Origin: an uncultured Anaerolineales bacterium
GTDB taxonomy: Bacteria; Chloroflexota; Anaerolineae; Anaerolineales; UBA11858
NCBI GenBank assembly: GCA_964618295.1
Contig: CAZTWV010000001.1
Coordinates: 92,863-156,862 of the forward strand
Direction of reading: 5' to 3'
Length of the DNA: 64,000 nt
A program made the translations under genes and the position numbers. This document shows, piece after piece, positions 1-64,000 of this stretch. Positions within the stretch are counted from its first letter, which is position 1. Each line of letters starts with the position of its first letter. The notes beneath the pieces were generated by a model. The model was not told the origin of the DNA and made no database searches. It was given only the letters and a program-made list of their open reading frames with translations.

Positions 1-5
1 TAGCC

Positions 6-1229
6 ATGCGCAGATTCCCATTCGGGGGGCAGACAAAAATCGCCTACACTCAGGATCCCCATCTGGTGGCACTGGAAGTTACGGATCTTGAGAAATCCGG
101 ACGCTACACCACCGCCTCATTTTTCAGTGGAAACAAACCCGAGTATCCCCGCCGAATGCACTGCATCCAGGGTTCTGATGCCCATTTACTGGTCAAGGAT
201 CCTGCTTACCAAAATAAACAAGGGGTTGGGGATCGAACAACTGATGTAAGGATCAAAGAGCGTTCATTTTACGCTTTGCGTGATTTATTTGATAGCAATA
301 ACTTTTCCCGGATCAGACCGCACCGCCACAGCTCACAGCCGGCTTTTGATTTTATCCGGGATGCACGCCAGGAAGGATCGACATTTGTCCAGGATTTTCA
401 TGAGAAGATCACTGTCCGGGGTGGGCATTTATATTCCATCATTGCTGATATTTGCGCCTTTGCAAACTCGAATGGGGGAACGCTTTATCTCGGCCTGTCC
501 GCAGATTCGAATCAGCCGTTTGAAGGTATTTCCCGTCCCAAGCAGGGAATTGACAAGCTTAAGGCGGAAATCAGCTCCCGAATCAGTCCGGAGCTCGAGT
601 GCAAAATTGAGAGCCAAAAGTCCGAGGGAAAAAACATCATTCAGGTCATGGTGCCCAAAGGTGATGATCCGCCTTATGCCGTGGATGATAATAAAATTTA
701 TCTTCGGACAGAGAATGAGACCGGAATGGCGGTCCGGGATGAAATTGTAGAGATGGTCCTGCAGGGGCAGAAAACCAGGAAACAGCCCCCTGTAGCAGCC
801 CCGGCGGTTGACGCGGCTCCGCTGCCTATTGCCGGTTCCCAGGATGTTTATAAAATGGTCTCTGGTGTTCATGAAGGAGACCCGGAGGAAGCTCCCCGGA
901 CCGGAGTTGAGATTGTATCTGTCAATAAACGGGGAGGAGAGCAGTATTTCACAGTCCGTGATCTCCGGAATGGAAATGTGGTGAAAAATGTCACCTTGAA
1001 ATCTTCCCGAAGATTATGGCATTATGCAATTTCCCAGTTTGTCAAACTCCCGAATTCCCCCAAAAATATGGATGTAAAATGGTATGGAAATCTGGGCATT
1101 ATGTCCAAGAAAAAGCGCGGAAATACTAACAGCTATGATTTAATCCAGAAAACGGATGACAGCTACCGTTATTACTACGGGGTAACCGATGATGGAATTC
1201 ACGGAAAATGGGAGCAGGTTGTCAGTTAG
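6..1229 (+). CDS. PHP-domain (C-terminal part only) + AlbA_2/Schlafen-type DNA-binding domain protein; the 5' end is probably outside the window
   Basis: The reading frame is open to the window edge. 'HCIQGSDAH' resembles the last His/Asp motif of PHP phosphoesterases. '[17 protein letters not shown]...[26 protein letters not shown]' matches the AlbA_2 (divergent AAA/Schlafen-like) domain pattern. The C-terminal ~120 aa is unassigned. Confidence 0.6.
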
Positions 1230-1240
1230 GAGAGTCCGGT

Positions 1241-1744
1241 ATGAGTCTGAAATGTGCCATTCTGACTGTTTCTGATCGATCTGCAGCCGGAATCCGGGAG
1301 GATCAATCCGGTCCTGCTCTGGCGCAGGCGGTGGTGGATCAGGGTTGGCAGGTTTGCGAGAAGTCTATCGTTCCGGATGAGATGGAAAAGATCCAGAAAG
1401 AACTGATTTCCTGGGCAGACAACGGTGAAATTCAAGTCATTCTAACAACCGGCGGAACCGGTTTTTCGCCCCGGGATGTTACTCCGGAAGCAACAGAATC
1501 GATTTTGGATCGGGGAACTCCTGGAATTGCGGAAGCAATGAGAGCTGCCAGTATGAAAATTACCCCCCACGCTATGCTGTCCAGAGCCGCAGCTGGGATT
1601 CGAAGAAATACGCTGATCATAAATTTCCCGGGGAGTCCTAAAGGAGCCCTGGAAAATTTTGAAGTGGTTGCCCCGGTTCTTCCGCACGCCGTGGACCTGC
1701 TGATGGAAAGTGATCAAGCTGAATCCGAGCATCAGCTGACTTGA
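1241..1744 (+). CDS. mog: MogA/MoaB-family molybdopterin adenylyltransferase (molybdenum cofactor biosynthesis)
   Basis: 'AILTVSDRSAAG...EDQSGPAL' and 'ILTTGGTGFSPRDVTPEAT' are classic MogA/MoaB motifs. The start is taken at the internal ATG (MSLKC) just after the stop of the preceding ORF. Confidence 0.85.
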   Translation: MSLKCAILTVSDRSAAGIREDQSGPALAQAVVDQGWQVCEKSIVPDEMEKIQKELISWADNGEIQVILTTGGTGFSPRDVTPEATESILDRGTPGIAEAMRAASMKITPHAMLSRAAAGIRRNTLIINFPGSPKGALENFEVVAPVLPHAVDLLMESDQAESEHQLT

Positions 1745-1832
1745 AATAGCACTGGGATTGAATAGTTGATACCTCCGTCCCTGTTCTGGTAGAATGGGGG
1801 CGGATTGTTTTGGGGAGGCCAAACACAGGACC

Positions 1833-2663
1833 ATGAGTCAGAGACGGACTGCGATTGTCACAGGGGCATCTTCCGGGATCGGCCAGGCAGCAGCTATCAG
1901 ACTTGCTTCGGAAGGTTATCTGGTTGTTTTAGCTGCTAGGCGGTTAGATCGCCTGCAGGCTGCAGCAGACCGGATTCAGGAAGCGGGTGGTGAAGCACTG
2001 GTTATCCAGACGGATGTTTCTGATCCAGAGCAAATTCAAAGATTGGTTGATCAGACACTGGAGGCGGCAGGCGGGATTGACCTTCTGGTCAATAATGCGG
2101 GTTACGGCCGTTTGTTATGGTTGGATCAGCAGGATCTCGTAGGAGAAATTGACCAACAAATTCAAGTTAATCTGACAGGGGCGATCCAGCTGACAAGGGC
2201 TGCACTGCCTGTGATGCTCGAACAGAAATCCGGTCAGATTGTATTTGTATCCTCAATCTCTAGCTTTGTGGGGGTCCCTACTTATTCGATTTATACGGCT
2301 ACCAAGTACGGGTTGCGGGGATTTGTTGAGTCTCTCCGCAGAGAACTAAGCGGGTCGGGGGTGACTGTCACAGGGATCTATCCCGGGGCTGTAGAAACAG
2401 AATTTGATCAGCATGCTGGTGTGCAGTGGAAGACCACCCGGGTTACTCCAGATTGGCTGATCAGGACCCCGGAACAGGTTGCTGGGCAAATTCTCAGAGC
2501 TGTAAAAAATCGGAGGAGGAGGATCATCACTCCTGCGGTGATGATTCTGCCAATCCTGATCAATGCGCATTTCCCCCGTCTTCTGGATTGGGTTTTATCA
2601 GGAATGTTTTTTAGAGAGAATGGAAAAACAACAGCTTGGAATCAGGCTGAGGATCCAGATTAA
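1833..2663 (+). CDS. Short-chain dehydrogenase/reductase (SDR) family oxidoreductase
   Basis: Rossmann motif 'TGASSGIG', 'NNAG', and catalytic Y-x-x-x-K in 'YTATKYG'. The start is chosen at MSQRR. Confidence 0.85.
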   Translation: MSQRRTAIVTGASSGIGQAAAIRLASEGYLVVLAARRLDRLQAAADRIQEAGGEALVIQTDVSDPEQIQRLVDQTLEAAGGIDLLVNNAGYGRLLWLDQQDLVGEIDQQIQVNLTGAIQLTRAALPVMLEQKSGQIVFVSSISSFVGVPTYSIYTATKYGLRGFVESLRRELSGSGVTVTGIYPGAVETEFDQHAGVQWKTTRVTPDWLIRTPEQVAGQILRAVKNRRRRIITPAVMILPILINAHFPRLLDWVLSGMFFRENGKTTAWNQAEDPD

Positions 2664-2685
2664 TCCCGAGTATTCTTAACAAGGG

Positions 2686-3171
2686 TTATCTCATATCCAG
2701 CTCTGCTTCGGTTTCTGGTTGAGTTTGATTTCCTTCTTCAAGGATATAGATCCCATTTCTGACCTGGTTCAGGACCCGTTCAAGGGCGATTTCCAGATTT
2801 GTCAATGTTTCGGCGACATAGTCATCCGCTTCTGCTTGGGTTTTACTGGCTTTGACCTCGGCCTCGGCTTCAATCTGCTTGGCTTTTTTCCGGGCATCCT
2901 GTACAATGCTGTCTCGGTCAATAATCTGGTCGCTCTTCTCTTTAGCCAGGGACAGGGTCCTTTTTGCCTCTTCCTTGGCCTGCGCAATCAAGCGATCTTT
3001 CTGGGCCATGATTTGCTGGGATTTTTTGACTTCTTCCGGTATTGCAACTCGCATCTGGTCTATCAAGTCCAGAACCCGGTCTTCATCGATGATTACATTG
3101 CGGGTGAATGGTATGGATTGACTGCTGTTGATCAATTCTTCCAATCGATCCACCAGGTGCAAGATATCCAT
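2686..3171 (-). CDS. Coiled-coil protein (ATP-synthase-b-like / DivIVA-like helical protein), function unknown
   Basis: 161 aa with a strongly heptad-like, charged sequence (KKSQQIMAQKDRLIAQAKEEAKRTL...). It lies downstream of coaD on the same strand. Confidence 0.5.
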   Translation of the reverse strand: MDILHLVDRLEELINSSQSIPFTRNVIIDEDRVLDLIDQMRVAIPEEVKKSQQIMAQKDRLIAQAKEEAKRTLSLAKEKSDQIIDRDSIVQDARKKAKQIEAEAEVKASKTQAEADDYVAETLTNLEIALERVLNQVRNGIYILEEGNQTQPETEAELDMR

Positions 3172-3220
3172 GGTGCTCCTCCCAAAGAAGTACCCTTTTA
3201 GTATAACATGAAACGACTCA

Positions 3221-3745
3221 TCAATCGCGCAATGATGTGCGGGGGACGATGTTTTGATTGGACCCTAATTCCTGGAAGCGTTCTTTGAGAGCTTTCTGAA
3301 CCACTTCAGGAACCAAAGAGCTGACATCGCCGTCCAGGGCGGCTATTTCCCGGACAGTGGAACCGCTTAAAAAGGTATGGTCCTTGTTCGTAATCAAGGC
3401 AACAACTTCAATATCCGGGGCCAGCCGGTGGTTGGCCAGCGCCATTCGAAACTCGTATTCAAAATCAGAAAAAACCCGGAGTCCTCTGACAATGACCTGA
3501 GCATCAATTTGATGACAAAATTCGACGGTCAAACCGCTGTACCCCATCACTTTGATATTGTCCGTTGAGTTTAGAGCCTTTTGGACAAGTTCAATTCTTT
3601 TTTGTGGTGCAAAGAGCAGTTTTTTTAGAGGTTGGTCATAAACCGCGACAACCACCTCATCAAACAAGCGTGAAGCTCTTCTGGCAATATCAATATGTCC
3701 GTAATGAATCGGGTCAAATGTACCCGGAAAGACAGCCCGGATCAT
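3221..3745 (-). CDS. coaD: Phosphopantetheine adenylyltransferase
   Basis: N-terminal 'AVFPGTFDPIHYGHIDI' (T/HxGH nucleotidyltransferase motif), about 170 aa, with the typical 'ISSTxVRE'-like 'GSTVREIA' near the C-terminus. Confidence 0.93.
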   Translation of the reverse strand: MIRAVFPGTFDPIHYGHIDIARRASRLFDEVVVAVYDQPLKKLLFAPQKRIELVQKALNSTDNIKVMGYSGLTVEFCHQIDAQVIVRGLRVFSDFEYEFRMALANHRLAPDIEVVALITNKDHTFLSGSTVREIAALDGDVSSLVPEVVQKALKERFQELGSNQNIVPRTSLRD

Positions 3746-3781
3746 GATGATACCTCCTCCAGCTCAATAGATTTCCGCATT

Positions 3782-6283
3782 TCAGCTGATATCTCCCTGG
3801 AATTCCTGATCCCAGAAACGGCTGACAGCCGCCGAAAGCTTCTGATTGGGACTTTTATTCAACTCTGGATCGGACTCAAAGAGAGAAATTGCTTCCTGCC
3901 GGGCCTGTTCGATCAAACTCAAATCTGACATGCTGGCAACTTTCAATTCGGAAAAACCTGACTGTCGGGTACCCAAAAACTGCCCCGGCCCCCGAAGTTT
4001 CAAATCATATTCCGCTAATTTAAAACCATCATTGGTTTCTTTCATCGCCAGAAGGCGTTTATTTTCCACTGCTTCTGCACTTCCAGGGATCAGAATGCAG
4101 TAAGATTGCTGGTCACCGCGTCCTACCCGGCCCCGGAATTGGTGTAGCTGGGCCAGGCCAAAGCGGTCCGCCCCTTCGATCACCATCACTGTCGCCTGGG
4201 GAATGTCCACTCCCACCTCAATGACTGAGGTGGAAACCATAACCTGCAGTTCCCGGTCCCGAAAACGGGTCATAACTGATTCTTTTTCCTCCGGGCTCAA
4301 CCGGCCGTGGAGCAGCCCGAGTTTGAGTGACGGAAAAACACTTTTTTGCAGCTGCTGATATTCTTCCACGGCTGCTTTTTCATCCATCTTGTCGCTTTCT
4401 TCTACCAGGGGATAGATAATAAACGCCTGATTCCCTATCTCAACTTGACGGCGGATCAGAGAGTAAGCCCGTTCCGTTTCACGGGGGTAAAGAACATGAG
4501 TTTCCACAGGCTGGCGTCCTGGTGGCAGTTCATCAATCACGGAAAGTTCCAGATCACCATACAGGGTTAAAGCCAAACTGCGAGGAATAGGAGTAGCGGT
4601 CATAACCAGCAGGTGGGGATTTTCTCCCTTTTCCCGGAGTCTGGAGCGCTGCTCGACACCAAAGCGGTGCTGTTCATCCACGACTGCAAACTGTAAGTTC
4701 TGGAAAACTACCGGATCCTGCAGTAATGCATGGGTTCCGATGACGAGTTTGATGGCTCCTGACTTCAAGCCCTGTCTGATTTCTTCTTTTTCCGATTCTG
4801 GAGTGGATCCAATTAAGAGCCGGATATCGTCGTTTCTCAACTCGGATTCAGGACCAGTCAGCAAATCTTTAAAGCTCTGGAAATGCTGTTCGGCCAGGAT
4901 GCTGGTCGGGGCCATCACAGCTGCCTGGGCACCATGATGAATTACGATTAATGCCGCCAGAGCAGCGACGACTGTTTTTCCTGAACCTACATCACCCTGC
5001 AGCAGGCGGTTCATTGGATGCGCAGATTGCAGGTCTCCCCGGATTTGTTTCAGAGCTTTGTCCTGGGCTCCCGTTAAGGAGTAAGGTAGGCGGGAAAGCT
5101 GTTCTTCGAGCCATTCATCCTGGACAGGATAGGACCTGCCTGTCCTGTTTTCCCACTGGTACTTTTGTTTCAGAACCCCCACCTGGAGATAAAATATTTC
5201 TTCAAATGCCAATCTTTCCCGGGCTCTGGCAAGTGCTGAATCAGAAGATGGGAAATGAATTTCCCGGACCGCATCTTGATGGGAAAGGAGCTTGGTCTGC
5301 TGAATAACGTCTTCCGGCAGGGGGTCATCGAGAAAAGGTGTGTAAACTTTAACTTGATCGTGGATCAAACCCCGAAGCCATTTTTGAGTCAGGTCCCGGG
5401 TCAGGGGGTAAACCGGAACAATCCGGTTCGTATGGAGCTGCTTTTCGGTCAGAGGTTCCCACTCGGGGTTGTTCATCGTCAAACGTCCGAGATACTGTTC
5501 GATCGTTCCGCTCAGAACCACCTGTTTTGCTTTCCCTAACTGCTGGGCAATCCAGGGTTGATTGAACCAGGTTACCCGCAAGGATCCGCTCTTATCGGAG
5601 ACCACAGCTTCCACAATTTTCATTCTCCCGCTGCGGACACTGCGGGTGTTGATATTGACAATGGAGCCGATGATTGTAACCTCTTCACCGAACCAGAGCG
5701 ATTGAATTGGCTTTAACTGGGAATAATCATCATGCCGGCGGGGATAATGATAGATCAGGTCCCTGATTTTTGTGATTCCCAAGCGTTCCAATGCCTCCGC
5801 CCGTTTGGGGCCAATCCCATGTAAAGCGGTGACCGGGGCTTCAATTTCAAGCTCCGGCGGGGTTGGTTCCGGAGTTTTTTCAATCGGTGAAACCTGTACA
5901 GGTTCAGCAGCTGCCGCAGGTGCGGGAGGTGAAGCTGGTTTTTCCTGCTCTGTTTCTTGAGGTGGTTTGGTTTGGGTTTGTTCAGGGCCAGTTGTGGATG
6001 CAGCGTCCCGATTTTCGGAATCAGATTCCAGGCCTAAATCGCGCTGAACACGCTGCCAGATACCCTGCAGAACCACTTTCCGGGATTCAGGTGTTAATTG
6101 ATGGTAGTCTCTTAACCGGCTGATCACGGCTTGAATGGTTTGTTCAGGAAGCTGGTCTTTGCGGGCTTCCAGTTCCCAGGATGAGAGGATATTTGCTAAT
6201 CCCCCCATTACTGCCTTATTGTCATACCCTCTTTTTGCTTCCAGTCGAAAAAAATTCCGTAATTTTTGGATTGAAGTTTTCAT
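3782..6283 (-). CDS. recG: ATP-dependent DNA helicase RecG with a ~150-aa N-terminal extension
   Basis: Walker A 'GDVGSGKT', 'VVDEQHRFG', motif VI 'QLHQFRGRVGRG', and a wedge-domain region (RVTWFNQPW). A Pro/Glu/Thr-rich low-complexity stretch is near the N-terminus. Confidence 0.93.
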   Translation of the reverse strand: MKTSIQKLRNFFRLEAKRGYDNKAVMGGLANILSSWELEARKDQLPEQTIQAVISRLRDYHQLTPESRKVVLQGIWQRVQRDLGLESDSENRDAASTTGPEQTQTKPPQETEQEKPASPPAPAAAAEPVQVSPIEKTPEPTPPELEIEAPVTALHGIGPKRAEALERLGITKIRDLIYHYPRRHDDYSQLKPIQSLWFGEEVTIIGSIVNINTRSVRSGRMKIVEAVVSDKSGSLRVTWFNQPWIAQQLGKAKQVVLSGTIEQYLGRLTMNNPEWEPLTEKQLHTNRIVPVYPLTRDLTQKWLRGLIHDQVKVYTPFLDDPLPEDVIQQTKLLSHQDAVREIHFPSSDSALARARERLAFEEIFYLQVGVLKQKYQWENRTGRSYPVQDEWLEEQLSRLPYSLTGAQDKALKQIRGDLQSAHPMNRLLQGDVGSGKTVVAALAALIVIHHGAQAAVMAPTSILAEQHFQSFKDLLTGPESELRNDDIRLLIGSTPESEKEEIRQGLKSGAIKLVIGTHALLQDPVVFQNLQFAVVDEQHRFGVEQRSRLREKGENPHLLVMTATPIPRSLALTLYGDLELSVIDELPPGRQPVETHVLYPRETERAYSLIRRQVEIGNQAFIIYPLVEESDKMDEKAAVEEYQQLQKSVFPSLKLGLLHGRLSPEEKESVMTRFRDRELQVMVSTSVIEVGVDIPQATVMVIEGADRFGLAQLHQFRGRVGRGDQQSYCILIPGSAEAVENKRLLAMKETNDGFKLAEYDLKLRGPGQFLGTRQSGFSELKVASMSDLSLIEQARQEAISLFESDPELNKSPNQKLSAAVSRFWDQEFQGDIS

Positions 6284-6288
6284 TGGTG

Positions 6289-7119
6289 TTATTTTACCAC
6301 TGCTGCGAAACCAAGGCCGTTCGGTCCCACATGGGACCCGATAATTGTAGTTACATTGACCAGCAAGGGAAGTTCAGGTACCCGGCTGGCGAAATATTGC
6401 TGAAGCATTTTACCTTCCTCTTCTGCATTAGTGTGTAAGATTGATAATTCAGACAGATCCCCCAATTTATCCAGGGTCCCGGTCAGCAGTTTAATACCTT
6501 GAGATCTGGCCCGGGCCAGTCCGCGTTGAATCACAGAACCAGCTTCCAGTTCAACCAGAGGTTTGATCTTCAGTAATGAACCCAGACGGGTTTTAGCCCA
6601 GGAGACCCGACCGCTGCGGTGAATATATTTAAATGAATCCAGCAGGGCAAAAACCCGAATTTTTTGCTGGAAATCGTCCAGGGTGGAAATTATTTTTTCG
6701 AGGGGAATTTGATCGGCTGCTGCCCGGGCTGCAGTCAGCACCTGGTAGCCCAGCCCCATTGAGAGCTGCTGGCTGTCATACACATGAACTCGGTTTTCGA
6801 AATCCCGGCCTGCAATGCGGGCGGCATTGCAAATCCCGCTGAGATTTGAAGCCGCATGAATGGATATAATTTCCGTGTGTCCCCGGCTGAAAAGCTGATG
6901 ATACAGCTTCTGAAAGCTTCCCGTGGAGGGAGCTCCGGTTGTAGGAAAACTTGGCATATCCGGAAGCCAGGAATAAAATTTCTCCCGGGATAGGTCAAAA
7001 CCATCTTGATAAGTTTGATTTTCCAGGGTCAGAGTGACCGGAATTTGATGAATATTGTGGCAGGAAAGGAGATTCCCGGGAATGTCAGATGTGCTGTCAG
7101 TGACGATAGCAATGGACAA
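6289..7119 (-). CDS. DegV-family fatty-acid-binding protein
   Basis: 'IAIVTDSTSDIP' at the N-terminus, ~276 aa, and DegV-like overall pattern. Confidence 0.88.
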   Translation of the reverse strand: MSIAIVTDSTSDIPGNLLSCHNIHQIPVTLTLENQTYQDGFDLSREKFYSWLPDMPSFPTTGAPSTGSFQKLYHQLFSRGHTEIISIHAASNLSGICNAARIAGRDFENRVHVYDSQQLSMGLGYQVLTAARAAADQIPLEKIISTLDDFQQKIRVFALLDSFKYIHRSGRVSWAKTRLGSLLKIKPLVELEAGSVIQRGLARARSQGIKLLTGTLDKLGDLSELSILHTNAEEEGKMLQQYFASRVPELPLLVNVTTIIGSHVGPNGLGFAAVVK

Positions 7120-7220
7120 TGTGCTCTCCTCAGATTACAAAAGCGGCGGTGATTGTTTTTGACCGCCGTTTTTTTGTGGCCTCAGTTGCCTGATCCATGG
7201 GAAGAAAACAAGTAAGTGAG

Positions 7221-8885
7221 TTATTCGATCGAAATGATAAATTGGTAATGCGGTTGACCGCCGTACTGCAGTTCAACAATATGATCCGGGTAACGATCCT
7301 GGATCTTCTGAGCCATGTCCTCTGCACCAGATTTTGTGATATTTTCCCCGTAAAACAGGGTGATTAATTCCAGGTCATCGGTGCTGGCCTGTTCCAGAAA
7401 GTCAAAGCAGCCTTCTTCCAGGGTTTCTTTTGAACCGATTAGTTTTCCATTCAAGAGCGAAATAATTTCTCCTTCTTCCACCTCAATCCCGTCAATTTCC
7501 GCATTCCGGACCGCGGTGGTAATCTCACCGCTCTCCACTTCAGTAATTGCCTGATTCATTTCCAATACAATCTGATCCAATTCCTGGCCCGGGATGAGTC
7601 TGAGCATGGCCGCAAGCCCCTGCGGGACTGTGATACTTGGAATCACTTTGACATCTTTGACCGACAGCTCGGCAGCGGACTGGGCAGCCATATGGATATT
7701 TTTATTGTTGGGCAGGACTATGATTCGATCCGTTGGAAGATTTTCAAAGGCAGCCAGGATTTCCTGGGTGCTGGGATTCATGGTCTGACCGCCTTCCACA
7801 ATCGCTGCTGCGCCGAGGCTGGCAAATATTCGTGAGAAACCCTTCCCGGGCGAAATTATGATAACGGCAATTTCACCTTCTTTCACCGGGTTGAGTTCAA
7901 GGGCAGCTTCCTTCTCGGACTCCGGGTCAGTTTTGACCTGCTCCATCAGGTTTTCAATGTAAACTTTGGAAATGGTCCCAAGGGACATCGTGTATTCAAT
8001 AGGATCGTATCTCTTTTCAGTAGGCACATGGATGTGCATCCGATACAAGCCGTCGCCTTCACCGACCTGAATTGAGGTGCCGATCTCTTCCAGCTCATCA
8101 TAAAAAGTTGTTAACTCGAGGGTGTTGTGAGGTGTGAAATCAACGATTACCTCGTAATCCTGCCCGGGTTCTGAGGCATTGATCGCCTCTTCTTTACCGA
8201 TCAAGGAAAGAGGTTTTACATGGACCGGTTCAACATCAAGAGGTTCGTTATGCAGATAGCGGACCATCCCTTCAATGATATGCATTAATCCTTTTCCGCC
8301 GGCGTCAACAACACCGGCTTCACGGAGCACATCCAGGAGTTCTGGGGTCCTGTCGACGGATTCCCGGGCTGCTTTCAAGACCTGCTCGAGAATGGAACGG
8401 GGATCTGGATTTTCATTGAATGCTTCTTCCGCTGCAATGGCGCAGTCCTTGGATACAGTCAGGATCGTTCCCTCAACCGGGCGGACAACACCTTTATAAG
8501 CGGTGTCACGGGCTTGCTGAAAGCCTGCTACAAGCGCAGTTCCATTGAGATTATCAACATCAGCGATTCCTTTCGAGAATCCGCGCCAGATTTGGGAAAG
8601 GATGACCCCGGAGTTACCTCTGGCGCCCATTAATGCCCCGTGAGCCAGACGTTCCGCCAGGTCACCGACATGATCCTTATTTTGAGTTGTCTGCAGCTCA
8701 TCAAAAGCAGCCTGGAGGGTCAGCACCATATTTGTCCCGGTGTCACCATCCGGGACTGGAAAAACATTCAGCGCATTGACTGCTTCCTGGTTAGTTCGGA
8801 GCCAGGTAAGGCTGGCTTCGATCAGGGCTGTGAACTCCTGCCCGTTGATTTCAGAATTGTGGTTTTCTGCTAGTCCGTCACTCAT
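7221..8885 (-). CDS. DAK2 (DhaL-like) domain protein, YloV-type
   Basis: 'VFPVPDGDTGTNM' DhaL motif plus a long C-terminal YloV-like domain. It sits directly downstream of asp23, as in the Firmicute yloU-yloV pair. Confidence 0.88.
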   Translation of the reverse strand: MSDGLAENHNSEINGQEFTALIEASLTWLRTNQEAVNALNVFPVPDGDTGTNMVLTLQAAFDELQTTQNKDHVGDLAERLAHGALMGARGNSGVILSQIWRGFSKGIADVDNLNGTALVAGFQQARDTAYKGVVRPVEGTILTVSKDCAIAAEEAFNENPDPRSILEQVLKAARESVDRTPELLDVLREAGVVDAGGKGLMHIIEGMVRYLHNEPLDVEPVHVKPLSLIGKEEAINASEPGQDYEVIVDFTPHNTLELTTFYDELEEIGTSIQVGEGDGLYRMHIHVPTEKRYDPIEYTMSLGTISKVYIENLMEQVKTDPESEKEAALELNPVKEGEIAVIIISPGKGFSRIFASLGAAAIVEGGQTMNPSTQEILAAFENLPTDRIIVLPNNKNIHMAAQSAAELSVKDVKVIPSITVPQGLAAMLRLIPGQELDQIVLEMNQAITEVESGEITTAVRNAEIDGIEVEEGEIISLLNGKLIGSKETLEEGCFDFLEQASTDDLELITLFYGENITKSGAEDMAQKIQDRYPDHIVELQYGGQPHYQFIISIE

Positions 8886-8931
8886 GTAGAATTACTCCTC
8901 GGGGGAAACCATCCCGATCAAAATCAAATTA

Positions 8932-9291
8932 TTAGCGATCCCCATTACTAACGCGCAGTCCCTGCACGTGAATGTTGATCTCATTTACGGGAAGGTCGAG
9001 CGTTTTTTCTACCTGGTAGCGAACTGTGTTGGCTACACTGGCAGCCACTGACTTAATCCTCGTGCCGTACTCGATGATGATGAAAATATCGATGTTGATC
9101 AGCTGGTCCTTATACTCTACATCGATGCCGTGAGTAGGATCCTTGACTATTGCATGAGCGATCCCATCGGCAATATTTTTGGGTGCAAGACCAACAACAC
9201 CGTAGGATTGCTGTACAGCCTGGAAAGCGATTGTGGCAATGGCCTGTTTGGAGATCTGGATATTTCCGAATGATGTTTCCTGGTTGCTCAT
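8932..9291 (-). CDS. Asp23/Gls24-family envelope/alkaline-shock protein
   Basis: ~120 aa with 'ISKQAIATIAFQAVQQSYGVVGL' and 'INIHVQGL', typical of the Asp23 family. The start is set at MSNQ. Confidence 0.85.
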   Translation of the reverse strand: MSNQETSFGNIQISKQAIATIAFQAVQQSYGVVGLAPKNIADGIAHAIVKDPTHGIDVEYKDQLINIDIFIIIEYGTRIKSVAASVANTVRYQVEKTLDLPVNEINIHVQGLRVSNGDR

Positions 9292-9424
9292 AGACAAGCT
9301 CCGTCTTTCTACAGGGACCAAACGATTTTATTTATCCTTTCAGATGCCAAATGATAACATAAATACAGGGGAGCGGTAGGGTTCACCTTGTGGATAGGGG
9401 GATTGTATGGTAAGATTTTCGGGC

Positions 9425-9453
9425 TTGACTGCTGGCGGAAGCCGTCCTGAAAT
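9425..9453 (+). promoter_or_regulatory. Possible sigma70-type promoter for rpmB (TTGACT-17 nt-TGAAAT)
   Basis: Hexamers at 9425-9430 and 9448-9453 with 17-nt spacing, about 90 nt upstream of the rpmB ATG. Confidence 0.3.
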
Positions 9454-9543
9454 TAGAGTGAAACGGCTGGTTTTCAGACAAATCTCAAGCTGATTGAAAT
9501 GAAATTTTAAAATCCGAATTAGAGCGAATGAGGTAGATGGATT

Positions 9544-9723
9544 ATGGCTAAGTGCGAACATTGTGGGAAAACCACCCAATTTGGACAAAACCGTCCCTGG
9601 TCGAAAAAGGCGACAAAAAGAACTTTCAAGCCAAACCTGCAAAAAGTAACGGTTTATAAAGACGGCAAGAAGGTTAGAAAAACCCTTTGCACCCGCTGCA
9701 TCAGGACTTTAACAAAAGTCTAA
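9544..9723 (+). CDS. rpmB: 50S ribosomal protein L28
   Basis: My own translation gives [59 protein letters not shown] (59 aa), which is below the ORF-track cutoff. It carries the classic L28 'GxxxSHSxxxTKRxFxPNLQ'-like core. Confidence 0.9.
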
Positions 9724-9760
9724 GCTGATATTATTAACACAGAAAATCGAATCTAGTTGT

Positions 9761-9803
9761 GGGTTATTTGAGATAATCTTTCAAATAACCCGCATTTGAT
9801 TTT
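9761..9803 (+). terminator. Rho-independent terminator after rpmB
   Basis: An 11-bp perfect stem GGGTTATTTGA (9761-9771) / TCAAATAACCC (9781-9791) with a 9-nt loop, followed by GCATTTGATTTT. Confidence 0.6.
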
Positions 9804-9829
9804 AAGGGGAGGCTCTATGCAAAAAAGGG

Positions 9830-10501
9830 TCACTCTGGCAAATGTTTTCTAAGAGTTTGAATCCCTTCTTGAATTCCATCGGGATGCTTAAAAATTGCAC
9901 TGGCTGCAACAAATACCCGGGCGCCTGCCTCCCAGGTGGATCCAATCGTATCCTGATTGATACCTCCGTCTACTTCAATTAGCGCTTCCGGGTTAACCTG
10001 ATCCAGCAATTGCCGAATTTTTTTTATTTTGGGCAGAACCTCCGGCATAAATGATTGACCTGAATAACCTGGGAATACCGTCATCACCAGCACCAGATCG
10101 ATCAGGGATAGATAAGGCTCGATTGCCCCTGCTGGTGTATCCGGGTTTAAGGTAACTCCGACCTGGCAGCCGTGGTCTCTGATCATCTGAAATGTGGAGT
10201 TGATATCGGGACAGGTTTCGACGTGTACTGTTAAAAGATCTGCCCCAGCATCAGCAAAAGCCGGGATCATTTGATCCGGATTGGTGATCATCAGGTGAAC
10301 ATCCAGCTTGAGGTCGGTTATTTCTCTGCAGGTTTGAACGATAAAAGGCCCCATCGTCAGGTTGGGGACAAAGTGGCCATCCATGACGTCAATATGGACC
10401 CAGTCTGCCCCGGCTGCTTCGGCGGTCTCAATTTGACTGCCCAGTTTTGAAAAATCTGCGGAGAGGATGGAGGGAGAGATGAGGTTTTTTGCGGATGTCA
10501 T
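9830..10501 (-). CDS. rpe: Ribulose-phosphate 3-epimerase
   Basis: 'PSILSADF', 'HIDVMDGHFVPNLT', and 'VDGGI'; 223 aa. Confidence 0.93.
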   Translation of the reverse strand: MTSAKNLISPSILSADFSKLGSQIETAEAAGADWVHIDVMDGHFVPNLTMGPFIVQTCREITDLKLDVHLMITNPDQMIPAFADAGADLLTVHVETCPDINSTFQMIRDHGCQVGVTLNPDTPAGAIEPYLSLIDLVLVMTVFPGYSGQSFMPEVLPKIKKIRQLLDQVNPEALIEVDGGINQDTIGSTWEAGARVFVAASAIFKHPDGIQEGIQTLRKHLPE

Positions 10502-10573
10502 GATAGTTTTACCTGTTGAGTATGTGATTCCAGCACCGAATCAGCATCTGGAGGACTGTGTTGGGTGCTGAAT

Positions 10574-11593
10574 TTAATTGATCTGGTAATAGACCCAGAT
10601 CCAGAATGGAATTAATCCTCCCACTGCCAGCAGGGCAACCAGGCCGATCACAATTGTGATCCAGCGTTTTCCGGGTTGGAGCGATTCCAGACTTTGAATC
10701 GCCTGCTGCTGGAAATCTCTTGCGGAATCACCCGGACCGGCGGCAGCCGGGGTTGGGATGGGGATGGAAGGCGTTTCATTCTGGGTGAAATTAATCATAA
10801 TCCTACCCAGCTGATCCGCAGTCCGGTAGCGGGCAGCTGGTTCTTTGGAAAGCACTTTCTGGATGATCGTTTCAAGTTCAGGACTGATTTCGGGATTGAG
10901 CTCCCGGGCGGAGGGAGGGGCTTCATAGCGGTGCATGAGCGCCAATTCCTGGGGGGATGAGTGCTGAAATGGCAGCTGGCCGGTGAGTATTTCGAATAAA
11001 ACGATTCCGAGGCTGTAGACATCGGAGGCAGGGGAGGGGGCTTTTCCGGCTGCCTGTTCCGGAGAGAAGTAGGCTGGTGAGCCCCAGATTGCATCATATT
11101 GTTCATCCGGACGGACTGAAGCGAGGGCTCTGGCGATCCCGAAATCTGTCACCTTGAGCCGATTATCCGGAGTGATCATCATGTTGTGGGGTTTAATATC
11201 ACAGTGGACGAGTCCAGCTCGATGCGCATAGCCAATCCCGGCACAAGCCTGGACGAATAATCTGGATGCCGTGCTTAAATCCAGGACGAGATCGCGTTTG
11301 ATGATTTGTTTTAAATCTATTCCAGGGACATATTCCATCACAATAAAAAGCTGTTCTTGATCGAGGCCAAAATCATGGACGGTGACGATATTGGGGTGTG
11401 TTAAGTTAGCTGCAGCCCTGGCTTCTTGTTTGAATCGTTCCTGGAAAGCTTTGGATTTGGAGAAATCCTCTTTCAAGATCTTAATCGCGATTGTTCGTTC
11501 CAGCATCAGGTCAGTTGCTTGATAGACCAGAGCCATTCCCCCCTGACCGAGTTCCTGATCCAGCTGGTAGCGTTCGTTAAGAATGTCAGTCAT
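10574..11593 (-). CDS. Hanks-type Ser/Thr protein kinase with a C-terminal TM anchor
   Basis: 'LGQGGMALVY', 'AIK', 'HCDIKPHN', 'DFGIA', 'SPEQ', and a hydrophobic C-terminal helix (ITIVIGLVALLAVGGLIPFWIWVYY). The start is chosen at MTDILNERY. Confidence 0.9.
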   Translation of the reverse strand: MTDILNERYQLDQELGQGGMALVYQATDLMLERTIAIKILKEDFSKSKAFQERFKQEARAAANLTHPNIVTVHDFGLDQEQLFIVMEYVPGIDLKQIIKRDLVLDLSTASRLFVQACAGIGYAHRAGLVHCDIKPHNMMITPDNRLKVTDFGIARALASVRPDEQYDAIWGSPAYFSPEQAAGKAPSPASDVYSLGIVLFEILTGQLPFQHSSPQELALMHRYEAPPSARELNPEISPELETIIQKVLSKEPAARYRTADQLGRIMINFTQNETPSIPIPTPAAAGPGDSARDFQQQAIQSLESLQPGKRWITIVIGLVALLAVGGLIPFWIWVYYQIN

Positions 11594-11704
11594 GATATGT
11601 CCCGTAATTTTAATTCGTTTTGATTGTACCACCATCGATTTGACGTTGATAAACCGATCGAGTAAACTCAAGTGCAGGAGAGCAATCAGTATCGATTGAG
11701 GGGA

Positions 11705-12658
11705 ATGAGACCTATGGAAGGCATGTTGATCTATAATCCGACTGCCGGAAGATTTCCATCCCTGCTTATGGTGGAAAGAGCCGCGAATTTACTGCGGGAT
11801 CATGATTGGGAAATTACAATGGCAAGAACGAATACTGCCCAGGATATCTCCCGGTTTTCTCGCAAAGCCGTAGAAGATAAACTGGACGCAGTTTTTATCG
11901 CCGGGGGGGATGGGTCTGTTCACCAGGCTGCGGCTGGCCTTCTGGGATCTAAAACCGCCCTCGGAGTGCTTCCAGCTGGTACCGCAAATGTTTGGGCTCA
12001 AGAGTTGGGTCTGCCTGGACTTTCCTGGACGAATTGGAATGCATTGGAGGGGAGCGTTAAGAAACTGTTGAATGGTCAGGTACGGACTGTGGATGTGGGG
12101 GTCTGTCAGGATCGACCATTTCTGCTCTGGGCTGGAATGGGGTTTGATGCATTTATTGTCCATCATCTCGAACCGAGATCCCGCCTGGAGAAGCAGTTAG
12201 CTGTGCCTCAATATGCGGCAAATCTGGCCTGGTATGCGATGGAATGGCCAGGGATGGATCTGGAGATTTGTGTGGATCAACAACCGATCTCGGGGAGTTT
12301 CATATTAGCCCTGGTATCAAATGTTCACCTGTATGCTGGAGGTTTAGCCAAACTTTCCGAGCAGTCCAGAATTGATGATCAGCAGATGGAGCTCTGGCTC
12401 TTCTCTGGAAACAGCCTGGCAACAACAATGCAGCATGTCTGGAATGTGATCACTGGATCTCATAAAAGGTCGGATCAGGTGTCCCGATACCCCTGTCAGC
12501 AGATTCAAATTCAATCAGAGGAAGAAATTTATTTACAGTTGGATGGTGAACCTCTTCCGCCGACCCGCGAAATTGAGATTCACATCGAGCCCAAAGCCCT
12601 TAGGGTTTTAGTTCCAAAGGATTTGCCCCGCCAATTATTTTCTGAGGATGTGGTATGA
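11705..12658 (+). CDS. Diacylglycerol/lipid kinase family protein (YegS/BmrU-like)
   Basis: 'IYNPTAGR', 'IAGGDGSVHQAA', and 'LPAGTANVWA' (DAGK catalytic domain pattern). The start is uncertain (11672/11705/11714/11723). Confidence 0.8.
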   Translation: MRPMEGMLIYNPTAGRFPSLLMVERAANLLRDHDWEITMARTNTAQDISRFSRKAVEDKLDAVFIAGGDGSVHQAAAGLLGSKTALGVLPAGTANVWAQELGLPGLSWTNWNALEGSVKKLLNGQVRTVDVGVCQDRPFLLWAGMGFDAFIVHHLEPRSRLEKQLAVPQYAANLAWYAMEWPGMDLEICVDQQPISGSFILALVSNVHLYAGGLAKLSEQSRIDDQQMELWLFSGNSLATTMQHVWNVITGSHKRSDQVSRYPCQQIQIQSEEEIYLQLDGEPLPPTREIEIHIEPKALRVLVPKDLPRQLFSEDVV

Positions 12659-13113
12659 AAGAGGTTTTAAATCCCTGGGTGATTGCAGGTTCTGTTTTGC
12701 TGGCAGCCGGTCTCTTGGCTGGGATATTCTGGGCCGCAGGTTTTGTTGAGGATCCAGGCTTAAGTGATTTTGGCGGGGAAGCTGGTCTGACAATTATCCC
12801 GAATCCGACCCAAACACCTACCTTAACACCCACTCAATCCCCGACCGCGGTGACTCCAACAGCCTCGGAGAGCATCCAGGTTGGGGGATACGTCCAGATA
12901 ACGGGCACAGGTGGCGAGGGTTTGAGACTTCGTCAAGATCCATCCTTAAACTCCAAGGTAGATTACCTGGGAATGGAGGATGAAATCTTCCTCGTTGCAG
13001 ACGGGCCAGTTGATCAGGATGGATATTTATGGTGGTTTTTACAGGCCCCTGCCAATCAATCCAAGCAGGGTTGGGGAGCAGCGAACTTTATGCGTGTAGC
13101 TCAAAACCCATAA
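12655..13113 (+). CDS. Membrane-anchored SH3b-domain protein
   Basis: N-terminal TM helix, a Pro/Thr linker, then 'GGYVQITGTGGEGLRLRQDPSLNSKVDYLGMEDEIFLVADGP', which is SH3_3-like. There is a 4-nt start/stop overlap with the upstream gene. Confidence 0.6.
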   Translation: MKEVLNPWVIAGSVLLAAGLLAGIFWAAGFVEDPGLSDFGGEAGLTIIPNPTQTPTLTPTQSPTAVTPTASESIQVGGYVQITGTGGEGLRLRQDPSLNSKVDYLGMEDEIFLVADGPVDQDGYLWWFLQAPANQSKQGWGAANFMRVAQNP

Positions 13114-13119
13114 AACAAA

Positions 13120-13150
13120 ACAGGAGGATTTGAATTCCTCCTGTCTTTTT
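13120..13150. terminator. Bidirectional Rho-independent terminator between convergent genes
   Basis: Stem ACAGGAGGA / TCCTCCTGT with loop TTTGAAT, flanked by AAAACAAAA on the left and CTTTTT on the right. Confidence 0.6.
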
Positions 13151-13173
13151 CGAAGTATTGAAATTCCGGAAAA

Positions 13174-13845
13174 CTAATCTTTGGTCAGGTGCACCAGGTG
13201 ATTGCGGAGATTGTGCTTCACTGCATAGGCAGCCGCCTCAGCCCGGTTGCTCACGTCCAATTTTGAAAGAATACTGCTGACATAGTTCCGGACCGTTCCC
13301 TCACCAAGATACAGCGTTTTTGCGATTTCGCGGTTGGTTTTACCTTCAGAGACATGGATCAGAACGTGTTTTTCCTGGTCCGTTAGATCTGCAAAGGCAG
13401 ATGCTTCTTCTTCCCTGGCAGCTTTTCTGACTTCTTTAAAGACCCGCTGAGTCACTGCAGGATCGAGGAGGGCTTCTCCCCTGCCGACAGCTTCAATTGC
13501 ATCGATCAATTCATCGCTTCCAACTTGTTTCAAGACATAGCCTGAAGCCCCGGCTCTGATGGCAGAAAACAGCATTTCGTCTTCTGCATAAGAGGTGAGC
13601 ATAATTACCTTGGTATCCGGGTGTTTTTCAATAATTTCCCCACAGGCTTCTATTCCAGAACCACCAGGAAGCCGGATGTCCATCACCACCACATCAGGAT
13701 GGTATTGCTCTACTTTCGCGACGGCGTCTTCCCCTGTTGATGCCTCAGCAACAACTTGAAATTTTGAGTGCCGATTCAGAAGGGATTTCAACCCCAGCCG
13801 AACGACCTCGTGATCGTCAACAAGTAAGATACGCTGCATGGTCAT
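13174..13845 (-). CDS. NarL/LuxR-family response regulator (REC + HTH_LuxR)
   Basis: '[11 protein letters not shown]', phospho-acceptor '[10 protein letters not shown]', 'IMLTSY', 'GYVLKQ', and a C-terminal '[43 protein letters not shown]'. No histidine kinase is adjacent. Confidence 0.92.
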
Positions 13846-14023
13846 GATTATCTCCTCAACCTTGATGTGTTGAGTATAGCTTAGAGTGAAGGTGCTGGCA
13901 AGTGTGCCAACCTAATCAAGTTGTTGTACTTCCCTGGGAAAAGAGTCTGATTATTCTTATCCAATCACAGGAAAAGATTTCCCCGAGTTGAAATAAAAAC
14001 CCAATGAATATCTGATTAAATCG

Positions 14024-14058
14024 TACCCCGCTCATATGAGGCATTGATGAGCGGGGTA
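14024..14058 (-). terminator. Hairpin downstream of the OmpR-type regulator gene (possible terminator)
   Basis: A 12-bp perfect stem TACCCCGCTCAT (14024-14035) / ATGAGCGGGGTA (14047-14058). The flanking U-run is weak. Confidence 0.4.
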
Positions 14059-14089
14059 TTAACATCCTGTAATTTTCTGGAGAACTGGT

Positions 14090-14824
14090 TCAGCTCTCTC
14101 CTTGTTCCCGACGGTAGTCTACAAAGCGGTAACCAACCCCGCGTTCAGTGAGGATATACTTGGGATTGGAGGGGTCTTCTTCCAGCTTTTTCCGAAGATA
14201 ATTGACATAAAGCCGCACATAATGCGGTTCATCCTGGTATTCAAAACCCCAAACTTTTGAGAGCAGCTGCTCGTGGGTGTTGACCCATCCCGCATTTTGG
14301 ACCAGATGGTACAGCAGGCGGTATTCGGTGGGTCTGAGATCTACTTTTTCCCCTTCAACCCAGACCTCGCGCCGAGAGAAATCTATTTTCAGGCGGTCAT
14401 CGACTTCGATCACATCTACCTGATCTTCCTGGAAGGTTTTTGTCCGCCGCAGCACGGCTTTAATCCGACTGACCAGCTCCCGGGGGCTGAAAGGCTTGGT
14501 GATATAGTCATCCGCTCCCAGTTCTAAGCCCTTGACCCGATCGTCTTCTTCCCCTTTCGCTGTTAACATAATCACTGGAACCTGGTTCACTTCCCGGATT
14601 TTTTTGAGAACTTCGAATCCGCTGATATCCGGCATCATGATATCCAGCAGGACCAGGTCAGGCAGCTGGGTTCGGACCTGTTCCAGAGCCTGGCTGCCAT
14701 TGTAGGCTGTGATTACCTGGAAACCATCCTGTTCGAGATTAAGCTGGATGAAACGGACCATCCGCTTTTCATCGTCAACTGCGAGAATTTTATACTTTTG
14801 TTGATTGGAATTCATACTTTTCAC
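14090..14824 (-). CDS. OmpR/PhoB-family response regulator (REC + winged helix)
   Basis: 'ILAVDDE', '[13 protein letters not shown]', 'IMLTAKG', 'DDYITKPF', and a C-terminal '[12 protein letters not shown]...GVGYRF'. Confidence 0.92.
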
Positions 14825-15063
14825 TCCCTGACAAAGCTGACGACATCCTCTGCGGTTTCACCCGGCATGATCTCAATGAATGAGATTTCAGATATTGGCC
14901 AGATTACCTTAACGACATTATGTTCGAGGAATATTAAATCTTTTCCATCACGCTGACGGGGGTTATGCAGAATGATGGTGGTATCCGTTGGGCTGGGAAG
15001 TTCTTCTACTTCCGCCAGGATGGGTTCTGCATTCCGGATGTGAACGATGACTGTTGCAGACAT
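14821..15063 (-). CDS. Small hypothetical protein (80 aa), translationally coupled to the OmpR-type regulator
   Basis: An intact ORF with a 4-nt overlap with the downstream gene and a 10-nt gap from the upstream FHA gene. I recognise no motif. Confidence 0.5.
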
Positions 15064-15073
15064 ATCTTAATCC

Positions 15074-15595
15074 TCACTCCATTTCTTTTGGCAGGATCAC
15101 TTTTAAATTATATTTCCCGAGGGTGATCAGGTCCCCATGGTTTAATGGGACTTCTGAGTTGGCAGGAATTTTGTAATTATTCACTTTTGATCCGTTTGCA
15201 GAACCAAGATCCATCAAAAAAACCTTGTTCTTTTTACGGTTGATCATTATTGTGGCGTGCAGCCGGGATACCCCTTTATCAAACGCGTCGTATGGATTCA
15301 GATCCACGTCTGGTGTGATAACCTGTCCCTCAACGATTCGGCCCAACGTGAATTCATCCTGTTCTGGAAGATTGATAATTTGTTCTTTGTTCGGATCAAA
15401 TAAGATGAAATCCTGATTTTTAAGAAGCTCTTTTGGGATTGTGTTGGTCGGATCGATTGTCTTTACTCCTCCCTGACGTGGAAAGACAAAGGTATCAACG
15501 TCATCATTTGTTTGGAACCTCAACTGAGATCCGCATTCACTGCAGAAGATAGTTCCATGATATTCCTGGTTTCCACACATTTTGCAACTGATCAT
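15074..15595 (-). CDS. Zinc-ribbon + FHA domain protein
   Basis: N-terminal CxxC...CxxC (CKMCGN...CSECGS). C-terminal FHA pattern 'FTLGR...VSRLHATI...FLMDLGSANGSKVN...L.HGDLITLG'. Confidence 0.88.
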   Translation of the reverse strand: MISCKMCGNQEYHGTIFCSECGSQLRFQTNDDVDTFVFPRQGGVKTIDPTNTIPKELLKNQDFILFDPNKEQIINLPEQDEFTLGRIVEGQVITPDVDLNPYDAFDKGVSRLHATIMINRKKNKVFLMDLGSANGSKVNNYKIPANSEVPLNHGDLITLGKYNLKVILPKEME

Positions 15596-15600
15596 TTTAT

Positions 15601-17052
15601 TTAACCCGGCAGCATCAGATTCCTGGTTTGATATTTCAGTTCTTTTTTCCCATCCGGGCTGAATTCATGATTGGATTTAATGTATTCAGCTTCATTCATG
15701 GCAACTTTTGCCAGAGCCTGCTGTCCCTTTGCCATTAAATGGGAAGATAAATTTATCAAACGCTGGTAAGCGTTTTCAGGTTCTCCGGCCAGTATATCTT
15801 TTTGGGCTTTTTCCTGCAGCCGGTACAACATCAAGTGAGCAATGGCCCGCATGATTTCTTCCGGGGGAGCAGATATTTCATCTTCAACTGGAGCAATGCC
15901 CTGCTCCAGCACAAACGGAACACTCAAATCCTTTGGTTTTCTTTTAACCGTGATTTCACCATTTGCAATTATTACCTGGTCAATGGATTCAGGCACCTCA
16001 TCGATTAAGAATTCAAACAATACTCGCTGATGCTGATCTTTTTTCAAGGTTCCAAGCGGATATTCCTCCGCATGGGGCAGGGGAAAGGTTTCTGGTAGGA
16101 TTCGGAACGCGGACAGAGTCCTTACTCCGGGTGCTGGGTGTAAAAACAAAGAGACCTGTCTGGCAGAGGAATCTTTCAATGTTTCAATCGTTTTTTTTAA
16201 GAATTCTTTGACCTCAGGAGGTTTCCGGATAAACATACTGGTCCCCCCCGTAATACCGCAAAGTTCATCGATGAACTCATCGTTCCATTCCACACCAATT
16301 CCAAGGCTGCTAATTCCAATTTCTTGATTCGCTGCAGCCCGGGCCAGTTCGAAACATTTCTCTTCATCTCCGTAGGTATGTCCGTCTGTGATCAGGATTA
16401 TGTGGTTGACATGGTCATCGGTAATCCTGGTACTGATCTGGTTGAAAGCCGCTTCCAATCCCTGGAAGATCTCTGTTCCACCTTCTGCCAGCAGACTGTT
16501 AAGACTGGCTTCTACCTGGACAGCTGGGGGGTGAGTCTGATTTGGAAGCAGAACCCTGGAACGATCGTTGAAACTGATGATTGATACTGCATCTTGCTCG
16601 TGAAGATCTTCAATGATTTCCTTGGTAGCAGATTTTAAGAGATCCAGGCGGTCCCCTTTCATGGAAGTCGATGTGTCGAGCACCAGGGCGATATTGAGGG
16701 GAAGATTGGCTGTATCTTTGGCTGCTTCCGGAGTAACAAAATCAATCATACAGTATGCAATTTGAGGTTCTGCATAATGATAGAGAGATTCTGAACTGTA
16801 TTGAGTTGAAATATGAATGGCCCCAGGCGTCTGACTGGGTTCCCGGCCCTGATCGTAATCCTGCCGCTTATTGGGGTCAGAAAGAATTTGGTATGCTTCC
16901 TGGATTCCAAGAAACATTTCAGTAGCCCCGGTTTGCTTATTGACATCCGGGTGTGCTTTTTTTACTGCGAGCCGGTATGCTTTGCGAATGGCATCATCGG
17001 AGGCACCAGTTTGAATATTTAGTCGTTGGTAAAAATCAGTTTTATCAGCCAT
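15601..17052 (-). CDS. J-domain (DnaJ N-terminal) / von Willebrand factor A fusion protein
   Basis: J domain 'DFYQRLNI...IRKAYRLAVKKAHPDVN...EAYQILSDPNKRQDYD' with an intact HPD. The vWA domain has the MIDAS motif 'LVLDTSTSM'. The C-terminal ~170 aa is unassigned. Confidence 0.85.
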   Translation of the reverse strand: MADKTDFYQRLNIQTGASDDAIRKAYRLAVKKAHPDVNKQTGATEMFLGIQEAYQILSDPNKRQDYDQGREPSQTPGAIHISTQYSSESLYHYAEPQIAYCMIDFVTPEAAKDTANLPLNIALVLDTSTSMKGDRLDLLKSATKEIIEDLHEQDAVSIISFNDRSRVLLPNQTHPPAVQVEASLNSLLAEGGTEIFQGLEAAFNQISTRITDDHVNHIILITDGHTYGDEEKCFELARAAANQEIGISSLGIGVEWNDEFIDELCGITGGTSMFIRKPPEVKEFLKKTIETLKDSSARQVSLFLHPAPGVRTLSAFRILPETFPLPHAEEYPLGTLKKDQHQRVLFEFLIDEVPESIDQVIIANGEITVKRKPKDLSVPFVLEQGIAPVEDEISAPPEEIMRAIAHLMLYRLQEKAQKDILAGEPENAYQRLINLSSHLMAKGQQALAKVAMNEAEYIKSNHEFSPDGKKELKYQTRNLMLPG

Positions 17053-17057
17053 CCTGG

Positions 17058-17990
17058 TCAGCGATCATTATTTATTGTGATAAAAACAGCGGAAATATTG
17101 TCCGGTCCGCCGGCTTGATTTGCAGCGTGAATTAACTGATCTGTGATATCTTGAGCACTTCTCCCGGAATTGATGATTTCTTCAAGAATTTCCCGTTCCA
17201 CTATGCTCCATAACCCATCTGAACAAACCAGGAGAGAGCCTGTTTTGGGTCGGTGTGTAGAAATTATCTCGGGTTCGAAAGGTTCCCCCTGTCCGAGAGC
17301 TCGATACAGCACATTGCGTTGGGGGTGTACGGCGGCTTCTTCCGGAGTAATCTGTCCCAATTCCTGGAGCCGCTTGACAAGAGAATGATCCCGCGTCAGG
17401 GGAGATAGATTTCCCTGGGGGTCAATCTCATATACCCGGCTGTCTCCCACGTGGGCAATCGTCATTTGTTCCCCAACAATCAAGATTGCAGTGATGGTTG
17501 TTCCCCCGCCGTACGAATTTTTGATAATCTCATCGTTTGCTTTTTCAATACTGTTATGAAATATTTCCCGGAACGAAAACTCGCTGGGTTCCGGGTTTAA
17601 ACCCATCATTGGACAGTAAATTTCCTTTAAAATGCATCCGGCAACTGTCCGGATTGCCAGCTCACTGGCAATTTCACCATTCCGGTGCCCCCCCATTCCA
17701 TCCGCCACAATATACAGACCAAAGGGGATTTCGGATTCATTAAATGAAAACATCGTGGTTAGAGTAAAGAACGCATCCTCATTATGAGTCCGCTGCCGAC
17801 CGGTGGAAAGACCATAACCAACCTCAATATGGGGAGAACTGTGCTTTTCTTGAGATGGGGGCCCGGTCTCTGGGATTTTTTCTAATTCTTTGGTGGCAAT
17901 CTGAGAACTCGAGGGTTCCTGATCAGAACCATTAGCTGTTTTACTCCCGGCTGTGAAGAAACCGGTGATTTTCTGAAGGATTTTTTTCAT
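17058..17990 (-). CDS. PP2C-family Ser/Thr phosphatase
   Basis: 'NEDAF', 'VADGMGGH', 'GDSRVY', and 'LLVCSDGLW...GGPDNISAVFI'. Confidence 0.92.
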   Translation of the reverse strand: MKKILQKITGFFTAGSKTANGSDQEPSSSQIATKELEKIPETGPPSQEKHSSPHIEVGYGLSTGRQRTHNEDAFFTLTTMFSFNESEIPFGLYIVADGMGGHRNGEIASELAIRTVAGCILKEIYCPMMGLNPEPSEFSFREIFHNSIEKANDEIIKNSYGGGTTITAILIVGEQMTIAHVGDSRVYEIDPQGNLSPLTRDHSLVKRLQELGQITPEEAAVHPQRNVLYRALGQGEPFEPEIISTHRPKTGSLLVCSDGLWSIVEREILEEIINSGRSAQDITDQLIHAANQAGGPDNISAVFITINNDR

Positions 17991-18031
17991 CTGCTCTTCT
18001 CGTTTTACCTGCCTGGTTGGTTATCAGTTTC

Positions 18032-20002
18032 TCAAGCGGGCAAGGCATATAGTGTATGGTCTGCTGATCCAATATAAACAACATCATCAATCAAGATCGG
18101 TGATCCGGTGATCGGCCCTTCTGTTTGGTATTTCCACCGCAGTCGTCCGCTTTTAGCGTGTAAGCTGTAAACGTAGCCGTCTATGTTCCCAAAGTATACA
18201 GCACCTTTGTAGTAGACCGGGGAGGAGTTTATCTGATTATCAGTGGCGAAATCCCAGACCTTTTTTGAAGTCTTGGTGTTGATGCAGTACAAATTTTTGT
18301 CTGTTGAGCCCACAAAGACATGGTTTTCAAAAGTTGTTGGGGTCGATATTGAACCATTGTCCATCCGGTACCGCCAGATCACCCAGCCAGATTTGGCATC
18401 AATTGCGTAAAGAAATGAATCCATGGAAGTGATGTAGATCACATTATCGGCATGATGGGGAGATGCGGTGACTGCTCGTTTCGCCCCGGTTCTCCATTTG
18501 ATGTTACCGCTGAAATCGTAGCATTGGATTTCACCGCTCTCACTTCCAATGTAGATCCGATCGCCAATTACAATTGGACTGGACCGGACCCGTGAGCCCA
18601 AATTGGCCCGCCAGGCTTCCCGCCCAGCCATTAAGTTAAGGACATGCAGGAATTCATCATCGGAGCCAATGAAAAGATGCTGTTCTGCTATAAAGGGGGA
18701 TGAATAAATTGGTCCATCGGTTGCCTGAACCCAGACCTTTTTCCCGTTTCGGATAGATATGGCGTGAACGTGCTCGTCTGCTGAACCAAAATAAATTTTG
18801 TTTTCATGGATAGCGGGTTTACTGACAATTCCGCCTTCCGCTGGATATTTCCAGACAAAGTTGCCATTCGATGCTTCCAGGGCGTACAGATTGTGGTCGT
18901 ACGAACCAACAAAAATCACCCCATCCTGATAGCCTGGGGTTCCCCTGATTTCATCTTCACACTTGAAGGTCCACACTGGGGAGTGGCTTTGATCCTGGAA
19001 ATACTGAGTTGCCTGGGCAACGGAGATTTCCTCGGTTAGCATGCCTGTTTGCTGGGCCAATCCCACCAGGGCCTTCCGCATAAAAGCGGCGGTTTCAAAT
19101 CGATCTTCCGGGTTATACATTAATGCCGTATTGACAATATTTGTAATTCCCGCTGAAAGGGCTGGATTCGAATCCTGGAGAGGGCGTTCATCAAATGTGA
19201 AAGGAGGTTCCGTCCTGGGATCTTGATTAGACAGCAGGTGATGGAGAGTTGCACCCAAGGCATAAATATCAACACTGGGGGTAGCTTCACCGCGGTACTG
19301 CTCCGGGGGAGAGTAACCTTCGGTTCCGATCATGGTGCCTTTTGCGCCCGACTGAAAAGTTTTTGCAATCCCAAAATCAACCAGACGAACCTGGTTCCTT
19401 TTGGTAATCATAATATTGGCTGGTTTTACGTCCCGGAAGACGATTGGCTCTGGATCATGGGTGTGGAGGTAATCCAGAACATCACAGAGGGAAATTGCCC
19501 AGCTGATGATTTGATCTTCCGGGAATGGTGCCCTCCGCTGGTGAAGTTTAATTTCGAGGTTATCGCCATCAACAAATTCCATCACAAGGTAGGATCTGGA
19601 TCCCAGAGTGAAATAATCATATATTGTTGGGATGGAAGGATGGCTGACTGTGGCCAAAATATTTGCTTCACGTTCAAAATTTTCTACGATCGTGGAACGA
19701 ATTTCCGGGTCCGTGGCTTGATTAATCATTTCTTTGACAGCTACGATTTTTTCAACATGAAATCGAAGGTCCTGAGCTCGATAGACAGCACCCATCCCAC
19801 CGCGGCCAACCGTGGATAAAATCTTATAACGACCTTCCAGTTTGGTTCCAGGCTGGAGGTATTCTAAAGATTTGGATTGGTCATTTAGGTTTTGAGTAAT
19901 CTTACGGGTTTCCAGAACAAACCTCCCCTGCTTTTTACGGTAAGTATTATATACCCTTTGGATCTTGGCGGGGATATTTCTATACTGGACTGATTTTATC
20001 AT
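18032..20002 (-). CDS. Cytoplasmic Hanks-type Ser/Thr kinase fused to a PQQ-like beta-propeller
   Basis: Kinase motifs 'GRGGMGAVY', 'AVK', 'FRDVKPAN', 'DFGIAK', and 'SPPEQ'. The C-terminal half has repeated 'D..lYAl....G...W' blades (YALEASNGNFVWKY, HAISIRNGKKVWV, YAIDAKSGWVIWRY, YSLHAKSGRLRWKY). No TM segment is visible. Confidence 0.9.
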   Translation of the reverse strand: MIKSVQYRNIPAKIQRVYNTYRKKQGRFVLETRKITQNLNDQSKSLEYLQPGTKLEGRYKILSTVGRGGMGAVYRAQDLRFHVEKIVAVKEMINQATDPEIRSTIVENFEREANILATVSHPSIPTIYDYFTLGSRSYLVMEFVDGDNLEIKLHQRRAPFPEDQIISWAISLCDVLDYLHTHDPEPIVFRDVKPANIMITKRNQVRLVDFGIAKTFQSGAKGTMIGTEGYSPPEQYRGEATPSVDIYALGATLHHLLSNQDPRTEPPFTFDERPLQDSNPALSAGITNIVNTALMYNPEDRFETAAFMRKALVGLAQQTGMLTEEISVAQATQYFQDQSHSPVWTFKCEDEIRGTPGYQDGVIFVGSYDHNLYALEASNGNFVWKYPAEGGIVSKPAIHENKIYFGSADEHVHAISIRNGKKVWVQATDGPIYSSPFIAEQHLFIGSDDEFLHVLNLMAGREAWRANLGSRVRSSPIVIGDRIYIGSESGEIQCYDFSGNIKWRTGAKRAVTASPHHADNVIYITSMDSFLYAIDAKSGWVIWRYRMDNGSISTPTTFENHVFVGSTDKNLYCINTKTSKKVWDFATDNQINSSPVYYKGAVYFGNIDGYVYSLHAKSGRLRWKYQTEGPITGSPILIDDVVYIGSADHTLYALPA

Positions 20003-20109
20003 ATGGTACAGATTTTAAAACGCTCCAACCTCTAAAAGGGAATCTTCCCCCGATGATGAAAAGGCTTGGTAAGATAATGAAAGGTATAAACCGAGATAAG
20101 GATGATCTA

Positions 20110-21498
20110 ATGAATACAGATCAAAAATACCAATCTCCATTTTCCTGGCGATATGGATCAGAGGCGCTCCGTAAAATCTGGAGTGAGAATCATAAAAGAA
20201 AGATCTGGAGAAAGATCTGGGTTGCTCTGGCTGAAGTTCAATCTACATTTAACCTTGTCAGCCAAGAACAGCTGGAGGAGCTGCGGAAATACCAGGATCA
20301 GATAGACCTGGAACGATCGCTTGCGGTAGAGGCTCGGATCAAGCATGATCTGATGGCAGAGATCATTGTTTACGGTGAACAATGTCCATTAGCTGAAGGA
20401 ATCATCCACCTCGGGGCTACATCGATGGATATCAAAGATAATGCTGTGGTGCTGCAGATCAAAGATAGCCTGATAATCCTGCGGAAACAGCTGGAGATGT
20501 TGCTGTTGGAGTTTGCTGCCAAAATTGAAGATTATGCTGATTATCCGGTGATGGGTTTCACCCATTTACAGCCGGCAGAACCAACCACGCTCGGCTACCG
20601 TTTTGCTCAGTATGGGCAGGATCTGCTGCTGAGTTACCGGGAACTTCGAGCATTTGAAATGGATCTGAAAGGGAAAGGTTTTACCGGAGCCGTGGGTACA
20701 AGTGCCTCATTCCAGGTGCTGCTGGGGGAGTCCAGCCTGTCAATTTTTCAGCAGCGGATGGAGGATCAGCTGGGATTGAAATTTTTCCCGGTTGTCAACC
20801 AAACCTATCCCCGCAGTCAGGATTATCAATTAATCTCTGCCCTGGCTGGACTGGCTGCTACCCTCTATAAGTTTTCATTTGACCTGCGGTTCTTACAAAC
20901 ACCAGCGGTGGGGGAGATGGCAGAATCGCACGGGAAAGACCAGGTTGGATCCTCTGCAATGCCGTTTAAAAGAAACCCGATTCAAGCGGAAAAGATAACA
21001 TCCCTTTCCAGGTACCTGGCTCAGCTCCCCCGAACGGCTTGGGACAACGCAGCTCACTCTCTACTCGAGCGGACTTTGGATGATAGTGCAAATCGGAGAA
21101 TAATACTCCCGGAAGCTCTGCTGGCGGCAGATGAAGTGGTCCGGGCTTCAAGCAAATTGGTGCGGGATCTGGATATCTTCCAGAGCAATATTGAAAGAAA
21201 TTGGTCGCTTTACAGTCCTTTTGCAGCAACTGAACCGCTGTTGATGGCTTTGACCAAAGCTGGAGCCAGCAGACAGGAGATGCATGAGCTGATCCGAGAA
21301 CATGCCGGGACCGCGTGGATGGAAATCCAGGCTGGAAATCGGAACCCACTGCTGGAATTAATCGCTGATGATCAGAAAATTCAGGGGTATCTTCAGGGAA
21401 AAAAGATTAATGTTCCGGAACTGCTGGATGATTATCTGGGAGATGCTCCCGATCGAGCCCGGGCCATGTCCCGGATGATCCGGGAAGAAGTTTCTTGA
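20110..21498 (+). CDS. purB: Adenylosuccinate lyase
   Basis: Fumarate-lyase signature 'GSSAMPFKRNP', 'HLGATSMDI', and ~460 aa. The start is chosen at MNTDQKY. Confidence 0.92.
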   Translation: MNTDQKYQSPFSWRYGSEALRKIWSENHKRKIWRKIWVALAEVQSTFNLVSQEQLEELRKYQDQIDLERSLAVEARIKHDLMAEIIVYGEQCPLAEGIIHLGATSMDIKDNAVVLQIKDSLIILRKQLEMLLLEFAAKIEDYADYPVMGFTHLQPAEPTTLGYRFAQYGQDLLLSYRELRAFEMDLKGKGFTGAVGTSASFQVLLGESSLSIFQQRMEDQLGLKFFPVVNQTYPRSQDYQLISALAGLAATLYKFSFDLRFLQTPAVGEMAESHGKDQVGSSAMPFKRNPIQAEKITSLSRYLAQLPRTAWDNAAHSLLERTLDDSANRRIILPEALLAADEVVRASSKLVRDLDIFQSNIERNWSLYSPFAATEPLLMALTKAGASRQEMHELIREHAGTAWMEIQAGNRNPLLELIADDQKIQGYLQGKKINVPELLDDYLGDAPDRARAMSRMIREEVS

Positions 21499-21510
21499 TC
21501 TTGGTATGAA

Positions 21511-21540
21511 AAAAGCAAGCGAATATTACCGCTGGCTTTA
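21511..21540. terminator. Weak hairpin between convergent purB and the AKR gene
   Basis: AAAAGCAAGCG ... CGCTGGCTTT (one mismatch), flanked by an A-run and a T-run. Confidence 0.35.
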
Positions 21541-21567
21541 TTGATTGGCTTGAAAGAACGATTCGAT

Positions 21568-22560
21568 TCAGCGCAGGTCAGCTGGCTGTTCGGGTTTGTT
21601 TTGAAGAATATCTTCAATTTTTTGTAGAAGGTCCGGTGTCAATTTCTCGTAAACATTCAGGGCCTGCATATTTTCTTCCACCTGGGATGGGCGGGAGGCA
21701 CCGGTGATCACTGTGCTGACATTCGGATTCGTCAAGCACCAGGCGATCGCCAGCTGGGCCACACTGCAGCCAAGCGAGTCCGCCATGTCCATCAGCTGAC
21801 TGACTTTTCCGATTTGTTTTTGGGCTTTCTTACTTTCAAATCTTTCCTTAAGCCATTCATAACCTTCAAGGCTGGCCCTGGAATCCTCAGGAATACCCTC
21901 GTTATATTTTCCGGTGAGCAGACCGCTGGCCAACGGACTCCAGGTGGTGGTTCCTAATCCGATTTCTGAATAAAGCCTGCGGTATTCAACCTCAAATCGC
22001 TCCCGGTGAAACATGTTGTACTGGGGCTGCTCCATCAACGGCGGGATGAGGTGCTCCCGCCTGGCAATTCCATAGGCTTCCATTATCTGCTGGGCGGACC
22101 ACTCGCTGGTTCCCCAGTAAAATGCTTTGCCCTGATCAATAGCATGATTCATAGCCCGCACGGTTTCTTCAATCGGAGTGTGTTCATCCGGTCTGTGTGC
22201 GAAAAGCAAATCAACGTACCGAAGTTCCATCCTATCCAGCGACGCATCCAGGCCTTCAATAATATGCTTCCGGGACAGGCCCCGGTCATTGGGCCCATCG
22301 CCTCCCCAGAACATTTTCGTGGACAGAACAAGATCCTTCCGGCTCCAACCCGCTTTCTGGATGACTTTTCCCATGATCAATTCCGCATCGCCTGCATTGT
22401 ATACTTCAGCGTTGTCGAAAAAAATTACACCGGCTTCATAGGCAATTTTCATCATTTCTAAAGCCCGGTCCACATCAGCCTGGGAACCAAATGTGACCCA
22501 GGAACCAAACGAAAGCGCCGAGACTTTTAATCCTGATTTACCGAGATACCTGTATTCCAT
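21568..22560 (-). CDS. Aldo/keto reductase (Kv-beta-like subfamily)
   Basis: '[19 protein letters not shown]', 'FFDNAEVY', 'LSTK', and '[13 protein letters not shown]'. Confidence 0.88.
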
Positions 22561-22575
22561 AACAACCTCCTGAGT

Positions 22576-23409
22576 TTAACTACCTTTTTCAGTAATTCTG
22601 GCTTTTGCGAAGTTTAAAATCCCCTTGTCTACCGCTCCAATCAAAGGGTAATTAATTTTATTATAGTCCAGACCGGTCTGGATCGGAAAGGGGGGAGCCT
22701 GCTGGTAGCTTTCAACCGCTCCGCCGGCTTCTGCGATGATCAACCAGCCAGCAGCAAAATCCCAGATGTGGGTTCTTGATTCAAAGGCCAGAATTGCTGT
22801 ACCCTTTGCGACTGAGCAGAGATGATAGGCTGCTGCTCCAAGGGAACGGGTCTTATAGGGCACATCAGATTGATACAGCTGATGCATTCTGGAACAGTGC
22901 ACGAAAAAAGCATGGCTTATTTTGTGATCATCCGGGGAGAGAATCAGCTCTTGATTATTCAGCTGGGCACCTGCCCCAGCCTTGGCTGAAAATGTTTCTG
23001 ATACCGCCGGGAAGTGAACGACTCCATAGGCCGGCAAACCCTGTCGTAAGAGAGCAATTGAGACTCCCCAGTAATGAAGGCGCTGACTGAAATTTGTCGT
23101 TCCATCCAGGGGATCAATCACCCAGGTAAATTCCTGTCCGAGAGACTGTGTTTGTCCTTCTTCGCTGATTATGCCGTCATCCGCAAATTGAGTTTGAAGC
23201 GTATCTGTGACAAGGGTATCAGCAGCCAGATCAGCCTCTGTTACCAGTGTTCGGTCCTTCTTGATTGCTGTCTGGTTTTCCTCCTGCCGGAAGTATTCCA
23301 TTAGAAGGCCACCGGCCTCAACAGCAAGTGAGTCAGCTACCATGATCCGCTGGTCCAGGGCTGGATAGCTTTCATTCGACATATGCTTTCTCCCGAAGGC
23401 AGTCACCAT
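22576..23409 (-). CDS. Inositol-monophosphatase-family phosphatase (IMPase/CysQ/SuhB-like)
   Basis: 'SEE' and 'WVIDPLDGTTNF' metal-binding motifs. An alternative start is at 23382. Confidence 0.85.
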   Translation of the reverse strand: MVTAFGRKHMSNESYPALDQRIMVADSLAVEAGGLLMEYFRQEENQTAIKKDRTLVTEADLAADTLVTDTLQTQFADDGIISEEGQTQSLGQEFTWVIDPLDGTTNFSQRLHYWGVSIALLRQGLPAYGVVHFPAVSETFSAKAGAGAQLNNQELILSPDDHKISHAFFVHCSRMHQLYQSDVPYKTRSLGAAAYHLCSVAKGTAILAFESRTHIWDFAAGWLIIAEAGGAVESYQQAPPFPIQTGLDYNKINYPLIGAVDKGILNFAKARITEKGS

Positions 23410-24263
23410 GCCAGGGTTTGGTTGGGGTTTTGGAGGAAATTGTTAACCGCGTTCTGCAAGGAAATTTCTTCCTGGATTACTGCTTGATAATATGCCTGGT
23501 TCCAATGGGAAAGTTGGGGCCGGGCAAGTTTCAATTCTGTCAGGACCACTCTGGACATTGGGCCGCCCTGGTCCATAAATCCCGATTCAAAAAAGTCATT
23601 AATGGCTGCTTCAAGATCATACTGCAGGCGAATGATCTCAGCCTGAATTTTTCCCTGCTGAATTTTGATCCGGGCATATCCCGTCCGGTGGTCTCCGTCA
23701 AAAGGCATACCGACAGATCCGGCGTTGACAACTAAAGTTTGATCCACTTTTTTCACCAGCGGTTGATGAGTGTGTCCGACCAGGATCAGGTCCGGGGCGG
23801 GTTGGATCATCTCCCTGATTTGTTCTGGATTCATGGAAGGGTAAATGCCTGCTCTAATTCCCTGCATTGAGGCATGAACTGCCTGGAGGGATTGTTCCCC
23901 GTCCGGTTTCTGGTTGATCTCCAGCGGCAGAGCCTGGTTGTATGAAATTTGATTTTCAGTCAGCCGGGTGTAGGTCCAATGAACGATTTGCAGGATCTCA
24001 TACTCCGGTCCGCTGAGCGGTGTATCCGGTTGGGTGAAGTTCAAGACATATTCTTCATGGTTGCCCTTGATTACCTGCCATCCAGCTTGTGATGCCCTGG
24101 TTTGAATGACCTGGAGGCAGTCCGGCGATTTCGGACCGCGGTTGATGGTATCCCCCAGAACATATACCAGATCCGGATTCCAGGCTTGAAGATCCTCCAG
24201 GACAATATTTAATGCCCGGAGATTTCCATGAATATCCGCGAGGGCTGCAATTTTCATGCTCAA
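23403..24263 (-). CDS. Calcineurin-like metallophosphoesterase
   Basis: 'AALADIHGN', 'LGDTINRGP', 'GNHE', and 'GHTH' motifs in order. It overlaps both neighbours (4 nt and 7 nt). Confidence 0.85.
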   Translation of the reverse strand: MSMKIAALADIHGNLRALNIVLEDLQAWNPDLVYVLGDTINRGPKSPDCLQVIQTRASQAGWQVIKGNHEEYVLNFTQPDTPLSGPEYEILQIVHWTYTRLTENQISYNQALPLEINQKPDGEQSLQAVHASMQGIRAGIYPSMNPEQIREMIQPAPDLILVGHTHQPLVKKVDQTLVVNAGSVGMPFDGDHRTGYARIKIQQGKIQAEIIRLQYDLEAAINDFFESGFMDQGGPMSRVVLTELKLARPQLSHWNQAYYQAVIQEEISLQNAVNNFLQNPNQTLAW

Positions 24264-26242
24264 TTATTCTGGTTGATAATCTGGACGTAGTCCTGAGATG
24301 CGCTCTCATCTGGAGATTCACCGAGGAAGCGTAATAAATCATTGGTCATTTTGGCTTTTGCTTCAGCGTCCTCCAGACTCCAGGTCCGGCTTTTTACTTC
24401 AAGGAAGGTGCCCAGGTCTGGTTCGTCCAGCCGGTCGATATTGATATAAAATTCAATTCCCTGGTAGCAGACTTTCCATCGCTTGCGGTCCTTTTCAATG
24501 AAAGATTCGGCAGTAGGATTGAAGTATTCCCGGTAAAACCGCAGACTGTGAGGAGCAGGGGCGATAAAGCGGCTTCTGGAAAGCAGTACTTCTTCAGGGA
24601 ATTGTTTTTCCCGGCGCTGACCAATTAATGTCAAGCGGTAGCGGATATTTTCCACATTTCCATCTGGATCAATGAACTCATCTTCCCGGTACCGGAGCCA
24701 GCCGTCTTCCGGATTTTCAAATTGGAAGTATGTATCATATTCATGATAGTGCCGGTAGTAAATAATTTCCAGGTCCGAGGTTTTGATCTTGTCAATTACA
24801 CGCTGGGGATCGGTTACTTTGACTTTGACCTGGACTTCATAACTTTCCTGCTCTTCCGCTCCCCCGACAGCTATCAGCTTGGAATAGACAGATTCTTCTC
24901 TTCTGGCCAGGAATTGATCGATGTCCTTGGCCAGCTTTTGAGCTTTATCAAGAAGGGGGTCGATATCAATTGTCAGCAGTTCTTGATCCCGCATTAACCA
25001 TTTGCCATTGACCATCACATCCTGGACATCTGTGGATTTTGCAGCATAAACAATCTGGGCGTAAACACCATCCGGGTCATTTCTGAAGTGAGGTGAATTA
25101 TGCAGGTTATGAATATCTACCAGGATTAAATCTGCTTTCTTTCCCGGTTCCAATGAACCAGTTTGGTCGGCCAGATGGATTGCTTCTGCACCCATACGGG
25201 TTGCCATATTTAAAGCTGTTTTAGCCGGCACGACTGTGGGATCGCCGCTGCTGCCTTTTGCTAAAAGGGCGGTCAGGCGAATTTCCTCGAACATATCAAG
25301 GTCATTGTTTGAAGAGACGCCGTCGGTGCCAATTCCAACAGTTAAGCCCAGATCCAACATGCGGCTGATCGGGGCAATGCCTGAGGAAAGTTTTAAATTG
25401 GATGTCGGGTTGTGGGCAACACCCGCTCCATGATGCTTCAGGGTGTGCATTTCCCCTTCATCTATGTGGACGCAGTGAGCTGCGATGACTTTGGCGTCCA
25501 GCACCTTTTGCTTTTTTACATAAGGTACAACCGGCATACTGCGGTCTCGGTTGCTGTCCTTGACTTCCTGGGCGGTCTCTGAGATATGAATATGGAGGGG
25601 GACATCATACCGCTGCGCCATTTCGGTTGCGGCCTGCAGAATACTCTCAGTGGTTGTATAAGGTGCATGGGGAGCGATCGCTGGTGTAATCAGGGGGTGG
25701 TTCTGCCAATCACGGATAAATTTTTCCGATGCCTGGAGTGCAATTTCATAAGACTCAGCATCTGGAGAGGGAAATTTAAGGATAGTTTGCCCGCAAACTG
25801 CCCGCAAGCCTGCTTTTGCTGTCACTTCTGCTACTTCTTCTTCAAAGTAATACATATCCGCAAAGGAAGTCACTCCAGATCGGATCAGTTCCGCACAGGC
25901 CAGCAATGTACCCAGGCGAACAAATTCAGGAGTCACATATTCTCGCTCAACCGGCATAATGTATCCCCGCAGCCAGACATCAAGACGAAGATCATCTGAC
26001 AGCCCACGAAGCAGATTCATCGCAACATGGGTGTGGGCATTGACCAATCCAGGCATGATCACGTTCCCCTCGCAGTCTATCTCCTCCCGGGGAGAATAAT
26101 CTTTCTTGAGGTCTCTGGATTGTCCAACAGCGATGATTTTGTCTCCTTCAACAGCAACAGCTCCCTGGGGGTATTGGGTAAAATCCTGATCCATTGTCAG
26201 GACATATGCGTTCGTCAGTAAAAAGTCAATTTTCTGGGTCAT
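24260..26242 (-). CDS. mtaD: MtaD-type (5-methylthioadenosine/S-adenosylhomocysteine) deaminase fused to a C-terminal CYTH (class IV adenylate cyclase / triphosphate tunnel) domain
   Basis: aa 1-~440 carry amidohydrolase motifs 'PGLVNAHTHVAMNLLRG', 'HIHISET', 'AHCVH', and 'GTDGVSSNNDLD'. aa ~465-650 carry the CYTH pattern 'YEVQVKV', 'YDTYF', 'WLRYRE', 'YRLTLIG', 'KDRKRW', and 'INIDRLDEPDLGTFLEVKS'. Confidence 0.8.
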   Translation of the reverse strand: MTQKIDFLLTNAYVLTMDQDFTQYPQGAVAVEGDKIIAVGQSRDLKKDYSPREEIDCEGNVIMPGLVNAHTHVAMNLLRGLSDDLRLDVWLRGYIMPVEREYVTPEFVRLGTLLACAELIRSGVTSFADMYYFEEEVAEVTAKAGLRAVCGQTILKFPSPDAESYEIALQASEKFIRDWQNHPLITPAIAPHAPYTTTESILQAATEMAQRYDVPLHIHISETAQEVKDSNRDRSMPVVPYVKKQKVLDAKVIAAHCVHIDEGEMHTLKHHGAGVAHNPTSNLKLSSGIAPISRMLDLGLTVGIGTDGVSSNNDLDMFEEIRLTALLAKGSSGDPTVVPAKTALNMATRMGAEAIHLADQTGSLEPGKKADLILVDIHNLHNSPHFRNDPDGVYAQIVYAAKSTDVQDVMVNGKWLMRDQELLTIDIDPLLDKAQKLAKDIDQFLARREESVYSKLIAVGGAEEQESYEVQVKVKVTDPQRVIDKIKTSDLEIIYYRHYHEYDTYFQFENPEDGWLRYREDEFIDPDGNVENIRYRLTLIGQRREKQFPEEVLLSRSRFIAPAPHSLRFYREYFNPTAESFIEKDRKRWKVCYQGIEFYINIDRLDEPDLGTFLEVKSRTWSLEDAEAKAKMTNDLLRFLGESPDESASQDYVQIINQNN

Positions 26243-26411
26243 GTCAATCGTCCTTCACTTATTTGAAAAACCAGTATAAATATTGCTTGATTTTATCATT
26301 GAAGATCGCGTTTGGTTAGTCAGCCGGCCGGACTGTCATGAGCAGGAATCTGATCAGAGGGCAGCACTCAGCCCGGGATCGAACCCCCTTCTATGGTAAA
26401 ATATATGTTCG

Positions 26412-27431
26412 ATGAGTATACAAACAATTCAACTTCCAGACCCCCCAAAAGTGTTTAAAGCGATCAGGACTGGATATGATGCCATTACCAATCATATCGT
26501 TCTTATCTTGTTCCCGGTAGTGTTGGATGCCCTCCTTTGGTTTGGTCCCCATCTTCGGGTCAAGACCCAAATTGACCGCTTGGTGAGGGAAATGAGCTCA
26601 ATTTCCGGCTTGCTTTCTTCGGATTTTCAGGAGATGTTGCAGACATCACAAGAGATCTGGATCACAGTTGGAGATCGGATTAATCTGTTTGCCGCTCTAA
26701 GGTCTTTCCCGGTCGGTATTTTCAGTTTATTGAGCTCAACACTGCCAATCGAGAATCCGATTGGAAAACCAATCAATATTGAAGTTCGGCAGCTGCAGTA
26801 CACACTTTTGATCACGGTAGGTCTATTTATTGTTGGAATTCTGTTAGGCGGACTGTACTTCGCTGCTGTCCGGCAAGCAGCAGTCTTTGGTGAGATAAAC
26901 TGGCGGAAATTAATCCGGCAGTGGCCCTGGTTTGCCGGGCAGTCTCTGCTGCTCAGCGCGCTGTTTGTGGTGCTGTTTCTGGCTGTTTTCATTTTCGGTA
27001 GCTGCCTGGCAACCGGATTTGCTTTTTTCAGTGTTGCCTTGGGTCAGGCTGTGATTTTACTGATAGGAGTCCTAACTTTCTGGGTCCTTTATCCCTTGTT
27101 CTTTTCATTTCACGGGATTTTTGTCAAAAACCTCAAGGCCGGTAAGTCAATAATGGAGAGTGTAAAACTCACCAACCTGACTTTTTTCAAAACTGGTATG
27201 TTTATTCTGGCAGCTTTGCTGGTTACCCAGGGATTGGATGTTCTCTGGCAGGTACCTCCCGAAAATTCGTGGTTGACCTTAATCAGTATCTTAGGACACA
27301 GCTTTGTCACTACGGGGATGCTGGCAGCAAGCTTTTTGTATTATAAAGACATGGACCGATGGGTTACCGAGCTTTCTGAGCTCCGAAAACAAAAAGATCT
27401 TTTCGATAAGCAGGCACCGATAGGGAAATGA
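26412..27431 (+). CDS. Polytopic membrane protein, function unknown
   Basis: 339 aa with about 6-7 hydrophobic helices. I recognise no catalytic motif. Confidence 0.6.
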   Translation: MSIQTIQLPDPPKVFKAIRTGYDAITNHIVLILFPVVLDALLWFGPHLRVKTQIDRLVREMSSISGLLSSDFQEMLQTSQEIWITVGDRINLFAALRSFPVGIFSLLSSTLPIENPIGKPINIEVRQLQYTLLITVGLFIVGILLGGLYFAAVRQAAVFGEINWRKLIRQWPWFAGQSLLLSALFVVLFLAVFIFGSCLATGFAFFSVALGQAVILLIGVLTFWVLYPLFFSFHGIFVKNLKAGKSIMESVKLTNLTFFKTGMFILAALLVTQGLDVLWQVPPENSWLTLISILGHSFVTTGMLAASFLYYKDMDRWVTELSELRKQKDLFDKQAPIGK

Positions 27432-27479
27432 TTGAATTCATGGTATGATGCGGTTTTGCGTTAATTGATGGAGGATTAA

Positions 27480-29402
<1,923 letters not shown>

Positions 29403-29501
29403 ATTGAGGCAAACTCCGAAAATCAAACCAGGCATAAGGGAAAAACAGGGGATTAGTTAGGGTAAAGCGTTGAAGGCAGCAGTTCAAATAGGCAATCCGC
29501 T

Positions 29502-30617
29502 ATGACACTGGAACAGGGTGCTCTCCTGATTGATCGATACCGGGTAATCGAGGTGCTCGGTCAGGGAGGGATGGGTTCAATTTACCGCGCGGTGGATGAA
29601 AATCTCGGCGTAGAAGTCGCGATCAAGGAGAATTTATTCACGATCGATGATTATGCCCGCCAGTTCCGGCGCGAAGCCTTAATCCTTGCCAATCTGCGTC
29701 ATCCAAACCTGCCCCGTGTTTCGGACCATTTTACCGTCGACGATCAGGGGCAGTACCTGATTATGGATTATATTGAGGGGGAGGACCTCCAGGAACGCAT
29801 GGAGCGAATCGGCCGGCTCCCGGAAGAAGAGGTTATTTATCTCGGGGCTACAATCTGCGATGCCCTGGCATATATGCATTCTCACGATCCGGTGGTTCTG
29901 CATCGGGATATCAAACCAGCCAATGTTCGGATTCGTCCCAGTGGGGGAGTTTACCTTGTTGATTTCGGACTGGCGAAAATCATGCATGGGAATCAAACCA
30001 CAACAACAGGTGCCCGGGCGATGACGATGGGTTTTTCTCCCCCGGAGCAGTATGGGGCAGCGCGAACTGACGCGAGGACGGATATTTATTCACTGGGAGC
30101 AACTCTCTACACGGCTCTGACTGGATTTACACCAGAAGATAGTTTGGCCCAGACCATGGATCAGGAAGATCTAACTCCAGTGCGCGAACGCAACCCCAAT
30201 GTCTCCCGCCGGGTTGCTGATGCAGTTGAAAAAGCGCTTCAAGTTCACCCGAACGACCGCTTTCAAATGGCTGCCGAATTTAAGAATGAACTTCTGAAAG
30301 CTCAGAGCGGGCGTTTTAATCTCAGTTTTGGATTGGACTCCCAGCAGGAAATTGCGGCGAAAAAAGCAGATCGGAAGCAAGCGGAAAAATCGATCGTCCG
30401 GGGAGTAATCACCAAGGATGTGTCGGGTGATACTGATCAGGGTAAACGTATTTCCAGTCAGAAAAAAGCCCGCAAAAGTGCTTCCTCACCGGCAATTGAC
30501 CGCGGGGGATGTCTCGGTCTGTTGGGGCTGCTGGCCTTGATCCTGGTGCTGGGTGGATTGGTTTTTTATCTTCTCAATCCCGAACTGGCCCGGGTCTTTT
30601 TCCAGCTTCCATTTTGA
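29502..30617 (+). CDS. Hanks-type Ser/Thr protein kinase with a C-terminal TM anchor
   Basis: 'LGQGGMGSIY', 'AIK', 'HRDIKPAN', 'DFGLAK', 'SPPEQ', and a C-terminal hydrophobic helix. Confidence 0.9.
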   Translation: MTLEQGALLIDRYRVIEVLGQGGMGSIYRAVDENLGVEVAIKENLFTIDDYARQFRREALILANLRHPNLPRVSDHFTVDDQGQYLIMDYIEGEDLQERMERIGRLPEEEVIYLGATICDALAYMHSHDPVVLHRDIKPANVRIRPSGGVYLVDFGLAKIMHGNQTTTTGARAMTMGFSPPEQYGAARTDARTDIYSLGATLYTALTGFTPEDSLAQTMDQEDLTPVRERNPNVSRRVADAVEKALQVHPNDRFQMAAEFKNELLKAQSGRFNLSFGLDSQQEIAAKKADRKQAEKSIVRGVITKDVSGDTDQGKRISSQKKARKSASSPAIDRGGCLGLLGLLALILVLGGLVFYLLNPELARVFFQLPF

Positions 30618-30670
30618 TTTTCTTTGGATTTTTTCCCTTTAAATTTGATTTTGTGATCCTCCCGCCTTAA

Positions 30671-30686
30671 TGTGACAAACATCACA
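30671..30686. promoter_or_regulatory. CRP/FNR-type palindrome TGTGA-N6-TCACA
   Basis: The exact sequence TGTGACAAACATCACA lies about 27 nt upstream of the putative -35. Confidence 0.4.
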
Positions 30687-30701
30687 ATATAAGTTAAAAA
30701 T

Positions 30702-30716
30702 TTGTCAGACAATTGA
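30702..30716. promoter_or_regulatory. Candidate operator, TTGTCAGACAA palindrome (15-mer TTGTCAGACAATTGA identical to 56849-56863)
   Basis: An 11-bp TTGTC-N-GACAA palindrome of GntR-type 'GT-N-AC' architecture. It abuts and overlaps the -35 hexamer. Confidence 0.55.
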
Positions 30717-30741
30717 CAGTCAAAGGCTTGTTTGTTAAACT
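30713..30741 (+). promoter_or_regulatory. Putative sigma70-type promoter of the amidohydrolase gene (TTGACA-17 nt-TAAACT)
   Basis: A perfect -35 at 30713-30718, a 17-nt spacer, and TAAACT at 30736-30741. The ATG is at 30783. Confidence 0.45.
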
Positions 30742-30745
30742 TATA

Positions 30746-30756
30746 TTGTCTGACAA
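30746..30756. promoter_or_regulatory. Candidate operator, TTGTCTGACAA (reverse complement of site 30702-30712)
   Basis: It lies immediately downstream of the putative -10. The extended match TATATTGTC-N-GACAA is shared with 56792-56806. Confidence 0.55.
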
Positions 30757-30782
30757 ATTTCTACACAGGACCAAAGGCGAGG

Positions 30783-32174
30783 ATGATTATGCCCACACTT
30801 CTTGTCAAGAACGCCCAGATCTTAGTAACAATGGATGAACACCGCCGTGAGATTGAAAACGGTGGTCTTTTTGTTAAAGACGGCTTTATTGAACAGGTCG
30901 GGCCCACGGATCAACTTCCGAAAAAGGCCGATAGAGTCCTGGACCTGGCTGGCCATCTGGTACTGCCGGGACTGATCAACACCCACCATCATTTTTATCA
31001 AACACTGACCCGGGTTGTTCCAGAGGCGCAGGACGCCAATCTTTTTCATTGGTTGAAAACCCTCTATACCATCTGGGCTCGGATGCAGCCAGAGGATATT
31101 CAGATTTCAACCAAAACAGCTCTGGCTGAACTGGCTCTTTCGGGCTGTACAACAGCATCCGATCACCTGTATTTATTTCCGAATGGCTCACGTTTGGATC
31201 ATGAAATTGAAGCTGCCCTTGAGATAGGACTTCGTTTGCATGCCTCCCGCGGTTCAATGAGCCTGGGAGAAAGTGATGGAGGTTTACCTCCTGACAGCGT
31301 GGTAGAAGATGAAGATTATATTTTAGAGGATTCCCGACGCTTGATTGAGACCTATCATGACAGCAGCCCGGGTTCGATGACCCAAATTGTGCTTGCTCCA
31401 TGTTCGCCGTTCAGTGTCACGGGTGATTTGATGCGTGAAAGCGCAGTTTTAGCCCGTGAATATGGGGTGCAGCTGCATACCCACCTGGCCGAGACGGAAG
31501 ATGAGATCGATTTTTGTATTGAAATGTTCGGGAAACGCCCTGTTGCCTACATGGAAGAAGTGGATTGGATCGGTCCGGATGTCTGGTTCGCCCATTCAGT
31601 CTACGTTAATGACCAGGAAATTAAAGTCTATGCTGATCACCATTGTGGTGTGGCCCACTGCCCGAGCTCAAATATGCGTCTGGCTTCCGGTGCAGCTCCG
31701 ATTCTGGATCTGCGGGCTGCCGGCGTTGATGTCGGGTTGGGCGTGGATGGATCCGCCAGCAATGATGGATCCCATATGATTGAAGAGGCCCGTCAGGCGA
31801 TGCTTCTATCCCGCCTTCGGGCTGGAATGATGGGGGCTTCTCGCTCTGATGGAGGGGCTCAGCCGATTATGTCAGCCCGGCAGGTGCTGGAACTGGCCAC
31901 AATTGGCGGTGCTGCAGTCCTCGGTCGAGAGGATATCGGCTCCCTGGCAGCTGGAAAGGCAGCTGATTTTACGGCGATTAATTTAAACCGGATTGATTAT
32001 GCAGGTGCACTGCACGATCCAGTGGCTGCCGTACCGTTTTGTGCTCCGGTGAAAGTGGATTACACCGTAGTCGGAGGGAAAATGATTGTTAAGGATGGAC
32101 AGCTGATGACCGAGGATCTACCGGTCTTGATTGAGAACCACAACAAGGCTGCTCACAGGTTATTAAACGAATAA
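30783..32174 (+). CDS. COG0402-type amidohydrolase, 8-oxoguanine/guanine/isoxanthopterin-deaminase-like
   Basis: 'PGLINTHHHFYQTLTR', 'HTHLAETEDE', 'AHSVY', 'HCPSSNMRL', and 'GVDGSASND'. The start is set at the first ATG (MIMPTLLVKNA) rather than the TTG at 30732. Confidence 0.8.
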   Translation: MIMPTLLVKNAQILVTMDEHRREIENGGLFVKDGFIEQVGPTDQLPKKADRVLDLAGHLVLPGLINTHHHFYQTLTRVVPEAQDANLFHWLKTLYTIWARMQPEDIQISTKTALAELALSGCTTASDHLYLFPNGSRLDHEIEAALEIGLRLHASRGSMSLGESDGGLPPDSVVEDEDYILEDSRRLIETYHDSSPGSMTQIVLAPCSPFSVTGDLMRESAVLAREYGVQLHTHLAETEDEIDFCIEMFGKRPVAYMEEVDWIGPDVWFAHSVYVNDQEIKVYADHHCGVAHCPSSNMRLASGAAPILDLRAAGVDVGLGVDGSASNDGSHMIEEARQAMLLSRLRAGMMGASRSDGGAQPIMSARQVLELATIGGAAVLGREDIGSLAAGKAADFTAINLNRIDYAGALHDPVAAVPFCAPVKVDYTVVGGKMIVKDGQLMTEDLPVLIENHNKAAHRLLNE

Positions 32175-32197
32175 CAATTGTTATTCGTTTATTTTTT
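32167..32197 (+). terminator. Perfect 22-bp palindrome plus T-run (weak intrinsic terminator/attenuator or protein-binding site)
   Basis: ACGAATAACAATTGTTATTCGT (32167-32188) overlaps the TAA stop of the upstream gene and is followed by TTATTTTTT. Confidence 0.45.
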
Positions 32198-32209
32198 GGG
32201 GAGGAATAG

Positions 32210-34012
32210 ATGACTTTGGAAAAAATCAGCACCGAAACAAGAAATCTCGTAGATGTGGCCATGGGCCGCACAACTGCGGATCTGCTGTTTCAGAACGGGA
32301 TCTGGGTTTGTGTTCAAACCGGTGAGTTCATTCCCGGGACGGATATCGCTGTCTCTGGCGATCGGATTGCTTTTGTGGGTCCTGATGCCAGTCATACGAT
32401 TGGAGATGAGACCGAAGTGATCGACGCCCGGGGAAAGTATCTGGTCCCTGGTTTGCTGGATGCCCATATGCATATTGAATCCGGGATGGTAACGATTACG
32501 GAGTTTGTCCGGGCAGTGGCCCCCCGAGGGACGACCGGGATGTTTGTTGATCCCCATGAGATAGCCAATGTATTCGGGTTGGAAGGTGTTCGGCTGATGG
32601 CAGACGAAGCGGAAAACCAGCCTGTTCATGTCTGGGTTCAGGTTCCCTCCTGTGTGCCGTCTGCACCGGGATTAGAAACACCGGGATCGGCAATCGGTCC
32701 CGAGGAAGTTGAAGAAGCAATGACCTGGGACCGAATTATCGGCCTGGGAGAAATGATGAATTTTCCGGGTGTGTTTACTAGTGATCAAAAGATGCACGAT
32801 GAAATGGCAGCAACCCGGGCTGCCGGGAAAGTGATCGGCGGGCATTATGCTTCTCCGGATCTGGGACTGCCGTTTCATGGATATGCCGCCGGCGGCCCGG
32901 AAGATGACCATGAAGGAACCCGGAAAGAAGATGCTGCCGCCCGCGTCCGGCAGGGGATGAAAGCCATGCTACGGTATGGTTCAGGTTGGCTCGATGTAGA
33001 AGCCCAGATTAAAGCCATTACGGAAGATGGACTCGATTCCCGTCATTTTCTGCTCTGCACGGATGATTCCCATTCTGAGACCCTGGTCAATGACGGTCAT
33101 ATGGACCGTGTTCTGCGTCATACCATCGGGTTGGGCGTGGATCCGATGCTGGCGATTCAGATGGCAACCATTAATACTGCAGAGCATTTCGGAGTTGCCC
33201 GAGATCTGGGCCAGATTGCCCCCGGCCGTTTTGCCGATGTGCTGATCGTTGAAGATTTGCAGGATTTCCGGCCGGAGCTGGTGCTGGCACAAGGTCAGGT
33301 GCTGGCCCGGGATATGAAATGGGAGATTGATCTTCCAGCTTATACCTACCCGGATTGGGCAGCTGACTCCATTCACCTCCAGCGCCCGTTGACAGCGGAG
33401 GATTTCCGCCTTCCTGTCTCATCAGAGCTCCAGGATGAGATATTAATGGCCCATGTGATTGGAGTGATTGAAGGGCAGGCACCTACCAAACATCTGCAGA
33501 TCCAGGTTGAGGCAGAAAATGGGGAAGTTCGAATCGATTTGGATCGCGATCTGGCGAAGATCGCACTTGTTGAACGCCACAAGGGGACCGGCGGAGTAGA
33601 GGTAGGCCTTGTTCAAGGATTTGGCTTTGAAGGAAAATGCGCGACAGGGACCACGGTAGCCCATGACTCCCACCATATGATTGTGGTTGGGACAGATGAG
33701 GAGCAGATGGCTCTGGCTGCGAATCATCTGGCAGAGATTCACGGCGGTCAGGTTGTGATCCAGGATGGAAAAGTGATTGGAGAAGTGGCCCTGCCAATTG
33801 CAGGCTTGATGTCCAATCAACGGGCAGATCTGGTAGCAGAAGAAGCGGCAACCGTCTTGGAGGGATTCAGGAATTGCGGCTGCACGATCGTAAATCCCAA
33901 TATGCAGTTGAGCTTGCTGGCCCTGGCAGTGATTCCGGCCCTCCGGATTTCTGATCTGGGGCTGGTGGATGTCGAGAAGTTTGAATTTGTACCCGTGCTG
34001 GAAAAAGAATAA
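32210..34012 (+). CDS. ade: Adenine deaminase (COG1001 family)
   Basis: 'PGLLDAHMHIESGM', ~600 aa, and the C-terminal domain motif 'AHDSHHMIVVGTD'. Confidence 0.85.
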   Translation: MTLEKISTETRNLVDVAMGRTTADLLFQNGIWVCVQTGEFIPGTDIAVSGDRIAFVGPDASHTIGDETEVIDARGKYLVPGLLDAHMHIESGMVTITEFVRAVAPRGTTGMFVDPHEIANVFGLEGVRLMADEAENQPVHVWVQVPSCVPSAPGLETPGSAIGPEEVEEAMTWDRIIGLGEMMNFPGVFTSDQKMHDEMAATRAAGKVIGGHYASPDLGLPFHGYAAGGPEDDHEGTRKEDAAARVRQGMKAMLRYGSGWLDVEAQIKAITEDGLDSRHFLLCTDDSHSETLVNDGHMDRVLRHTIGLGVDPMLAIQMATINTAEHFGVARDLGQIAPGRFADVLIVEDLQDFRPELVLAQGQVLARDMKWEIDLPAYTYPDWAADSIHLQRPLTAEDFRLPVSSELQDEILMAHVIGVIEGQAPTKHLQIQVEAENGEVRIDLDRDLAKIALVERHKGTGGVEVGLVQGFGFEGKCATGTTVAHDSHHMIVVGTDEEQMALAANHLAEIHGGQVVIQDGKVIGEVALPIAGLMSNQRADLVAEEAATVLEGFRNCGCTIVNPNMQLSLLALAVIPALRISDLGLVDVEKFEFVPVLEKE

Positions 34013-34016
34013 AACT

Positions 34017-34742
34017 ATGAGTGAAAACGATGTATCAAAAACAATCCATGAGCAGCTCAGCACCTTAATTGCTGAGACAGATTCTGGAGAAAGGCTTCCA
34101 TCGGAACCCAAGCTGGCGAAAAACCTGGGTGTTTCCCGGGCGACCCTGCGGGAAGCGATGCGAACTTTTGAAACCCGAGGCTTGCTGCAGAGGAAACAAG
34201 GTGTAGGAACGTTTGTAATCCATCCCACCCATGTCTTCGAGACCGGGCTGGAAAATTTGATGAGTCTGGAGAACTTGGCGGATCAAATTGGGCTGGATGT
34301 AGATATGGGCGAGCTGGTCGTCAAAGAAATTACTGCGGATGGGGATCTTGCAAAGACTCTCACCGTTCCGGAAGGTGAGCTCATACTCCAGGTAGCCCGC
34401 ACGATCCTGGCAGAAAACAGACCGATCGCGTATTTGGTCGATAATCTGCCGACGGATGTGCTGTCGGCTGATGAAGTTAATCAAAAATTCACCGGATCAG
34501 TCCTGGATTTGTTGATCACCCATGACGATATTCCCCTGACCAGTTCACGCTGTGATATCACAGCCATGGGAGCACCGCCTGAGATAGCCAGTGCGCTGGA
34601 TATCCAGCGGCGGGATCCGCTGCTGATATTTTCATCCAAACTGTACAACAATCAAGGAAGGATTATCGATTATTCTTTCAGCTATTTTATCCCCGGACAT
34701 TTTCGTTTTCATATTGTCCGGAGAATAGTCAGTCAAATTTAA
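34017..34742 (+). CDS. GntR-family transcriptional regulator, HutC/UTRA subfamily
   Basis: N-terminal wHTH 'LPSEPKLAKNLGVSRATLREAMRTFETRGLLQRKQGVGTFV' plus a ~150-aa UTRA-like effector domain. The start is at ATG 34017, just after the ade stop. Confidence 0.88.
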   Translation: MSENDVSKTIHEQLSTLIAETDSGERLPSEPKLAKNLGVSRATLREAMRTFETRGLLQRKQGVGTFVIHPTHVFETGLENLMSLENLADQIGLDVDMGELVVKEITADGDLAKTLTVPEGELILQVARTILAENRPIAYLVDNLPTDVLSADEVNQKFTGSVLDLLITHDDIPLTSSRCDITAMGAPPEIASALDIQRRDPLLIFSSKLYNNQGRIIDYSFSYFIPGHFRFHIVRRIVSQI

Positions 34743-34753
34743 CCATAAACCTT

Positions 34754-34798
34754 TGGATAACCTTCCCGTCAAATTCTAAGAAGAACGGCCGTTATCCA
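34754..34798. promoter_or_regulatory. Inverted repeat TGGATAAC-N29-GTTATCCA upstream of the first transcarbamylase gene
   Basis: 8-bp perfect arms at 34754-34761 and 34791-34798 with an inner CCGT/ACGG pairing. No T-run follows. Confidence 0.3.
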
Positions 34799-34832
34799 GA
34801 TAAAAACCATATTTACTTTAAGGAGTTACATC

Positions 34833-35786
34833 ATGAGAAGTTTTGCTGGACGGAACATTATATCTTTGAAAAATTTTGAACGACGGGAATTCGAGCGTGT
34901 TTTGGAAGTGGCTGCTGAACTGGCACCCATCGCCCACAACCGTAAGAATGTTGATCTGCTGAAGGAAAAGACCATGGTGACGGCTTTCTATCAGCCTTCA
35001 ACCCGAACCCGACTCGCCCACGAAGCTGCCATGCTGCGGTTGGGCGGAAAAGTGACCGGATTCTCCGATGCAAAAATGACCCGGGCCGGTGACTTTTATA
35101 TGGAAACCATCAAGGATACCTTCAAGATGCTTGAGCACTACGGGGACGTGATTGTTATGCGTCACTTCCAGAAAGGCGCTCCAGCCGAAGCAGCCAAATG
35201 GACCAGCGTTCCGATCATTAACGGCGGTGATGGATGGGGTGAGCACCCGACCCAGATCCTGACCGACCTCTACACCATCTGGCAGGAAAAAGGGATCCTT
35301 GACGGTCTGCGCTGGGTGGCGGTTGGTGATATGCGGATGCGCACCATGCATTCCCTGGGGCACGCCCTGACCCAGTTTGACTGCCCGATCACCTTTATTT
35401 CTCCTGAAGATATGTCCCTTCCGGATGAGTACCGCGAAGACTTCAAACAGAACAGCTTGAACTTCACCGAGGGTGATGATGTCCGCGAAGTGATTGCTGA
35501 CGCAGACGTGATCCTGGTTGAACCGGTTGTCCAGCCTGATTACACCAAATCCCGCGACGAGCGTGATGGTGATGTCGGAATGACCCCGCCTGAATTCAAG
35601 ATAACCCGCGAGCTGCTGGAAACCAAAGCGAAATCCGATGCGGTTCTGCTGCACTCCCTGCCCCGCATGGACGAGATTCCTCCCGATGTCGATCAGACCC
35701 GGTGGGCTCGCTACTGGCAGGAAGGTTTCAACGGTGTTGTGATGCGGATGGCACTGTTGGCCCTGGTGCTCGGCGCCAAAGAGTAA
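34833..35786 (+). CDS. Aspartate-carbamoyltransferase-fold transcarbamylase with a non-canonical second-substrate site
   Basis: By eye it aligns along its full length with E. coli-type PyrB: 'QPSTRTR', 'NGGDGWGEHPTQ', 'GDMRMRTMHS', and 'LHSLPRMDEIPPDVD'. The Asp-binding 'TRVQKER' is replaced by 'EPVVQPDY'. Confidence 0.8.
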   Translation: MRSFAGRNIISLKNFERREFERVLEVAAELAPIAHNRKNVDLLKEKTMVTAFYQPSTRTRLAHEAAMLRLGGKVTGFSDAKMTRAGDFYMETIKDTFKMLEHYGDVIVMRHFQKGAPAEAAKWTSVPIINGGDGWGEHPTQILTDLYTIWQEKGILDGLRWVAVGDMRMRTMHSLGHALTQFDCPITFISPEDMSLPDEYREDFKQNSLNFTEGDDVREVIADADVILVEPVVQPDYTKSRDERDGDVGMTPPEFKITRELLETKAKSDAVLLHSLPRMDEIPPDVDQTRWARYWQEGFNGVVMRMALLALVLGAKE

Positions 35787-35807
35787 GGTCGGTAGAAGAA
35801 GAAAACA

Positions 35808-35858
35808 CCAGTATGGAGCGGTTTCAAAGCACAATTTTTAGAGGCAGCTCCATACTGG
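35808..35858. repeat. 12-bp perfect inverted repeat CCAGTATGGAGC / GCTCCATACTGG (27-nt loop) in a 271-nt intergenic region
   Basis: Read directly: arms at 35808-35819 and 35847-35858. No U-run follows. Confidence 0.5.
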
Positions 35859-36057
35859 AGTAAGACAACTTAATGCTCAGTTTTATTCGTAGGCAAGAAA
35901 TTCAAATCAACCACAAAACCCCGGAGAGCTGAATTCGAAGCACGGAAGCCGATCATAAACCAATCCAGCACCGGTTAATAATTGAACAATAATACCAATC
36001 CTGCAAAACGCTGAGCTGTATTCCAAATAGATCTTATCTAATCAGAAGGAGATAAAT

Positions 36058-37038
36058 ATGATTTCCGATTTACGCGGTCGAGATTTAATCAGCGACCTTG
36101 ATTTTTCCAAAGAAGAAGTAGAAACCATTCTGGAAGTTGCCTGGGATCTTAAGAAAAAGCGGGCTCTTGGCGAACCCCATGCTCTGCTGCGGGATAAAAC
36201 CCTCTCCATGCTTTTCTTCTTCTCCAGCACCCGGACCCGGGCTTCTTTTGAATCCGGCATGGCCCAGCTGGGCGGACATGCAGCTTTTATGGAAAGCCGC
36301 ACCACCCAGGTGTCCCACGGTGATACAGAGAAAGAACTCGGTGAAATTCTGGGACGGTATTTTGACGGAATTGCCATCCGACACGTTACATGGGGTGTTG
36401 GCAACCAGTATCTGAACAATGTTGCTTCTGCCTCCCGGGTTCCCGTGCTGAACATGCAGTGCGAAGTTTACCATCCCCACCAGTGCCTGGCTGACATTAT
36501 GACCATCCAGGAAAAGAAAGGGAAAGACCTGCGCGGGAAGAAGATTGTGGTCTCCTGGGCTTATGCTTCCTCTTATCTCAAACCGATCTCTGTGCCGCAG
36601 TCCCTGATCCTCCAGATGCCCCGCTTTGGTCTGGATGTCACCCTGTCCCATCCCCCGGAATTCAAATTAATGCCGGAGATCATGGAACAGGCTCAAGAAC
36701 AGGCTGATAAATACGGCGGTAAATTTGAGGTTGTCCATGATATGGAAGAAGGCTTCAAAGATGCTGACATTGTCTACGCCAAATCATGGGGTCCGCTGCT
36801 GACCACCCAGGATCCGGATGAGGGCAAGAAGATTCAGGATCAGTACAAAGATTGGATTACTGATTCCAGGAAGATGGCTCTGGCAGATAAGGATGCAATT
36901 TACATGCACCCGCTTCCCGCAGACAGGGATGTCGAAGTCACCAGTGAAGTGATGGATGGACCGCAGTCCGTGGTCTTCGATCAGGCCGAAAACCGTATGC
37001 ATGCTCAGAAAGCCGTCATGGCTCTGACCATGCGCTAG
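36058..37038 (+). CDS. Ornithine-carbamoyltransferase-fold transcarbamylase with a non-canonical second-substrate site
   Basis: 'SSTRTRASFE', 'HPHQCLADIMTI', and the C-terminal 'VVFDQAENRMHAQKAVMA' are OTCase-like. The ornithine loop DxxxSMG reads 'AKSWGPL', and HCLP reads 'HPLP'. Confidence 0.8.
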   Translation: MISDLRGRDLISDLDFSKEEVETILEVAWDLKKKRALGEPHALLRDKTLSMLFFFSSTRTRASFESGMAQLGGHAAFMESRTTQVSHGDTEKELGEILGRYFDGIAIRHVTWGVGNQYLNNVASASRVPVLNMQCEVYHPHQCLADIMTIQEKKGKDLRGKKIVVSWAYASSYLKPISVPQSLILQMPRFGLDVTLSHPPEFKLMPEIMEQAQEQADKYGGKFEVVHDMEEGFKDADIVYAKSWGPLLTTQDPDEGKKIQDQYKDWITDSRKMALADKDAIYMHPLPADRDVEVTSEVMDGPQSVVFDQAENRMHAQKAVMALTMR

Positions 37039-37047
37039 GAGAAACCA

Positions 37048-38004
37048 ATGACAAAAGAAAAGAAAGTTGCTGTAGTTGCCATTGGCGGTAATTCGCTGAT
37101 CAAGTCCAAGCAGCACCAGACCGTGGAAGATCAGTACCAGGCGGCTAAAGAAACTGCAGCCCACCTGGTGGATATGATCGAAGCGGGCTGGGATATCGCG
37201 GTGGGGCACGGGAACGGCCCCCAGGTTGGATTCATTCTGCGCCGGTCGGAAATTGCCGCCAAAGTGGAAGGAATGCACGAAGTACCGCTGGATGTCTGCG
37301 GTGCGGACAGCCAGGGTGCGATTGGTTATGCTCTGCAGCAGAACCTGCACAACGAGCTTTCTGACCGGGGTATTGACAAATCAGTTGCGACCGTGATCAC
37401 CCAGGTCCGGGTGGATGCTGATGATCCTGCGTTCCAGGAACCAGCTAAACCGATTGGGACGTTCATGGAAGAAGACGAAGCCATGCGCCGCAAAGAAGAG
37501 ATGGGATGGAATGTGGTTGAAGATGCCGGACGCGGCTGGCGCCGGGTTGTGGCTTCCCCCCTTCCGGTCGAAATCATGGAGCTGGAAGCGGTTAAAGCCC
37601 TGATTGCATCCGGAACGATCACCATCACCGTCGGCGGGGGAGGAATCCCCGTCATAAAAACAGATGCTGGCTTGAAGGGAACAGCAGCCGTGATTGATAA
37701 AGACTTCGCTTCCTCCTTCCTGGCAACTGAAATGGATGCTGATCTGCTGCTGATCTCCACGGCTGTGGAAAAAGTGGCCCTGAATTTCGGGAAACCGGAT
37801 CAAAAAGATCTCGATGTGATGACGGTAGCGGAAGCAAAACAGTACCTCGATGAGGGCACTCATTTTGCAAAAGGCTCCATGGAACCGAAAATCCGGGCTA
37901 TTGTCCGCTTCCTGGAGAACGGTGGAAAAGAAGCGATAGTGACCGACCCAAAGAATATTGGGCGAGCTTTGAAAGGTGAAACGGGAACAAAAATAATTCC
38001 CTGA
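37048..38004 (+). CDS. arcC: Carbamate kinase
   Basis: 'VVAIGGNSL', 'HGNGPQVG', and 'GGGGIPV'; 318 aa. It starts 9 nt after the preceding transcarbamylase gene. Confidence 0.9.
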   Translation: MTKEKKVAVVAIGGNSLIKSKQHQTVEDQYQAAKETAAHLVDMIEAGWDIAVGHGNGPQVGFILRRSEIAAKVEGMHEVPLDVCGADSQGAIGYALQQNLHNELSDRGIDKSVATVITQVRVDADDPAFQEPAKPIGTFMEEDEAMRRKEEMGWNVVEDAGRGWRRVVASPLPVEIMELEAVKALIASGTITITVGGGGIPVIKTDAGLKGTAAVIDKDFASSFLATEMDADLLLISTAVEKVALNFGKPDQKDLDVMTVAEAKQYLDEGTHFAKGSMEPKIRAIVRFLENGGKEAIVTDPKNIGRALKGETGTKIIP

Positions 38005-38009
38005 GGGGA

Positions 38010-38062
38010 AATATCTTAATGTTTGAAGAATGAAGGCAAAATTCATCAAATATTAAGATATT
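38010..38062. repeat. AT-rich 11-bp inverted repeat AATATCTTAAT / ATTAAGATATT immediately after the carbamate kinase stop
   Basis: Arms at 38010-38020 and 38052-38062. It could be an operon-end hairpin or a binding site. Confidence 0.4.
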
Positions 38063-38201
38063 GTTCTTATCCCTCTAAGGATGTTTCAAGTATACTTATG
38101 GAATAAGGATTAACGAAATTTATCACAAAAGGAGGCATAACTCAAAAAATCGCGCCTACTAAAACCTATTTACTTTAACCTAGTTATGTACAGGAGAAAC
38201 T

Positions 38202-39494
38202 ATGAAGAAGAAAAACCTTTGGTTAGTGATCAGCATGTTGCTGATTGCCTCATTTGTCTTCACAGCCTGCCAGACAGCCCCCGTTGAAGAACCCGCGGAA
38301 GAAGCTGCTGAAGAGGCAGTTGTTGAAGAAGAGGCAGAAGAAGCAGTGGAGGAAGAAACAGAACCAGCCGCGGAAGGTGGACTGCAGATTCCTGACATTG
38401 AAGAAGGCAAGTTCAATGTTGCGATCGTGATGCTCAGCAACCATGATGACGGCGGCTGGTCCCAGGCTCAGTGGGAAGGAATTACCTACCTTGATGAAGC
38501 CATGGATGATGTTCACACCGCCTATATGGAATTGGTCGCCGAGGGCGCTGATTCCGAGCAGGTTTTCCGGGGTTTGGCCCGCAAAGGCTTTGACCTGATC
38601 TTTGGTGGGTCCTTTGGTTACATGGACTCCATGGAAGTCGTGGCAGAAGAATTCCCGGATGTGGGTTTTGTTCACATTTCCGGTTACAAATTCAACGGCA
38701 CGAACTTTGGCAATATGTTTGGCGAAATGGAAGTTATGAAGTACGTGGCCGGCATGGTTGCTGGAGCCCGAGCCAAGGCTGACGGCGTAGATCGTGTTGG
38801 TGGTATGGCCACTTTCCCGATTCCGGAAGAATTCCGTCTGTTCAATTCTTATGCACTTGGTGTGCAGGAAACCTGCCCCGACTGCGAAGTGGATATCCGC
38901 TGGATCTTCACCTGGCACGATCCGATTGTCGAGCGCGAAGGTTCTGATTCCCTCTTTGACACCGGCTCGCATGTGGTAATGACCGGTGCCGATACCCCGG
39001 CTCCTGCTCTGGCAGCTGCCGACCGGGAAGGCGTTTATGGAATCACCTATGACTGGGTTGGCTCCTGCACCATTGACGAGTGCCTGACTGCTCCGTACTG
39101 GGTCTGGGGACCTGTCTTTGAACGGATCACCAAAGAAGTTATGGCTGGAGAATATCCTTACACAGCTGATTATTTCGATGCCGTTTCTGGTGGTGTTGGA
39201 ATTTACGGCTTCATGGAAGGACAGGAACTGCAGCCCGGTGTGGCCAGTCTTCCCGAGGAAGATCTGGATAAGATCTGGGATGTTGTGAATGCTGCGAAAG
39301 CCGGCGAATTTGATCGTTTTGATGTCTTTGCCGGACCGATCATCGACAACCAGGGCAACGTGGTTGTTCCTGAAGGCGAGTTCATGACCCAGGCTGATAT
39401 TGACCAGTTCGCCCCCGGCGCACCTGGTTTTGAAGCTGAGTACGGCATGTTCTGGTGGAACGAGAATATCATCGCTGATCTACCTGATCTCTAA
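38202..39494 (+). CDS. BMP-family (Med/PnrA-like) ABC substrate-binding lipoprotein, probably for a purine nucleoside or base
   Basis: Signal peptide with Cys (VFTAC), the acidic tether 'EEPAEEAAEEAVVEEEAEEAVEEE', then a Bmp-like body. Confidence 0.8.
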   Translation: MKKKNLWLVISMLLIASFVFTACQTAPVEEPAEEAAEEAVVEEEAEEAVEEETEPAAEGGLQIPDIEEGKFNVAIVMLSNHDDGGWSQAQWEGITYLDEAMDDVHTAYMELVAEGADSEQVFRGLARKGFDLIFGGSFGYMDSMEVVAEEFPDVGFVHISGYKFNGTNFGNMFGEMEVMKYVAGMVAGARAKADGVDRVGGMATFPIPEEFRLFNSYALGVQETCPDCEVDIRWIFTWHDPIVEREGSDSLFDTGSHVVMTGADTPAPALAAADREGVYGITYDWVGSCTIDECLTAPYWVWGPVFERITKEVMAGEYPYTADYFDAVSGGVGIYGFMEGQELQPGVASLPEEDLDKIWDVVNAAKAGEFDRFDVFAGPIIDNQGNVVVPEGEFMTQADIDQFAPGAPGFEAEYGMFWWNENIIADLPDL

Positions 39495-39507
39495 ACCTCA
39501 CACAATT

Positions 39508-39545
39508 CCGGGTGGCCAGCACCAGCTGGCCACCCGGTCTTTTCT
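39508..39545 (+). terminator. Strong intrinsic terminator/attenuator between the SBP gene and the ATPase gene
   Basis: A 13-bp GC-rich stem CCGGGTGGCCAGC / GCTGGCCACCCGG with loop ACCA, followed by TCTTTTCT. Confidence 0.8.
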
Positions 39546-39601
39546 AGCAATTATTTTTTATTATGGAAACAGACTAGCTACTATAAACAAGATGGTGGAT
39601 T

Positions 39602-41152
39602 ATGAATAATCATCAAACAAATCCTGAGCTGGTTGTTGGAATGCAGTCAGTTACCAAACGTTTCCCAGGTGTGCTGGCAAATGACCGGGTAAACTTTAAT
39701 TTACGGAAAGGGGAAGTTCACGCTCTGCTGGGAGAAAATGGAGCCGGGAAAAGCACCCTGATGAATGTCCTGGCCGGTTTGTATAAAGCAGAAGCTGGAA
39801 AAATATTTGTTCATGGGAAACAGGTCAATTTTGCTTCTCCCCGGGAAGCTATTGAAGCCGGGATCGGCATGGTCCACCAACATTTTATGCTGGTACCCTC
39901 CCAGACTGTTACAGAAAATATTCTCCTGGGACTTGATGAACCGCGTTTCCGAATGCGTTTAAGTGAGTATGACGAACAAATTAAGGAAATTGCAGCCCGT
40001 TATGGTCTTCATGTGGATCCGGAAGCAAAAATCTGGCAGCTTTCCGTCGGAGAGCAGCAGCGGGTTGAAATCCTGAAAATGCTCTACCGGGGTGCCGATG
40101 TGCTGATTATGGATGAGCCAACGGCTGTTTTGGCTCCCGCAGAGATCAATGAACTATTCCAGACGCTGCGGAAAATGACGGACCAGGGGAAATCAATTGT
40201 CTTCATCAGCCATAAACTCCACGAGATCATGGAAATTGCGGACCGGGTCACAGTGTTGCAGAAAGGAGTTGTGACTTCGAGTGGGCTGGAAATAAAAGAT
40301 GTTTCCCGGGCGGACCTGGCGCGGTTGATGGTGGGACGGGAAGTTATTTTCCGGGTTGAGAAAAAGGCTGTTGAGACCGGAGATACAGTTCTGGAGGTTC
40401 AGGATCTTGAAGCAAGTAATGATAAAGGGATCCAGGCTCTGAACGGTGTTAGCCTGAATATCAAAGAAGGAGAAATTGTCGGTCTGGCCGGTGTGGCTGG
40501 AAACGGACAGAATGAGCTGGCAGAAGCTCTGGCCGGACTCCGGGAGGTCACGGGCGGAACGGTAATAGTCAATGATCGTGATGTTACCAATAAACCTGTC
40601 AAACTGGGAATTCGACACGGGATTTCATTGATCCCTGCTGACCGCACAGCGGTCGGTACAGCCCCTAACCTGAGCGTGACTGACAATGTGATCATGAAAA
40701 ATTATGATCAATCACCAATTTCAAAAGGATGGCGGATCCTTTCTTCTGCAGCCAATAGTTACGCTACGGACTTGAAAGAAGCTTACTCAATCATGGTCCC
40801 GACAATAGATACATCTGTCCGGCTGTTATCCGGAGGGAATTTGCAGAAAGTGATCCTGGCCCGGGAGATCTCCAGTGAGCCGAAATTTATGATTGCTGTT
40901 CAGCCTACCCGCGGCCTGGATGTGGGTGCGATTGAAGGCGTCCAGAAACTGCTGCTGGCTCAGCGGGAAAACGGCGCCGCAATCTTATTAATCTCGGAAG
41001 AATTGGAAGAGCTGTTAACCTTGAGCGACCGCATTTACGTCATCTATGAAGGTGAAATTATGGGTGAAGTGGATGACGGAGATATTGACAAGATCGGCCA
41101 GATGATGACTGGAACAACACTCCAGGAAATCGAATCAGAAGGAGTTAGTTAA
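39602..41152 (+). CDS. ABC transporter ATP-binding protein (duplicated ATPase, sugar/nucleoside type)
   Basis: 'GENGAGKST', 'LSVGEQQRVEI', 'MDEPTAVL', and a second half with 'GVAGNGQNEL', 'LSGGNLQKV', and 'ISEELEE'. Confidence 0.92.
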   Translation: MNNHQTNPELVVGMQSVTKRFPGVLANDRVNFNLRKGEVHALLGENGAGKSTLMNVLAGLYKAEAGKIFVHGKQVNFASPREAIEAGIGMVHQHFMLVPSQTVTENILLGLDEPRFRMRLSEYDEQIKEIAARYGLHVDPEAKIWQLSVGEQQRVEILKMLYRGADVLIMDEPTAVLAPAEINELFQTLRKMTDQGKSIVFISHKLHEIMEIADRVTVLQKGVVTSSGLEIKDVSRADLARLMVGREVIFRVEKKAVETGDTVLEVQDLEASNDKGIQALNGVSLNIKEGEIVGLAGVAGNGQNELAEALAGLREVTGGTVIVNDRDVTNKPVKLGIRHGISLIPADRTAVGTAPNLSVTDNVIMKNYDQSPISKGWRILSSAANSYATDLKEAYSIMVPTIDTSVRLLSGGNLQKVILAREISSEPKFMIAVQPTRGLDVGAIEGVQKLLLAQRENGAAILLISEELEELLTLSDRIYVIYEGEIMGEVDDGDIDKIGQMMTGTTLQEIESEGVS

Positions 41153-41153
41153 T

Positions 41154-42287
41154 ATGGCAGAAACCAGCCCTAAGGAATCTGCTTCAAAGTGGGTCTTTCC
41201 TTACCAAATCAAAATTGAAAATCGGGTAGAAAATCCACCTCGCTGGCTTTCACCGGTGTTATCCATTGCAGCAGTGATTGCTGCCCTGCTGCTGGGCGCA
41301 CTGGTGATCTGGGCCGGCGGCGGTGAAGCCTGGAGAATTTACACTCATATTGCCAAGAATTCATTTGGCAGTGTAGGAGTGCTGTCCGACACCATGGTGA
41401 AAGCAATTCCGCTGATGCTGGTCGGATTAGCCTGTTCGATTGCTTTCCGGATGAAGTTGTGGAATATCGGTGCTGAGGGGCAGTTTTTCCTGGGAGCATT
41501 TGGGGCCAGCATGGTTGTACTGCTTCCGATCCTTCCGGCTGATGCGCCTAAATGGCAGTTTATCATTGTCACCGCCCTGTTTGGTATGGCCTTTGGTGCG
41601 CTCTGGGGTTTTATACCCGGTTTCCTGAAAGCCCGCTACAACGTGAATGAAATCATTTCAACCTTGATGTTGAACTATGTAGCCATTGAATGGAATAACT
41701 ATTTTATCTATGGAGTATGGTCCGACATGGGGTTCCAGATGTCTCCCATGTTTCCCCGGAATTCCTGGCTGCCACGCTTATCCGATCTTGCCAAAATAAA
41801 CCCCTTTTTCGGAGGGTTGACAACCCACTTGGGGCTTATTTTCGCCATTGTTGCTGCGGTTATTCTCTGGGTGATTCTCAACAAGAGCCGCTGGGGTTAT
41901 GAAATTCGCCTGATTGGTGATAACCCCCGGGCTGCAGAGTATGCAGGCATTTCCATCAAGAAAAATATCATCCGGGTCATGATGGTTTCCGGTGCGCTGG
42001 CGGGTCTGGCTGGAATGTCAGAAATTATGGGTGTTGTCCACCGTTTACAGGGAGCAATTTCTCCCGGATACGGCTATACCGGCATCATTATTGCCTGGCT
42101 GGCTAAATTGAACCCTCTGGCTGTAATCCTGGCCTCCATCCTGTTTGGAGCTTTGATTTTAGCGGGCAGGGAAGTCCAACCATCAGGGATACCCACCTTG
42201 ATTCAGGGTTTGATCATGGTGGCCTTGATCGCCAGCGACTACTTTTTCCGGAACCGGGTCAGAATTATTAAACGGGTGGAGGGTTAA
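41154..42287 (+). CDS. ABC transporter permease (BMP/ribose-type)
   Basis: About 10 hydrophobic helices with the 'NIGAEGQ' motif typical of this permease family. It follows the ATPase gene by 1 nt. Confidence 0.88.
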   Translation: MAETSPKESASKWVFPYQIKIENRVENPPRWLSPVLSIAAVIAALLLGALVIWAGGGEAWRIYTHIAKNSFGSVGVLSDTMVKAIPLMLVGLACSIAFRMKLWNIGAEGQFFLGAFGASMVVLLPILPADAPKWQFIIVTALFGMAFGALWGFIPGFLKARYNVNEIISTLMLNYVAIEWNNYFIYGVWSDMGFQMSPMFPRNSWLPRLSDLAKINPFFGGLTTHLGLIFAIVAAVILWVILNKSRWGYEIRLIGDNPRAAEYAGISIKKNIIRVMMVSGALAGLAGMSEIMGVVHRLQGAISPGYGYTGIIIAWLAKLNPLAVILASILFGALILAGREVQPSGIPTLIQGLIMVALIASDYFFRNRVRIIKRVEG

Positions 42288-42289
42288 CT

Positions 42290-43261
42290 ATGAATTTGAT
42301 TATCATTCTAGCTTCCGGTGTCGCAACCGGGACAGTACTGCTCTATGCCACGGTAGGTGAAATATTCGCTGAACGATCCGGTATTTTGAACCTGGGTGTG
42401 GAAGGGATGATGCTGCTGGGAGCGATGACAGCTTATAAAACAGCAGCAGCCACAAGTAATGCCTGGTTAGGATTGCTGGTGGCGATGCTGGCTGCTGGTT
42501 TAGTGAGCCAGGTCCATGCCTTTATTACGATCACCCTTCAGGCTGATCAGGTGATCAGCGGTTTAGCCCTCAACTTTCTGGCGACCGGCATCAGCCTGGT
42601 GCTGGGAGAGGGTTTGACCAGCCTGCGGGATGTAGTTCCCCAGCTTCCGAAATATTCCATTATGGGACTATCTGAGATCCCGTGGATTGGCCAAATTTTG
42701 TTTACCAACCACAGCATTATGGTCTATATCGGCTATTTGTTTATCCCGCTGACCTGGTATTTCATAAACCGGACCCGGCCGGGGCTGCACCTGCGGGCTG
42801 TCGGAGAATATCCAGCGGCCGCTGATACTCTTGGTATTCGGGTTTATTTCCAGCGCTACCTTTATGTCTTTGTGGGTGGACTCCTGGCTGGTTTAGCTGG
42901 GGCAACTATCAGCCTCTCAATTTCTCCAGGATGGTTTGGAGCTTTGACTACCGCCGGACAGGGCTGGATTGCCGTTGGTCTGGTGATTTTCGCCCAGTGG
43001 AATCCGGTTCGGGCCGCCTTCGGGGCCTACACATTTGGTGCTCTCCGCCGGCTGGTTTTGGATCTCCAGGCACCAGCTGTGATCCTGGGAATCTCTAATC
43101 CATTTTTCTACAATGTGAATTACGGCTTTTTCCTGAAGATGCTGCCCTATCTCTTTACTGTTGTGTTCCTGGTGATAGGTTCCAGGGAAGCCAGACGGAA
43201 GCGGATTGGAACTCCGGCAGCACTTGGTTTGCCGTATATCCGGGGTCAGCGCGGTCTATAA
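42290..43261 (+). CDS. ABC transporter permease (BMP/ribose-type)
   Basis: 'NLGVEGMMLLGA' and a multi-TM profile. It follows the previous permease by 2 nt. Confidence 0.88.
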   Translation: MNLIIILASGVATGTVLLYATVGEIFAERSGILNLGVEGMMLLGAMTAYKTAAATSNAWLGLLVAMLAAGLVSQVHAFITITLQADQVISGLALNFLATGISLVLGEGLTSLRDVVPQLPKYSIMGLSEIPWIGQILFTNHSIMVYIGYLFIPLTWYFINRTRPGLHLRAVGEYPAAADTLGIRVYFQRYLYVFVGGLLAGLAGATISLSISPGWFGALTTAGQGWIAVGLVIFAQWNPVRAAFGAYTFGALRRLVLDLQAPAVILGISNPFFYNVNYGFFLKMLPYLFTVVFLVIGSREARRKRIGTPAALGLPYIRGQRGL

Positions 43262-43264
43262 TTT

Positions 43265-45019
43265 ATGATCAATCTCACAGAAAGAAAACAACTGATCAGG
43301 GCATCTTTGAAGGAAATCCCGCTGGACCTGCGGTTGGACGATATCAAAGTCGTGAATGTTTATACCGGCAGTGTGGATCAGGGGGCAATTGGAATTCAGG
43401 GCGGGCGGATTGTCACCCCTTATGCTGCAGGGTATGAAGCGAAAACAGTCGTAGATGGTCAGGGGATGTACGCCATTCCGGGGTTCATTGACACCCACGT
43501 CCATCTGGATTCCACTCTGGTGATCCCTGAAAATTTATCTCAACTGCTTCTGCCCCGGGGGACGACGGTGATGCTGTCTGATCCCATGGAGATCGCAAAT
43601 GTGGCAGGACTACCGGGGTTTAAGGCTCTGCTCCACTCAATTGAGAAGCTTTCCTATCATATCTTCCTGGAAGTTTCCTCCCGGGTTCCTACCGCACCGG
43701 GTTTAGAAACAACCGGCGGGGAACTTGACCTGGAGGATGTTCGGGAGATTTTGACCTGGCCGGAGACGGTCAGCCTTGGAGAACTGGATCCTTCTAAAAT
43801 CCTGGAAATGCGGGATGAGTATCTCCTGAAGGTCGAAGCTGCGCTGGAACTCGGCAAAATATGTAATGGTCATGCAGTAGGCCGGGTAGATGAAGAGCTG
43901 GTTGCTTATGCCTGCGGTGGTTTGGCAGATGACCATGAATGTGTTGATTATGCTGAAGCCCGCTCCCGGCTGGAGCTGGGGATGTCTGTGCTGGTCCGGG
44001 AAGGAAGCACGGAACGCAATCTGGATCTGATCCTGGAAGGTGTGGTCCGGGAAGGCACTTACTCACACCACCTGATGTTCTGTACAGATGACAAACACCC
44101 GGATGAGATACTCGAGGAAGGGCATATTGATTTTATGGTCAACCGGGCCATCGAACTTGGATTGACCCCCATGCAGGCGATTCAGATGGCAACCATCAAT
44201 GCAGCCAAACATTTCCGGATTGAACACCTGGTGGGAAGCCTGTCACCGAACCGCTGGGCGGATTTTATCCTGGCTGATGATCTGGAGCGGATTGAACCGC
44301 GGGATGTGTATTTCAAAGGGCAGCGGGTTGTGCAGGATGGGACCTATGTTGGATCCGTCCCAGAAGCGAACTATCCGGATTGGCTCTATCAAACCGTGAC
44401 TCTCAAGGCCGGTGGAAAGGCTGAAGATTTTGAACTGCGGTCAAATGGTGACCGGGCAAAAGTTTATGTGATTGATCTTTATCCTGACCAAATTATCAAC
44501 CGGAAGCTGGAAAAGGAGCTTCCCGTTGTAGACGGTGTGGTCCAGAATGATCTGGAACGGGATTTTCTCAAGCTGGCGGTTGTCGAACGCCATGGGAAAA
44601 ATGGGAATATTGGAATCAGTTTTGTCCGCGGCTTTGGTTTAGAGCAGGGTGCTTTAGCCTCTTCTGTAGCCCATGACCACCACAACATAATTGTAGCCGG
44701 AACCAACGACCGCGATATGGCAGCCTGTGCCCAGGCCATCGAAGAGATGCAGGGTGGATTTGCGATTGCCGCGGACGGTGAGGTGCTGGGTACGCTGCCG
44801 CTGCCAATTGGCGGGCTGCTGACGGAAGAACCGGTCCAGGATGTGATTGAGGGCCTGGAACAAATTAACGAGATCTATCGGAATCTGGGTGGAACGCTGC
44901 CCGCTCCGTTCATGACCATATCATTTATCGGCCTGCCGACGGTTCCTGATCTGGGTTTGACGGATAAAGGTCTGGTTGATGTCTTGAAACATAAATTGAT
45001 GAGTTCCTTTGTTGAATGA
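43265..45019 (+). CDS. Adenine-deaminase-family (COG1001) paralogue with a variant metal motif
   Basis: 'PGFIDTHVHLDSTL' (Asp where the first paralogue has HIES Glu) and C-terminal 'AHDHHNIIVAGTN'. It starts 3 nt after the permease gene and lies 30 nt upstream of the XDH genes. Confidence 0.75.
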   Translation: MINLTERKQLIRASLKEIPLDLRLDDIKVVNVYTGSVDQGAIGIQGGRIVTPYAAGYEAKTVVDGQGMYAIPGFIDTHVHLDSTLVIPENLSQLLLPRGTTVMLSDPMEIANVAGLPGFKALLHSIEKLSYHIFLEVSSRVPTAPGLETTGGELDLEDVREILTWPETVSLGELDPSKILEMRDEYLLKVEAALELGKICNGHAVGRVDEELVAYACGGLADDHECVDYAEARSRLELGMSVLVREGSTERNLDLILEGVVREGTYSHHLMFCTDDKHPDEILEEGHIDFMVNRAIELGLTPMQAIQMATINAAKHFRIEHLVGSLSPNRWADFILADDLERIEPRDVYFKGQRVVQDGTYVGSVPEANYPDWLYQTVTLKAGGKAEDFELRSNGDRAKVYVIDLYPDQIINRKLEKELPVVDGVVQNDLERDFLKLAVVERHGKNGNIGISFVRGFGLEQGALASSVAHDHHNIIVAGTNDRDMAACAQAIEEMQGGFAIAADGEVLGTLPLPIGGLLTEEPVQDVIEGLEQINEIYRNLGGTLPAPFMTISFIGLPTVPDLGLTDKGLVDVLKHKLMSSFVE

Positions 45020-45049
45020 TCAGAATAATTAAGGGTAGGGAGTAAGTTG

Positions 45050-45916
45050 ATGCAGGTATTTGATTTTATTCAGGTTGAGAGTGAGATCGAATTGTTCAAA
45101 GTTTTATCCAACAACAAGGCAAAAATTGTAGCCGGGGGAACAGATATTATCCCGCGGATGAGAAAAAGTACATTTTCGGCGGATATCCTGGTAGATATCC
45201 AGAAATTATCATCCCTGAAAAATATTACGAAAAATCAGGATAGGATTGAAATCGGAGCTCTGGTCACTCACCAGATGTTGATGGATTCGACGCTGATCCA
45301 GGATCATTTGCCTTCCCTGGCTGCTGCTGCTGAAAGTGTTGGCTGCATCCAGACCCGCTGCCGGGGCACCCTGGGAGGAAATCTAGCCAATGCATCCCCT
45401 GCTGGGGATACCATTCCGCCTTTATTGACTGTAGATGCAGACCTCGTCACTGGAAGTCAATCTGGTGAACGAGAAGTATCCCTGAGAAATTTCTTTTCCG
45501 GTCCCGGGCAAACAGCCCTGAAAGAGGGTGAATACATCAAGTACATCCGTTTTTCAGTATCTAAAGATGGTAGAGGGACTGGATTCCAGAAATTAGGCAA
45601 GCGAAAAGGAATGGCAATTTCTGTAGTGAATGCTGCTGCGGCTCTCGAGCTGAATTCAGCGGGAGAAATTAAGTCCGCTGCAGTTGCTCTGGGGTCTGTG
45701 TCCCCGACAGTGGTCCGCTGTCTGGAGGCGGAGGAGTACCTGCTCGGCAGGAAACCGACGGAAGATGTTTTCAACCAGGCTTCCGAGCTCTGCCGGGAGT
45801 CAGTTTCTCCCATCAGTGATGTGAGGTCGACAAACGAATACCGGAGACATGCGGTTGGGGTGCTGGCGTTCAGGGCCCTGGAACAGGCTGCATCCAGAGC
45901 AAATGATTTGAGGTGA
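45050..45916 (+). CDS. Xanthine-dehydrogenase-family FAD-binding subunit (CoxM/XdhB-like)
   Basis: 'AGGTDIIPRM', 'AAESVGCIQTRCRGTLGGNLANASPAGD', and a C-terminal CO-dehydrogenase flavoprotein domain ('SDVRSTNEYRRH'). Confidence 0.88.
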   Translation: MQVFDFIQVESEIELFKVLSNNKAKIVAGGTDIIPRMRKSTFSADILVDIQKLSSLKNITKNQDRIEIGALVTHQMLMDSTLIQDHLPSLAAAAESVGCIQTRCRGTLGGNLANASPAGDTIPPLLTVDADLVTGSQSGEREVSLRNFFSGPGQTALKEGEYIKYIRFSVSKDGRGTGFQKLGKRKGMAISVVNAAAALELNSAGEIKSAAVALGSVSPTVVRCLEAEEYLLGRKPTEDVFNQASELCRESVSPISDVRSTNEYRRHAVGVLAFRALEQAASRANDLR

Positions 45917-46401
45917 CGATTTTGAATGAAATCACGATTCAGTTTACAGTGAATGAAAAAGAGGAAAGTGTAACCGGAGCCCCAAATCGAACCCTGCTAG
46001 ATGTTCTGCGGGATGATCTGGGGTTGACCGGTGCCAAGGATTCCTGTGGGGGAGAAGGGGAATGCGGGGCCTGCACGGTGATTATGGACGGAGAACCGGT
46101 CAATTCCTGCCTGGTATTGATGGGGCAGGCTGATGGCCACGAGGTATTAACGATTGAAGGTCTCGAAAAAAATGGTCAGCTCCATAAAATTCAGTCTGCG
46201 TTTATTGAATCAGGAGCAGTCCAGTGCGGTTACTGCACACCGGGAGCGGTCCTGGCCGCCAAAGCTCTCCTGGATCGAAATCCGCATCCCTCGGATGAGG
46301 AAATCCGGGACGGCTTGAGCGGCAATTTATGCCGCTGCACAGGGTATGAAAAGATGATTACAGCAGTACATCTTGCAGAAGAAGAGGTAGTGAATGGCTG
46401 A
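45913..46401 (+). CDS. Xanthine-dehydrogenase-family [2Fe-2S] subunit (CoxS/XdhC-small-like)
   Basis: 'CGGEGECGACTV', 'QCGYCTPG', and 'NLCRCTGY'. GTG start overlapping the previous stop. Confidence 0.9.
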   Translation: MTILNEITIQFTVNEKEESVTGAPNRTLLDVLRDDLGLTGAKDSCGGEGECGACTVIMDGEPVNSCLVLMGQADGHEVLTIEGLEKNGQLHKIQSAFIESGAVQCGYCTPGAVLAAKALLDRNPHPSDEEIRDGLSGNLCRCTGYEKMITAVHLAEEEVVNG

Positions 46402-48649
46402 GCAGTTAAAGACAGTTGGTAAGACAGAATTGAGGAAAGACGCAGTAGATAAAGTAACCGGGAAAGCTGTATATGCGGCTGATATTCCTCTCGAGAACCT
46501 GCTTTATGGTGCTGTTTGTCGATCTGCCCACCATTATGCAGAAATTCTCAAGATTGACTATTCAGCTGCGGAAGCAGTTCCCGGGGTGCTGAAAGTTCTG
46601 ACCGCAGATGATATTCCCGGGAAAAAAACTTTTGGTCCTTTTATCAAGGATCAGCCTCCCCTGGCGGATGGGTTTGTCCGGCACCTTGGAGAACCAGTGG
46701 TACTGGTGATTGCAGAAAGTAAAGCTGCAGCAGAAGAAGCTCGGGAGAAAATTAAAGTTGAGTATCGGGAGCTTGAGGCAGTTTTTGATCCAGTCCAGGC
46801 CGCAGATCCGACCAGCCCGCAAGTCCACCCCTCAGGAAATTCCGCAACCGAGTATGATGTTCAGGATGGGGATGTTAATGCTGGTTTTGAAGATGCGGAT
46901 AGGGTTTTAGAAGAGACTTTCGAGGTAGCCCGGATCTCCCCAGGCTATATGGAGCCAGAAAATTCAGTTGCAGTCTGGAATGATGATGAGACGATCACTG
47001 TCTGGGTCAGCTCTCAACATCCTTTTACAGATCAGCAGTATATTGCTGAAACATTGAATATGCCTCTGGAGCGGGTTCAGGTAAAGAGCGCGGTAATTGG
47101 CGGTGCGTTTGGTGGGAAAGAGGATCCCAGCTTATCGATATTAACCGCGCTGGCAGCCTGGGCGGTGCAGGGATCCGTGAAATTGGTTAATACCCGCCAG
47201 GAATCTTTCCTGGCCCACCCGAAGCGGCATCCAGCTGCTTTGAGAATCAAATTGGGTGCCAGGAAAGACGGAACTTTTCTTGCTTTAGAAGCTGAAACCT
47301 ACATGGATACCGGTGCATATGCATCTTATGGCCCTGCAGTGGGCGGCTTGCTGACCGAAACCATCGCTGGATCCTACCGTTTTCCAAATGCCCGGGTGGT
47401 AACCCATGTGATTTACACCAACAGCCCTTATTCAGGAGCGATGCGTGGTTTTGGCAGCCCGCAGTCCCATTTTGCCCTCGAAAGCATGGTGGACATGATG
47501 GCGGAAGCTCTTGGAATCAATCCAATTGATCTGCGTGAGAAGAACATTCTCCGTCCGGGTGACCGATTGTTCACCCATGTGATTGTTAACGAGACAGCTG
47601 AAAGCCTGCCAATTTGCACTGCAAAAGCTCGTGACTTGTGGGAAGAGTACAGCCAGATTGATCCTGGTCTCGGAAAGAAAGCCGGCGTGGGATTGGCCCT
47701 GGCAGCCCAGAGTATGGGTTTGGGGGCAAAGGTTCCTGATGATTCTACCCATCGGCTGGAATGGACACCCGAAGGAAAGATCCTGGTGCATCTCGGGGCC
47801 CCGGATCTGGGCCAGGGATTGGCTACCGCGGCTGAACAGATTGCAGCGGAAGCGCTGGGTGTACCTTATGATCAGGTTCAAACAAAGGATCTGGATACAT
47901 TCACATCTCCTAACGGCAGTGTCACCTGCGCCTCGCGGATGACTTATATGACTGGAAATGCCCTGCTGGGAGCAGCGGAAAAAATGATTGAACATTTGCT
48001 GAAAGAAGCAGCTGAAATGCTTGATCAACCCCGCGAATCCCTCAAATATAGTGATGGGGCAGTTATCAAAGAAGACGGGAGCCAGGTTCAGGCTGCAGAA
48101 TTTGTAAACCGGATGGCAGAAGATGGCCGGCGATTGATTTCGGAGAGCACCTTTAGCTTTCCTTATCCGGAGGAAACCACTCCCCAGCATCTCCCGATCG
48201 GGATGCCGCATGTGCTGTACTGCTTTGGAGCCCAGATTGCCCGGGTTGAGGTGGATCCTGATCTGGGTACCGTTGAAGTCACCCATTTCGCCGCTATTCA
48301 TGATGTCGGAAAAGTGATCAGCCAATCCGGGGTGGAAGGCCAGATCGAAGGTGGGGTGGCAACCGGGTTGGGATATGCACTGTATGAAGATATGCAGCAA
48401 AAGGAAGAAGGCTGGGTCGACAGCTTTACTGAATATCTGCTGCCGACCTCCAAGGATATGCCGGCCAATTACCAGAATGTAATTCTTGAGATCGCTGAAG
48501 AGAGCGGTCCATTTGGCGCGAAGGGGATTGGCGAGATTCCTCTGGTACCCACTGCCCCAGCCGTGGCAAATGCGGTTGCTAACGCAGTTGGAGTCCGGGT
48601 TAAGAAACTCCCGATTACTCCAGAGAAAGTCCTTGGGATGGATCAATGA
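46394..48649 (+). CDS. Xanthine-dehydrogenase-family molybdopterin-binding large subunit
   Basis: 751 aa with 'GGAFGGKE', 'GFGSPQ', and 'GIGEIPLVPTAPAVANAV'. There is an 8-nt overlap with the FeS subunit gene. Confidence 0.88.
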   Translation: MAEQLKTVGKTELRKDAVDKVTGKAVYAADIPLENLLYGAVCRSAHHYAEILKIDYSAAEAVPGVLKVLTADDIPGKKTFGPFIKDQPPLADGFVRHLGEPVVLVIAESKAAAEEAREKIKVEYRELEAVFDPVQAADPTSPQVHPSGNSATEYDVQDGDVNAGFEDADRVLEETFEVARISPGYMEPENSVAVWNDDETITVWVSSQHPFTDQQYIAETLNMPLERVQVKSAVIGGAFGGKEDPSLSILTALAAWAVQGSVKLVNTRQESFLAHPKRHPAALRIKLGARKDGTFLALEAETYMDTGAYASYGPAVGGLLTETIAGSYRFPNARVVTHVIYTNSPYSGAMRGFGSPQSHFALESMVDMMAEALGINPIDLREKNILRPGDRLFTHVIVNETAESLPICTAKARDLWEEYSQIDPGLGKKAGVGLALAAQSMGLGAKVPDDSTHRLEWTPEGKILVHLGAPDLGQGLATAAEQIAAEALGVPYDQVQTKDLDTFTSPNGSVTCASRMTYMTGNALLGAAEKMIEHLLKEAAEMLDQPRESLKYSDGAVIKEDGSQVQAAEFVNRMAEDGRRLISESTFSFPYPEETTPQHLPIGMPHVLYCFGAQIARVEVDPDLGTVEVTHFAAIHDVGKVISQSGVEGQIEGGVATGLGYALYEDMQQKEEGWVDSFTEYLLPTSKDMPANYQNVILEIAEESGPFGAKGIGEIPLVPTAPAVANAVANAVGVRVKKLPITPEKVLGMDQ

Positions 48650-48728
48650 TCATTCAGGAACGTATGTGGTGTTCGAAGAAGCGAAGTGCGCTTCCCGGTA
48701 AATATCAGATCACAAAAGGTCAAGGCTT

Positions 48729-49874
48729 ATGAGCAAATCAAATCAAGATACCTGGATCGCAAGATTAGTTGACGCAGCTTTACCGGTCTTTGCCACCATC
48801 GCTGCCCTGCTGGTAGGGGCCGTGATGCTGCTCCTGCTGAAAGTCAACCCCATAGAAGCTTACGGCGCTCTCTGGGAGGGAGCATTTGGGAGCCGGAATG
48901 CCCTGGCGGAAACCCTCGTGAAAGCGACTCCGCTGCTGCTGGTCGGCCTGGGAATTTGTATTTCTTTCCGGGGTGATGTGATTAACATCGGTGGTGAGGG
49001 CCAGATGATCGTTGGCGCCATTCTCGGTACTCTGGTTGGCGTTACCCTGGTCGATTGGCCGGGATGGGCAGTGGTCCCGATTGCTATTTTGGCAGGATTT
49101 GTGGGCGGTGCAATCTGGGGTGGGATTCCGGGTGTTCTAAAGGCGTATTTCCGGGTCAATGAGATTCTCAGCACGGTGATGATGAATGCGATTGCCGTTC
49201 AGCTGATGAACTTTTTGCTCCGGGGCCCGATGATTGACCCGGCCCAGGCAGAGCTGGCTTCCAAGATTCCCCAGACAGCCCGCTTGGCAGAGAACTTCCG
49301 GCTCCCGCGTTGGATCCCGACCCGGCTCCATCTGGGAGCTTTGATCGCTGTGGTGCTGGCAATTCTGGTTTACATATTGCTCTGGCGCACAACCTGGGGT
49401 TACCGGATTCGTTCTGTAGGCCAGAACCCGGATGCCTCGGCCTATGCCGGGGTCAAAGTCAAAAATTATGTCGTCCTGGCGCTGGTCCTGAGCGGTGCCT
49501 TTGCCGGCTTAGCGGGTGTAATGCAGGTCTATGGGGTCAATTACCGGATGATAACTGATGGTTCAGCTTCCGGTTTTACCGGAAGTGCTGGTTTCAACGG
49601 GATTGTGGCCGCTTTGTTTGGCCAGCTCCATCCGATTGGAACGATTCCCGCCTCGGTGTTATTTGGCGCGCTGCTGGTCGGTGCGAACAAAATGCAGCGG
49701 GTGGTCCAGGTGCCTTCAGCCCTGGTGATTGCCCTGAACGGCTTGGTGGTGGTGTTTGTAGTCAGCAGTGAAATCTGGCGCAGACGGCGCCAGCGGAGGA
49801 GGCTAACGGCTTCCGGCCCGGAGGAGAATGGTCCGGGTGATCAAGAATTGGAATCCGGGGAGGTGGCAGCATGA
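48729..49874 (+). CDS. ABC transporter permease (BMP/ribose-type), second system
   Basis: 'NIGGEGQMIVGA', a multi-TM profile, and an Arg-rich cytoplasmic tail. Confidence 0.88.
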   Translation: MSKSNQDTWIARLVDAALPVFATIAALLVGAVMLLLLKVNPIEAYGALWEGAFGSRNALAETLVKATPLLLVGLGICISFRGDVINIGGEGQMIVGAILGTLVGVTLVDWPGWAVVPIAILAGFVGGAIWGGIPGVLKAYFRVNEILSTVMMNAIAVQLMNFLLRGPMIDPAQAELASKIPQTARLAENFRLPRWIPTRLHLGALIAVVLAILVYILLWRTTWGYRIRSVGQNPDASAYAGVKVKNYVVLALVLSGAFAGLAGVMQVYGVNYRMITDGSASGFTGSAGFNGIVAALFGQLHPIGTIPASVLFGALLVGANKMQRVVQVPSALVIALNGLVVVFVVSSEIWRRRRQRRRLTASGPEENGPGDQELESGEVAA

Positions 49875-50803
49875 TTTCCGATCTGTTCTCTATGACCGTA
49901 TTGGTCGGTATTCTCGCCTCAGGCATTCGACTTGCCACCCCGTATCTTTACGCAGCGATCGGCGAAACCTTCGGCCAGCGCAGCGGTGTTCTCAACCTGG
50001 GGGTAGAAGGCCAAATGCTGCTGGGTGCTTTTACCGCTTTTTATGTTGCGATCACAACAGGTAATCTCTGGTTCGGAATCCTGAGTGCCATGGGGGTTGG
50101 AGCCTTAATGGGTCTGGCGATGGCTTTTGTGACCGTGAATCTGCATGCTGAACAGGGGATCAGCGGGATTGGTTTTTACTTATTTGGTTTAGGTTTAAGC
50201 GACCTACTCTTTCAAAAGCTGCTGGGCACCGTGGAAACCGTCAAAGGATTTCCGAAAGTTCAAATTCCTGTCTTGAGTGATCTGCCCATCATTGGCGAAA
50301 TTTTCTTCCAGCAGAACATCCTGGTGTATATTGCCTTTGCGATGGTCCCGTTGGCCTGGTTCGTGCTCAACAAAACCACCCTCGGATTGAAAATCCGGGC
50401 GGTGGGAGAAAACCCGGATGCAGCGGATTCACTGGGTGTCAGCGTAGCCCGGATCCGGTACTTTACCATTATCCTGGGCGGAACACTGTCCGGGGTTGCC
50501 GGGGCTTCGATGTCGATCGCACTGCTGAATGTTTTTCAGCAAAATATGACAAGCGGCCTGGGTTTTATTGCTGTGGCCCTGGTATATTTTGGTGCCTGGC
50601 GGCCTTTCGGGGTGATGTTTGGAGCCTTGCTTTTCAGTCTGGTGAACTCGCTCCAGCTCTGGGTCCAGGTTCTTGGAATTCCAATCCCCTCGGATATTGC
50701 GGTGATGATGCCCTATATATTGACAATTCTGGTACTGGTGGTCTCGGTATCGCGTGTCCGGGCGCCATCAGCTTTGAGCAAACCATTTGAAAGAACAGAT
50801 TAA
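49871..50803 (+). CDS. ABC transporter permease (BMP/ribose-type), second system
   Basis: 'NLGVEGQMLLGA' and a multi-TM profile. There is a 4-nt overlap with the previous gene. Confidence 0.88.
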   Translation: MISDLFSMTVLVGILASGIRLATPYLYAAIGETFGQRSGVLNLGVEGQMLLGAFTAFYVAITTGNLWFGILSAMGVGALMGLAMAFVTVNLHAEQGISGIGFYLFGLGLSDLLFQKLLGTVETVKGFPKVQIPVLSDLPIIGEIFFQQNILVYIAFAMVPLAWFVLNKTTLGLKIRAVGENPDAADSLGVSVARIRYFTIILGGTLSGVAGASMSIALLNVFQQNMTSGLGFIAVALVYFGAWRPFGVMFGALLFSLVNSLQLWVQVLGIPIPSDIAVMMPYILTILVLVVSVSRVRAPSALSKPFERTD

Positions 50804-50884
50804 GTGAGGATGATCTTGGAGGTGAAACCCGGAAAATACTCGTTTTTGAGCGTTCCTTTTCAAAACTATTGTAAGGAGTAGATA

Positions 50885-52873
50885 ATGAAGAATATTCGTT
50901 GGATTTTGATTCCCCTCTTAATTCTCGGCCTGCTGCTGTCTGCCTGCCAGGCAGAAGAAGCGGCACCGAGTGTGGAGGAACCAGAAGAGAGTCAGGAAGA
51001 ACCGGCAGCTGAAGAAGAAACCGGTCCCTTCCGGATTGCAGTGGTTATGCCCAGTGCCATCAATGATCTTGCTTTCAGCCAGAGCATGTACGATGCCCTG
51101 CTGACCATCCAGGAAGAAATGGGTGGGGAAGAAGCGATGGAGTTTGTGTATTCGGACGGCATGTTTGTGGTGGATGACGCCGCTGCAGCTATCCGGGACT
51201 ATGCCGCAGAGGGTTTTGACCTGGTGATTGCGCACGGCTCCCAGTACGGAAGCTCACTGCAGGAAATCGCTCCGGACTTCCCGGAAACCAGCTTTGCCTG
51301 GGGTACTACCGTGGATACCTTCGGAATTGAGAATATCTTTGCCTATGAAGCAGCTTCTGATCAGGGCGGATATGTGAATGGTGTCTTGGCCGCGACCCTG
51401 TCTGAAAGTGGTGTGCTGGGCGTGGTAGGACCGATCGAGACCGGTGATGCCAAACTTTATGTGGACGGATTTGTGGCCGGCGCGGAAGCGACTGACCCGG
51501 ACGTCCAGGTCAATGTTAACTACATTGGGTCTTTCTCAGATGTAGCTCTGGCTTCTGAAGCTGCCAACACCCACATTGCTGCCGGCGCAGATGTCCTGAC
51601 CGGCACAGCCCAGATGGTGGTAGGCGCGATTGGTGTGGCTGAAGAGAATGATGCCCTGTGGTTCGGCACCCAGTCTTCCCAGACTGAGCTGGCTCCCGAT
51701 ATCGTGGTCGCCAACCAGGTTTACAAATGGGATGTGGTGTTGAATGAAATCCTGGATCTGATCGACGAAGGCACCCTGGGTGGAAAATCTTTCGTGATAG
51801 ATCTTGAGAACGGCGGCGAGGTAATCGAATATAACGCTGATTTTGATTTGCCTGATGCTGCAGCTGCCCTGGCCGAGGAAACCATCTCCGGAATCATCGA
51901 TGGATCGATTATGGGTGATGGAGAAATGAAGGAAGAAGCTGACGAAATGGCGGCCCCCACGTTTGACGAGACCTTCCAGGTTGCGGTAGTTATGCCCAGC
52001 GCCATCAATGACCTGGCATTCAGCCAGAGCATGTATGATGCCCTGCTGAGCATCCAGGACTGGATGGGCGGCGAAGCGGCGATGGAATTTGTATATTCCG
52101 ATGGCATGTTTGTGGTGGACGACGCCGCGGCAGCTATCCGGGACTATGCATCCCAGGGCTATGACCTGGTGATCGCCCACGGCTCCCAGTACGGAAGCTC
52201 GCTGCAGGAAATTGCTCCGGACTTCCCGGAAACCAGCTTTGCCTGGGGCACCACCGTGGATACCTTTGGGATCGACAACATCTTTGCTTATGAAGCTGCC
52301 TCCGATCAGGGCGGTTACGTCAACGGCGTAATTGCTGCCAGTTTATCGGAAAGCGGTGTGCTGGGTGTGGTAGGACCGATTGAAACCGGTGATGCGAAGC
52401 TTTACGTGGACGGCTTTGTGGCCGGCGCGGAAGCAACCAACCCAGATATCCAGGTCAACGTCAACTATATTGGTTCCTTCTCGGATGTGGCCCTGGCTTC
52501 TGAAGCTGCCAACACCCACATTGCCGCCGGCGCGGACGGCCTGACCGGCACGGCCCAGATGGTGGTGGGTGCGATTGGTGTGGCTGAAGAGAATGAAGCG
52601 ATGTGGTTCGGCACCCAGGCATCCCAGACTGAGCTGGCTCCCGATATCGTGGTCGCCAACCAGGTTTACAAATGGGATGTTGTTCTGAAAGACGTGATCG
52701 GAAAAATTGCTGACGGCACCTACGGAGGAACATCCTTCGTAATTGATCTCGCCAACGGCGGCGAGGTGATTGAATACAATCCGGATTACGAACTTCCGGA
52801 GGACGTTCAGGCGCTTGCTGAAGAAACCATCCAGGGCATCATTGATGGTGAGATTACAACCCTGGCTGAATGA
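50885..52873 (+). CDS. Tandem double-BMP-domain substrate-binding lipoprotein
   Basis: Canonical lipobox 'LLSAC' and the acidic tether 'EEAAPSVEEPEESQEEPAAEEE', then two near-identical ~295-aa Bmp-like modules joined by 'MGDGEMKEEADEMAAPTFDET'. Confidence 0.88.
   Translation: MKNIRWILIPLLILGLLLSACQAEEAAPSVEEPEESQEEPAAEEETGPFRIAVVMPSAINDLAFSQSMYDALLTIQEEMGGEEAMEFVYSDGMFVVDDAAAAIRDYAAEGFDLVIAHGSQYGSSLQEIAPDFPETSFAWGTTVDTFGIENIFAYEAASDQGGYVNGVLAATLSESGVLGVVGPIETGDAKLYVDGFVAGAEATDPDVQVNVNYIGSFSDVALASEAANTHIAAGADVLTGTAQMVVGAIGVAEENDALWFGTQSSQTELAPDIVVANQVYKWDVVLNEILDLIDEGTLGGKSFVIDLENGGEVIEYNADFDLPDAAAALAEETISGIIDGSIMGDGEMKEEADEMAAPTFDETFQVAVVMPSAINDLAFSQSMYDALLSIQDWMGGEAAMEFVYSDGMFVVDDAAAAIRDYASQGYDLVIAHGSQYGSSLQEIAPDFPETSFAWGTTVDTFGIDNIFAYEAASDQGGYVNGVIAASLSESGVLGVVGPIETGDAKLYVDGFVAGAEATNPDIQVNVNYIGSFSDVALASEAANTHIAAGADGLTGTAQMVVGAIGVAEENEAMWFGTQASQTELAPDIVVANQVYKWDVVLKDVIGKIADGTYGGTSFVIDLANGGEVIEYNPDYELPEDVQALAEETIQGIIDGEITTLAE
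51029..52855 (+). repeat. Intragenic tandem duplication with a 945-nt (315-codon) period
   Basis: Unit 1 is 51029-51910 and unit 2 is 51974-52855. A hand alignment of the translations gives about 38 differences in ~295 positions. The antisense ORFs 51520-51714 and 52465-52659 are near-duplicates for the same reason. Confidence 0.95.
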
Positions 52874-52980
52874 AACATGAAGTAGATGCAGGCTGGTGCA
52901 GGTAGATCCATTGGATTTATTTGTGCTGGATCCCCTCCTCTGCCGCAAGGCTGGGGAGGGGACCCTGCAGATGTGAATGG

Positions 52981-53025
52981 CTGGAGCTTGGAAGCAATCC
53001 TGTTTCTGTGCTCCAGGGATTTTTC
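52981..53025 (+). terminator. Hairpin plus T-run between the SBP gene and the ATPase gene (attenuating terminator)
   Basis: CTGGAGC (52981-52987) / GCTCCAG (53010-53016) followed by GGATTTTTC. A second GC-rich hairpin, TCCCCTCC / GGAGGGGA, is at 52931-52962. Confidence 0.5.
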
Positions 53026-53055
53026 ATCAAATCTAACTAAAACAGGATAGAAAAA

Positions 53056-54606
53056 ATGAATGAAACAGCTGTTTTACCATCTGGACAGAAACGAATTGAC
53101 AGTCTTGAGATGCTGGGTATTACCAAACGTTTTCCGGGTGTACTGGCAAACTGCCGGGTGGATTTTGAGGTGAAGGCCGGTGAGGTACATGCCTTGCTGG
53201 GTGAAAACGGCGCCGGAAAAACCACTTTAATGAAAGTGCTGTACGGGATGTATCACGCAGATGAGGGTGAAATCCTGTTCAACGGGAAAAAAGTTAATAT
53301 TACATCACCCACAGACGCGATTGCCAATGGGATCGGGATGATTCACCAGCATTTTATGCTGGTTGAGTCACTGACCGTGGCTGAAAATGTTGCTCTGGGA
53401 ATGCCGTCATCCCGCGGTCCATTAACCGATCTTGAAAGGGTGTCAGATAGAATTATTGAGCTGGGTGATATTTACGGGTTGAATGTGGATCCGGAAGCTT
53501 ACATCTGGCAGCTGTCCGTTGGGCAGCAGCAGAGAGTTGAGATTATCAAAGCTCTCTACCGGGGGGCGGCGCTCTTGATCCTGGATGAGCCCACTGCCGT
53601 TCTCACTCCGCAGGAAGTGGATGAGTTTTTCTGCATTATCCGGGAAATGGCTCAGGATGGTCATGGTTTGATATTCATCTCCCACAAGCTGCATGAGGTG
53701 ATCGATATCAGTGATCGGGTCACCGTGCTCCGGGATGGACGCAAAGTGGGCACCTACTCCACAGCAGAAGCCACCAAGGCCGATCTGGCTCGCTGGATGG
53801 TGGGCCGTGATGTCAATTTCCGGCCGGACATTGAGGAAGTAGAAGTGGGGGAAGTCCGGTTGAAGGTTGAAAATGCTGCCTGCCAGAGTGATCGGGGTAC
53901 CCCGGGGCTGCGCGGGGTGGATCTGGAGGTCCATTCGGGTGAGATATTGGGGATTGCCGGGGTTTCCGGTAATGGGCAGCGGGAGCTGGCCGAGGTGATT
54001 ACCGGGCTGCGGGAAGCAACAGGCGGAAAAATCTTCCTGGACGGGGAGGACATTTCCAATTTGCCTCCTATGGAACGTACTGATCGTGCTCTCTCCTACA
54101 TACCTGAGGAACGGATGCGGGATGGGATGATTCAGGACTTCACAGTTGCTGAGAATCTGATTCTACGGGAGCATCACAAGCAGCCGTTTTCAAGATCTGG
54201 TTTCCTGAACTTAAAGGAAATTTCCAGACATAGTGAGAATTTAATCCAGCGCTACCAGATTAAGACTCCTTCTCAGGAAACCCTGGCAAAGAGTTTATCA
54301 GGAGGAAATATCCAGAAGGTCGTGGTGGCCAGGGAGCTGTCCCGGAAGCCCAGGGTGATCATCGCTTCCCAGCCCACGCGGGGTTTGGATGTCGGCGCTA
54401 TGGAATATGTTCGGTCCCGGCTGTTGGAAGAAAGAATTAAGGGCACAGCGATTCTGCTGATTTCAGAGGATCTGGATGAGATCTTCGCCCTGGCGGATCG
54501 GATTGCTGTAATCTATGAAGGTGAAATTATGGGCATTGTTCCCCGCGAGGAAGCAACGCCTGAAAAATTAGGACTGCTGATGGCAGGAGTACACGAAGGA
54601 GTATAG
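53056..54606 (+). CDS. ABC transporter ATP-binding protein (duplicated ATPase), second system
   Basis: 'GENGAGKTT', 'LSVGQQQRVEI', 'LDEPTAVL', and a second half with 'GVSGNGQREL', 'LSGGNIQKV', and 'ISEDLDE'. Confidence 0.92.
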   Translation: MNETAVLPSGQKRIDSLEMLGITKRFPGVLANCRVDFEVKAGEVHALLGENGAGKTTLMKVLYGMYHADEGEILFNGKKVNITSPTDAIANGIGMIHQHFMLVESLTVAENVALGMPSSRGPLTDLERVSDRIIELGDIYGLNVDPEAYIWQLSVGQQQRVEIIKALYRGAALLILDEPTAVLTPQEVDEFFCIIREMAQDGHGLIFISHKLHEVIDISDRVTVLRDGRKVGTYSTAEATKADLARWMVGRDVNFRPDIEEVEVGEVRLKVENAACQSDRGTPGLRGVDLEVHSGEILGIAGVSGNGQRELAEVITGLREATGGKIFLDGEDISNLPPMERTDRALSYIPEERMRDGMIQDFTVAENLILREHHKQPFSRSGFLNLKEISRHSENLIQRYQIKTPSQETLAKSLSGGNIQKVVVARELSRKPRVIIASQPTRGLDVGAMEYVRSRLLEERIKGTAILLISEDLDEIFALADRIAVIYEGEIMGIVPREEATPEKLGLLMAGVHEGV

Positions 54607-54610
54607 TGGA

Positions 54611-55849
54611 ATGGGAAGTTTTGTTGGGTATCAGTGTTCAATTTGCGGTAAAGAGTATCAACCGGATCAGGTGACTTATACCTGCCCGGATGACAACGGA
54701 ATTCTGGATGTCTTGCTGGATTATGAAGCATTGTCTAAGAAATCCCTGGATGAACTGGTTTGCTGGCCTGAAGAATCTCTCTGGCGCTACCTGGAATTGA
54801 TGCCAATCCAAAAAATGATTGGTGTTGGAACACCCCTTCAGGCTGCAGGATGGACGCCGACTTTCAAGACAGACCGTCTGGGTCAGGAACTGGGTCTAAA
54901 CCAGCTCTGGGTTAAGGATGAAAGCAGCAATCCGACTGCTTCTTTCAAAGATCGGGCCAGTGCTGTTCTGGTGGCCCGGGCGAGGGAAATAGGAGCCGAG
55001 GTGATTGTCACCGCCTCTACTGGGAATGCAGGTGCGGCCCTGGCCGGGATGGCAGCAGCGGTCGGGCACCAATCCGTGATTTTTGCCCCGAAAACTGCAC
55101 CGCCGGCAAAAATTGCCCAGCTGCAAATCTTTGGGGCCCGGGTGATTCTGGTCGATGATAATTATGACGCTGCCTATCAGCTTTCCCTGGAAGCAACCGA
55201 GGAATTCGGTTGGTACAACCGCAACACCGGTTACAACCCGTTTACCGCGGAAGGCAAAAAGACTGCAGCTTTTGAGATCTGGGATCAGGTGCTTTTGAAA
55301 GAGAGCCTCAAGAAGCCGCTCTGTGTCTTTGTGTCGGTGGGAGATGGAAACATTATTTCCGGGATTCACAAAGGGTTTAAGGATCTGCTGGCGATTGGAA
55401 AACTGGAGCAAATGCCCCGGATATTTGGCTGCCAATCCACAGGGTCTGCGGCGATAGCTAATGCATTTGCTTCAGGAAAGGAAGAGATCGTAGCCGTTGA
55501 AGCGGACACCCTGGCGGACAGCATTTCTGTAAATTTGCCCAGCGATGGATTACGGGCTTTGCGGGCGGCTACCCAGACGGCTGGTGCGTATATCGCTGTT
55601 GAAGATCAGCAGATTCTGAAAGCTGTAGCTGAGCTGGGAAAAATTGGAATATTTGCCGAGCCGGCTGGATCAGCAGCCTATGCCGGGCTCAAACAGGCCC
55701 TTTCTGAGGGCTTGATTGCTGAAGATGATCCGGTGCTGGTTTTGAATACGGGGAGCGGATTAAAAGATGTCAAAGCAGCGATGGAAGCTGCTGGAGAAGC
55801 ACCGGTGATTAAACCGGAGCTTGCAGCAGTCAAAAAATTGATCGGCTAG
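54611..55849 (+). CDS. Threonine-synthase-family PLP enzyme with an N-terminal zinc ribbon
   Basis: 'YQCSICGKEY...YTCPDDNG', the PLP-lysine motif 'NPTASFKDRAS', and 'TASTGNAGAALA'. It starts 4 nt after the ATPase gene. Confidence 0.75.
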   Translation: MGSFVGYQCSICGKEYQPDQVTYTCPDDNGILDVLLDYEALSKKSLDELVCWPEESLWRYLELMPIQKMIGVGTPLQAAGWTPTFKTDRLGQELGLNQLWVKDESSNPTASFKDRASAVLVARAREIGAEVIVTASTGNAGAALAGMAAAVGHQSVIFAPKTAPPAKIAQLQIFGARVILVDDNYDAAYQLSLEATEEFGWYNRNTGYNPFTAEGKKTAAFEIWDQVLLKESLKKPLCVFVSVGDGNIISGIHKGFKDLLAIGKLEQMPRIFGCQSTGSAAIANAFASGKEEIVAVEADTLADSISVNLPSDGLRALRAATQTAGAYIAVEDQQILKAVAELGKIGIFAEPAGSAAYAGLKQALSEGLIAEDDPVLVLNTGSGLKDVKAAMEAAGEAPVIKPELAAVKKLIG

Positions 55850-55885
55850 ATTTTTTAATCACTGGATCTGGGACGGGAGATAGCC

Positions 55886-56827
55886 ATGACCGAGAAACCA
55901 ACCTTTACAATCATAGCTCCAATTTTCAATGAGGTGGAGAATCTCCCGATTTTGTACACCCGAATTTGCGAGGTGATGGATCAAACCGGTCAGCCCTGGG
56001 AAATGGTGATGGTTAATGATGGATCCAGCGATGGATCCACAGAGAAGTTGGACGAGCTGCAAGCGGCGGATGAGCGAATCCGGGTTGTTCATTTTGCCCG
56101 GAATTTTGGACACCAGATTGCGGTCACAGCTGGTTTGGATTACAGCAGGGGGGATGCTGTCGTGATAATTGACGCAGATCTCCAGGACCCGCCGGAAGTG
56201 ATTCTAGATTTAATCTCCAAGTGGAAAGAAGGTTATGAAGTGGTTTACGCTGTACGGGCTAAACGAGAGGGGGAGACCTGGTTTAAACTCTTCACAGCTG
56301 CAGCTTTTTACAGGCTTATTCAGCGGATTACCGATGTTGATATTCCAATGGATACCGGGGATTTCAGGCTTCTGGATCGGACAGTTGTCGACGTCATGAA
56401 CCAGATGCGGGAGCGGCACCGCTTTTTACGCGGGATGTCGGTCTGGGTTGGATTTAAGCAAATTGGGGTTGAATATGAAAGAGCCGAGCGTTTTGCCGGA
56501 GAGACCAAGTACCCTCTCCGTAAAATGCTGCGTTTTGCCCTTGATGCAATTACAGGATTTTCGTATTTTCCCCTTCAGCTTTCAATGTACCTGGGATTTA
56601 TTGCTGCCGGGTTGAGCATTCTCTCAATTCCGGTGGTGATCGCTCTTCGATTGGCAGGATCCCAGGCTTTTTTCGGCCAGGCATCTACCCTGATTGCTGT
56701 TCTGTTTCTGGGTGGTGTTCAGTTAATTTCCCTTGGGATTGTCGGGGAATACATCGGGCGTTTGTATGATGAAGCGAAAGGCCGACCTCTCTATATTGTC
56801 AGACAACACCCTCCCAAAAAACAGTAA
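55886..56827 (+). CDS. Family-2 glycosyltransferase, polyprenyl-phosphate glycosyltransferase-like (DPM1/ArnC/GtrB type)
   Basis: 'IIAPIFNE', 'VNDGSSDGS', '[10 protein letters not shown]', and two C-terminal TM helices. Confidence 0.88.
56796..56806. promoter_or_regulatory. Candidate operator TTGTCAGACAA (inside the 3' end of the GT2 gene)
   Basis: The exact 11-mer. The extended form TATATTGTCAGACAA matches 30742-30756 except for the central base. Confidence 0.5.
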
Positions 56828-56848
56828 TTTGTAGTATTATAGAGTTAG

Positions 56849-56863
56849 TTGTCAGACAATTGA
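56849..56863. promoter_or_regulatory. Candidate operator TTGTCAGACAATTGA (identical 15-mer to 30702-30716)
   Basis: It lies 47 nt upstream of the ATG at 56910. The downstream elements AGGCTTG and AACTTA recur at similar spacing at both loci. Confidence 0.55.
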
Positions 56864-56909
56864 TTTGCCTTTTACAGGCTTGAAGAACTTAGTTCTAAAG
56901 GATAGTAAA

Positions 56910-58373
56910 ATGATTGACCTCTCCATGGATAAAAAGCAGTTAGAACGGACTGTGCAGCGGGCCCGGGAACGCAATATTATCATCCCGACTTTTGCACAAA
57001 TGAAGAACCCTGAACTGATTCCAGATTCAGTCAAAAACGAGTTGAAGGATATCGGTCTCTGGGATATCACCTCCCGCAACCTGTTCCGGATCACCTGGAA
57101 AAACGAACCGGTTGCCAAAGGCGGTGGTTATGGTGGTGTAAATTACATTGAGCTTCCCCCGAGCCTGACCGGTGTCAAGGCCCGGATTATTGCCCTGGTT
57201 GGAAAGTGGTTCCCCACTGGTGCTCATAAAGTTGGAGCGACTTTTGGCTGTCTGGTTCCCCCGCTGGTTACCGGCCAGTTTGACCCGACCTACCACCAGG
57301 CTGTTTGGCCCTCCACCGGAAATTACTGCCGGGGCGGTGCCTATGATGCTTCCCTCCTGGCCTGTGAATCGATTGCCATCCTCCCTGAAGGAATGAGCCG
57401 GGAACGTTTTGAATGGTTGGAAAAAGTAGCTGGTGAGGTAATTGCGACTCCTGGCTCCGAGAGCAATGTGAAAGAAATTTATGACAAAGTCAAAGAGCTG
57501 AAAGCAGAACGTGATAACGTTTTTGTCTTCAATCAGTTTGATGAATTCGGCAACTACCTCTGGCACTATGAAGTTACCGGTCATGCCATGGAAGAGGTTT
57601 TGCAGGAAGTGATGGGCCCGCGCGATGAATACCGCGGCCTGACCCTGACCACCGGTTCCGCCGGGACTCTGGGTGTGGGTGATTACATGAAGCAGCTTTT
57701 CCCCGGCAGCATCAACGTAGCCGGAGAAGCTCTGCAGTGTCCCACCTTGCTGGAAAACGGCTTTGGCGCTCACCGGATCGAGGGTATCGGCGACAAACAT
57801 GTTCCCTGGATTCACAATGTCAAAAATACCGATATGATTATGGCGATTGACGATAACACCGTGGTCAACCTGGCCCGGCTCTTCAATGAACCTGCCGGAC
57901 ATAAATACCTGACCGATGTGGGTGTTCCCGAGGATCTGGTTGGAAAACTGGACCTGCTGGGATTCTCCAGCATTGCCAACACCGTGATGGCAATCAAGAT
58001 GGCTAAGTACTACGAGATGGATGAGAATGACGTGATCCTCACTGTTTGGACTGACTCCATGGAACTGTATGAGAGCCGCCTGCATGAAATGCATGAGGAA
58101 ATTGGTCAGTACACCGAAATGGATGCTGCCCAGACTCACGCCATGTACATCTGCGGTCTGACCCCGAATTACCTCCAGGATCTGACCTATCAGGATCAGC
58201 GCCGGGTCCACAACCTGAAATACTTCACCTGGGTCGAGCAGCAGGGCAAGACCTTTGAACAAATCCAGGACCAGTGGTATGAACGGGATTACTGGACCAA
58301 TTTCCAGAAGCAAATTCCGGATATTGATGAATTAATCGTGGAATTCAATGAGCGGGTAGGTTTGCTCAAATAA
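56910..58373 (+). CDS. Large (487-aa) PALP-fold, TrpB-like PLP-dependent enzyme of unknown specificity
   Basis: 'GKWFPTGAHKVGATFG' resembles the TrpB 'HTGAHK' PLP-lysine motif, and 'STGNYCRGGA' is also present. The start is chosen at the first ATG (MIDLSMDKK) behind a GGA-rich RBS rather than the TTG at 56865. Confidence 0.65.
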   Translation: MIDLSMDKKQLERTVQRARERNIIIPTFAQMKNPELIPDSVKNELKDIGLWDITSRNLFRITWKNEPVAKGGGYGGVNYIELPPSLTGVKARIIALVGKWFPTGAHKVGATFGCLVPPLVTGQFDPTYHQAVWPSTGNYCRGGAYDASLLACESIAILPEGMSRERFEWLEKVAGEVIATPGSESNVKEIYDKVKELKAERDNVFVFNQFDEFGNYLWHYEVTGHAMEEVLQEVMGPRDEYRGLTLTTGSAGTLGVGDYMKQLFPGSINVAGEALQCPTLLENGFGAHRIEGIGDKHVPWIHNVKNTDMIMAIDDNTVVNLARLFNEPAGHKYLTDVGVPEDLVGKLDLLGFSSIANTVMAIKMAKYYEMDENDVILTVWTDSMELYESRLHEMHEEIGQYTEMDAAQTHAMYICGLTPNYLQDLTYQDQRRVHNLKYFTWVEQQGKTFEQIQDQWYERDYWTNFQKQIPDIDELIVEFNERVGLLK

Positions 58374-58403
58374 GAGTTTCCTAATTGAAATTGGAAAATT
58401 GAA

Positions 58404-58434
58404 AGCGGCATCCAGTTCTGGATGCCGCTTTCTC
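58404..58434 (+). terminator. Rho-independent terminator
   Basis: AGCGGCATCC / GGATGCCGCT stem with loop AGTTCT, followed by TTTCTC. Confidence 0.75.
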
Positions 58435-58491
58435 ATACCTAAGGAGAGCCAGTGATTTCGGGATGAACTGGCTGGAAGCTCACTTGGAAGG

Positions 58492-58830
58492 TTAGGAAAA
58501 AAACCGCCAGGGCCCCTTGTAGGGATTTCGTATCAGGGGAGGGGAAATTGCATAGCGCGAATTTTTTCTAGCCTGGATAATCACCCGCCCCCGTTGAGAA
58601 ATCAAAAACCCTTCTTCTTCCTGCAGTACATAATCGTCCAGGTCATTTTCCTGGGTGATCCATAATGAACCTTCCTGACAGTAAATGAGCTTCCAGCGGT
58701 GATCACCTGTCAAGCGTTGAATTTCACCTTGCAACAAGTAAAAGCTCGAATCGCTTCTGATCTTTTGTGCTGTTTGGTACAGGATCCGGGGTTCGTTCAG
58801 CCAGGTTTCTTGTTCAATTGCAATTGCCAT
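58492..58830 (-). CDS. Small beta-rich protein, DUF2917-like (tentative)
   Basis: 113 aa from MAIAIEQ. 'LIYCQEGSLWITQENDLDDYVLQEEEGFLI' resembles the 'G.vWvT..gd..D.vL..G' pattern I associate with DUF2917. It is divergent from the MocR gene. Confidence 0.45.
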   Translation of the reverse strand: MAIAIEQETWLNEPRILYQTAQKIRSDSSFYLLQGEIQRLTGDHRWKLIYCQEGSLWITQENDLDDYVLQEEEGFLISQRGRVIIQARKNSRYAISPPLIRNPYKGPWRFFS

Positions 58831-58984
58831 ATTTAACCTCTCTTGAGTTAAAACTTGGAACTGTATTTTAAAGATAACAAAATTCCAGTTATAATAACAG
58901 ATACAGTTCATATCAATTGATACCATAACAGTTGGGGCTTATCCCGAAGCGTGATTTTCAGTTTATTGATCAGCGTGGTGAAAA

Positions 58985-60397
58985 ATGTACAAATATGAAC
59001 AGGTTGTCAAAGATATTATTCAGCAAATAGAAAATGGAACCTACAGCCCCGGTTCAAGACTCCCGTCCCTGCGGGATTTGAGTGAACAGCTGGAGGTCAG
59101 CATCTCTACGGTTACCCAGGCCTATTATTTGTTGGAAGCCCGCGGTTGGGTAAAAGTTCTGGACCGATCAGGTTTTTATGTTCGCAATCAGCTCCCCAAT
59201 TTACTGCCGGAACCTGATAAATCATCGCCTCTTGCCGACCCCAGCCGGGTCAGTATGCGGACGATTATCAACCGGATAGTACATACGGATACTCAGTATC
59301 CAGATCTCGTGCAGCTGGGAGCAGCCCATCCAAATCCAGAGCTTTCGGCAACTACCGAGATAAACTGCTCTATGCGCAGGATGGAGCGGGAATTGACCAA
59401 TCGAGTGGGGATGTATGACTATGTTCCCGGTCTGCTGCCGCTCAGGATTCAGATTGCCAGGCGGTCCCTGATTTCAGGCTGCCAAATTTCACCGGATGAG
59501 GTTATTATCACCACCGGCTGTACAGAAGCGATCAATTTATCCCTGCGGGCAGTCTGTCAGCCAGGGGATACGGTGGCTATTGAATCTCCAATGGTGTTTG
59601 ATACCCTTTTAATGTTAGATATCCTGGGTTTAAAGGCAGTAGAAATTCCGACCCATCCCCGGTCTGGGATGGACCTGGATGCCCTTGAGGCAGCAATTAA
59701 AAGAAACCCGATTTCAGCAGTAATAGTAATTTCGAATTTTAACAATCCCCTGGGGAGTTCAATACCGGAAGAGTCCAAAAGGAAATTGGCAGAGTTGGTC
59801 AATCGGGAGCAAATTCCTTTGATTGAAAATGAGATCTTTGGTGAGCTGTACTTTGGAGATCAGCGTCCAAAGACTGTGAAGGCTTTTGATCGGGATGGAT
59901 GGGTGATCCTGTGTTCCTCCTTTTCAAAAAGCCTGGCTCCAGGATACCGGGTCGGCTGGGTGCTCCCCGGTCGATTTCAGGAGATGGTGGAATGGCTGAA
60001 GTACACAACCAGCTTAGCTTCGCCCACCCTGGCTGAATATGGGATAGCCGATTTTATGGACAGCGGTAGATACCAGCCTTATTTACGGAAAGTTCGCAGG
60101 GAATATGCCCGGCGCATGTCAGCTTTATCCCAATCTGTGCGGAGGTTTTTTCCAGCGGAGACCCGCTTGACTCGACCTAAAGGTGGGTTTGTGCTCTGGG
60201 TTGAACTTCCGGAATCAGTGGATGCCCTGGAGGTCTATTACCGGGCACTTGAAGCAGGTACAGCAATCACCCCTGGCCACTTATTTTCAGCTTCAGATCA
60301 ATATCAGCACTTTATCCGATTAAATGCTGCCAACTGGTCCCCTGATGTAGATGGGCACATCAAACAATTAGGTCAATTCATTTCAGGCGACATATAG
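58985..60397 (+). CDS. MocR/PdxR-type regulator (GntR wHTH + class-I aminotransferase-like domain)
   Basis: 'LPSLRDLSEQLEVSISTVTQAYYLLEARGWV' plus an aminotransferase fold with 'SFSKSLAPGYRVGW' (PLP lysine). Confidence 0.9.
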   Translation: MYKYEQVVKDIIQQIENGTYSPGSRLPSLRDLSEQLEVSISTVTQAYYLLEARGWVKVLDRSGFYVRNQLPNLLPEPDKSSPLADPSRVSMRTIINRIVHTDTQYPDLVQLGAAHPNPELSATTEINCSMRRMERELTNRVGMYDYVPGLLPLRIQIARRSLISGCQISPDEVIITTGCTEAINLSLRAVCQPGDTVAIESPMVFDTLLMLDILGLKAVEIPTHPRSGMDLDALEAAIKRNPISAVIVISNFNNPLGSSIPEESKRKLAELVNREQIPLIENEIFGELYFGDQRPKTVKAFDRDGWVILCSSFSKSLAPGYRVGWVLPGRFQEMVEWLKYTTSLASPTLAEYGIADFMDSGRYQPYLRKVRREYARRMSALSQSVRRFFPAETRLTRPKGGFVLWVELPESVDALEVYYRALEAGTAITPGHLFSASDQYQHFIRLNAANWSPDVDGHIKQLGQFISGDI

Positions 60398-60499
60398 ACC
60401 TGTAATAGAAGAATAGAAGTTAAATTTAATCCCTCTTGTCGACTATTTTTGTATAATGGTTACAAGGGGATCAGAACTTTATCTGAATGGGGGTAAATA

Positions 60500-61045
60500 A
60501 TGTCCCAGTATTACTTATCTGCAGACTCTTTAATCCTGGTCGCGATCCTTCCAAGTCCAAAAGATCTGAATTATGCCCGTGTGCTGGGATGGTATCGGAT
60601 TCCGGCCAGAACTGCACCCCGGGTCTTGAATGTAGATTTTCTGGCTTTTTATCAGCCGGCTTCTTTCCTGGACCACCGCTGGAGGATAGATTATCTGGCA
60701 CAGGTCCGGGGCCATGAGCTGACTACCCGGCTGGAGCTGATCCAGGATCAACCTGATCATCCCCGGGCGGACCATGAATATTACAAAATTCAGCTGGGTC
60801 CGCTGATGAAGCTGCAGCATGCAATCCGGGCCGGGTCCTGGAAAAGATTCACCTTTTTATATACCACGGGAGAGTACTTTCAACAGGCCAGGACGCTGAC
60901 GGATCTGACGGTCTCACCCTCCGAGCGCCGACAGCTCTGGAAGGCTTTCCGGGAACGGGGTGGGTCGGATGGTGGGTATCTTCCAGATCCTGCCCAAGAA
61001 GATGTACCGGATGAGGTGATTGCAGCTTTGCTCGGGATCATTTGA
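60500..61045 (+). CDS. Hypothetical protein (181 aa), no recognised domain
   Basis: An intact ORF with a plausible RBS (GGGGGTAAATAATG). I recognise no motifs. Confidence 0.55.
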   Translation: MSQYYLSADSLILVAILPSPKDLNYARVLGWYRIPARTAPRVLNVDFLAFYQPASFLDHRWRIDYLAQVRGHELTTRLELIQDQPDHPRADHEYYKIQLGPLMKLQHAIRAGSWKRFTFLYTTGEYFQQARTLTDLTVSPSERRQLWKAFRERGGSDGGYLPDPAQEDVPDEVIAALLGII

Positions 61046-61207
61046 TCAAAGATTGATGTAATTCAGGGATTGGGAACCAGGTTAGGAGATCTGATAAAAT
61101 TTCCCTGCGGTTGGAGATCAAACGCGGGTCTGGTGTATAATTTTCCCAGAAAATACCAGGTAAAAACTTGCCAGGATTTTTCTGTCCCGGCAGGAAAAGG
61201 ATGTTGT

Positions 61208-62629
61208 ATGAAAACAAAAATTATCAAAAATGGAACACTGGTTACTGCCTCGGATACCTTCCAGGCGGACATTAGAATTGAGGAAGAAAAGATTGCCCTG
61301 ATCGGGAACGATCTGGATCAAACAGGGGTAGAAGTAATTGACGCGGAAGGGAAATTGATTTTTCCCGGGGGGATAGATCCCCATGTTCACCTGGATTTAC
61401 CGATGTTCAATACAGTTTCCTCGGACGACCATTACACAGGACATAAGGCGGCTGCTTTTGGAGGAACAACGACCGTAATGGACTTTGTGGAGGATCGGGA
61501 TTCGGATTTGCTGAAGAATCTGGATACCTGGCATGAAATGGCAGATCCCAAGGCTGCCATTGATTTCGGTTTTCATTTGAATATCACGAACTTCAATTCG
61601 GAAGTTGGGGCCCAGATTCCAGATTTGGTTTCTGCGGGGGTGACCACATTGAAAGTTTTTACTGCCTACAACAACCGGCTGCGCTTGCAGGACGGTGAAA
61701 TTTTCCAGGTACTGCGGATTGCAGCTGAGCATGGGATGCTGACCATGCTGCATGCTGAAAATGGTGATGTGATCGATATTCTGGTCTCCGAAGCGCTCAA
61801 GGCCGGTCATACTGCTCCTGAATGGCATGCCCATACGCGGCCTGCATGGGGAGCGGTTGAATCTGTACTCCGGGCTTCTGCACTGGCTGCCCAGGCGGAT
61901 GCTCCGCTGTATATTGTTCATATGAACACAGCCGGGGGAGTGGATCAGCTCCGATACGCCAGGGAACGGGGTGTGAAAGTGATGGGTGAGACCTGCCCGC
62001 AGTATTTGTTCTTCACCGTGGATGACTTGAAACGTAACGATGGAGCAAAGTGGATCTGTTCCCCGCCGATGCGAAGCCCCGCGGATAACGAACGGATCTG
62101 GGAGCGGTTAATGGATAATACTCTCCAGACTGTTGGAACGGATCACTGTCCCTTTTTCTATAATGGTGATCAGGAGATCGTTTATGAAGGTGAAGACGTA
62201 AAAATTCCGGGCAAAGAGCTGGGGGCGAATGATTTCACGCTGATTCCTAACGGTCTCCCGGGAGTGGGGGATCGGATGCCGATTCTCTGGACAGAAGGTG
62301 TCGGAAAAGGCCGGATCACACCAAATCAATTTGTAGCTCAAACCAGCACCAACGCAGCGAAAATCTTCGGGATTTACCCTCAAAAAGGCTGCCTGGCCCC
62401 TGGTTCGGATGCCGACCTGGTAATCTGGGACCCGGAAAAGAAGCTGAAGTATGGTGTGGAAGTTGCCCAGCACCGCACGGATTACAATCTGTATGAGGGT
62501 TGGGAGCTGCAGGGATTTCCCGAGAGGGTTTTTCTGCGCGGCAGCTGTATTGTTGATCAGGGTGAGTGGCGCGGGAACCGGGGCCAGGGAAAATTCTTAA
62601 AACGAAAACCCTTTGCGGAAGTGATCTAA
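61208..62629 (+). CDS. Dihydropyrimidinase / D-hydantoinase-family cyclic amidohydrolase
   Basis: 'PGGIDPHVHLD', 'TLKVFTAY' (carboxylated-Lys context), 'HAENGD', 'HMNT', and 'GTDHCPF'. The start is set at MKTKIIKNG. Confidence 0.88.
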   Translation: MKTKIIKNGTLVTASDTFQADIRIEEEKIALIGNDLDQTGVEVIDAEGKLIFPGGIDPHVHLDLPMFNTVSSDDHYTGHKAAAFGGTTTVMDFVEDRDSDLLKNLDTWHEMADPKAAIDFGFHLNITNFNSEVGAQIPDLVSAGVTTLKVFTAYNNRLRLQDGEIFQVLRIAAEHGMLTMLHAENGDVIDILVSEALKAGHTAPEWHAHTRPAWGAVESVLRASALAAQADAPLYIVHMNTAGGVDQLRYARERGVKVMGETCPQYLFFTVDDLKRNDGAKWICSPPMRSPADNERIWERLMDNTLQTVGTDHCPFFYNGDQEIVYEGEDVKIPGKELGANDFTLIPNGLPGVGDRMPILWTEGVGKGRITPNQFVAQTSTNAAKIFGIYPQKGCLAPGSDADLVIWDPEKKLKYGVEVAQHRTDYNLYEGWELQGFPERVFLRGSCIVDQGEWRGNRGQGKFLKRKPFAEVI

Positions 62630-62654
62630 ATAGAAATCCAGAAAGAATATTAGT

Positions 62655-62694
62655 CAGGAAACGTTTTCCTTTCTGGAAAGCGTTTCCTGTTTTT
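62655..62694 (+). terminator. Rho-independent terminator after the hydantoinase gene
   Basis: A 9-bp perfect stem CAGGAAACG (62655-62663) / CGTTTCCTG (62681-62689) followed by TTTTT. Confidence 0.7.
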
Positions 62695-62802
62695 GGGTCA
62701 GATGGGGAATGAAAAATTATTTGACCAGCGGTAAAATAATACGGATCAGGACAGTGCTGCTTTCCAGTACCATTTGTTTCCACCATAGGATCAGGAGTAT
62801 TT

Positions 62803-63678
62803 ATGGCGGACAGCCTTCAAGTCAACAATTTTCAGTTTTTATGGGGTTCCCGGACTTATGTGATGGGAATCATCAATTTGACGCCCGATAGTTTTTCCGG
62901 GGACGGTCTGGCAGGGAAATCCCTGGAAGAAATCCTCTCCCAGGCTGAAGATTTTGTAGAAGCTGGAGTAGATATTCTCGATATTGGCGGGGAAAGCACC
63001 CGGCCCGGAGCTGAAACAGTCACAGCAGAGGAAGAGTTGAACCGGGTGATCCCGGTGGTAGAAGCATTATCGGCTCGATTTGAATCCCTGATTTCAATTG
63101 ACACTTACAAAGCAAAGGTTGCTGCTGCAGCCCTGGAGGCTGGAGCAGATCTGGTTAATGATGTCTGGGGCCTTCGAGCAGATCCAGATTTAGCTTCCGT
63201 GGTTGCCGAAGCGGATGTTCCGGTGATTTTGATGCATAACCGCAGCAATCCGAACAATGCGGCCATCAAAAGAAATCTTGGGGGCCGGTACGTGGGTGTG
63301 GAGTATGATGATCTATTGGAAGATGTCAAATCAGAATTGATCGAAAGTGTTGATCTGGCATTCAAAGCTGGGATCAAACCTGAAAAGATTATCCTTGATC
63401 CTGGGATTGGATTTGGCAAGACAATTTCCCAGAACCTGGAATTGCTCAACCGGTTAAACGAAATCCGGGATCTGGGCTACCCGGTCCTGCTGGGACCATC
63501 AAGAAAATCATTTATTGGTTACACACTTGAACTTCCTCCAGAAGAACGGTTGGAGGGAACGGCTGCAGCCGTGTCCGTTGGAATTGTGCGGGGGGCAGAT
63601 ATTGTCCGGGTTCATGATGTTCGGGAGCTGATCCGGGTTGTTCGGATGACAGACGCGATCCTGCAGGCTCGAAGCTAA
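62803..63678 (+). CDS. folP: Dihydropteroate synthase
   Basis: 'VMGIINLTPDSFSGDG', 'DIGGESTRPG', 'SIDTYK', 'NDVWG', and 'DPGIGFGK'. Confidence 0.93.
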   Translation: MADSLQVNNFQFLWGSRTYVMGIINLTPDSFSGDGLAGKSLEEILSQAEDFVEAGVDILDIGGESTRPGAETVTAEEELNRVIPVVEALSARFESLISIDTYKAKVAAAALEAGADLVNDVWGLRADPDLASVVAEADVPVILMHNRSNPNNAAIKRNLGGRYVGVEYDDLLEDVKSELIESVDLAFKAGIKPEKIILDPGIGFGKTISQNLELLNRLNEIRDLGYPVLLGPSRKSFIGYTLELPPEERLEGTAAAVSVGIVRGADIVRVHDVRELIRVVRMTDAILQARS

Positions 63679-63710
63679 AATCCAGACTGCCTGATTTTTA
63701 AACTAGCAAG

Positions 63711-63750
63711 AAAAACAGAAATCGGTGACCACCTTTTTCTGTTTTTTTAT
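63711..63750 (+). terminator. Possible A/U-rich terminator after folP
   Basis: AAAAACAGAAA ... TTTCTGTTTTT arms with an inner GGTG/CACC pair and a trailing T-run. Confidence 0.4.
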
Positions 63751-63855
63751 TTGAAACAGGCCTGCTGGAACCCTCCAAAGAGCATGTTCTTACAACAAAT
63801 TAACACTCATACGGTACAGTAGATAGGTAGTTGTGGTGATAGTAGGAGAGAATCG

Positions 63856-64000
63856 ATGAGTGATAAAAAGCATCCTGACCTGCAGAATGCCAGTGCCCCA
63901 ATTTCCTTTCAAACTGAAATAAAACAGCTGTTAAACATTCTGGTTCATTCGCTGTATACTCGGCGGGAAATCTTCCTGCGGGAGCTGCTGTCGAATGCCT
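63856..64000 (+). CDS. htpG: Molecular chaperone HtpG (Hsp90), 5' fragment truncated by the window end
   Basis: Translation [48 protein letters not shown] carries the Hsp90 N-terminal 'EIFLRELxSNA' signature. Confidence 0.85.

Follow-up and report, generated by a model that had tools for sequence, protein, structure and literature searches.

What does a 32-kb run of purine-related genes encode in an uncultured Anaerolineales bacterium, and does it hold a complete ring-cleavage route? The gene cluster, located at 30.7–62.6 kb of the window (the whole 64-kb stretch of DNA analysed), is real and conserved; it serves to take up purine bases and deaminate them, and their urea-like carbons probably end up yielding ATP. 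On the best reading, it is an undescribed version of the route for anaerobic uric-acid breakdown that was recently discovered in gut bacteria. All genes named in an initial annotation of this DNA were present on the plus strand, at or a few codons from where it had placed them, with family-model support as given in Table 1. Its interpretation is partly supported overall: nearly every gene had been linked to purines, and for the GT2, MocR, DUF2917 and 181-aa protein genes no such tie could be demonstrated.

Table 1. Features of the locus; model scores are followed by the cut-off in brackets.
Feature	Position	Strand	Basis
Promoter region, two palindromes TTGTC(A/T)GACAA	30699–30759		exact copies at 30702 and 30746
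COG0402 amidohydrolase, 8-oxoguanine deaminase family	30783–32174	+	NF006055, 679 bits (532)
Adenine deaminase 1 (ade1)	32210–34012	+	TIGR01178, 500 bits (472.5)
GntR/UTRA (HutC-type) regulator	34017–34742	+	PhnF and HutC family models
Pseudo-ATCase	34833–35786	+	carbamoyl-phosphate site intact, aspartate side-chain site remodelled
Short YgeW-like transcarbamylase (OTC-like)	36058–37038	+	YgeW motifs, 35% identity with E. coli YgeW
Carbamate kinase (carbamoyl phosphate + ADP -> ATP)	37048–38004	+	NF009007, 407 (266); TIGR00746, 381 (358)
BMP-type ABC importer 1	38202–43261	+	Pfam Bmp
Importer 1 binding protein	38202–39494	+
Importer 1 ATPase	39602–41152	+
Importer 1 permeases	41154–42287, 42290–43261	+
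Adenine deaminase 2 (ade2)	43265–45019	+	TIGR01178, 489 bits (472.5)
Three-subunit XDH-family molybdenum hydroxylase	45047–48649	+	family models, active-site residues
XDH FAD subunit	45047–45916	+
XDH 2Fe-2S subunit	45913–46401	+
XDH Mo subunit	46394–48649	+
BMP-type ABC importer 2	48729–54606	+	Pfam Bmp
Importer 2 permeases	48729–49874, 49871–50803	+
Importer 2 tandem double binding protein	50885–52873	+
Importer 2 ATPase	53056–54606	+
ThrC-like PLP enzyme (PALP)	54611–55849	+	PRK08197, 264 (303)
GT2 polyprenol-phosphate-type glycosyltransferase	55886–56827	+	family models
Second pair of TTGTCAGACAA palindrome, upstream of 487-aa PLP gene	56793–56862		exact copies at 56796 and 56849
487-aa CysK/CBS-like PLP enzyme, N- and C-terminal extensions	56910–58373	+	Pfam PALP, 36.9 (35)
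DUF2917	58492–58926	-
MocR regulator, divergent	58985–60397	+
181-aa protein, no family	60500–61045	+	conserved beside 487-aa PLP gene in Chloroflexota versions
D-hydantoinase/dihydropyrimidinase (HyuA family)	61208–62629	+	TIGR02033, 521 (393)

Predicted purine import and feeder enzymes

The feeder steps were assigned from family models passing curated cut-offs or from the nearest solved relatives. Uptake of purine bases would fall to the two BMP-type ABC importers, the binding proteins of which are, by sequence, nearest to guanine- and adenine-binding proteins. For importer 1, the nearest solved structures were AtzT (E = 1e-36), which binds guanine with a Kd of 0.11 uM, and 3S99 (E = 3e-36), in which adenine was modelled (PMC6834077); the halves of importer 2's 662-aa binding protein separately match these two structures. 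Components of the two importers share only 22–51% identity, and the mirror-image gene order initially described for them was rejected, since binding protein–ATPase–permease–permease versus permease–permease–binding protein–ATPase is a permutation.

Inside the cell, the two adenine deaminases (35% identical to each other) would convert adenine to hypoxanthine, the 8-oxoguanine-deaminase-family enzyme would yield urate or xanthine, and the three-subunit XDH-family enzyme would oxidize hypoxanthine and xanthine. The 8-oxoguanine-deaminase-family enzyme is predicted to form urate from 8-oxoguanine as a feeder step, possibly accepting guanine-type substrates too; it shares 27% identity with GuaD and 26% with SsnA, and scored only 156 bits against the SsnA model (cut-off 444). 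Its gene adjoins ade1 in Anaerolineales loci too, and occurs together with a true ssnA in three relatives (L028, L030 and L086). The top models for the XDH subunits were XdhB, XdhC and PucD, each below its own cut-off (PucD 556 bits, cut-off 784); the Mo subunit, 30% identical to XdhA and 27% to XdhD, keeps the equivalents of Glu802, Arg880 and Glu1261 (motifs GGKE, MRGFG and GIGE).

A conserved core with an inserted block

Orthologues of the pseudo-ATCase (61–79% identity) turned up in 29 genomes, whose phylum labels are Chloroflexota, Actinomycetota and a small number of others. The syntenic core comprises the pseudo-ATCase, the short YgeW-like transcarbamylase, carbamate kinase (arcC), and the ThrC-like and 487-aa CysK-like PLP enzymes; its order is kept in 22 of the 29 loci, across several phyla, the remainder being mostly contigs that end too early. 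Within the stretches of flanking DNA compared, the OTC-like gene is present in 22 loci, arcC in 20, the ThrC-like gene in 14 and the 487-aa PALP gene in 13. The ThrC-like gene directly follows arcC in six relatives, and in three others importer 1 lies between the two, as it does here. The architecture is that of an older conserved core into which ade2, the XDH genes and the second ABC system (43.3–54.6 kb) were inserted, and the block starting with ade2 was not found at this position in any relative compared. Of the genes whose co-occurrence the initial annotation had proposed to compare, the ATCase-like, OTC-like, arcC and 487-aa PLP genes do travel together; ade2 and XDH here belong to the inserted block.

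Several other genes accompany the core. The GT2 gene, which lies between both PLP genes in all Chloroflexota versions (62–77% identity) and was not found in the Actinomycetota versions, is a conserved passenger for which no part in catabolism is evident. None of the relatives compared has MocR or DUF2917 at the orthologous position, and in L015 the 181-aa gene directly follows the 487-aa PLP gene; the MocR and DUF2917 genes are probably outside the pathway. The 181-aa protein had no match in Pfam or NCBIfam; homologues in four relatives (L015, L030, L033 and L086; 25–52% identity) conserve WYRxP, HPRA, YYKxQ and YTT. Its AlphaFold model had a pLDDT of only 39.

A palindrome shared by two transcription units

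The two upstream palindrome copies bracket a promoter-like TTGACA-17-TAAACT. Seven matches to the palindrome were observed, a number reached in none of 100 shuffles, and nine relatives have an exact copy ahead of the orthologous gene. Judged by the motif and its phylogenetic conservation, one palindrome is common to the first operon and the PALP gene and links both. The upstream pair is a candidate operator for the GntR/UTRA regulator of the cluster; the identical gene in L001 carries GntR and UTRA domains from Pfam. Through TTGTC(A/T)GACAA, this HutC-type protein probably governs the 487-aa PLP gene and the first operon at the least.

Transcarbamylases, carbamate kinase and PLP enzymes

Both transcarbamylases carry OTCace_N and OTCace domains. 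For the first, the ATCase fold named in the initial annotation stands; identity as a true ATCase was rejected, because the aspartate side-chain ligands are gone. Of the ATCase ligands, the protein retains those for carbamoyl phosphate and the alpha-carboxylate, with STRT, HPTQ and the R167 equivalent in place, and lacks equivalents of K84, R229 and Q231; HPLP is changed to HSLP, and the 80s loop reads RAGDFY, with an invariant Asp gained. These motifs are unchanged in the 29 orthologues. The pseudo-ATCase class was described in 2013 from Nocardioides, adjoining a ygeW homologue, XDH and hyuA (PMC4016543). The enzyme here is predicted to cleave an N-alpha-ureido acid phosphorolytically.

The second enzyme bears the database label ornithine or N-acetylornithine carbamoyltransferase, a mis-annotation given that it falls under every equivalog cut-off (AOTCase 270/288, OTC 264/306, YgeW 207/453) and has the YgeW motifs SWAYxxSYxKPxSVPQ, KSWGP and TQxxHGDT; unlike YgeW, it is without three insertions. 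The carbamate kinase is 50% identical to E. coli YqeA.

Of the ThrC-like and TrpB-like PLP enzymes originally named, the former assignment holds; the latter protein is CysK/CBS-like, its top solved relatives being cysteine synthases (E = 7e-16). The ThrC-like enzyme scored at the borderline of TIGR00260 (171 vs 167), and threonine synthase identity was rejected, as phosphate-binding residues are missing (STGNTSAS is changed to STGNAGAA and NPYRxEGQKT to NPFTAEGKKT in 12 of 12 orthologues); it is a candidate for the terminal deamination step. The 487-aa enzyme has orthologues (40–74% identity) in 13 loci plus L086, always with a second PALP enzyme alongside.

A proposed lower module of a variant uric-acid pathway

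Family-model searches of the 64 kb found no uricase, HIU hydrolase, allantoicase, urease, M20 peptidase or YgfK, which agrees with the earlier view that the route differs from the uricase/allantoinase one. In other genomes, among them Aggregatilinea lenta and a Nocardioides MAG, the core is physically fused to genes for SsnA, an F420-dependent luciferase-like (LLM) reductase, HyuA and XDH-family enzymes, which mark the reductive (2,8-dioxopurine, "yanthine") pathway of uric-acid breakdown. The order is SsnA, F420-type LLM reductase, pseudo-ATCase, OTC-like in L028 (Nocardioides) and L029, and pseudo-ATCase, OTC-like, arcC, XDH, SsnA, LLM in L034. L030 and L086, the cultured Aggregatilinea lenta, share COG0402, HyuA, pseudo-ATCase, OTC-like, arcC, ThrC-like, GT2, PALP, unk181-like, SsnA and F420 genes (SsnA in this series: NF005540, 532 vs 444), and A. 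lenta has an LLM reductase and XDH in addition. YgfK was found in L021, and XdhD-like genes in L020, L022 and L028.

We consider it somewhat more probable than even (about 0.55) that the window encodes feeder steps together with the lower module, the one that yields ATP, of a reductive uricolytic pathway in variant form, the substrates being inferred. By homology and gene neighbourhood, the core together with the hydantoinase would make up that module in a version belonging to Chloroflexota and Actinomycetota. The hydantoinase, which scored 254 against the allantoinase model (cut-off 358), would open the ring of 5-ureidomethylhydantoin or 5-ureidodihydrouracil to give 2,3-diureidopropionate; a 64% identical orthologue occupies the same position in L015. 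The YgeW-like enzyme would phosphorolyse one ureido group and the pseudo-ATCase the N-alpha-ureido group, which E. coli YgeY takes off hydrolytically; carbamate kinase would turn both carbamoyl phosphates into ATP, and one or both PLP enzymes, in place of YgeX, would release pyruvate and ammonia from 2,3-diaminopropionate or from a mono-ureido derivative of it.

Several points bear against this scheme. The hydantoinase gives the (R)- (D-) isomer and ATCase uses L-aspartate, a mismatch that counts against the pathway reading. Identity between the window's hydantoinase and that of the A. lenta cluster is only 32%. Moreover, a YgeY homologue adjoins the pseudo-ATCase in five relatives, two of them with the OTC-like gene as well, so the pseudo-ATCase is no plain substitute for YgeY. 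The "ring-cleavage supercluster" first proposed is also not self-contained. SsnA, YgfK, UacX, an LLM reductase, an XdhD-type enzyme, YgeY and YgeX were all absent from the window, and the pathway encoded there is incomplete because SsnA, the dearomatising reductase, the XdhD-type urate reductase, YgeY and YgeX are missing. This gap recurs within 10 kb in the six closest Anaerolineales relatives, YgeX was found in none of the 29 loci, and just outside the window lies nothing relevant (gyrB and a kinase upstream, folP then htpG downstream). Under the lower-module reading, other parts of the genome would have to encode the three signature upstream steps (conversion of urate to 2,8-dioxopurine, reduction of the ring and its opening by SsnA), unless these are provided in another way.

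The proposed kinship with the E. coli ygeW-ygeX-ygeY-hyuA-yqeA / ssnA-xdhD region is borne out by the YgeW and YqeA identities and by 39% identity between the hydantoinase and HyuA. Anaerobic urate degradation by that region was worked out in 2025 (PMC12507026; bioRxiv 10.1101/2025.04.24.650524), and YgeW and YqeA form ATP from 2,3-diureidopropanoate (bioRxiv 10.1101/2025.04.24.650524). The two papers differ over the ureido group that YgeW takes off (PMC12507026 vs bioRxiv 10.1101/2025.04.24.650524), so the division of labour between both transcarbamylases cannot be deduced from them. ATP formation from carbamoyl phosphate, as first suggested, stays the best reading of the cluster, and if both ureido groups of 2,3-diureidopropionate are phosphorolysed, the variant may gain up to two ATP per purine rather than one.

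Gene content and surroundings of the cluster

An ORF listing and family scans bore out the gene list of the initial annotation almost line by line, and Pfam/NCBIfam profile searches on each ORF confirmed nearly all of its assignments (see table). The two adenine deaminases (ade1 and ade2), the 8-oxoguanine-deaminase-family enzyme, the carbamate kinase (arcC) and the D-hydantoinase are predicted by models that scored above their curated cut-offs. The BMP-type ABC operons, described as mirrored, proved to have permuted gene orders, and the 487-aa PALP enzyme, taken to be TrpB-like, is CysK/CBS-like instead. That almost every gene can be tied to purines held apart from the GT2, DUF2917, MocR and 181-aa genes, which showed no such tie. 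The reported lack of uricase, HIU hydrolase, urease, M20 peptidase and YgfK in the window was upheld by the family scans, which detected no enzymes of the allantoinase route there, nor an OHCU decarboxylase or ureidoglycolate enzyme.

Features of the cluster and its surroundings (window positions; scores in bits)
Feature	Position	Strand	Score and cut-off
Signalling gene neighbourhood	10574-20002 and 29502-30617
660-aa TRZ/ATZ-type amidohydrolase	24260-26242	-
339-aa ORF, no family	26412-27431
COG0402 amidohydrolase, 8-oxoguanine deaminase family (predicted)	30783-32174	+	679, cut-off 532 (NF006055)
12-bp AT-rich hairpin	32164-32191
Adenine deaminase 1 (predicted)	32210-34012	+	500, cut-off 472.5 (TIGR01178)
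GntR/UTRA regulator	34017-34742	+
ATCase-like protein (pseudo-ATCase)	34833-35786	+
Non-coding gap	35787-36057
OTCase-like protein	36058-37038	+
Carbamate kinase (predicted)	37048-38004	+	381, cut-off 358 (TIGR00746)
BMP-type ABC system 1	38202-43261	+
13-bp GC-rich hairpin	39508-39537
Adenine deaminase 2 (predicted)	43265-45019	+	489, cut-off 472.5 (TIGR01178)
XDH-family enzyme, FAD, 2Fe-2S and Mo subunits	45047-48649	+
BMP-type ABC system 2	48729-54606	+
Double-domain binding protein BMP2	50885-52873
ThrC-like PALP enzyme	54611-55849	+
GT2 glycosyltransferase	55886-56827	+
487-aa PALP enzyme	56910-58373	+
DUF2917	58492-58926	-
MocR	58985-60397	+
181-aa protein, no family	60500-61045	+
D-hydantoinase/dihydropyrimidinase (predicted)	61208-62629	+	521, cut-off 393 (TIGR02033 / IPR011778)

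The cluster is flanked by unrelated genes, with gyrB and a Ser/Thr kinase gene upstream and only folP and then htpG downstream, and neither SsnA nor a reductase was found just beyond the window. The upstream part (about the first 27-30 kb) consists of housekeeping and signalling genes, the latter forming a dense neighbourhood with four Ser/Thr kinases (one fused to a PQQ-type beta-propeller), PP2C, FHA and DnaJ-VWA proteins and two response regulators. The 660-aa amidohydrolase encoded in this region is MTA/SAH-deaminase-like, carries a C-terminal extension of about 220 aa of no recognised nature and is followed by the 339-aa ORF. Counts in promoter and terminator scans did not exceed those of shuffled controls and can be read as individual sites only. 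A perfect hairpin lies across the COG0402 stop codon, 5' of ade1, and a hairpin with a T-run directly 3' of the first binding-protein gene. An Rfam scan of the entire window gave no match, including in the 272-bp gap between the transcarbamylase genes, which measures 50 bp in L007 (L numbers denote loci of other genomes carrying a pseudo-ATCase orthologue) and is occupied in L016 by a 699-aa ORF without a family.

Predicted purine deaminases, XDH-family enzyme, hydantoinase and importers

The substrate predicted for the COG0402 enzyme is 8-oxoguanine. Its identification as SsnA, the ring-opening enzyme of the reductive uric acid pathway, was rejected since it scored 156 against a cut-off of 444 and true SsnA occurs alongside it in relatives; as a reference, the SsnA of L030 scored 532 on NF005540 / TIGR03314 (cut-off 444). 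The 660-aa amidohydrolase was rejected as the missing SsnA as well (225 against 444), its best model being the TRZ/ATZ family. The hydantoinase passed the HyuA-family model, shares 39% identity with E. coli HyuA and fell below the cut-off of the allantoinase model (254 against 358).

All three subunits of the XDH-family enzyme are present, and every XDH equivalog cut-off was missed. The Mo subunit aligned with equivalents of Glu802, Arg880 and Glu1261 of an approximate bovine reference fragment; its identity is 30% to XdhA and 27% to XdhD, and 4-hydroxybenzoyl-CoA reductase is the closest solved structure. At the first two catalytic positions the window subunit carries Glu and Arg and E. coli XdhD two Gln residues, but this signature does not discriminate canonical XDH from XdhD because Mo enzymes beside SsnA in L029 and L034 share it. 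The subunit does not match the XdhD/DOPDH type in identity or at these residues, although its sequence is compatible with that function, and the enzyme may oxidise hypoxanthine/xanthine, reduce urate, or do both.

The binding proteins of both ABC systems (BMP1 and BMP2) are closest to AtzT (6PI5) and Brucella 3S99, with E-values of 1e-36 and 3e-36 for BMP1. AtzT binds guanine with a Kd of 0.11 uM and adenine with a Kd of 2.5 uM, and the 3S99 site has adenine modelled (PMC6834077). Unlike these two proteins, BMP2 (662 aa) joins two such domains in tandem, at about aa 45-352 and aa 361-658, and the halves match purine-base binders separately. The ligands could be urate or a pathway intermediate. 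The palindrome TTGTC(A/T)GACAA occurs in two exact copies upstream of the COG0402 gene and two upstream of the 487-aa PALP gene, and a degenerate copy precedes the pseudo-ATCase gene; none of 100 shuffles reached the observed count. An exact copy lies upstream of the COG0402 orthologue in nine Anaerolineales loci. The palindrome has the form expected of a HutC-type GntR operator and, as a candidate operator, would join both ends of the core in one regulon.

The two transcarbamylases and carbamate kinase

The ATCase-like protein of the window retains the carbamoyl-phosphate motifs STRT and HPTQ and the equivalent of R167. Its aspartate site is altered: HPLP is changed to HSLP, the 80s loop (K84 site) reads RAGDFY, and the RxQ motif, whose R229 and Q231 are ligands of the aspartate beta-carboxylate, is replaced by PVV/VQP. 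Loss of the aspartate ligands is uniform across the orthologues, despite which the window protein passed the TIGR00670 ATCase model (249, cut-off 237). In a search covering 1.8 billion representatives, genuine ATCases carried KKGE, YGRTVHS, RIQKERF and HPLP, which were absent from a diverse set of 'RAGD' proteins. Identification as PyrB was rejected, as K84, R229, Q231 and HPLP are not kept; judged by its motifs, the protein is a member of the pseudo-ATCase class of Barba et al. 2013 (PMC4016543).

The OTC-like protein scored below every equivalog cut-off, with 264 against 306 for ornithine and 270 against 288 for N-acetylornithine carbamoyltransferase, and it has HPLP instead of HCLP and KSWG in place of the SMG of DxxxSMG, so both of these identities were rejected. 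The YgeW models scored 207 against 453 and 198 against 500, yet the protein is 35% identical to E. coli YgeW and has the YgeW-specific motifs while lacking three YgeW insertions and being about 70 residues shorter; it is probably a short member of the YgeW clade. Public records name its homologues ornithine or N-acetylornithine carbamoyltransferase, and the close ones are labelled as Anaerolineales or Chloroflexota MAGs; genes identical to those of the window were found on four metagenome contigs. Several close homologues (87-91% identity) are labelled 'Candidatus Heimdallarchaeaceae archaeon' at NCBI, probably reflecting contaminated or mis-binned MAGs. The carbamate kinase is 50% identical to YqeA.

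The PLP enzymes and adjoining genes

The ThrC-like enzyme has STGNAGAA and NPFTAEGKKT where threonine synthase has STGNTSAS and NPYRxEGQKT, changes present in 12 of 12 orthologues. The Thr and Arg lost in this way, which we take to bind the substrate phosphate in T. thermophilus threonine synthase, are replaced, so that the enzyme is not a threonine synthase, its TIGR00260 thrC score being borderline (171 against 167). It is the best relative of YgeX, the diaminopropionate ammonia-lyase of E. coli, in the window (24% identity, E 4e-12), but scored 66 against a cut-off of 276 on the DAP ammonia-lyase model, and the window encodes no YgeX. In loci without a ThrC-like gene, a different 466-aa PALP protein adjoins the 487-aa one; as a rule, the PALP enzymes occur as a pair.

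The GT2 gene (polyprenol-phosphate type) sits between both PLP genes in every Chloroflexota version (L007, L013, L015, L018, L030, L033, L086) and is missing from the Actinomycetota versions; its conservation (62-77% identity) exceeds that of its neighbours. The 181-aa family, with the conserved motifs WYRxP, HPRA, YYKxQ and YTT, has no Pfam or NCBIfam model and in Chloroflexota always lies directly 3' of the 487-aa PLP gene (homologues at L015 16818-17429, L030 17143-17703, L033 16875-17540 and L086 9312-9998); a single-sequence AlphaFold model of the window protein reached a pLDDT of 39. DUF2917 and MocR are divergently oriented (58492-60397), neither is found at the orthologous place in L015, and the two have the look of an independent, small regulator-target pair that was inserted here.

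Conservation of the core in other genomes

A scan of one genome per species with the pseudo-ATCase clade alignment gave 29 orthologues (61-79% identity), labelled as Anaerolineales and other Chloroflexota, Acidimicrobiia, a Nocardioides MAG, a Streptosporangiaceae MAG, Eisenbacteria, Limnocylindria, Phycisphaerae and one Verrucomicrobiia-labelled MAG. When the window and E. coli proteins were mapped onto the fetched flanks of these 29 loci, the OTC-like gene was found in 22, arcC in 20, the ThrC-like gene in 14, the 487-aa PALP gene in 13 and YgeX in none, the loci missing a gene being mostly contigs that stop too early. Of the genes whose co-occurrence the initial annotation asked about, the pseudo-ATCase, OTC-like, arcC and 487-aa PALP genes co-occur across loci; ade2 and XDH belong to an inserted block. 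In Pelolinea (L015) COG0402 is followed, with no other gene interposed, by GntR, pseudo-ATCase, OTC-like, arcC, ThrC-like, GT2, PALP, 181-aa and hydantoinase, and L007, L016 and L018 have ABC system 1 added after arcC; from these orders, the block at 43.3-54.6 kb (ade2, XDH, ABC system 2) was inserted into a core that is older. A second insertion, shared by no relative fetched, consists of MocR and DUF2917.

Deaminase genes stand at the head of the cluster in all Anaerolineales loci, and within 10 kb the closest relatives from this order lack the same pathway genes as the window (SsnA, reductase, YgeY and YgeX). A YgeY homologue adjoins the pseudo-ATCase in five relatives. Among recurrent ORFs of the related loci, Pfam and NCBIfam identified a luciferase-like (LLM) reductase, a UacY-like Amidohydro_3 protein, a second PALP type and F420 genes, and gave no match for the 699-aa, 849-aa and 523-aa ORFs. 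The 570-aa Amidohydro_3 protein is encoded directly upstream of the pseudo-ATCase in two Acidimicrobiia (L022 2970-4667 and L024 8147-9865, both minus strand) and shares its Pfam family with the D-aminoacylase-like UacY of C. difficile; these genomes may have hydrolytic and phosphorolytic options both.

Relation to the reductive uric acid pathway

The reductive pathway was established by two studies in 2025 for the E. coli and Clostridium gene sets only (PMC12507026; bioRxiv 10.1101/2025.04.24.650524). According to these, XdhD/DOPDH converts urate to 2,8-dioxopurine, which is reduced by YgfK or UacX; SsnA opens the ring to give 5-ureidomethylhydantoin and HyuA opens the hydantoin to 2,3-diureidopropionate; YgeW phosphorolyses one ureido group to carbamoyl phosphate, from which YqeA makes ATP; YgeY hydrolyses the other, and YgeX converts diaminopropionate to pyruvate. 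The two reports assign opposite regiochemistry to YgeW, with albizziin in one and 3-amino-2-ureidopropanoate in the other as the product, which limits inference on the ureido group taken by each window transcarbamylase.

Among the E. coli pathway proteins, only YgeW, YqeA and HyuA have homologues in the window. Queries with YgfK and with the LLM reductases of Aggregatilinea lenta (L086) and L034 gave no tblastn or blastp match in the window, its ORFs contained no such Pfam family, and YgeY had no match there either. In other genomes, orthologues of the core are physically linked to SsnA and reductase markers (L028, L029, L030, L034, L021, L086). L028 (Nocardioides) and L029 have the order SsnA, F420-type luciferase-like reductase, pseudo-ATCase, OTC-like; L034 has pseudo-ATCase, OTC-like, arcC, XDH, SsnA, reductase; L021 carries YgfK and SsnA, and XdhD-like genes occur in L020, L022 and L028. 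The cultured Anaerolineae member A. lenta has the full series of COG0402, HyuA, pseudo-ATCase (64%), OTC-like (66%), arcC (61%), ThrC-like (51%), GT2 (63%) and PALP (40%) genes, continuing with the 181-aa homologue, SsnA, fno, cofE, cofD, cofC, LLM reductase and XDH. Between SsnA and reductase (L086 11381-16125) lies a complete F420 set (fno, cofE, nitroreductase-like, cofD, cofC), so that cofactor synthesis is co-located with the sole step of this uricolytic cluster needing F420. A Chloroflexota variant with an F420 reductase was noted by Li et al. as a neighbourhood pattern only; they took every PF00185 protein for YgeW and every PF00291 protein for YgeX (PMC12507026), a counting that did not distinguish the second transcarbamylase and the non-YgeX PLP enzymes, which have therefore remained undescribed.

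Discussion

The cluster is real, conserved and catabolic, and is probably a variant of a pathway known since 2025. It has two new component classes with substrate hypotheses, and the middle steps of the pathway are absent from the window and from the fetched loci of its nearest relatives. Our overall reading, to which we give a probability of about 0.55, is that the window holds feeder steps and a lower ATP-yielding module of a variant of the reductive uric acid pathway. Homology and gene context suggest that the hydantoinase would open a hydantoin or dihydropyrimidine intermediate to 2,3-diureidopropionate and that the YgeW-like enzyme would phosphorolyse one ureido group. From active-site logic, the pseudo-ATCase could phosphorolyse the N-alpha-ureido group: the alpha-carboxylate ligand is kept, the anion-binding side-chain ligands are lost, and an invariant Asp, which might lie opposite an amino or ureido group of the side chain, is gained. 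Such a reaction would give a second ATP, and the same logic would let the PLP pair replace YgeX. The idea of two phosphorolyses and two ATP is tentative, and we put it somewhat short of even odds. A simple one-for-one replacement is opposed by the YgeY beside the pseudo-ATCase in five relatives, by the disagreement between the YgeW papers and by the (R)-configuration of the hydantoinase product.

The same genes could serve a generic fermentation of cyclic ureides, in which non-purine hydantoins or dihydropyrimidines would be opened, the transcarbamylases would phosphorolyse N-carbamoyl alpha- or beta-amino acids, carbamate kinase would yield ATP, the PLP enzymes would deaminate and the purine genes would be neighbours with functions of their own. 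The hydantoinase does exceed the dihydropyrimidinase equivalog cut-off, SsnA and reductase are missing from the window and its closest relatives, and catabolic ATCase-like and beta-alanine transcarbamylases have been predicted as possibilities (PMC4581275). We nevertheless consider this unlikely, given that neither a dihydropyrimidine dehydrogenase nor a pyrimidine transporter is present, the pseudo-ATCase has no aspartate ligands, the PALP gene and the purine-deaminase operon have one candidate operator in common upstream, deaminase genes lead the cluster in all Anaerolineales loci, and the same core is joined to SsnA, LLM and XDH in other phyla. Equally doubtful is a self-contained, redox-neutral hydrolytic route through the purine ring that dispenses with SsnA and reductase. 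Urate might be converted to 5-ureidobarbiturate and on to 5-aminobarbiturate plus carbamoyl phosphate, followed by ring opening, a second phosphorolysis and use of an aminomalonate-level product by the PLP enzymes; or xanthine might give 4-ureidoimidazole-5-carboxylate, which would then be phosphorolysed. The balance urate + 5 H2O = aminomalonate + 2 CO2 + 3 NH3, calculated by hand, is redox-neutral, no reductase is within reach, and what the Anaerolineales version conserves is limited to a pair each of ring-active amidohydrolases (COG0402 and hydantoinase), transcarbamylases and PLP enzymes. These reactions are without precedent, though, and the COG0402 enzyme lies well above its deaminase cut-off and coexists with true SsnA in relatives. 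The transcarbamylase/PLP core, moreover, is 61-79% identical between genomes with and without SsnA, which argues for one common substrate. We see little chance that the Anaerolineales version is complete as it stands, with the COG0402 enzyme and hydantoinase dismantling the rings without SsnA or reduction, the transcarbamylase pair passing both urea-level carbons to carbamoyl phosphate for two ATP per purine, and the PALP pair handling a C3 amino-acid product other than 2,3-diaminopropionate; if true, it would be a third, redox-neutral purine-ring route beside the oxidative and reductive ones.

In an oxidative ureide route, the OTC-like enzyme would be an oxamate transcarbamylase, and the pseudo-ATCase would act as a ureidoglycine carbamoyltransferase that turns allantoate + Pi into ureidoglycine + carbamoyl phosphate. 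Such a role has been proposed in Rubrobacter xylanophilus, whose pseudo-ATCase is reported to have this activity and is encoded beside carbamate kinase (PMC4016543). Allantoate, too, has two ureido groups, but we regard this route as quite improbable: the window is without uricase, HIU hydrolase, OHCU decarboxylase, allantoinase and ureidoglycolate enzyme, its hydantoinase is under the allantoinase cut-off, and its pseudo-ATCase stands in a Nocardioides-type context rather than the Rubrobacter type with uricase and allantoinase. Uricase requires O2, and Anaerolineales are typically anaerobes. That biosynthetic genes (pyrB, argF, thrC, cysK) merely happen to lie beside purine salvage genes is very improbable. 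The permissive models TIGR00670 and TIGR00260 and the carbamoyltransferase names of OTC-like proteins in public records would fit such a chance neighbourhood, but all orthologues consistently lack the residues with which ATCase, OTCase and threonine synthase bind their substrates, the same order, centred on a catabolic carbamate kinase, recurs in different phyla, and no pyrI, pyrC, arg or thr genes lie nearby.

On our preferred reading, the variant of the reductive pathway, environmental Chloroflexota and Actinomycetota would use a different lower half, with the pseudo-ATCase as second transcarbamylase and two PLP enzymes unrelated to YgeX. For a pseudo-ATCase clade that has lacked a function since 2013, this would be the first concrete hypothesis on a substrate. 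Phosphorolysis of both ureido groups would double the ATP gained per purine, which bears on the energetics of purine fermentation in anoxic sediments and digesters and on the design of uricolytic probiotics, for which PMC12507026 raises the question of how flux and energy are balanced. The hypothesis is directly testable because cultured carriers exist, namely A. lenta and, according to Barba et al. 2013 (PMC4016543), Nocardioides sp. JS614. The results also flag a systematic mis-annotation, the core proteins being named aspartate/ornithine carbamoyltransferase, threonine synthase and cysteine synthase.

Comparison with known systems

The window protein and the pseudo-ATCases of Barba et al. 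2013 (PMC4016543) both keep STRT and HPTQ, with HPLP changed and RxQ lost. The type was assigned by gene context, as the motif rows of Table 1 and the subgroups of Figure 5 in PMC4016543 are not reconcilable with each other. The context of the Nocardioides sp. JS614 type (ygeW homologue, XDH genes, hyuA; PMC4016543) agrees with L028 and the window, whereas the Rubrobacter enzyme, assayed with ureidoglycine/allantoate (PMC4016543), adjoins uricase and allantoinase where the window clade has SsnA-type or hydantoinase-type genes. The ureidoglycine carbamoyltransferase (Rubrobacter Rxyl_2847) type is accordingly improbable for the window protein, being set apart by the missing uricase/allantoinase context. 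With the arginine and agmatine deiminase pathways (catabolic OTCase or PTCase plus carbamate kinase), the system would share the phosphorolysis of a ureido compound and substrate-level ATP formation via carbamate kinase. It differs in having no deiminase and one kinase to serve two different transcarbamylases, from which the ornithine/putrescine recognition motifs of the deiminase-pathway enzymes (SMG, HCLP) are missing.

The clusters of E. coli and Clostridium sporogenes/difficile (xdhD-ygfM, ygfK or UacX, ssnA, hyuA, ygeW, yqeA, ygeY, ygeX) have in common with the window the HyuA family, a YgeW-related enzyme, carbamate kinase, the route (proposed in the case of the window) from ureido groups via carbamoyl phosphate into ATP, and a putative canonical XDH and purine deaminases as feeders. 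The window lacks XdhD-type, YgfK/UacX, SsnA, YgeY and YgeX proteins, has the pseudo-ATCase in addition, has ThrC-like and CysK-like PLP enzymes instead of YgeX and uses BMP-type ABC uptake instead of NCS2 permeases. The F420 variant (L086, L030, L028, L029, L034) shares with the window the pseudo-ATCase, the OTC-like protein, arcC, the ThrC-like enzyme (or 466-aa PALP), the 487-aa PALP and COG0402 at the head, as well as the GT2 and 181-aa genes in its Chloroflexota versions. Compared with this variant, the window is without SsnA, LLM reductase and F420 genes, and has the hydantoinase where SsnA sits; its gains are GntR, ade1, two ABC importers, ade2 and the three-subunit XDH.

Follow-up and report, generated by a model that had tools for sequence, protein, structure and literature searches.

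Which signals govern the purine-catabolic genes of an uncultured Anaerolineales bacterium, and through which DNA elements do they act? The window, i.e., the whole stretch of 64,000 nucleotides that was analysed, belongs to a metagenome-assembled genome of 3.35 Mb with 49% G+C in 130 contigs. Within it, a Ser/Thr kinase gene (29502-30617) lies on one side of a short region rich in symmetrical elements and a purine-catabolic cluster lies on the other. The first gene of the cluster (30789-32174, forward strand) encodes an amidohydrolase of the 8-oxoguanine deaminase family (NF006055, 678.9 bits at a cut-off of 532); GAGG stands just ahead of its start, at 30779-30782, and the N-terminus MPTLLVKNA aligns with those of relatives. 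The second gene (32210-34012, forward strand) specifies an adenine deaminase (TIGR01178, 500 bits at a cut-off of 472.5). After a gap of 4 nt from its stop, the third gene (34017-34742, forward strand) encodes a GntR regulator of the HutC subfamily, composed of a winged helix and a UTRA domain, which is our candidate repressor for the two operators described below. The genes of the cluster are co-directional and, further downstream, include two carbamoyltransferases, a carbamate kinase, two BMP-type ABC importers, a second adenine-deaminase paralogue and a xanthine dehydrogenase.

We propose that positions 30671-30756 form the control region of a three-gene purine-breakdown operon (8-oxoguanine-deaminase-family hydrolase, adenine deaminase and GntR/HutC regulator), in which the operon's HutC-type repressor would occlude an extended -10 promoter and a non-local regulator would act near -70. 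To this explanation as a whole we assign a probability of about 0.75. A sequence-only reading of the region had listed five elements, namely a CRP-type palindrome, two copies of a second palindrome, promoter hexamers at their usual spacing and a 10-bp inverted pair, and every one of them can be read where it was placed. Judged by comparison with relatives, four of the five are real.

The promoter and the palindromes around it

The core promoter combines the -35 hexamer TTGACA (30713-30718, forward strand) with TAAACT (30736-30741), which follows after 17 nt. A TG at 30733-30734, overlooked in the sequence-only reading, turns the latter into an extended -10, TGtTAAACT (30733-30741, forward strand), and in a hexamer scan TTGACA-17-TAAACT with the TG reaches 10/12 matches. 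For comparison we used 47 promoters with pairwise identities below 90%, anchored on operator 1 and TTGAC only. In this non-redundant set, which was not selected for a -10, the columns TTTGnTAAACT hold 1.3-2.0 bits against 0.1-0.3 bits in nine columns of the spacer. Relatives thus keep TTGACA, the 17-nt spacer length and TGnTAAACT, the spacer sequence drifts freely, and variation of the -10 across the order is limited to TGnTA(A/C/T)ACT. By the measure of phylogenetic footprinting, this is a real promoter of the near-consensus sigma-70 type. All positions relative to the start given here assume that transcription begins 7 nt after the -10, at about 30748. The resulting 41-nt leader matches no Rfam family and folds no better than shuffled sequence; a riboswitch or leader structure was thus not found.

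Two copies of a palindrome enclose these hexamers. Operator 1 (30700-30714) has the core TTGTCAGACAA at 30702-30712 and the full 15-bp form AtTTGTCAGACAAtT; it touches the -35 hexamer, and its core would lie at -46 to -36. Operator 2 (TTGTCTGACAA, 30746-30756) lies over the inferred transcription start, at -2 to +9. The proposal that the two copies bracket the promoter is borne out by conservation in relatives: among the promoters recovered from the genus, operator 1 adjoins TTGACA in 22/22 and operator 2 follows TAAACT after 4-5 nt in 21/22. Essentially every related promoter has the -35 hexamer immediately behind operator 1, and in 47/67 non-redundant promoters the second operator begins 44-45 nt after the beginning of the first. 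Wherever operon and regulator share a contig in the genus, the pair sits about 3.3 kb upstream of the GntR orthologue, with flanks that have diverged. The comparison also reveals the true length of the operator, which is 15 bp (AnTTGTCWGACAAnT), since the A at -2 and the T at +12 are kept at both sites; in 98% of sites an A or a T stands at the centre.

The sequence-only reading had suggested a genome-wide scan for the motif, and the outcome has two sides. The count itself is at chance level, with 4 exact sites of TTGTCNGACAA in the 3.35 Mb genome against about 3 expected and hence no enrichment; yet all 4 sites fall into two pairs, and both pairs lie inside the purine cluster of the window. 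Across the order, an exact pair with a gap of 15-45 nt is present in 42/251 genomes and in 0/251 for the reversed control, whereas chance would provide about 9e-5 pairs per genome, or about 0.02 over the 251 genomes. With all 4 sites paired and 42 genomes carrying a pair at such a low expectation, the arrangement of the operators is far from chance. Indeed, 80 loci around GntR orthologues in public genomes (1.13 Mb) contain 125 exact sites and none of the reversed control; 70 of these loci have an exact site and 59 a pair, in nearly every case some 3.3 kb ahead of the GntR gene. Taken together, the comparisons support the view that the two palindromes are predicted operators bracketing a real promoter.

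Two further classes of sites were considered as members of the regulon and rejected. Single exact sites in relatives, of which 20 were examined, lie mostly inside unrelated coding regions, at a chance rate of about 3 per genome. Sites with one mismatch number 71 in the present genome; 8 of them are intergenic and none stands at an obvious purine gene.

The fifth element, the 10-bp inverted pair, is present at its coordinates (left arm AATATAAGTT at 30686-30695, right arm AACTTATATT at 30738-30747) but has no counterpart in any of 46 non-redundant relatives (0/46), whose longest inverted match is typically 4-5 nt. The pair is rare for a sequence of this kind, given that 9/2000 shuffles reach 10 nt, and half of its right arm is supplied by the conserved -10. 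A function for this pair is not supported because it is unique to this genome, and it cannot act as RNA because it lies upstream of the inferred start.

The upstream palindrome and its candidate readers

Ahead of operator 1 lies the CRP/FNR-type palindrome TGTGACAAACATCACA (30671-30686), an exact TGTGA-N6-TCACA whose conserved core, RTGAY-N4-RTCAY, occupies 30672-30685. Within the window alone TGTGA-N6-TCACA is not significant, as 28/100 shuffles give as many matches with one mismatch; the support for this element comes from conservation in relatives and not from window statistics. An exact RTGAY-N4-RTCAY occurs at most 50 nt upstream of operator 1 in 27/67 non-redundant promoters, where shuffles predict 0.05, and 8 more of the 67 carry it with one mismatch, where 1 is expected. 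The palindrome keeps to discrete offsets. Promoters of the genus have it at -31/-30 and those of a second clade at -20; in the Levilinea/Longilinea/Bellilinea clade it stands at -15, wedged against operator 1, and operator 2 is absent. The sequence-only reading had placed the centre of the site near -70 for a start about 7 nt after the -10, and our computed value of -69.5 agrees with it (about -69.5 to -70.5 from the inferred start). Across relatives the inferred centres are about -70, -60 and -55, and also -75, and they do not all share one helical phase. Symmetrised, the logo of these palindromes reads A-T-R-TGA-Y-T-W, with flanks resembling the E. coli CRP half-site AAATGTGAT and AAATGTGATCT; ATGATTAAAATCAT is a version met in relatives. 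Two other purine loci in this genome are likewise preceded by high-scoring copies, one on contig 25 (site at 280), where a second operon combines GntR, ABC transporter and adenine deaminase genes, and one on contig 24, where xanthine dehydrogenase and SsnA form a second such locus; this argues for a real purine-linked input. We infer that a second regulator, not encoded nearby, would occupy the palindrome about 70 bp upstream of the inferred start; by identity it would most likely belong to the CRP/FNR family and by sign it would be an activator, working from a class-I-like position.

For the CRP/FNR family as the reader of the palindrome we see slightly better than even odds, and the shape of the motif points in this direction, since CRP/FNR, with sites of the form TGTGA-N6-TCACA for CRP and TTGAT-N4-ATCAA for FNR, fits the promoter palindromes better than does the TTGTGAA of Rex. 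A search of the genome for such regulators, likewise suggested by the sequence-only reading, returned four CRP/FNR proteins (HTH_Crp_2 above cut-off), two of which have a CRP-type R-E-x-x-x-R recognition helix (STREMVCR and TVREVVSR). The raw data associate the palindrome with CRP paralogue 2, the bearer of helix TVREVVSR (counts 20/10/9/32, Fisher p = 2e-4). This co-occurrence, strong in the genus and beyond, is lost under phylogenetic contrasts: in phylogenetically independent pairs taken from the deaminase tree, palindrome and paralogue 2 go the same way in 1.2 and the other way in 1.0, and the association is gone. None of 16 paralogue 2 genes examined has the palindrome nearby, so no autoregulatory site was seen, and the recognition helix is invariant and therefore offers no co-variation with the site. 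Longilinea arvoryzae has the palindrome and no homologue of paralogue 2 at E <= 1e-25. Paralogue 2 was rejected as the reader; paralogue 1 is also present in genomes that do not have the palindrome. The earlier description of a CRP-type site thus holds as far as a conserved element is concerned, but no CRP paralogue tracks the site under phylogenetic control.

Two other candidates were discarded. A second HutC-like GntR protein, the promoter of which bears the palindrome itself, has no orthologue in most palindrome-bearing genomes of the genus. A reader encoded beside the operon was ruled out by a neighbourhood search of 80 loci, in which no homologue of CRP1-4, Rex, ArsR or MocR was found within 8 kb of the operon.

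It is possible, though we do not favour it, that another family reads the palindrome or that the palindrome has no function. More specifically, another winged-helix dimer, e.g., of the ArsR type, might bind it, since both this genome and two relatives have very similar palindromes, GTGAY-N4-RTCAC, 70-95 bp ahead of ArsR-family genes, or it might be a lineage-specific remnant without regulatory role, given that it is absent from about half of the related promoters, that one side is degenerate in some of them (ATGATATTTATCCC) and that no regulator is statistically linked to it. A remnant would, however, hardly leave 27 sites where 0.05 are expected, at discrete offsets in separate clades, nor high-scoring copies before two further purine loci, and we hold this pair of explanations to be unlikely.

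The palindrome could also be an operator of the redox-sensing repressor Rex, which would tie purine fermentation to NADH/NAD+. A rex gene is present in this genome (contig 21, 4887-5504) and in 35/41 relatives, and a local Rex-like motif, TTGTG-N8-CACAA, stands upstream of rex, Hox hydrogenase, etfB, an ADP-forming acetyl-CoA synthetase, a FocA-like gene and pncB. The ATGTG-N8-CACAA of the window agrees with it at 9/10 positions, and an orthologous site before an AhpD-like gene (GTGAAAATATTCAC here, GTGATTAATATCAC in a relative) speaks for Rex as well. Against the Rex operator TTGTGAA-N4-TTCACAA, however, the window palindrome has 3 mismatches in 14 specified bases. Its counterparts in relatives keep the inner RTGAY...RTCAY but not the outer TT/AA of Rex and often not the first G: 61% have an A in place of the G that Rex requires, position -2 holds A instead of T, and TGA is followed by T or C instead of A. 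Moreover, simple repressors do not usually act from about 70 bp upstream of the start, and the near-universal presence of Rex in the order leaves no contrast to set against the patchy occurrence of the palindrome. We consider Rex an improbable reader and retain a CRP/FNR-family protein as the preferred one.

The GntR protein and the operators

The product of 34017-34742 contains a GntR winged helix at residues 8-67 (PF00392, 59.4 bits at a cut-off of 27) and a UTRA domain at residues 100-229 (PF07702, 74 bits at a cut-off of 23.8), and its closest solved chains are NagR/YvoA (E = 3e-17) and DasR (6e-11). Among orthologues that are 46-72% identical overall, the recognition-helix residues S40, R41, L44, R45 and E46 are invariant, which matches the invariant core of the operator. 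At a threshold of E <= 1e-45, 131/251 genomes of the order encode an orthologue, among them 40/42 with an operator pair as compared to 91/209 without (Fisher p = 7e-11). The two pair-bearing genomes without orthologue have the pair 2.3 kb from a contig end and a completeness of 84%, respectively; accordingly, the occurrence of the pair in 2/120 genomes that do not have the orthologue is put down to assembly gaps in both cases. Where pair and orthologue share a contig, the latter follows 1.4-4.4 kb downstream across the order. The case for the GntR/UTRA gene 3.3 kb downstream (34017), to which the sequence-only reading had pointed, is strengthened by this distribution.

The operator TTGTCWGACAA fits the form of GntR-family operators, Ny-GT-Nx-AC-Ny, with x = 3. 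In this family, FadR-type proteins mostly use x = 3 and most HutC-type proteins x = 4 (GTMTAKAC) (PMC4494728). The earlier description of T-GT-N-AC-A as a GntR/HutC core was therefore right about the GntR-family form, but the GT-N3-AC spacing is of the FadR type, most HutC sites being GT-N4-AC. Two published proteins bear on this point. AlkR, an FCD/VanR-type GntR protein of Pseudomonas, has the DNase I footprint ATTGTCAGACAAT (PMC12042122), and NupR, a HutC-type nucleoside regulator, binds GGTCAGACGT cores (PMC9430930). The reading of this core by a GntR winged helix is therefore established, including by a HutC protein with a nucleoside regulon. Given the co-localisation in 40/42 genomes, the invariant recognition helix and the published GntR-family footprints on the same core, we regard the operon's own GntR/UTRA protein as by far the best candidate binder.

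The palindrome might instead be bound by a different regulator, e.g., a FadR/VanR-type GntR protein encoded elsewhere. The sole footprint on a palindrome of exactly the TTGTCWGACAA type belongs to the FCD/VanR protein AlkR (PMC12042122), GT-N3-AC spacing is typical of FadR-type and not of HutC-type proteins (PMC4494728), and FCD-type GntR proteins are also encoded in this genome. Yet the HutC gene accompanies the pair in 40/42 genomes, almost always 1.4-4.4 kb downstream on the same contig, whereas only 2/120 genomes without the gene have a pair, both with assembly gaps; over the 80 loci, no further regulator gene is met repeatedly at up to 8 kb from the operon, and the HutC-type NupR likewise uses a GTCAGAC core (PMC9430930). 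A binder other than the operon's GntR is, on balance, very unlikely. That the inverted repeats represent a structural or mobile element (MITE end, recombination site or RNA hairpin) and not protein operators, as might be suggested by the inverted-repeat search, in which operator arms and flanks form a 19-nt, 95% complementary pair 31 nt apart with a 15-nt pair interleaved, is to judge from the relatives already contradicted by the conservation pattern: elsewhere in the genome the palindrome occurs at a second promoter only, the conserved part consists of the 15-bp operator and the hexamers and not of the rest of the arms, and the repeat is mostly upstream of the inferred transcription start, with a leader that has neither an Rfam match nor a stable fold.

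The genomes compared show directly that the elements exist, that they are conserved and that they are linked to the GntR gene. Starting from these, we infer a mechanism in which the operon's GntR protein would bind each palindrome as a dimer and block RNA polymerase at the promoter. A strong extended -10 promoter would be shut by occupation of both operators, which are spaced by 44-45 bp and lie at the -35 edge and over the presumed start, and the operator-bound dimers may cooperate or form a loop. By blocking the shared promoter, the GntR protein would repress its own synthesis as well as that of both deaminases. A small molecule, presumably a purine or nucleoside, would bind the UTRA domain and thereby release the repressor, and the factor at the upstream palindrome may contribute activation.

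The second operator pair of the window (56796-56859), with TTGTCAGACAA at 56796-56806 and 56849-56859, is located upstream of the gene for a 487-aa PLP enzyme (56910-58373), which in this genome is probably also controlled by the same GntR protein. Both sites at the PLP promoter are found only in this genome among those compared. The site at 56796 falls in the last codons of a glycosyltransferase gene and exists because this genome encodes YIVRQ there; in relatives the protein reads YIVRE and other codons are used. At the equivalent position of the PLP promoter, two close relatives show the site with one mismatch, and three other genomes carry a single exact site before the orthologous PLP gene, 35 nt ahead of the start in two distant genomes and about 50 nt ahead of it in one genome of the genus. 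From such scattered sites the enzyme appears to have been drawn into the regulon repeatedly, in several lineages. The genus as a whole has not kept the second pair, and outside the operon the regulon is therefore labile.

Meaning and comparison with known systems

On comparative grounds, which are solid, the regulon described here is new and uncharacterised, belongs to a well-known kind and is ordinary in design; mechanistically it is textbook and will be no surprise to the specialist. Its value lies in the organisms concerned. Anaerolineales are abundant in sediments, digesters and soils but hardly tractable and, to our knowledge, almost no transcription factor with a known site has been described from them. 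A large comparative study of the GntR family analysed no HutC regulon from Chloroflexi (PMC4494728). The present analysis supplies a precise operator (AnTTGTCWGACAAnT), an order-wide promoter consensus (TTGACA-17-TGnTAnACT) and a regulator-target pair. The operator can be used as a marker for purine-catabolic genes of unclear function, such as that of the 487-aa PLP enzyme, and the combination of repressor, operator and strong promoter could become a purine-responsive switch.

A bolder version sees a lac-like promoter with two signals, on which a HutC repressor would read an unusual FadR-type GT-N3-AC palindrome and a global CRP-type activator would act from a class-I position. We offer this version tentatively and hold it to be rather doubtful. 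If true, it would be the first defined CRP-type regulon in Chloroflexota, and it would chart the regulation of anaerobic purine fermentation on two tiers, in a phylum from which hardly any transcription factor has been characterised.

The class I promoters of E. coli CRP carry their site at -61.5 in lac and at -70.5 in malT. Like in lac, TGTGA-N6-TCACA is found here upstream of a promoter that would be under repressor control. Typical CRP-dependent promoters are not near consensus, whereas the core promoter of the present operon is, and the first G of the E. coli CRP site is often an A in the palindromes of relatives. For the repressor, NagR/YvoA of Bacillus subtilis and DasR of Streptomyces (structures 2WV0, 4WWC and 4ZS8) offer the same two-domain build. 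These proteins bind as dimers to palindromic operators of catabolic promoters and are released by a metabolite of the pathway, in their case amino-sugar phosphates. Their operators are 16-bp palindromes with GT-N4-AC (TGGTCTAGACCA type), in contrast to the 15 bp and GT-N3-AC found here.

The footprint of AlkR, ATTGTCAGACAAT, equals the core of operator 1 letter for letter, and an AlkR dimer on its palindrome represses an overlapping promoter until a catabolic intermediate releases it (PMC12042122). However, the C-terminal domain of AlkR is FCD and that of the present regulator UTRA; AlkR acts in alkane oxidation with acyl-CoA effectors in a different phylum, and has a single main site where we find an operator pair (PMC12042122). 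What AlkR shows is that a GntR winged helix can read this palindrome; a relationship of the two proteins closer than common family membership does not follow from it.

A parallel in subfamily and function is provided by NupR (NagR2) of Bacillus thuringiensis BMB171, a HutC-subfamily protein that represses itself (PMC9430930), as the present regulator is predicted to do. Its regulon is related to nucleosides and purines, and its own operon encodes a nucleoside-binding protein and ABC transporter components (PMC9430930). At the core of the NupR sites stands GTCAGAC, with GT-N3-AC spacing, just as at the centre of the present operator, but the NupR sites are imperfect 20-bp motifs (PMC9430930), whereas the operator described here is a perfect 15-bp palindrome. 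NupR controls transporters with zinc as its reported effector (PMC9430930), while the predicted targets here are two purine deaminases. Finally, the NupR promoter combines a purine riboswitch with sites for CcpA, PurR and ComK (PMC9430930), whereas the promoter of the Anaerolineales operon has no riboswitch and is instead bracketed by its pair of operators.

Operator gain, loss and layout

The purine-deaminase operon of the Anaerolineales genome and the gene for a 487-aa PLP enzyme are both preceded by pairs of the palindromic operator proposed for the HutC-type GntR repressor. Within the window, the second pair's upstream operator (56796-56806) lies in the last codons of a glycosyltransferase gene (55886-56827). 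It owes its existence solely to the YIVRQ of this genome and the codons AGA CAA used there; in relatives, which have YIVRE and use other codons, the operator is missing. The site appears to have originated within coding sequence.

A different promoter layout is found in the clade of Levilinea saccharolytica KIBI-1 (locus L110, 4591-4627), which also includes loci L095, L133 and L136. Here, the upstream gene (...ELSDK stop) contains one operator in its final codons. The palindrome GTGACAAAAGTCAT comes immediately after it, and the operator adjacent to the -35 is next, at a distance of 26 nt from the first; the transcription start has no operator over it in this clade.

Single operators and additional pairs were also observed elsewhere. 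In L036, a locus of a member of the window genome's own genus (genome G024), the promoter near position 4508 is a natural single-operator variant: the first operator, -35 and -10 are retained, and the one over the start is lost (TAAACTTGACAATTCAAAG). Two sister-genus genomes carry an extra exact operator pair at another locus (G129 contig 22, 6272-6327; G238 contig 61, 8824-8867), in both cases flanking a TTATAAT -10-like hexamer. Upstream of the window's purine-operon promoter, the two copies of an imperfect 16-nt direct repeat (CTTCCATTTTGATTTT and CTTTAAATTTGATTTT; 30606-30652) lie 31 nt apart, and the repeat extends from the end of the kinase gene into the beginning of the intergenic region.

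Other purine loci with the CRP-like palindrome

Outside the window, the same genome encodes a second purine or nucleoside operon (contig 25, 280-7969). In addition to a HutC-like GntR paralogue, it carries genes for one ABC ATPase, one BMP lipoprotein and two permeases, together with a third paralogue of adenine deaminase; GTGATATTTGTCAT is located 105 nt upstream of its first gene. A second xanthine-dehydrogenase-like locus, equally outside the window (contig 24, 8139-15680), encodes a 926-aa subunit in which the FeS and Mo parts are fused, along with an SsnA-like hydrolase. The intergenic region that it has in common with a divergent M20 peptidase gene contains the half-palindrome GTGATTTTAATCCC.

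Palindromes of probable Rex and ArsR type

TTGTG-N8-CACAA-like boxes (contig 2, 81968-82130; contig 3, 103331; contig 21, 5533) constitute a probable Rex regulon of this genome, preceding a Hox-type NAD-linked hydrogenase operon, purA, rex itself and etfB, as well as a FocA-like gene, pncB and a gene for an ADP-forming acetyl-CoA synthetase. In this genome (contig 50, 2140, where the regulator gene adjoins YeeE/YedE-type and cytochrome genes) and in two relatives (L235, 1331; L241, 1301; L245, 1326), genes for ArsR-family regulators are preceded, at 70-95 nt, by palindromes of the form GTGAY-N4-RTCAC. These palindromes probably serve as operators through which that ArsR family regulates its own genes, and can easily be mistaken for CRP or Rex boxes.

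Follow-up and report, generated by a model that had tools for sequence, protein, structure and literature searches.

Two divergent carbamoyltransferases, TC1 and TC2, together with the carbamate kinase (CK) encoded after them, appear to form an energy-conserving decarbamoylation module of anaerobic purine or urate degradation, a variant of the YgeW–YqeA step in reductive uric acid degradation (the 2,8-dioxopurine pathway); this is the reading towards which we lean, on the basis of gene identities, motif changes, phylogenetic placement and synteny. The trio would phosphorolyse the ureido groups of purine fragments, probably those of 2,3-diureidopropionate, and the resulting carbamoyl phosphate (CP) would be used to make ATP. 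Catabolic phosphorolysis of purine-ring ureido intermediates to CP and then ATP had already been proposed in a first-pass annotation of this DNA, and the idea is supported by the motifs, the synteny and the markers of the uric acid pathway described below.

The window, that is, the whole stretch of 64,000 nucleotides analysed, comes from an Anaerolineales bacterium (Chloroflexota), and all features given here by coordinates lie on its forward strand. The three reading frames were confirmed where the first-pass annotation had placed them: TC1 (317 aa) at 34833..35786, TC2 (326 aa) at 36058..37038 and CK at 37048..38004. Their description as fused into an operon holds strictly only for TC2 and CK, for which the reported 9 nt between stop and start codon was verified, whereas TC1 and TC2 do not abut but are separated by a 271-nt spacer. 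The spacer (fold z = -2.2) contains a hairpin with a 12-bp stem (35808..35858; sequence and fold) that is not followed by a T-run, and it has no Rfam match at or near the gathering score. Good Shine-Dalgarno sequences precede both TC1 and TC2. CK exceeds the TIGR00746 cut-off (381 versus 358) and is 52% identical to YqeA and 53% to YahI of E. coli; it is thus no nearer to YqeA than to YahI, which counts against a variant of the YgeW–YqeA step. Consistent with the earlier description, none of the pyrI, pyrC, pyrD, arcA, argG, argH and agmatine deiminase families is found among the ORFs of the window, which also encodes no third transcarbamylase.

Both transcarbamylases keep all CP-binding motifs and lack the motifs for aspartate or ornithine specificity. 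STRTR, the Arg105 equivalent, HPxQ and HxLP are invariant among orthologues of 79–95% identity, so both enzymes are probably catalytic. TC1 has the ATCase fold (Pfam OTCace_N and OTCace, E = 1e-43 and 9e-22), its best solved relative being the ATCase of P. abyssi (1ml4, E = 8e-67), against which an AF2 model (pLDDT 84.4) gives a TM score of 0.88, with the 80s and 240s loops modelled at low confidence. By its motifs the CP site is intact, and STRTR, HPTQ, GDMRMRTMHS and LHSLPRMDEI are all present as first described. The by-eye register of the aspartate-binding segment also proved right: HMMER and MAFFT alignments both place TRVQKER opposite EPVVQPD, such that T228-R229-V-Q231-K-E-R234 of E. coli becomes E-P-V-V-Q-P-D and the net charge of the beta-carboxylate-binding loop changes from +2 to -2. 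In the 80s loop, TRAGDFY stands in place of SLGKKGE, and thus the aspartate-binding residues Arg229, Gln231 and Arg234 and Lys83/Lys84 are all substituted; HPLP has become HSLP, and Arg167, which binds the alpha-carboxylate, is retained. Not only STRTR, the Arg105 and Arg167 equivalents, HPTQ and HxLP but also the remodelled loops TRAGDFY and EPxxQPDYT are invariant among TC1 orthologues. In the tree, TC1 is placed apart from canonical ATCases; it clears the cut-off of the ATCase model TIGR00670 (249 > 237) and falls below those of three other ATCase equivalog models. ATCase-like paralogues were named ‘pseudo-ATCases’ in 2013 (Barba et al., PMC4016543), and groups 2 and 3 of these resemble TC1 in being ATCase-II-like, with intact STRT and HPTQ, an altered HxLP and no RxQ. 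By motifs alone, TC1 has the group-3 pair HSLP and VxP (read V-Q-P) and lacks the group-2 motif GX[SC]. However, the context of group 3, which occurs in marine bacteria with a Na+ symporter, an asparaginase and a HyuC-like gene, is not seen here, whereas the neighbourhood of the group-2 protein of Nocardioides JS614, which adjoins a ygeW homologue, xdhABC and hyuA (PMC4016543), is of the same kind as that of TC1. In the reading that we prefer, TC1 is a second, uncharacterised ATCase-derived enzyme that would act on a ureido substrate.

TC2 carries STRTR and HPHQ, with AKSWGPL for DxxxSMG and HPLP for HCLP, as was noted from the sequence, and has a homologue of the Pro-rich loop. It is sister to the YgeW proteins (YTCases) of E. 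coli and E. faecalis with 82% bootstrap support. Of nine proposed substrate-site residues of YgeW, taken from PMC4581275, seven are present (Q98, Q160, S200, K203, K270, D334 and E344), and the Pro-rich-loop sequence of YgeW is shared as well; D124, C330 and K363 of YgeW differ, the last being Arg in TC2. By contrast, TC2 is only 35% identical to E. coli YgeW and 70 residues shorter, has HPLP rather than HCLP and lacks four YgeW insertions; the N-terminal helix, both the 120s and the 240s extension and the C-terminal helices of YgeW are missing. Against the curated YgeW models, with cut-offs of 453 and 500, it reaches no more than 207 and 197 bits. Indeed, TC2 misses every curated model tried, the nearest being that of AOTCase (269.7 bits versus 288). 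With the X. campestris AOTCase and other knotted transcarbamylases it shares the lysine motif ‘VYAKSWG’, the Glu92 equivalent and the Pro-rich-loop region, but it has neither the extended 80s loop with Trp77 nor Asn185 and Lys302, and it is encoded next to a carbamate kinase and outside any arginine gene cluster. The best reading of these sequence features is that TC2 would be a compact YgeW-type enzyme. Given this sister relationship and the large share of predicted YgeW substrate-site residues that TC2 retains, diureidopropionate-type intermediates are better candidates than oxalurate, which had been offered as an example; the acceptor substrates, once called not predictable from known motifs, are to that extent narrowed by kinship, while still being inferred.

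Directly 5' of TC1 lies a GntR/UTRA (HutC-type) regulator (33969..34742; Pfam GntR and UTRA), preceded by a member of the adenine deaminase family (32210..34012; TIGR01178, 500 versus 472.5; Amidohydro_1 and Adenine_deam_C) and by an amidohydrolase matching the 8-oxoguanine deaminase model (30732..32174; NF006055, 679 bits versus 532), the product of which would be uric acid. CK is followed by a BMP/PnrA-family ABC transporter comprising a binding protein, an ATPase and two permeases (38202..43261; Bmp, ABC_tran and BPD_transp_2), a second adenine deaminase-type gene (43265..45019; TIGR01178, 489 versus 472.5) and a xanthine-dehydrogenase-family enzyme with FAD, 2Fe-2S and Mo subunits (45047..48649; Pfam FAD_binding_5/CO_deh_flav_C, Fer2_2/Fer2 and Ald_Xan_dh_C/MoCoBD_1/MoCoBD_2), for which the best NCBIfam models, pucD and XdhA, both score under cut-off. 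Further downstream are a second BMP-family transporter (48729..54606) with two permeases, an ATPase and a 662-aa binding protein containing two Bmp stretches, a threonine-synthase-like PLP enzyme (54611..55849; PALP; TIGR00260, 170.8 versus 167.1), a 502-aa cysteine-synthase-like PLP enzyme (56865..58373) and a D-hydantoinase/dihydropyrimidinase (61070..62629; TIGR02033, 521 versus 393) that is 39% identical to E. coli HyuA. The threonine-synthase-like protein may carry out the final deamination. Its identification as a YgeX orthologue was rejected, since it scores far below cut-off in diaminopropionate ammonia-lyase models. SsnA, YgeY and a candidate ring reductase are absent from the window, which counts against the purine module.

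TC1 relatives are encoded in at least 581 species genomes, and TC1 and TC2 are 77–95% identical across hundreds of Anaerolineae species. The order TC1–TC2–CK predominates among the 80 related genomes covered: of the 80 best loci with a TC1 relative, 71 have TC2 after TC1, the exceptions being mostly contig ends or gapped matches, and 67 have CK after TC2. Purine deaminases, the GntR/UTRA regulator, purine/nucleoside-type transporters and xanthine-dehydrogenase genes recur as neighbours. Thus, the regulator is kept upstream of TC1 in 48/80 loci, the first adenine-deaminase-type gene in 43/80, the 8-oxoguanine-deaminase-type gene upstream of TC1 in 42/80 and the BMP/PnrA transporter in about 20/80, while the threonine-synthase-like gene lies near the trio in 33/80, often right after CK, and is followed by the cysteine-synthase-like gene in about 15 loci. 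Some genomes have genes for YgeY, SsnA, a D-hydantoinase and an F420-type reductase, all of them curated markers of reductive uric acid breakdown, interspersed with the trio. In 13 loci the gene immediately 5' of TC1 encodes a YgeY-family hydrolase (TIGR03526, 450 > 321), and in 11 of these it separates TC1 from the regulator; since TC1 is still present in these genomes, it is not simply a replacement of YgeY. Locus L080, one of those with the cysteine-synthase-like gene, additionally encodes SsnA (NF005540, 523 > 444), a D-hydantoinase (487 > 393; 41% identical to that of the window), an LLM F420-type oxidoreductase, an enzyme of a kind predicted for Chloroflexota clusters (PMC12507026), and XdhD/YgfM-like genes. 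SsnA is found within 10 kb in only 3/80 loci, which again counts against the purine module.

In the pathway that we propose, purines would be taken up via the BMP-type transporters and converted to urate by both deaminase-type amidohydrolases together with the enzyme of the xanthine-dehydrogenase family. The ring would then be reduced and opened twice to yield a diureido acid, with 2,3-diureidopropionate the likeliest; the genes for these steps adjoin the trio in certain genomes and, in the present one, presumably lie at another place. TC2 would use phosphate to release one ureido group as CP, TC1 would release the other, probably the 2-ureido group of 3-amino-2-ureidopropionate, and CK would convert each CP with ADP into ATP, CO2 and NH3, for a predicted yield of two ATP; the remaining diaminopropionate would be deaminated by a PLP enzyme. 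YgeW and YqeA were shown to form ATP from 2,3-diureidopropionate and ADP (bioRxiv 10.1101/2025.04.24.650524), and a further report describes cleavage by YgeW when phosphate is present (PMC12507026). As the two 2025 papers differ over the ureido group that YgeW takes off (PMC12990295), the division of labour between TC1 and TC2 cannot be assigned. One of the two proposes D-configured intermediates, a point against the purine module; ATCases, as opposed to this, use L-aspartate. In E. coli and C. sporogenes, a carbamoyltransferase and, directly after it, a CK are likewise encoded within a purine-degradation cluster, and some Anaerolineae trios are co-located with the same YgeY, SsnA, HyuA and XdhD-type genes. 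The Anaerolineae differ in that the second, ATCase-derived transcarbamylase is always present in the trio, that YgfK and a YgeX orthologue are lacking and that L080 has an F420-type reductase. The energy logic (ureido + Pi to CP; CP + ADP to ATP) is shared with the arginine and agmatine deiminase pathways (catabolic OTCase/PTCase and ArcC), from which the trio is distinguished by the lack of arcA, arcD, agmatine deiminase and the OTCase/PTCase specificity motifs.

A possible, though doubtful, explanation is that TC1 and TC2 serve two separate catabolic branches sharing one CK, TC2 acting on the urate-derived diureido acid and TC1 on an unrelated N-carbamoyl compound such as allantoate, oxalurate, or N-carbamoyl-beta-alanine or N-carbamoyl-beta-aminoisobutyrate from reductive pyrimidine degradation via hydantoinase/dihydropyrimidinase, a gene of which type is present in the window. 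The pseudo-ATCase of Rubrobacter (ureidoglycine carbamoyltransferase, UGTCase, Rxyl_2847, group 1) phosphorolyses in vitro one of the two ureido groups of the diureido acid allantoate (PMC4016543) and, like TC1, is ATCase-derived, belongs to purine degradation and is encoded next to a carbamate kinase. Furthermore, the YgeY-family hydrolase of the 13 loci may already serve the second ureido group, and the nearest TC1 relative outside Anaerolineae (P0245, 46% identical) has an unrelated gene context, so that substrates of the TC1 group are probably diverse. However, TC1 and TC2 are almost never apart, and the uricase, allantoinase, allantoicase and ureidoglycolate dehydrogenase families are absent from the window and L080, whereas UGTCase works in the oxidative (uricase/allantoinase) pathway. 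Moreover, the group-1 motifs HPLA and AIA/AIS/SIA (PMC4016543, Table 1) are replaced in TC1 by HSLP and EPVVQPD, and the CP-site residues Ser102*/Lys106* of the UGTCase 80s loop (PMC4581275) by TRAGDFY. It is improbable that TC1 and TC2 are a housekeeping divergent ATCase and OTCase/AOTCase, with CK running in reverse as a CP source. Such roles would suit their high conservation, the TIGR00670 match of TC1, the closeness of TC2 to the AOTCase cut-off and their labels in annotation pipelines (ATCase for TC1, OTCase/AOTCase for TC2), but RxQxER and Lys84 are gone from TC1, DxxxSMG and HCLP from TC2, and only Glu92 of four AOTCase markers is found in TC2. Three ATCase models miss TC1 and all curated models miss TC2, the neighbours are GntR/UTRA, deaminase, transporter, XDH-family and YgeY/SsnA genes with no pyr or arg genes, and a TC1-bearing genome (L072) also has a canonical OTCase (DVWASMG, HCLP). 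That TC1 is a non-catalytic protein, binding CP or a ligand and serving TC2 or CK in a regulatory or structural role, as its heavily remodelled second-substrate site, constant company of TC2 and low-confidence loops might suggest, is very unlikely given that its CP-binding and catalytic motifs are all invariant, that the remodelled loops are equally so, as for a specific binding site, and that a related pseudo-ATCase is active (PMC4016543). As a decarbamoylation module, the TC1–TC2–CK trio would represent a two-enzyme variant of a step that was reported in 2025 for the breakdown of uric acid by gut bacteria.

TC1, an aspartate transcarbamylase (ATCase)-like ORF (34833–35786, 317 aa), TC2, an ornithine transcarbamylase (OTCase)/YgeW-like ORF (36058–37038, 326 aa), and CK, a carbamate kinase (37048–38004), lie where the first-pass annotation placed them, and all the motifs it quoted for TC1 and TC2 were found in their sequences. 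Both transcarbamylases (TCases) contain the two TCase Pfam domains, and each of the two is preceded by an AGGAG-type ribosome-binding site. CK passes the curated carbamate kinase models, namely the arcC equivalog TIGR00746 (381 bits, cut-off 358) and the subfamily model NF009007 (407 bits, cut-off 266); it was rejected as a specific orthologue of YqeA, being 52% identical to YqeA and 53% to YahI. The proposal that the three genes are fused into an operon holds strictly for TC2 and CK alone, the latter starting 9 nt past the TC2 stop codon; TC1 and TC2 are separated by a 271-nt spacer (35787–36057). This spacer begins with a hairpin (35808–35858) that has a perfect 12-bp stem and is not followed by a T-run. 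A consensus scan found no intrinsic terminator on the + strand between TC1 and TC2, and no riboswitch or other known RNA emerged from Rfam scans of this spacer and of seven loci in which it is long. In related loci TC1 and TC2 lie anywhere from about 10 nt to more than 1400 nt apart, while the TC2–CK gap is short throughout. An internal promoter or a regulatory RNA not yet recognised could reside in the spacer. A third TCase is absent from the window, pyr genes are absent from both the window and the annotated related loci, and, as first reported, none of the window ORFs belongs to the pyrI, pyrC, pyrD, arcA, argG, argH or agmatine deiminase families.

TC1 aligns with ATCases over its full length, the best solved relative being that of P. 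abyssi (1ml4; E 8e-67), and its AlphaFold model (pLDDT 84.4; TM 0.88 on 1ml4) confirms an ordinary ATCase fold. Among curated models, TC1 scores above the cut-off of the ATCase model TIGR00670 (249, cut-off 237) and below those of PRK00856 (222 vs 263), PRK08192 (190 vs 512) and PRK11891 (185 vs 560). An exhaustive search of 1.84 billion cluster representatives supplied 43 full-length sequences, to which TC1 was aligned together with E. coli PyrB. Canonical ATCases share FxEPSTRTR, an 80s loop ending in (K)KGE(T/S)L, LK(Y/N)GRTV and R(I/V/L)QxERF, the last being found in every canonical representative aligned save P0301 (SVQKEFF). The TC1 clade reads FYQPSTRTR, TRAGDFY(M/Q)E(T/S), MRMRTMHS, which retains the Arg167 equivalent, VEPVVQPDYT, and HSLP in place of HPLP. 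TC1 keeps the alpha-carboxylate-binding arginine and the carbamoyl phosphate (CP) site, whose motifs STRTR, MRH (Arg105), HPTQ and HSLP are all present and invariant in orthologues. Missing from TC1 are the RxQxER motif of the 240s loop (TRVQKER reads EPVVQPD) and Lys84 of the 80s loop, together with Lys83 (SLGKKGE reads TRAGDFY). The register of the aspartate segment, originally read by eye, is the same in the HMMER (against 1ml4) and MAFFT alignments, and the alteration of the second-substrate motif is real in the comparison with PyrB and the 43 representatives. In E. coli numbering, the replacements are T228 to E, R229 to P, Q231 to V, K232 to Q, E233 to P and R234 to D. In ATCase, Arg229 and Gln231 of the 240s loop bind the beta-carboxylate of aspartate; the replacements thus bring the corresponding loop of TC1 from a net charge of +2 to −2. 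The remodelled segments are invariant across 35 orthologues (79–94% identical), which marks a constrained new site rather than decay. Beyond the Anaerolineae clade, identity of TC1 to the representatives drops from 65–69% to 46%, and the gene context of the 46%-identical representative is unrelated. A tblastn search of plasmids retrieved nothing but canonical pyrB genes at ~40% identity.

In a neighbour-joining tree (200 bootstraps) TC1 is found within the ATCase paralogues that lack the RxQ motif, apart from canonical ATCases (73% bootstrap). Such paralogues were named 'pseudo-ATCases' by Barba et al. 2013, who recognised three groups (PMC4016543). Like the ATCase-II-like paralogues in Table 1 of that study, TC1 has STRT and HPTQ, an altered H265–P268 motif and no R230-x-Q232. 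Group 1, which takes in the Rubrobacter ureidoglycine carbamoyltransferase (UGTCase) that phosphorolyses allantoate, is characterised by HPLA and AIA/AIS/SIA (PMC4016543), whereas TC1 has HSLP and VQP, and there is no allantoinase near it. Group 2 is represented by a Nocardioides JS614 protein with the motifs H[ST]LP and GX[SC], encoded next to a ygeW homologue, xdhABC and hyuA (PMC4016543); the neighbourhood of TC1 is of the same kind. Group 3, from marine bacteria, has HSLP and VxP (PMC4016543), and this motif pair is common to TC1 (HSLP, with V-Q-P at the place of RxQ). The literature searched reports no function for groups 2 and 3.

The best solved relatives of TC2 are, in order, P. furiosus OTCase, X. 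campestris N-acetylornithine TCase (AOTCase) and E. coli YgeW. In the OTCase alignment the ornithine loop DxxxSMG is replaced by AKSWGPL and HCLP by HPLP, in agreement with the first-pass annotation. These features have precedents, VYAKSWGAL standing at the former site in X. campestris AOTCase and VYPKSWAPY in E. coli YgeW. TC2 is 35% identical to E. coli YgeW. Its homologue of the Pro-rich loop, SSYLKPISVPQ, lies opposite SPSYGKPLSVPQ of YgeW. Three signature stretches are common to the two proteins: the Pro-rich-loop sequence, WAYASSYLKPISVPQS in TC2 and WAYSPSYGKPLSVPQG in YgeW, and two others that read NMQCEVYHPHQ and HPLPAD in TC2 vs NLQCDIDHPTQ and HCLPAD in YgeW. The second-substrate site proposed for YgeW comprises Q98*, D124, Q160, S200, K203, K270, D334 and E344, plus C330 and K363 (numbering and asterisk as in PMC4581275). 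TC2 keeps Q98*, Q160, S200, K203, K270, D334 and E344, while D124 is changed to Val, C330 to Pro and K363 to Arg. Unlike YgeW, TC2 has no N-terminal helix, no 120s and 240s extensions and no C-terminal helices, and it fails both YgeW equivalogs, TIGR03316 (197 bits, cut-off 500) and NF005538 (207 bits, cut-off 453). Indeed, TC2 fails every curated NCBIfam cut-off, including those of the OTCase models TIGR00658 (257 vs 281) and PRK00779 (264 vs 306) and of the AOTCase model (269.7 vs 288). Assignment to OTCases was rejected, since TC2 lacks DxxxSMG and HCLP, scores below the OTCase cut-offs and stands apart from OTCases in the tree. AOTCases are marked by Trp77 in an extended 80s loop, Glu92, Asn185 and Lys302 (PMC4581275). 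TC2 has an equivalent of Glu92 only, with no 80s insertion and no Trp, Lys for Asn185 and Glu for Lys302; moreover, AOTCase belongs to an arginine gene cluster, whereas TC2 has no arg genes nearby, and together with the sub-threshold score this led us to reject an AOTCase assignment too. In the tree, the TC2 clade is sister to two YgeW-type TCases (YTCases; 82%), and the pair joins AOTCase (85%). The catabolic context of YTCases, an adjacent CK and co-located ygeY, ssnA, hyuA or xdhD, is also present: CK is next to TC2 here and follows it in 67 of 80 related loci, of which 13 have a YgeY-family gene and three SsnA, and HyuA-like genes occur in the window and in one of those loci, L080. Knotted TCases combine an extended 120s loop with a trefoil knot formed by the Pro-rich loop; TC2 has the Pro-rich-loop homologue and a slightly extended 120s loop, and the AF2 model built from 34 close orthologues (pLDDT 60.8) is too poor for fold or knot analysis.

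The closest homologues of TC1 and TC2 (79–95% identical) belong to MAGs of Anaerolineales, Anaerolineae and Chloroflexota, in which annotation pipelines name them ATCase (TC1) and OTCase or AOTCase (TC2). Judging from the motifs, hundreds of Anaerolineae genomes almost certainly carry wrong names for the two genes. When one genome per species was scanned, at least 581 had a TC1 relative, and synteny was counted in the best 80 of these loci (77–93% identical to TC1). TC2 follows TC1 in 71 of the 80 and CK follows in 67, loci without TC2 or CK mostly representing a contig end or a gapped match. Upstream lie a GntR/UTRA regulator (48/80), an adenine-deaminase-type gene (43/80) and an 8-oxoguanine-deaminase-type gene (42/80); BMP-family ABC transporter genes are downstream in about 20 loci, and PLP enzymes resembling threonine synthase (ThrS-like) and cysteine synthase (CysK-like) are nearby in 33 and about 15, respectively. 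The binding protein of the window's second BMP-family ABC transporter (50885–52873, 662 aa) has two Bmp-domain stretches and looks like a tandem duplication or fusion. The ThrS-like and CysK-like genes, with a GT2 glycosyltransferase gene, accompany the trio in many genomes (window 54611–58373; 4462–7559 in L080, an Anaerolineae MAG locus). One TC1-bearing genome, L072, is atypical: a canonical OTCase (DVWASMG, HCLP) lies beside TC1, and there is no TC2 within 10 kb. At 6195–9746 and 10001–10954 of this locus, TC1 is transcribed divergently from the canonical OTCase, a ThrS-like gene and a CK-like gene (39% identical), a hint that a different partner TCase can serve TC1 and the ThrS-like enzyme. 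A subsequent homologue search yielded no contigs in common with the TC1/TC2 matches. Pfam annotation of the unexplained flanks of two further loci, L063 and L023, revealed no relevant domains. Some contigs whose TC1/TC2 genes are 87–91% identical to those of the window bear Heimdall names, namely L006 (a JABFGC/JABCTC-type record, Candidatus Heimdallarchaeota) and the cluster representatives P0020, P0170, P0189, P0195, P0199 and P0204 (Heimdallarchaeaceae), and L023, 79% identical to the window genes, was deposited as Candidatus Eisenbacteria; mis-binning of Chloroflexota contigs is the most likely reason in every case.

Two 2025 studies (bioRxiv 10.1101/2025.04.24.650524; PMC12507026), with a commentary on them (PMC12990295), established the reductive uric acid pathway. 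Urate is converted by XdhD to 2,8-dioxopurine, which is dearomatised by YgfK or UacX, and two ring openings by SsnA and HyuA give 2,3-diureidopropionate; one ureido group is phosphorolysed by YgeW, with YqeA turning CP into ATP, the other is hydrolysed by YgeY, and YgeX deaminates diaminopropionate to pyruvate (bioRxiv 10.1101/2025.04.24.650524; PMC12507026; PMC12990295). The two studies assign different ureido groups to YgeW, and one of them proposes D-configured intermediates (bioRxiv 10.1101/2025.04.24.650524; PMC12507026; PMC12990295). Chloroflexota SsnA clusters lack YgfK/UacX and have a luciferase-family, putatively F420-dependent enzyme instead (PMC12507026). L080 is a cluster of this type with the trio in its middle, the order being XdhD-like and YgfM-like genes, ThrS-like and CysK-like PLP enzymes, an LLM F420-type oxidoreductase, YgeY, TC1, TC2, CK, SsnA, a second xanthine dehydrogenase (XDH) and a D-hydantoinase. 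Its YgeY (TIGR03526, 450 > 321), SsnA (NF005540, 523 > 444; TIGR03314, 504 > 455) and D-hydantoinase (487 > 393) all exceed curated cut-offs. In 13 of the 80 loci a YgeY-family gene immediately precedes TC1, standing between TC1 and the GntR gene in 11 of these, and SsnA occurs in three loci (L080, L061 and L071); in most of the 80, SsnA, HyuA and the reductase are absent within 10 kb. Encoded in the window itself are a three-subunit XDH-family enzyme, two adenine-deaminase-type proteins, a hydantoinase resembling HyuA (39% identity to the E. coli protein) and an 8-oxoguanine-deaminase-type protein that would produce urate; SsnA, YgeY and an obvious ring reductase are absent from it. TC1 and TC2 reside in a purine-catabolic neighbourhood under a GntR-family regulator, with tight synteny and recurrent co-location with curated urate-pathway markers.

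The 8-oxoguanine-deaminase-like protein and a TRZ/ATZ-type amidohydrolase (24260–26242, minus strand, 660 aa) were rejected as SsnA (145–225 bits vs cut-offs of 444–455); the latter has a C-terminal extension of ~200 residues without a family match, is 28% identical to L080 SsnA and is kept in the closest relatives only. The ThrS-like protein was rejected as YgeX, having no tblastn match and model scores far below the cut-off, and no YgeX orthologue was found in any locus examined. A dense signalling set (10574–20002 and 29502–30617) comprises three Ser/Thr kinases, one fused to a PQQ-type beta-propeller, a PP2C phosphatase, an FHA protein and a DnaJ-VWA protein; of the kinases, one immediately precedes the purine cluster and keeps its synteny in the closest relatives. 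The dihydropteroate synthase (DHPS) at 62803–63678 passes the generic DHPS model, and its best NCBIfam model is Sul4, for mobile sulfonamide resistance (399 bits, E 2e-119, below the cut-off of 600). Since sul4 has been proposed to be mobilised from Chloroflexota folP, a Sul4-like score would fit such an origin.

TC1 and TC2 are probably catalytic, with new second-substrate sites. It is possible, though somewhat doubtful on balance, that Anaerolineae phosphorolyse both ureido groups of a urate-derived diureido acid, so that substrate-level phosphorylation yields two ATP per purine, TC1 being an ATCase-derived 2,3-diaminopropionate N-alpha-carbamoyltransferase with a charge-reversed substrate loop and TC2 a minimal YgeW. 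In the proposed mechanism TC2 would act on the diureido acid as YgeW does, TC1 would phosphorolyse the remaining ureido group, CK would harvest up to two ATP per purine, and the ThrS-like or CysK-like PLP enzyme would act in place of YgeX. TC1 keeps the alpha-carboxylate clamp and has an acidic site (Glu230, Asp236) in place of the cationic beta-carboxylate one, which would suit N-alpha-carbamoyl amino acids whose side chain is cationic or neutral, e.g. 3-amino-2-ureidopropionate. C. difficile gains no ATP per purine in this way and E. coli one. The same logic, from ureide and Pi through CP to ATP, is known from the arginine and agmatine deiminase pathways, UGTCase and YgeW–YqeA. Caveats to the mechanism are the YgeY-family gene alongside TC1 in 13 genomes, the published disagreement over YgeW, the D-configured intermediates proposed in one study, the lack of SsnA, HyuA and a reductase within 10 kb in most loci, and a CK that is no closer to YqeA than to YahI. 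The main rival is a two-branch scheme in which TC1 may act on a substrate different from that of TC2, such as allantoate, N-carbamoyl-beta-amino acids or oxalurate. A biosynthetic role, in which a divergent ATCase and a divergent OTCase would be supplied with CP by CK, is argued against by the loss of specificity motifs, the scores under curated cut-offs, the gene context and the canonical OTCase adjoining TC1 in L072. With its invariant CP site, TC1 is unlikely to be non-catalytic.

Both lineages have been met before, as pseudo-ATCases (2013) and in PF00185-positive Chloroflexota SsnA neighbourhoods (2025). New are the trio itself, in which an ATCase-derived TCase is obligately paired with CK and a minimal YgeW-like TCase, its retention across hundreds of Anaerolineae species and, by implication, double phosphorolysis. 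The current names constitute a clear systematic misannotation that skews metabolic reconstructions of pyrimidine and arginine synthesis. Finding which ureido group TC1 and TC2 each remove could help to settle the published disagreement over YgeW. Should the proposed mechanism prove right, the reach of the reductive uric acid pathway would extend from gut bacteria to a dominant environmental phylum, with a second CP-yielding step and a better ATP yield, and the pseudo-ATCase groups, orphans since 2013, would gain their first functional lead. TC1 would then represent a new enzyme activity, and purine fermentation would be an unrecognised energy source of a lineage that is among the most abundant in sediments and anaerobic digesters.
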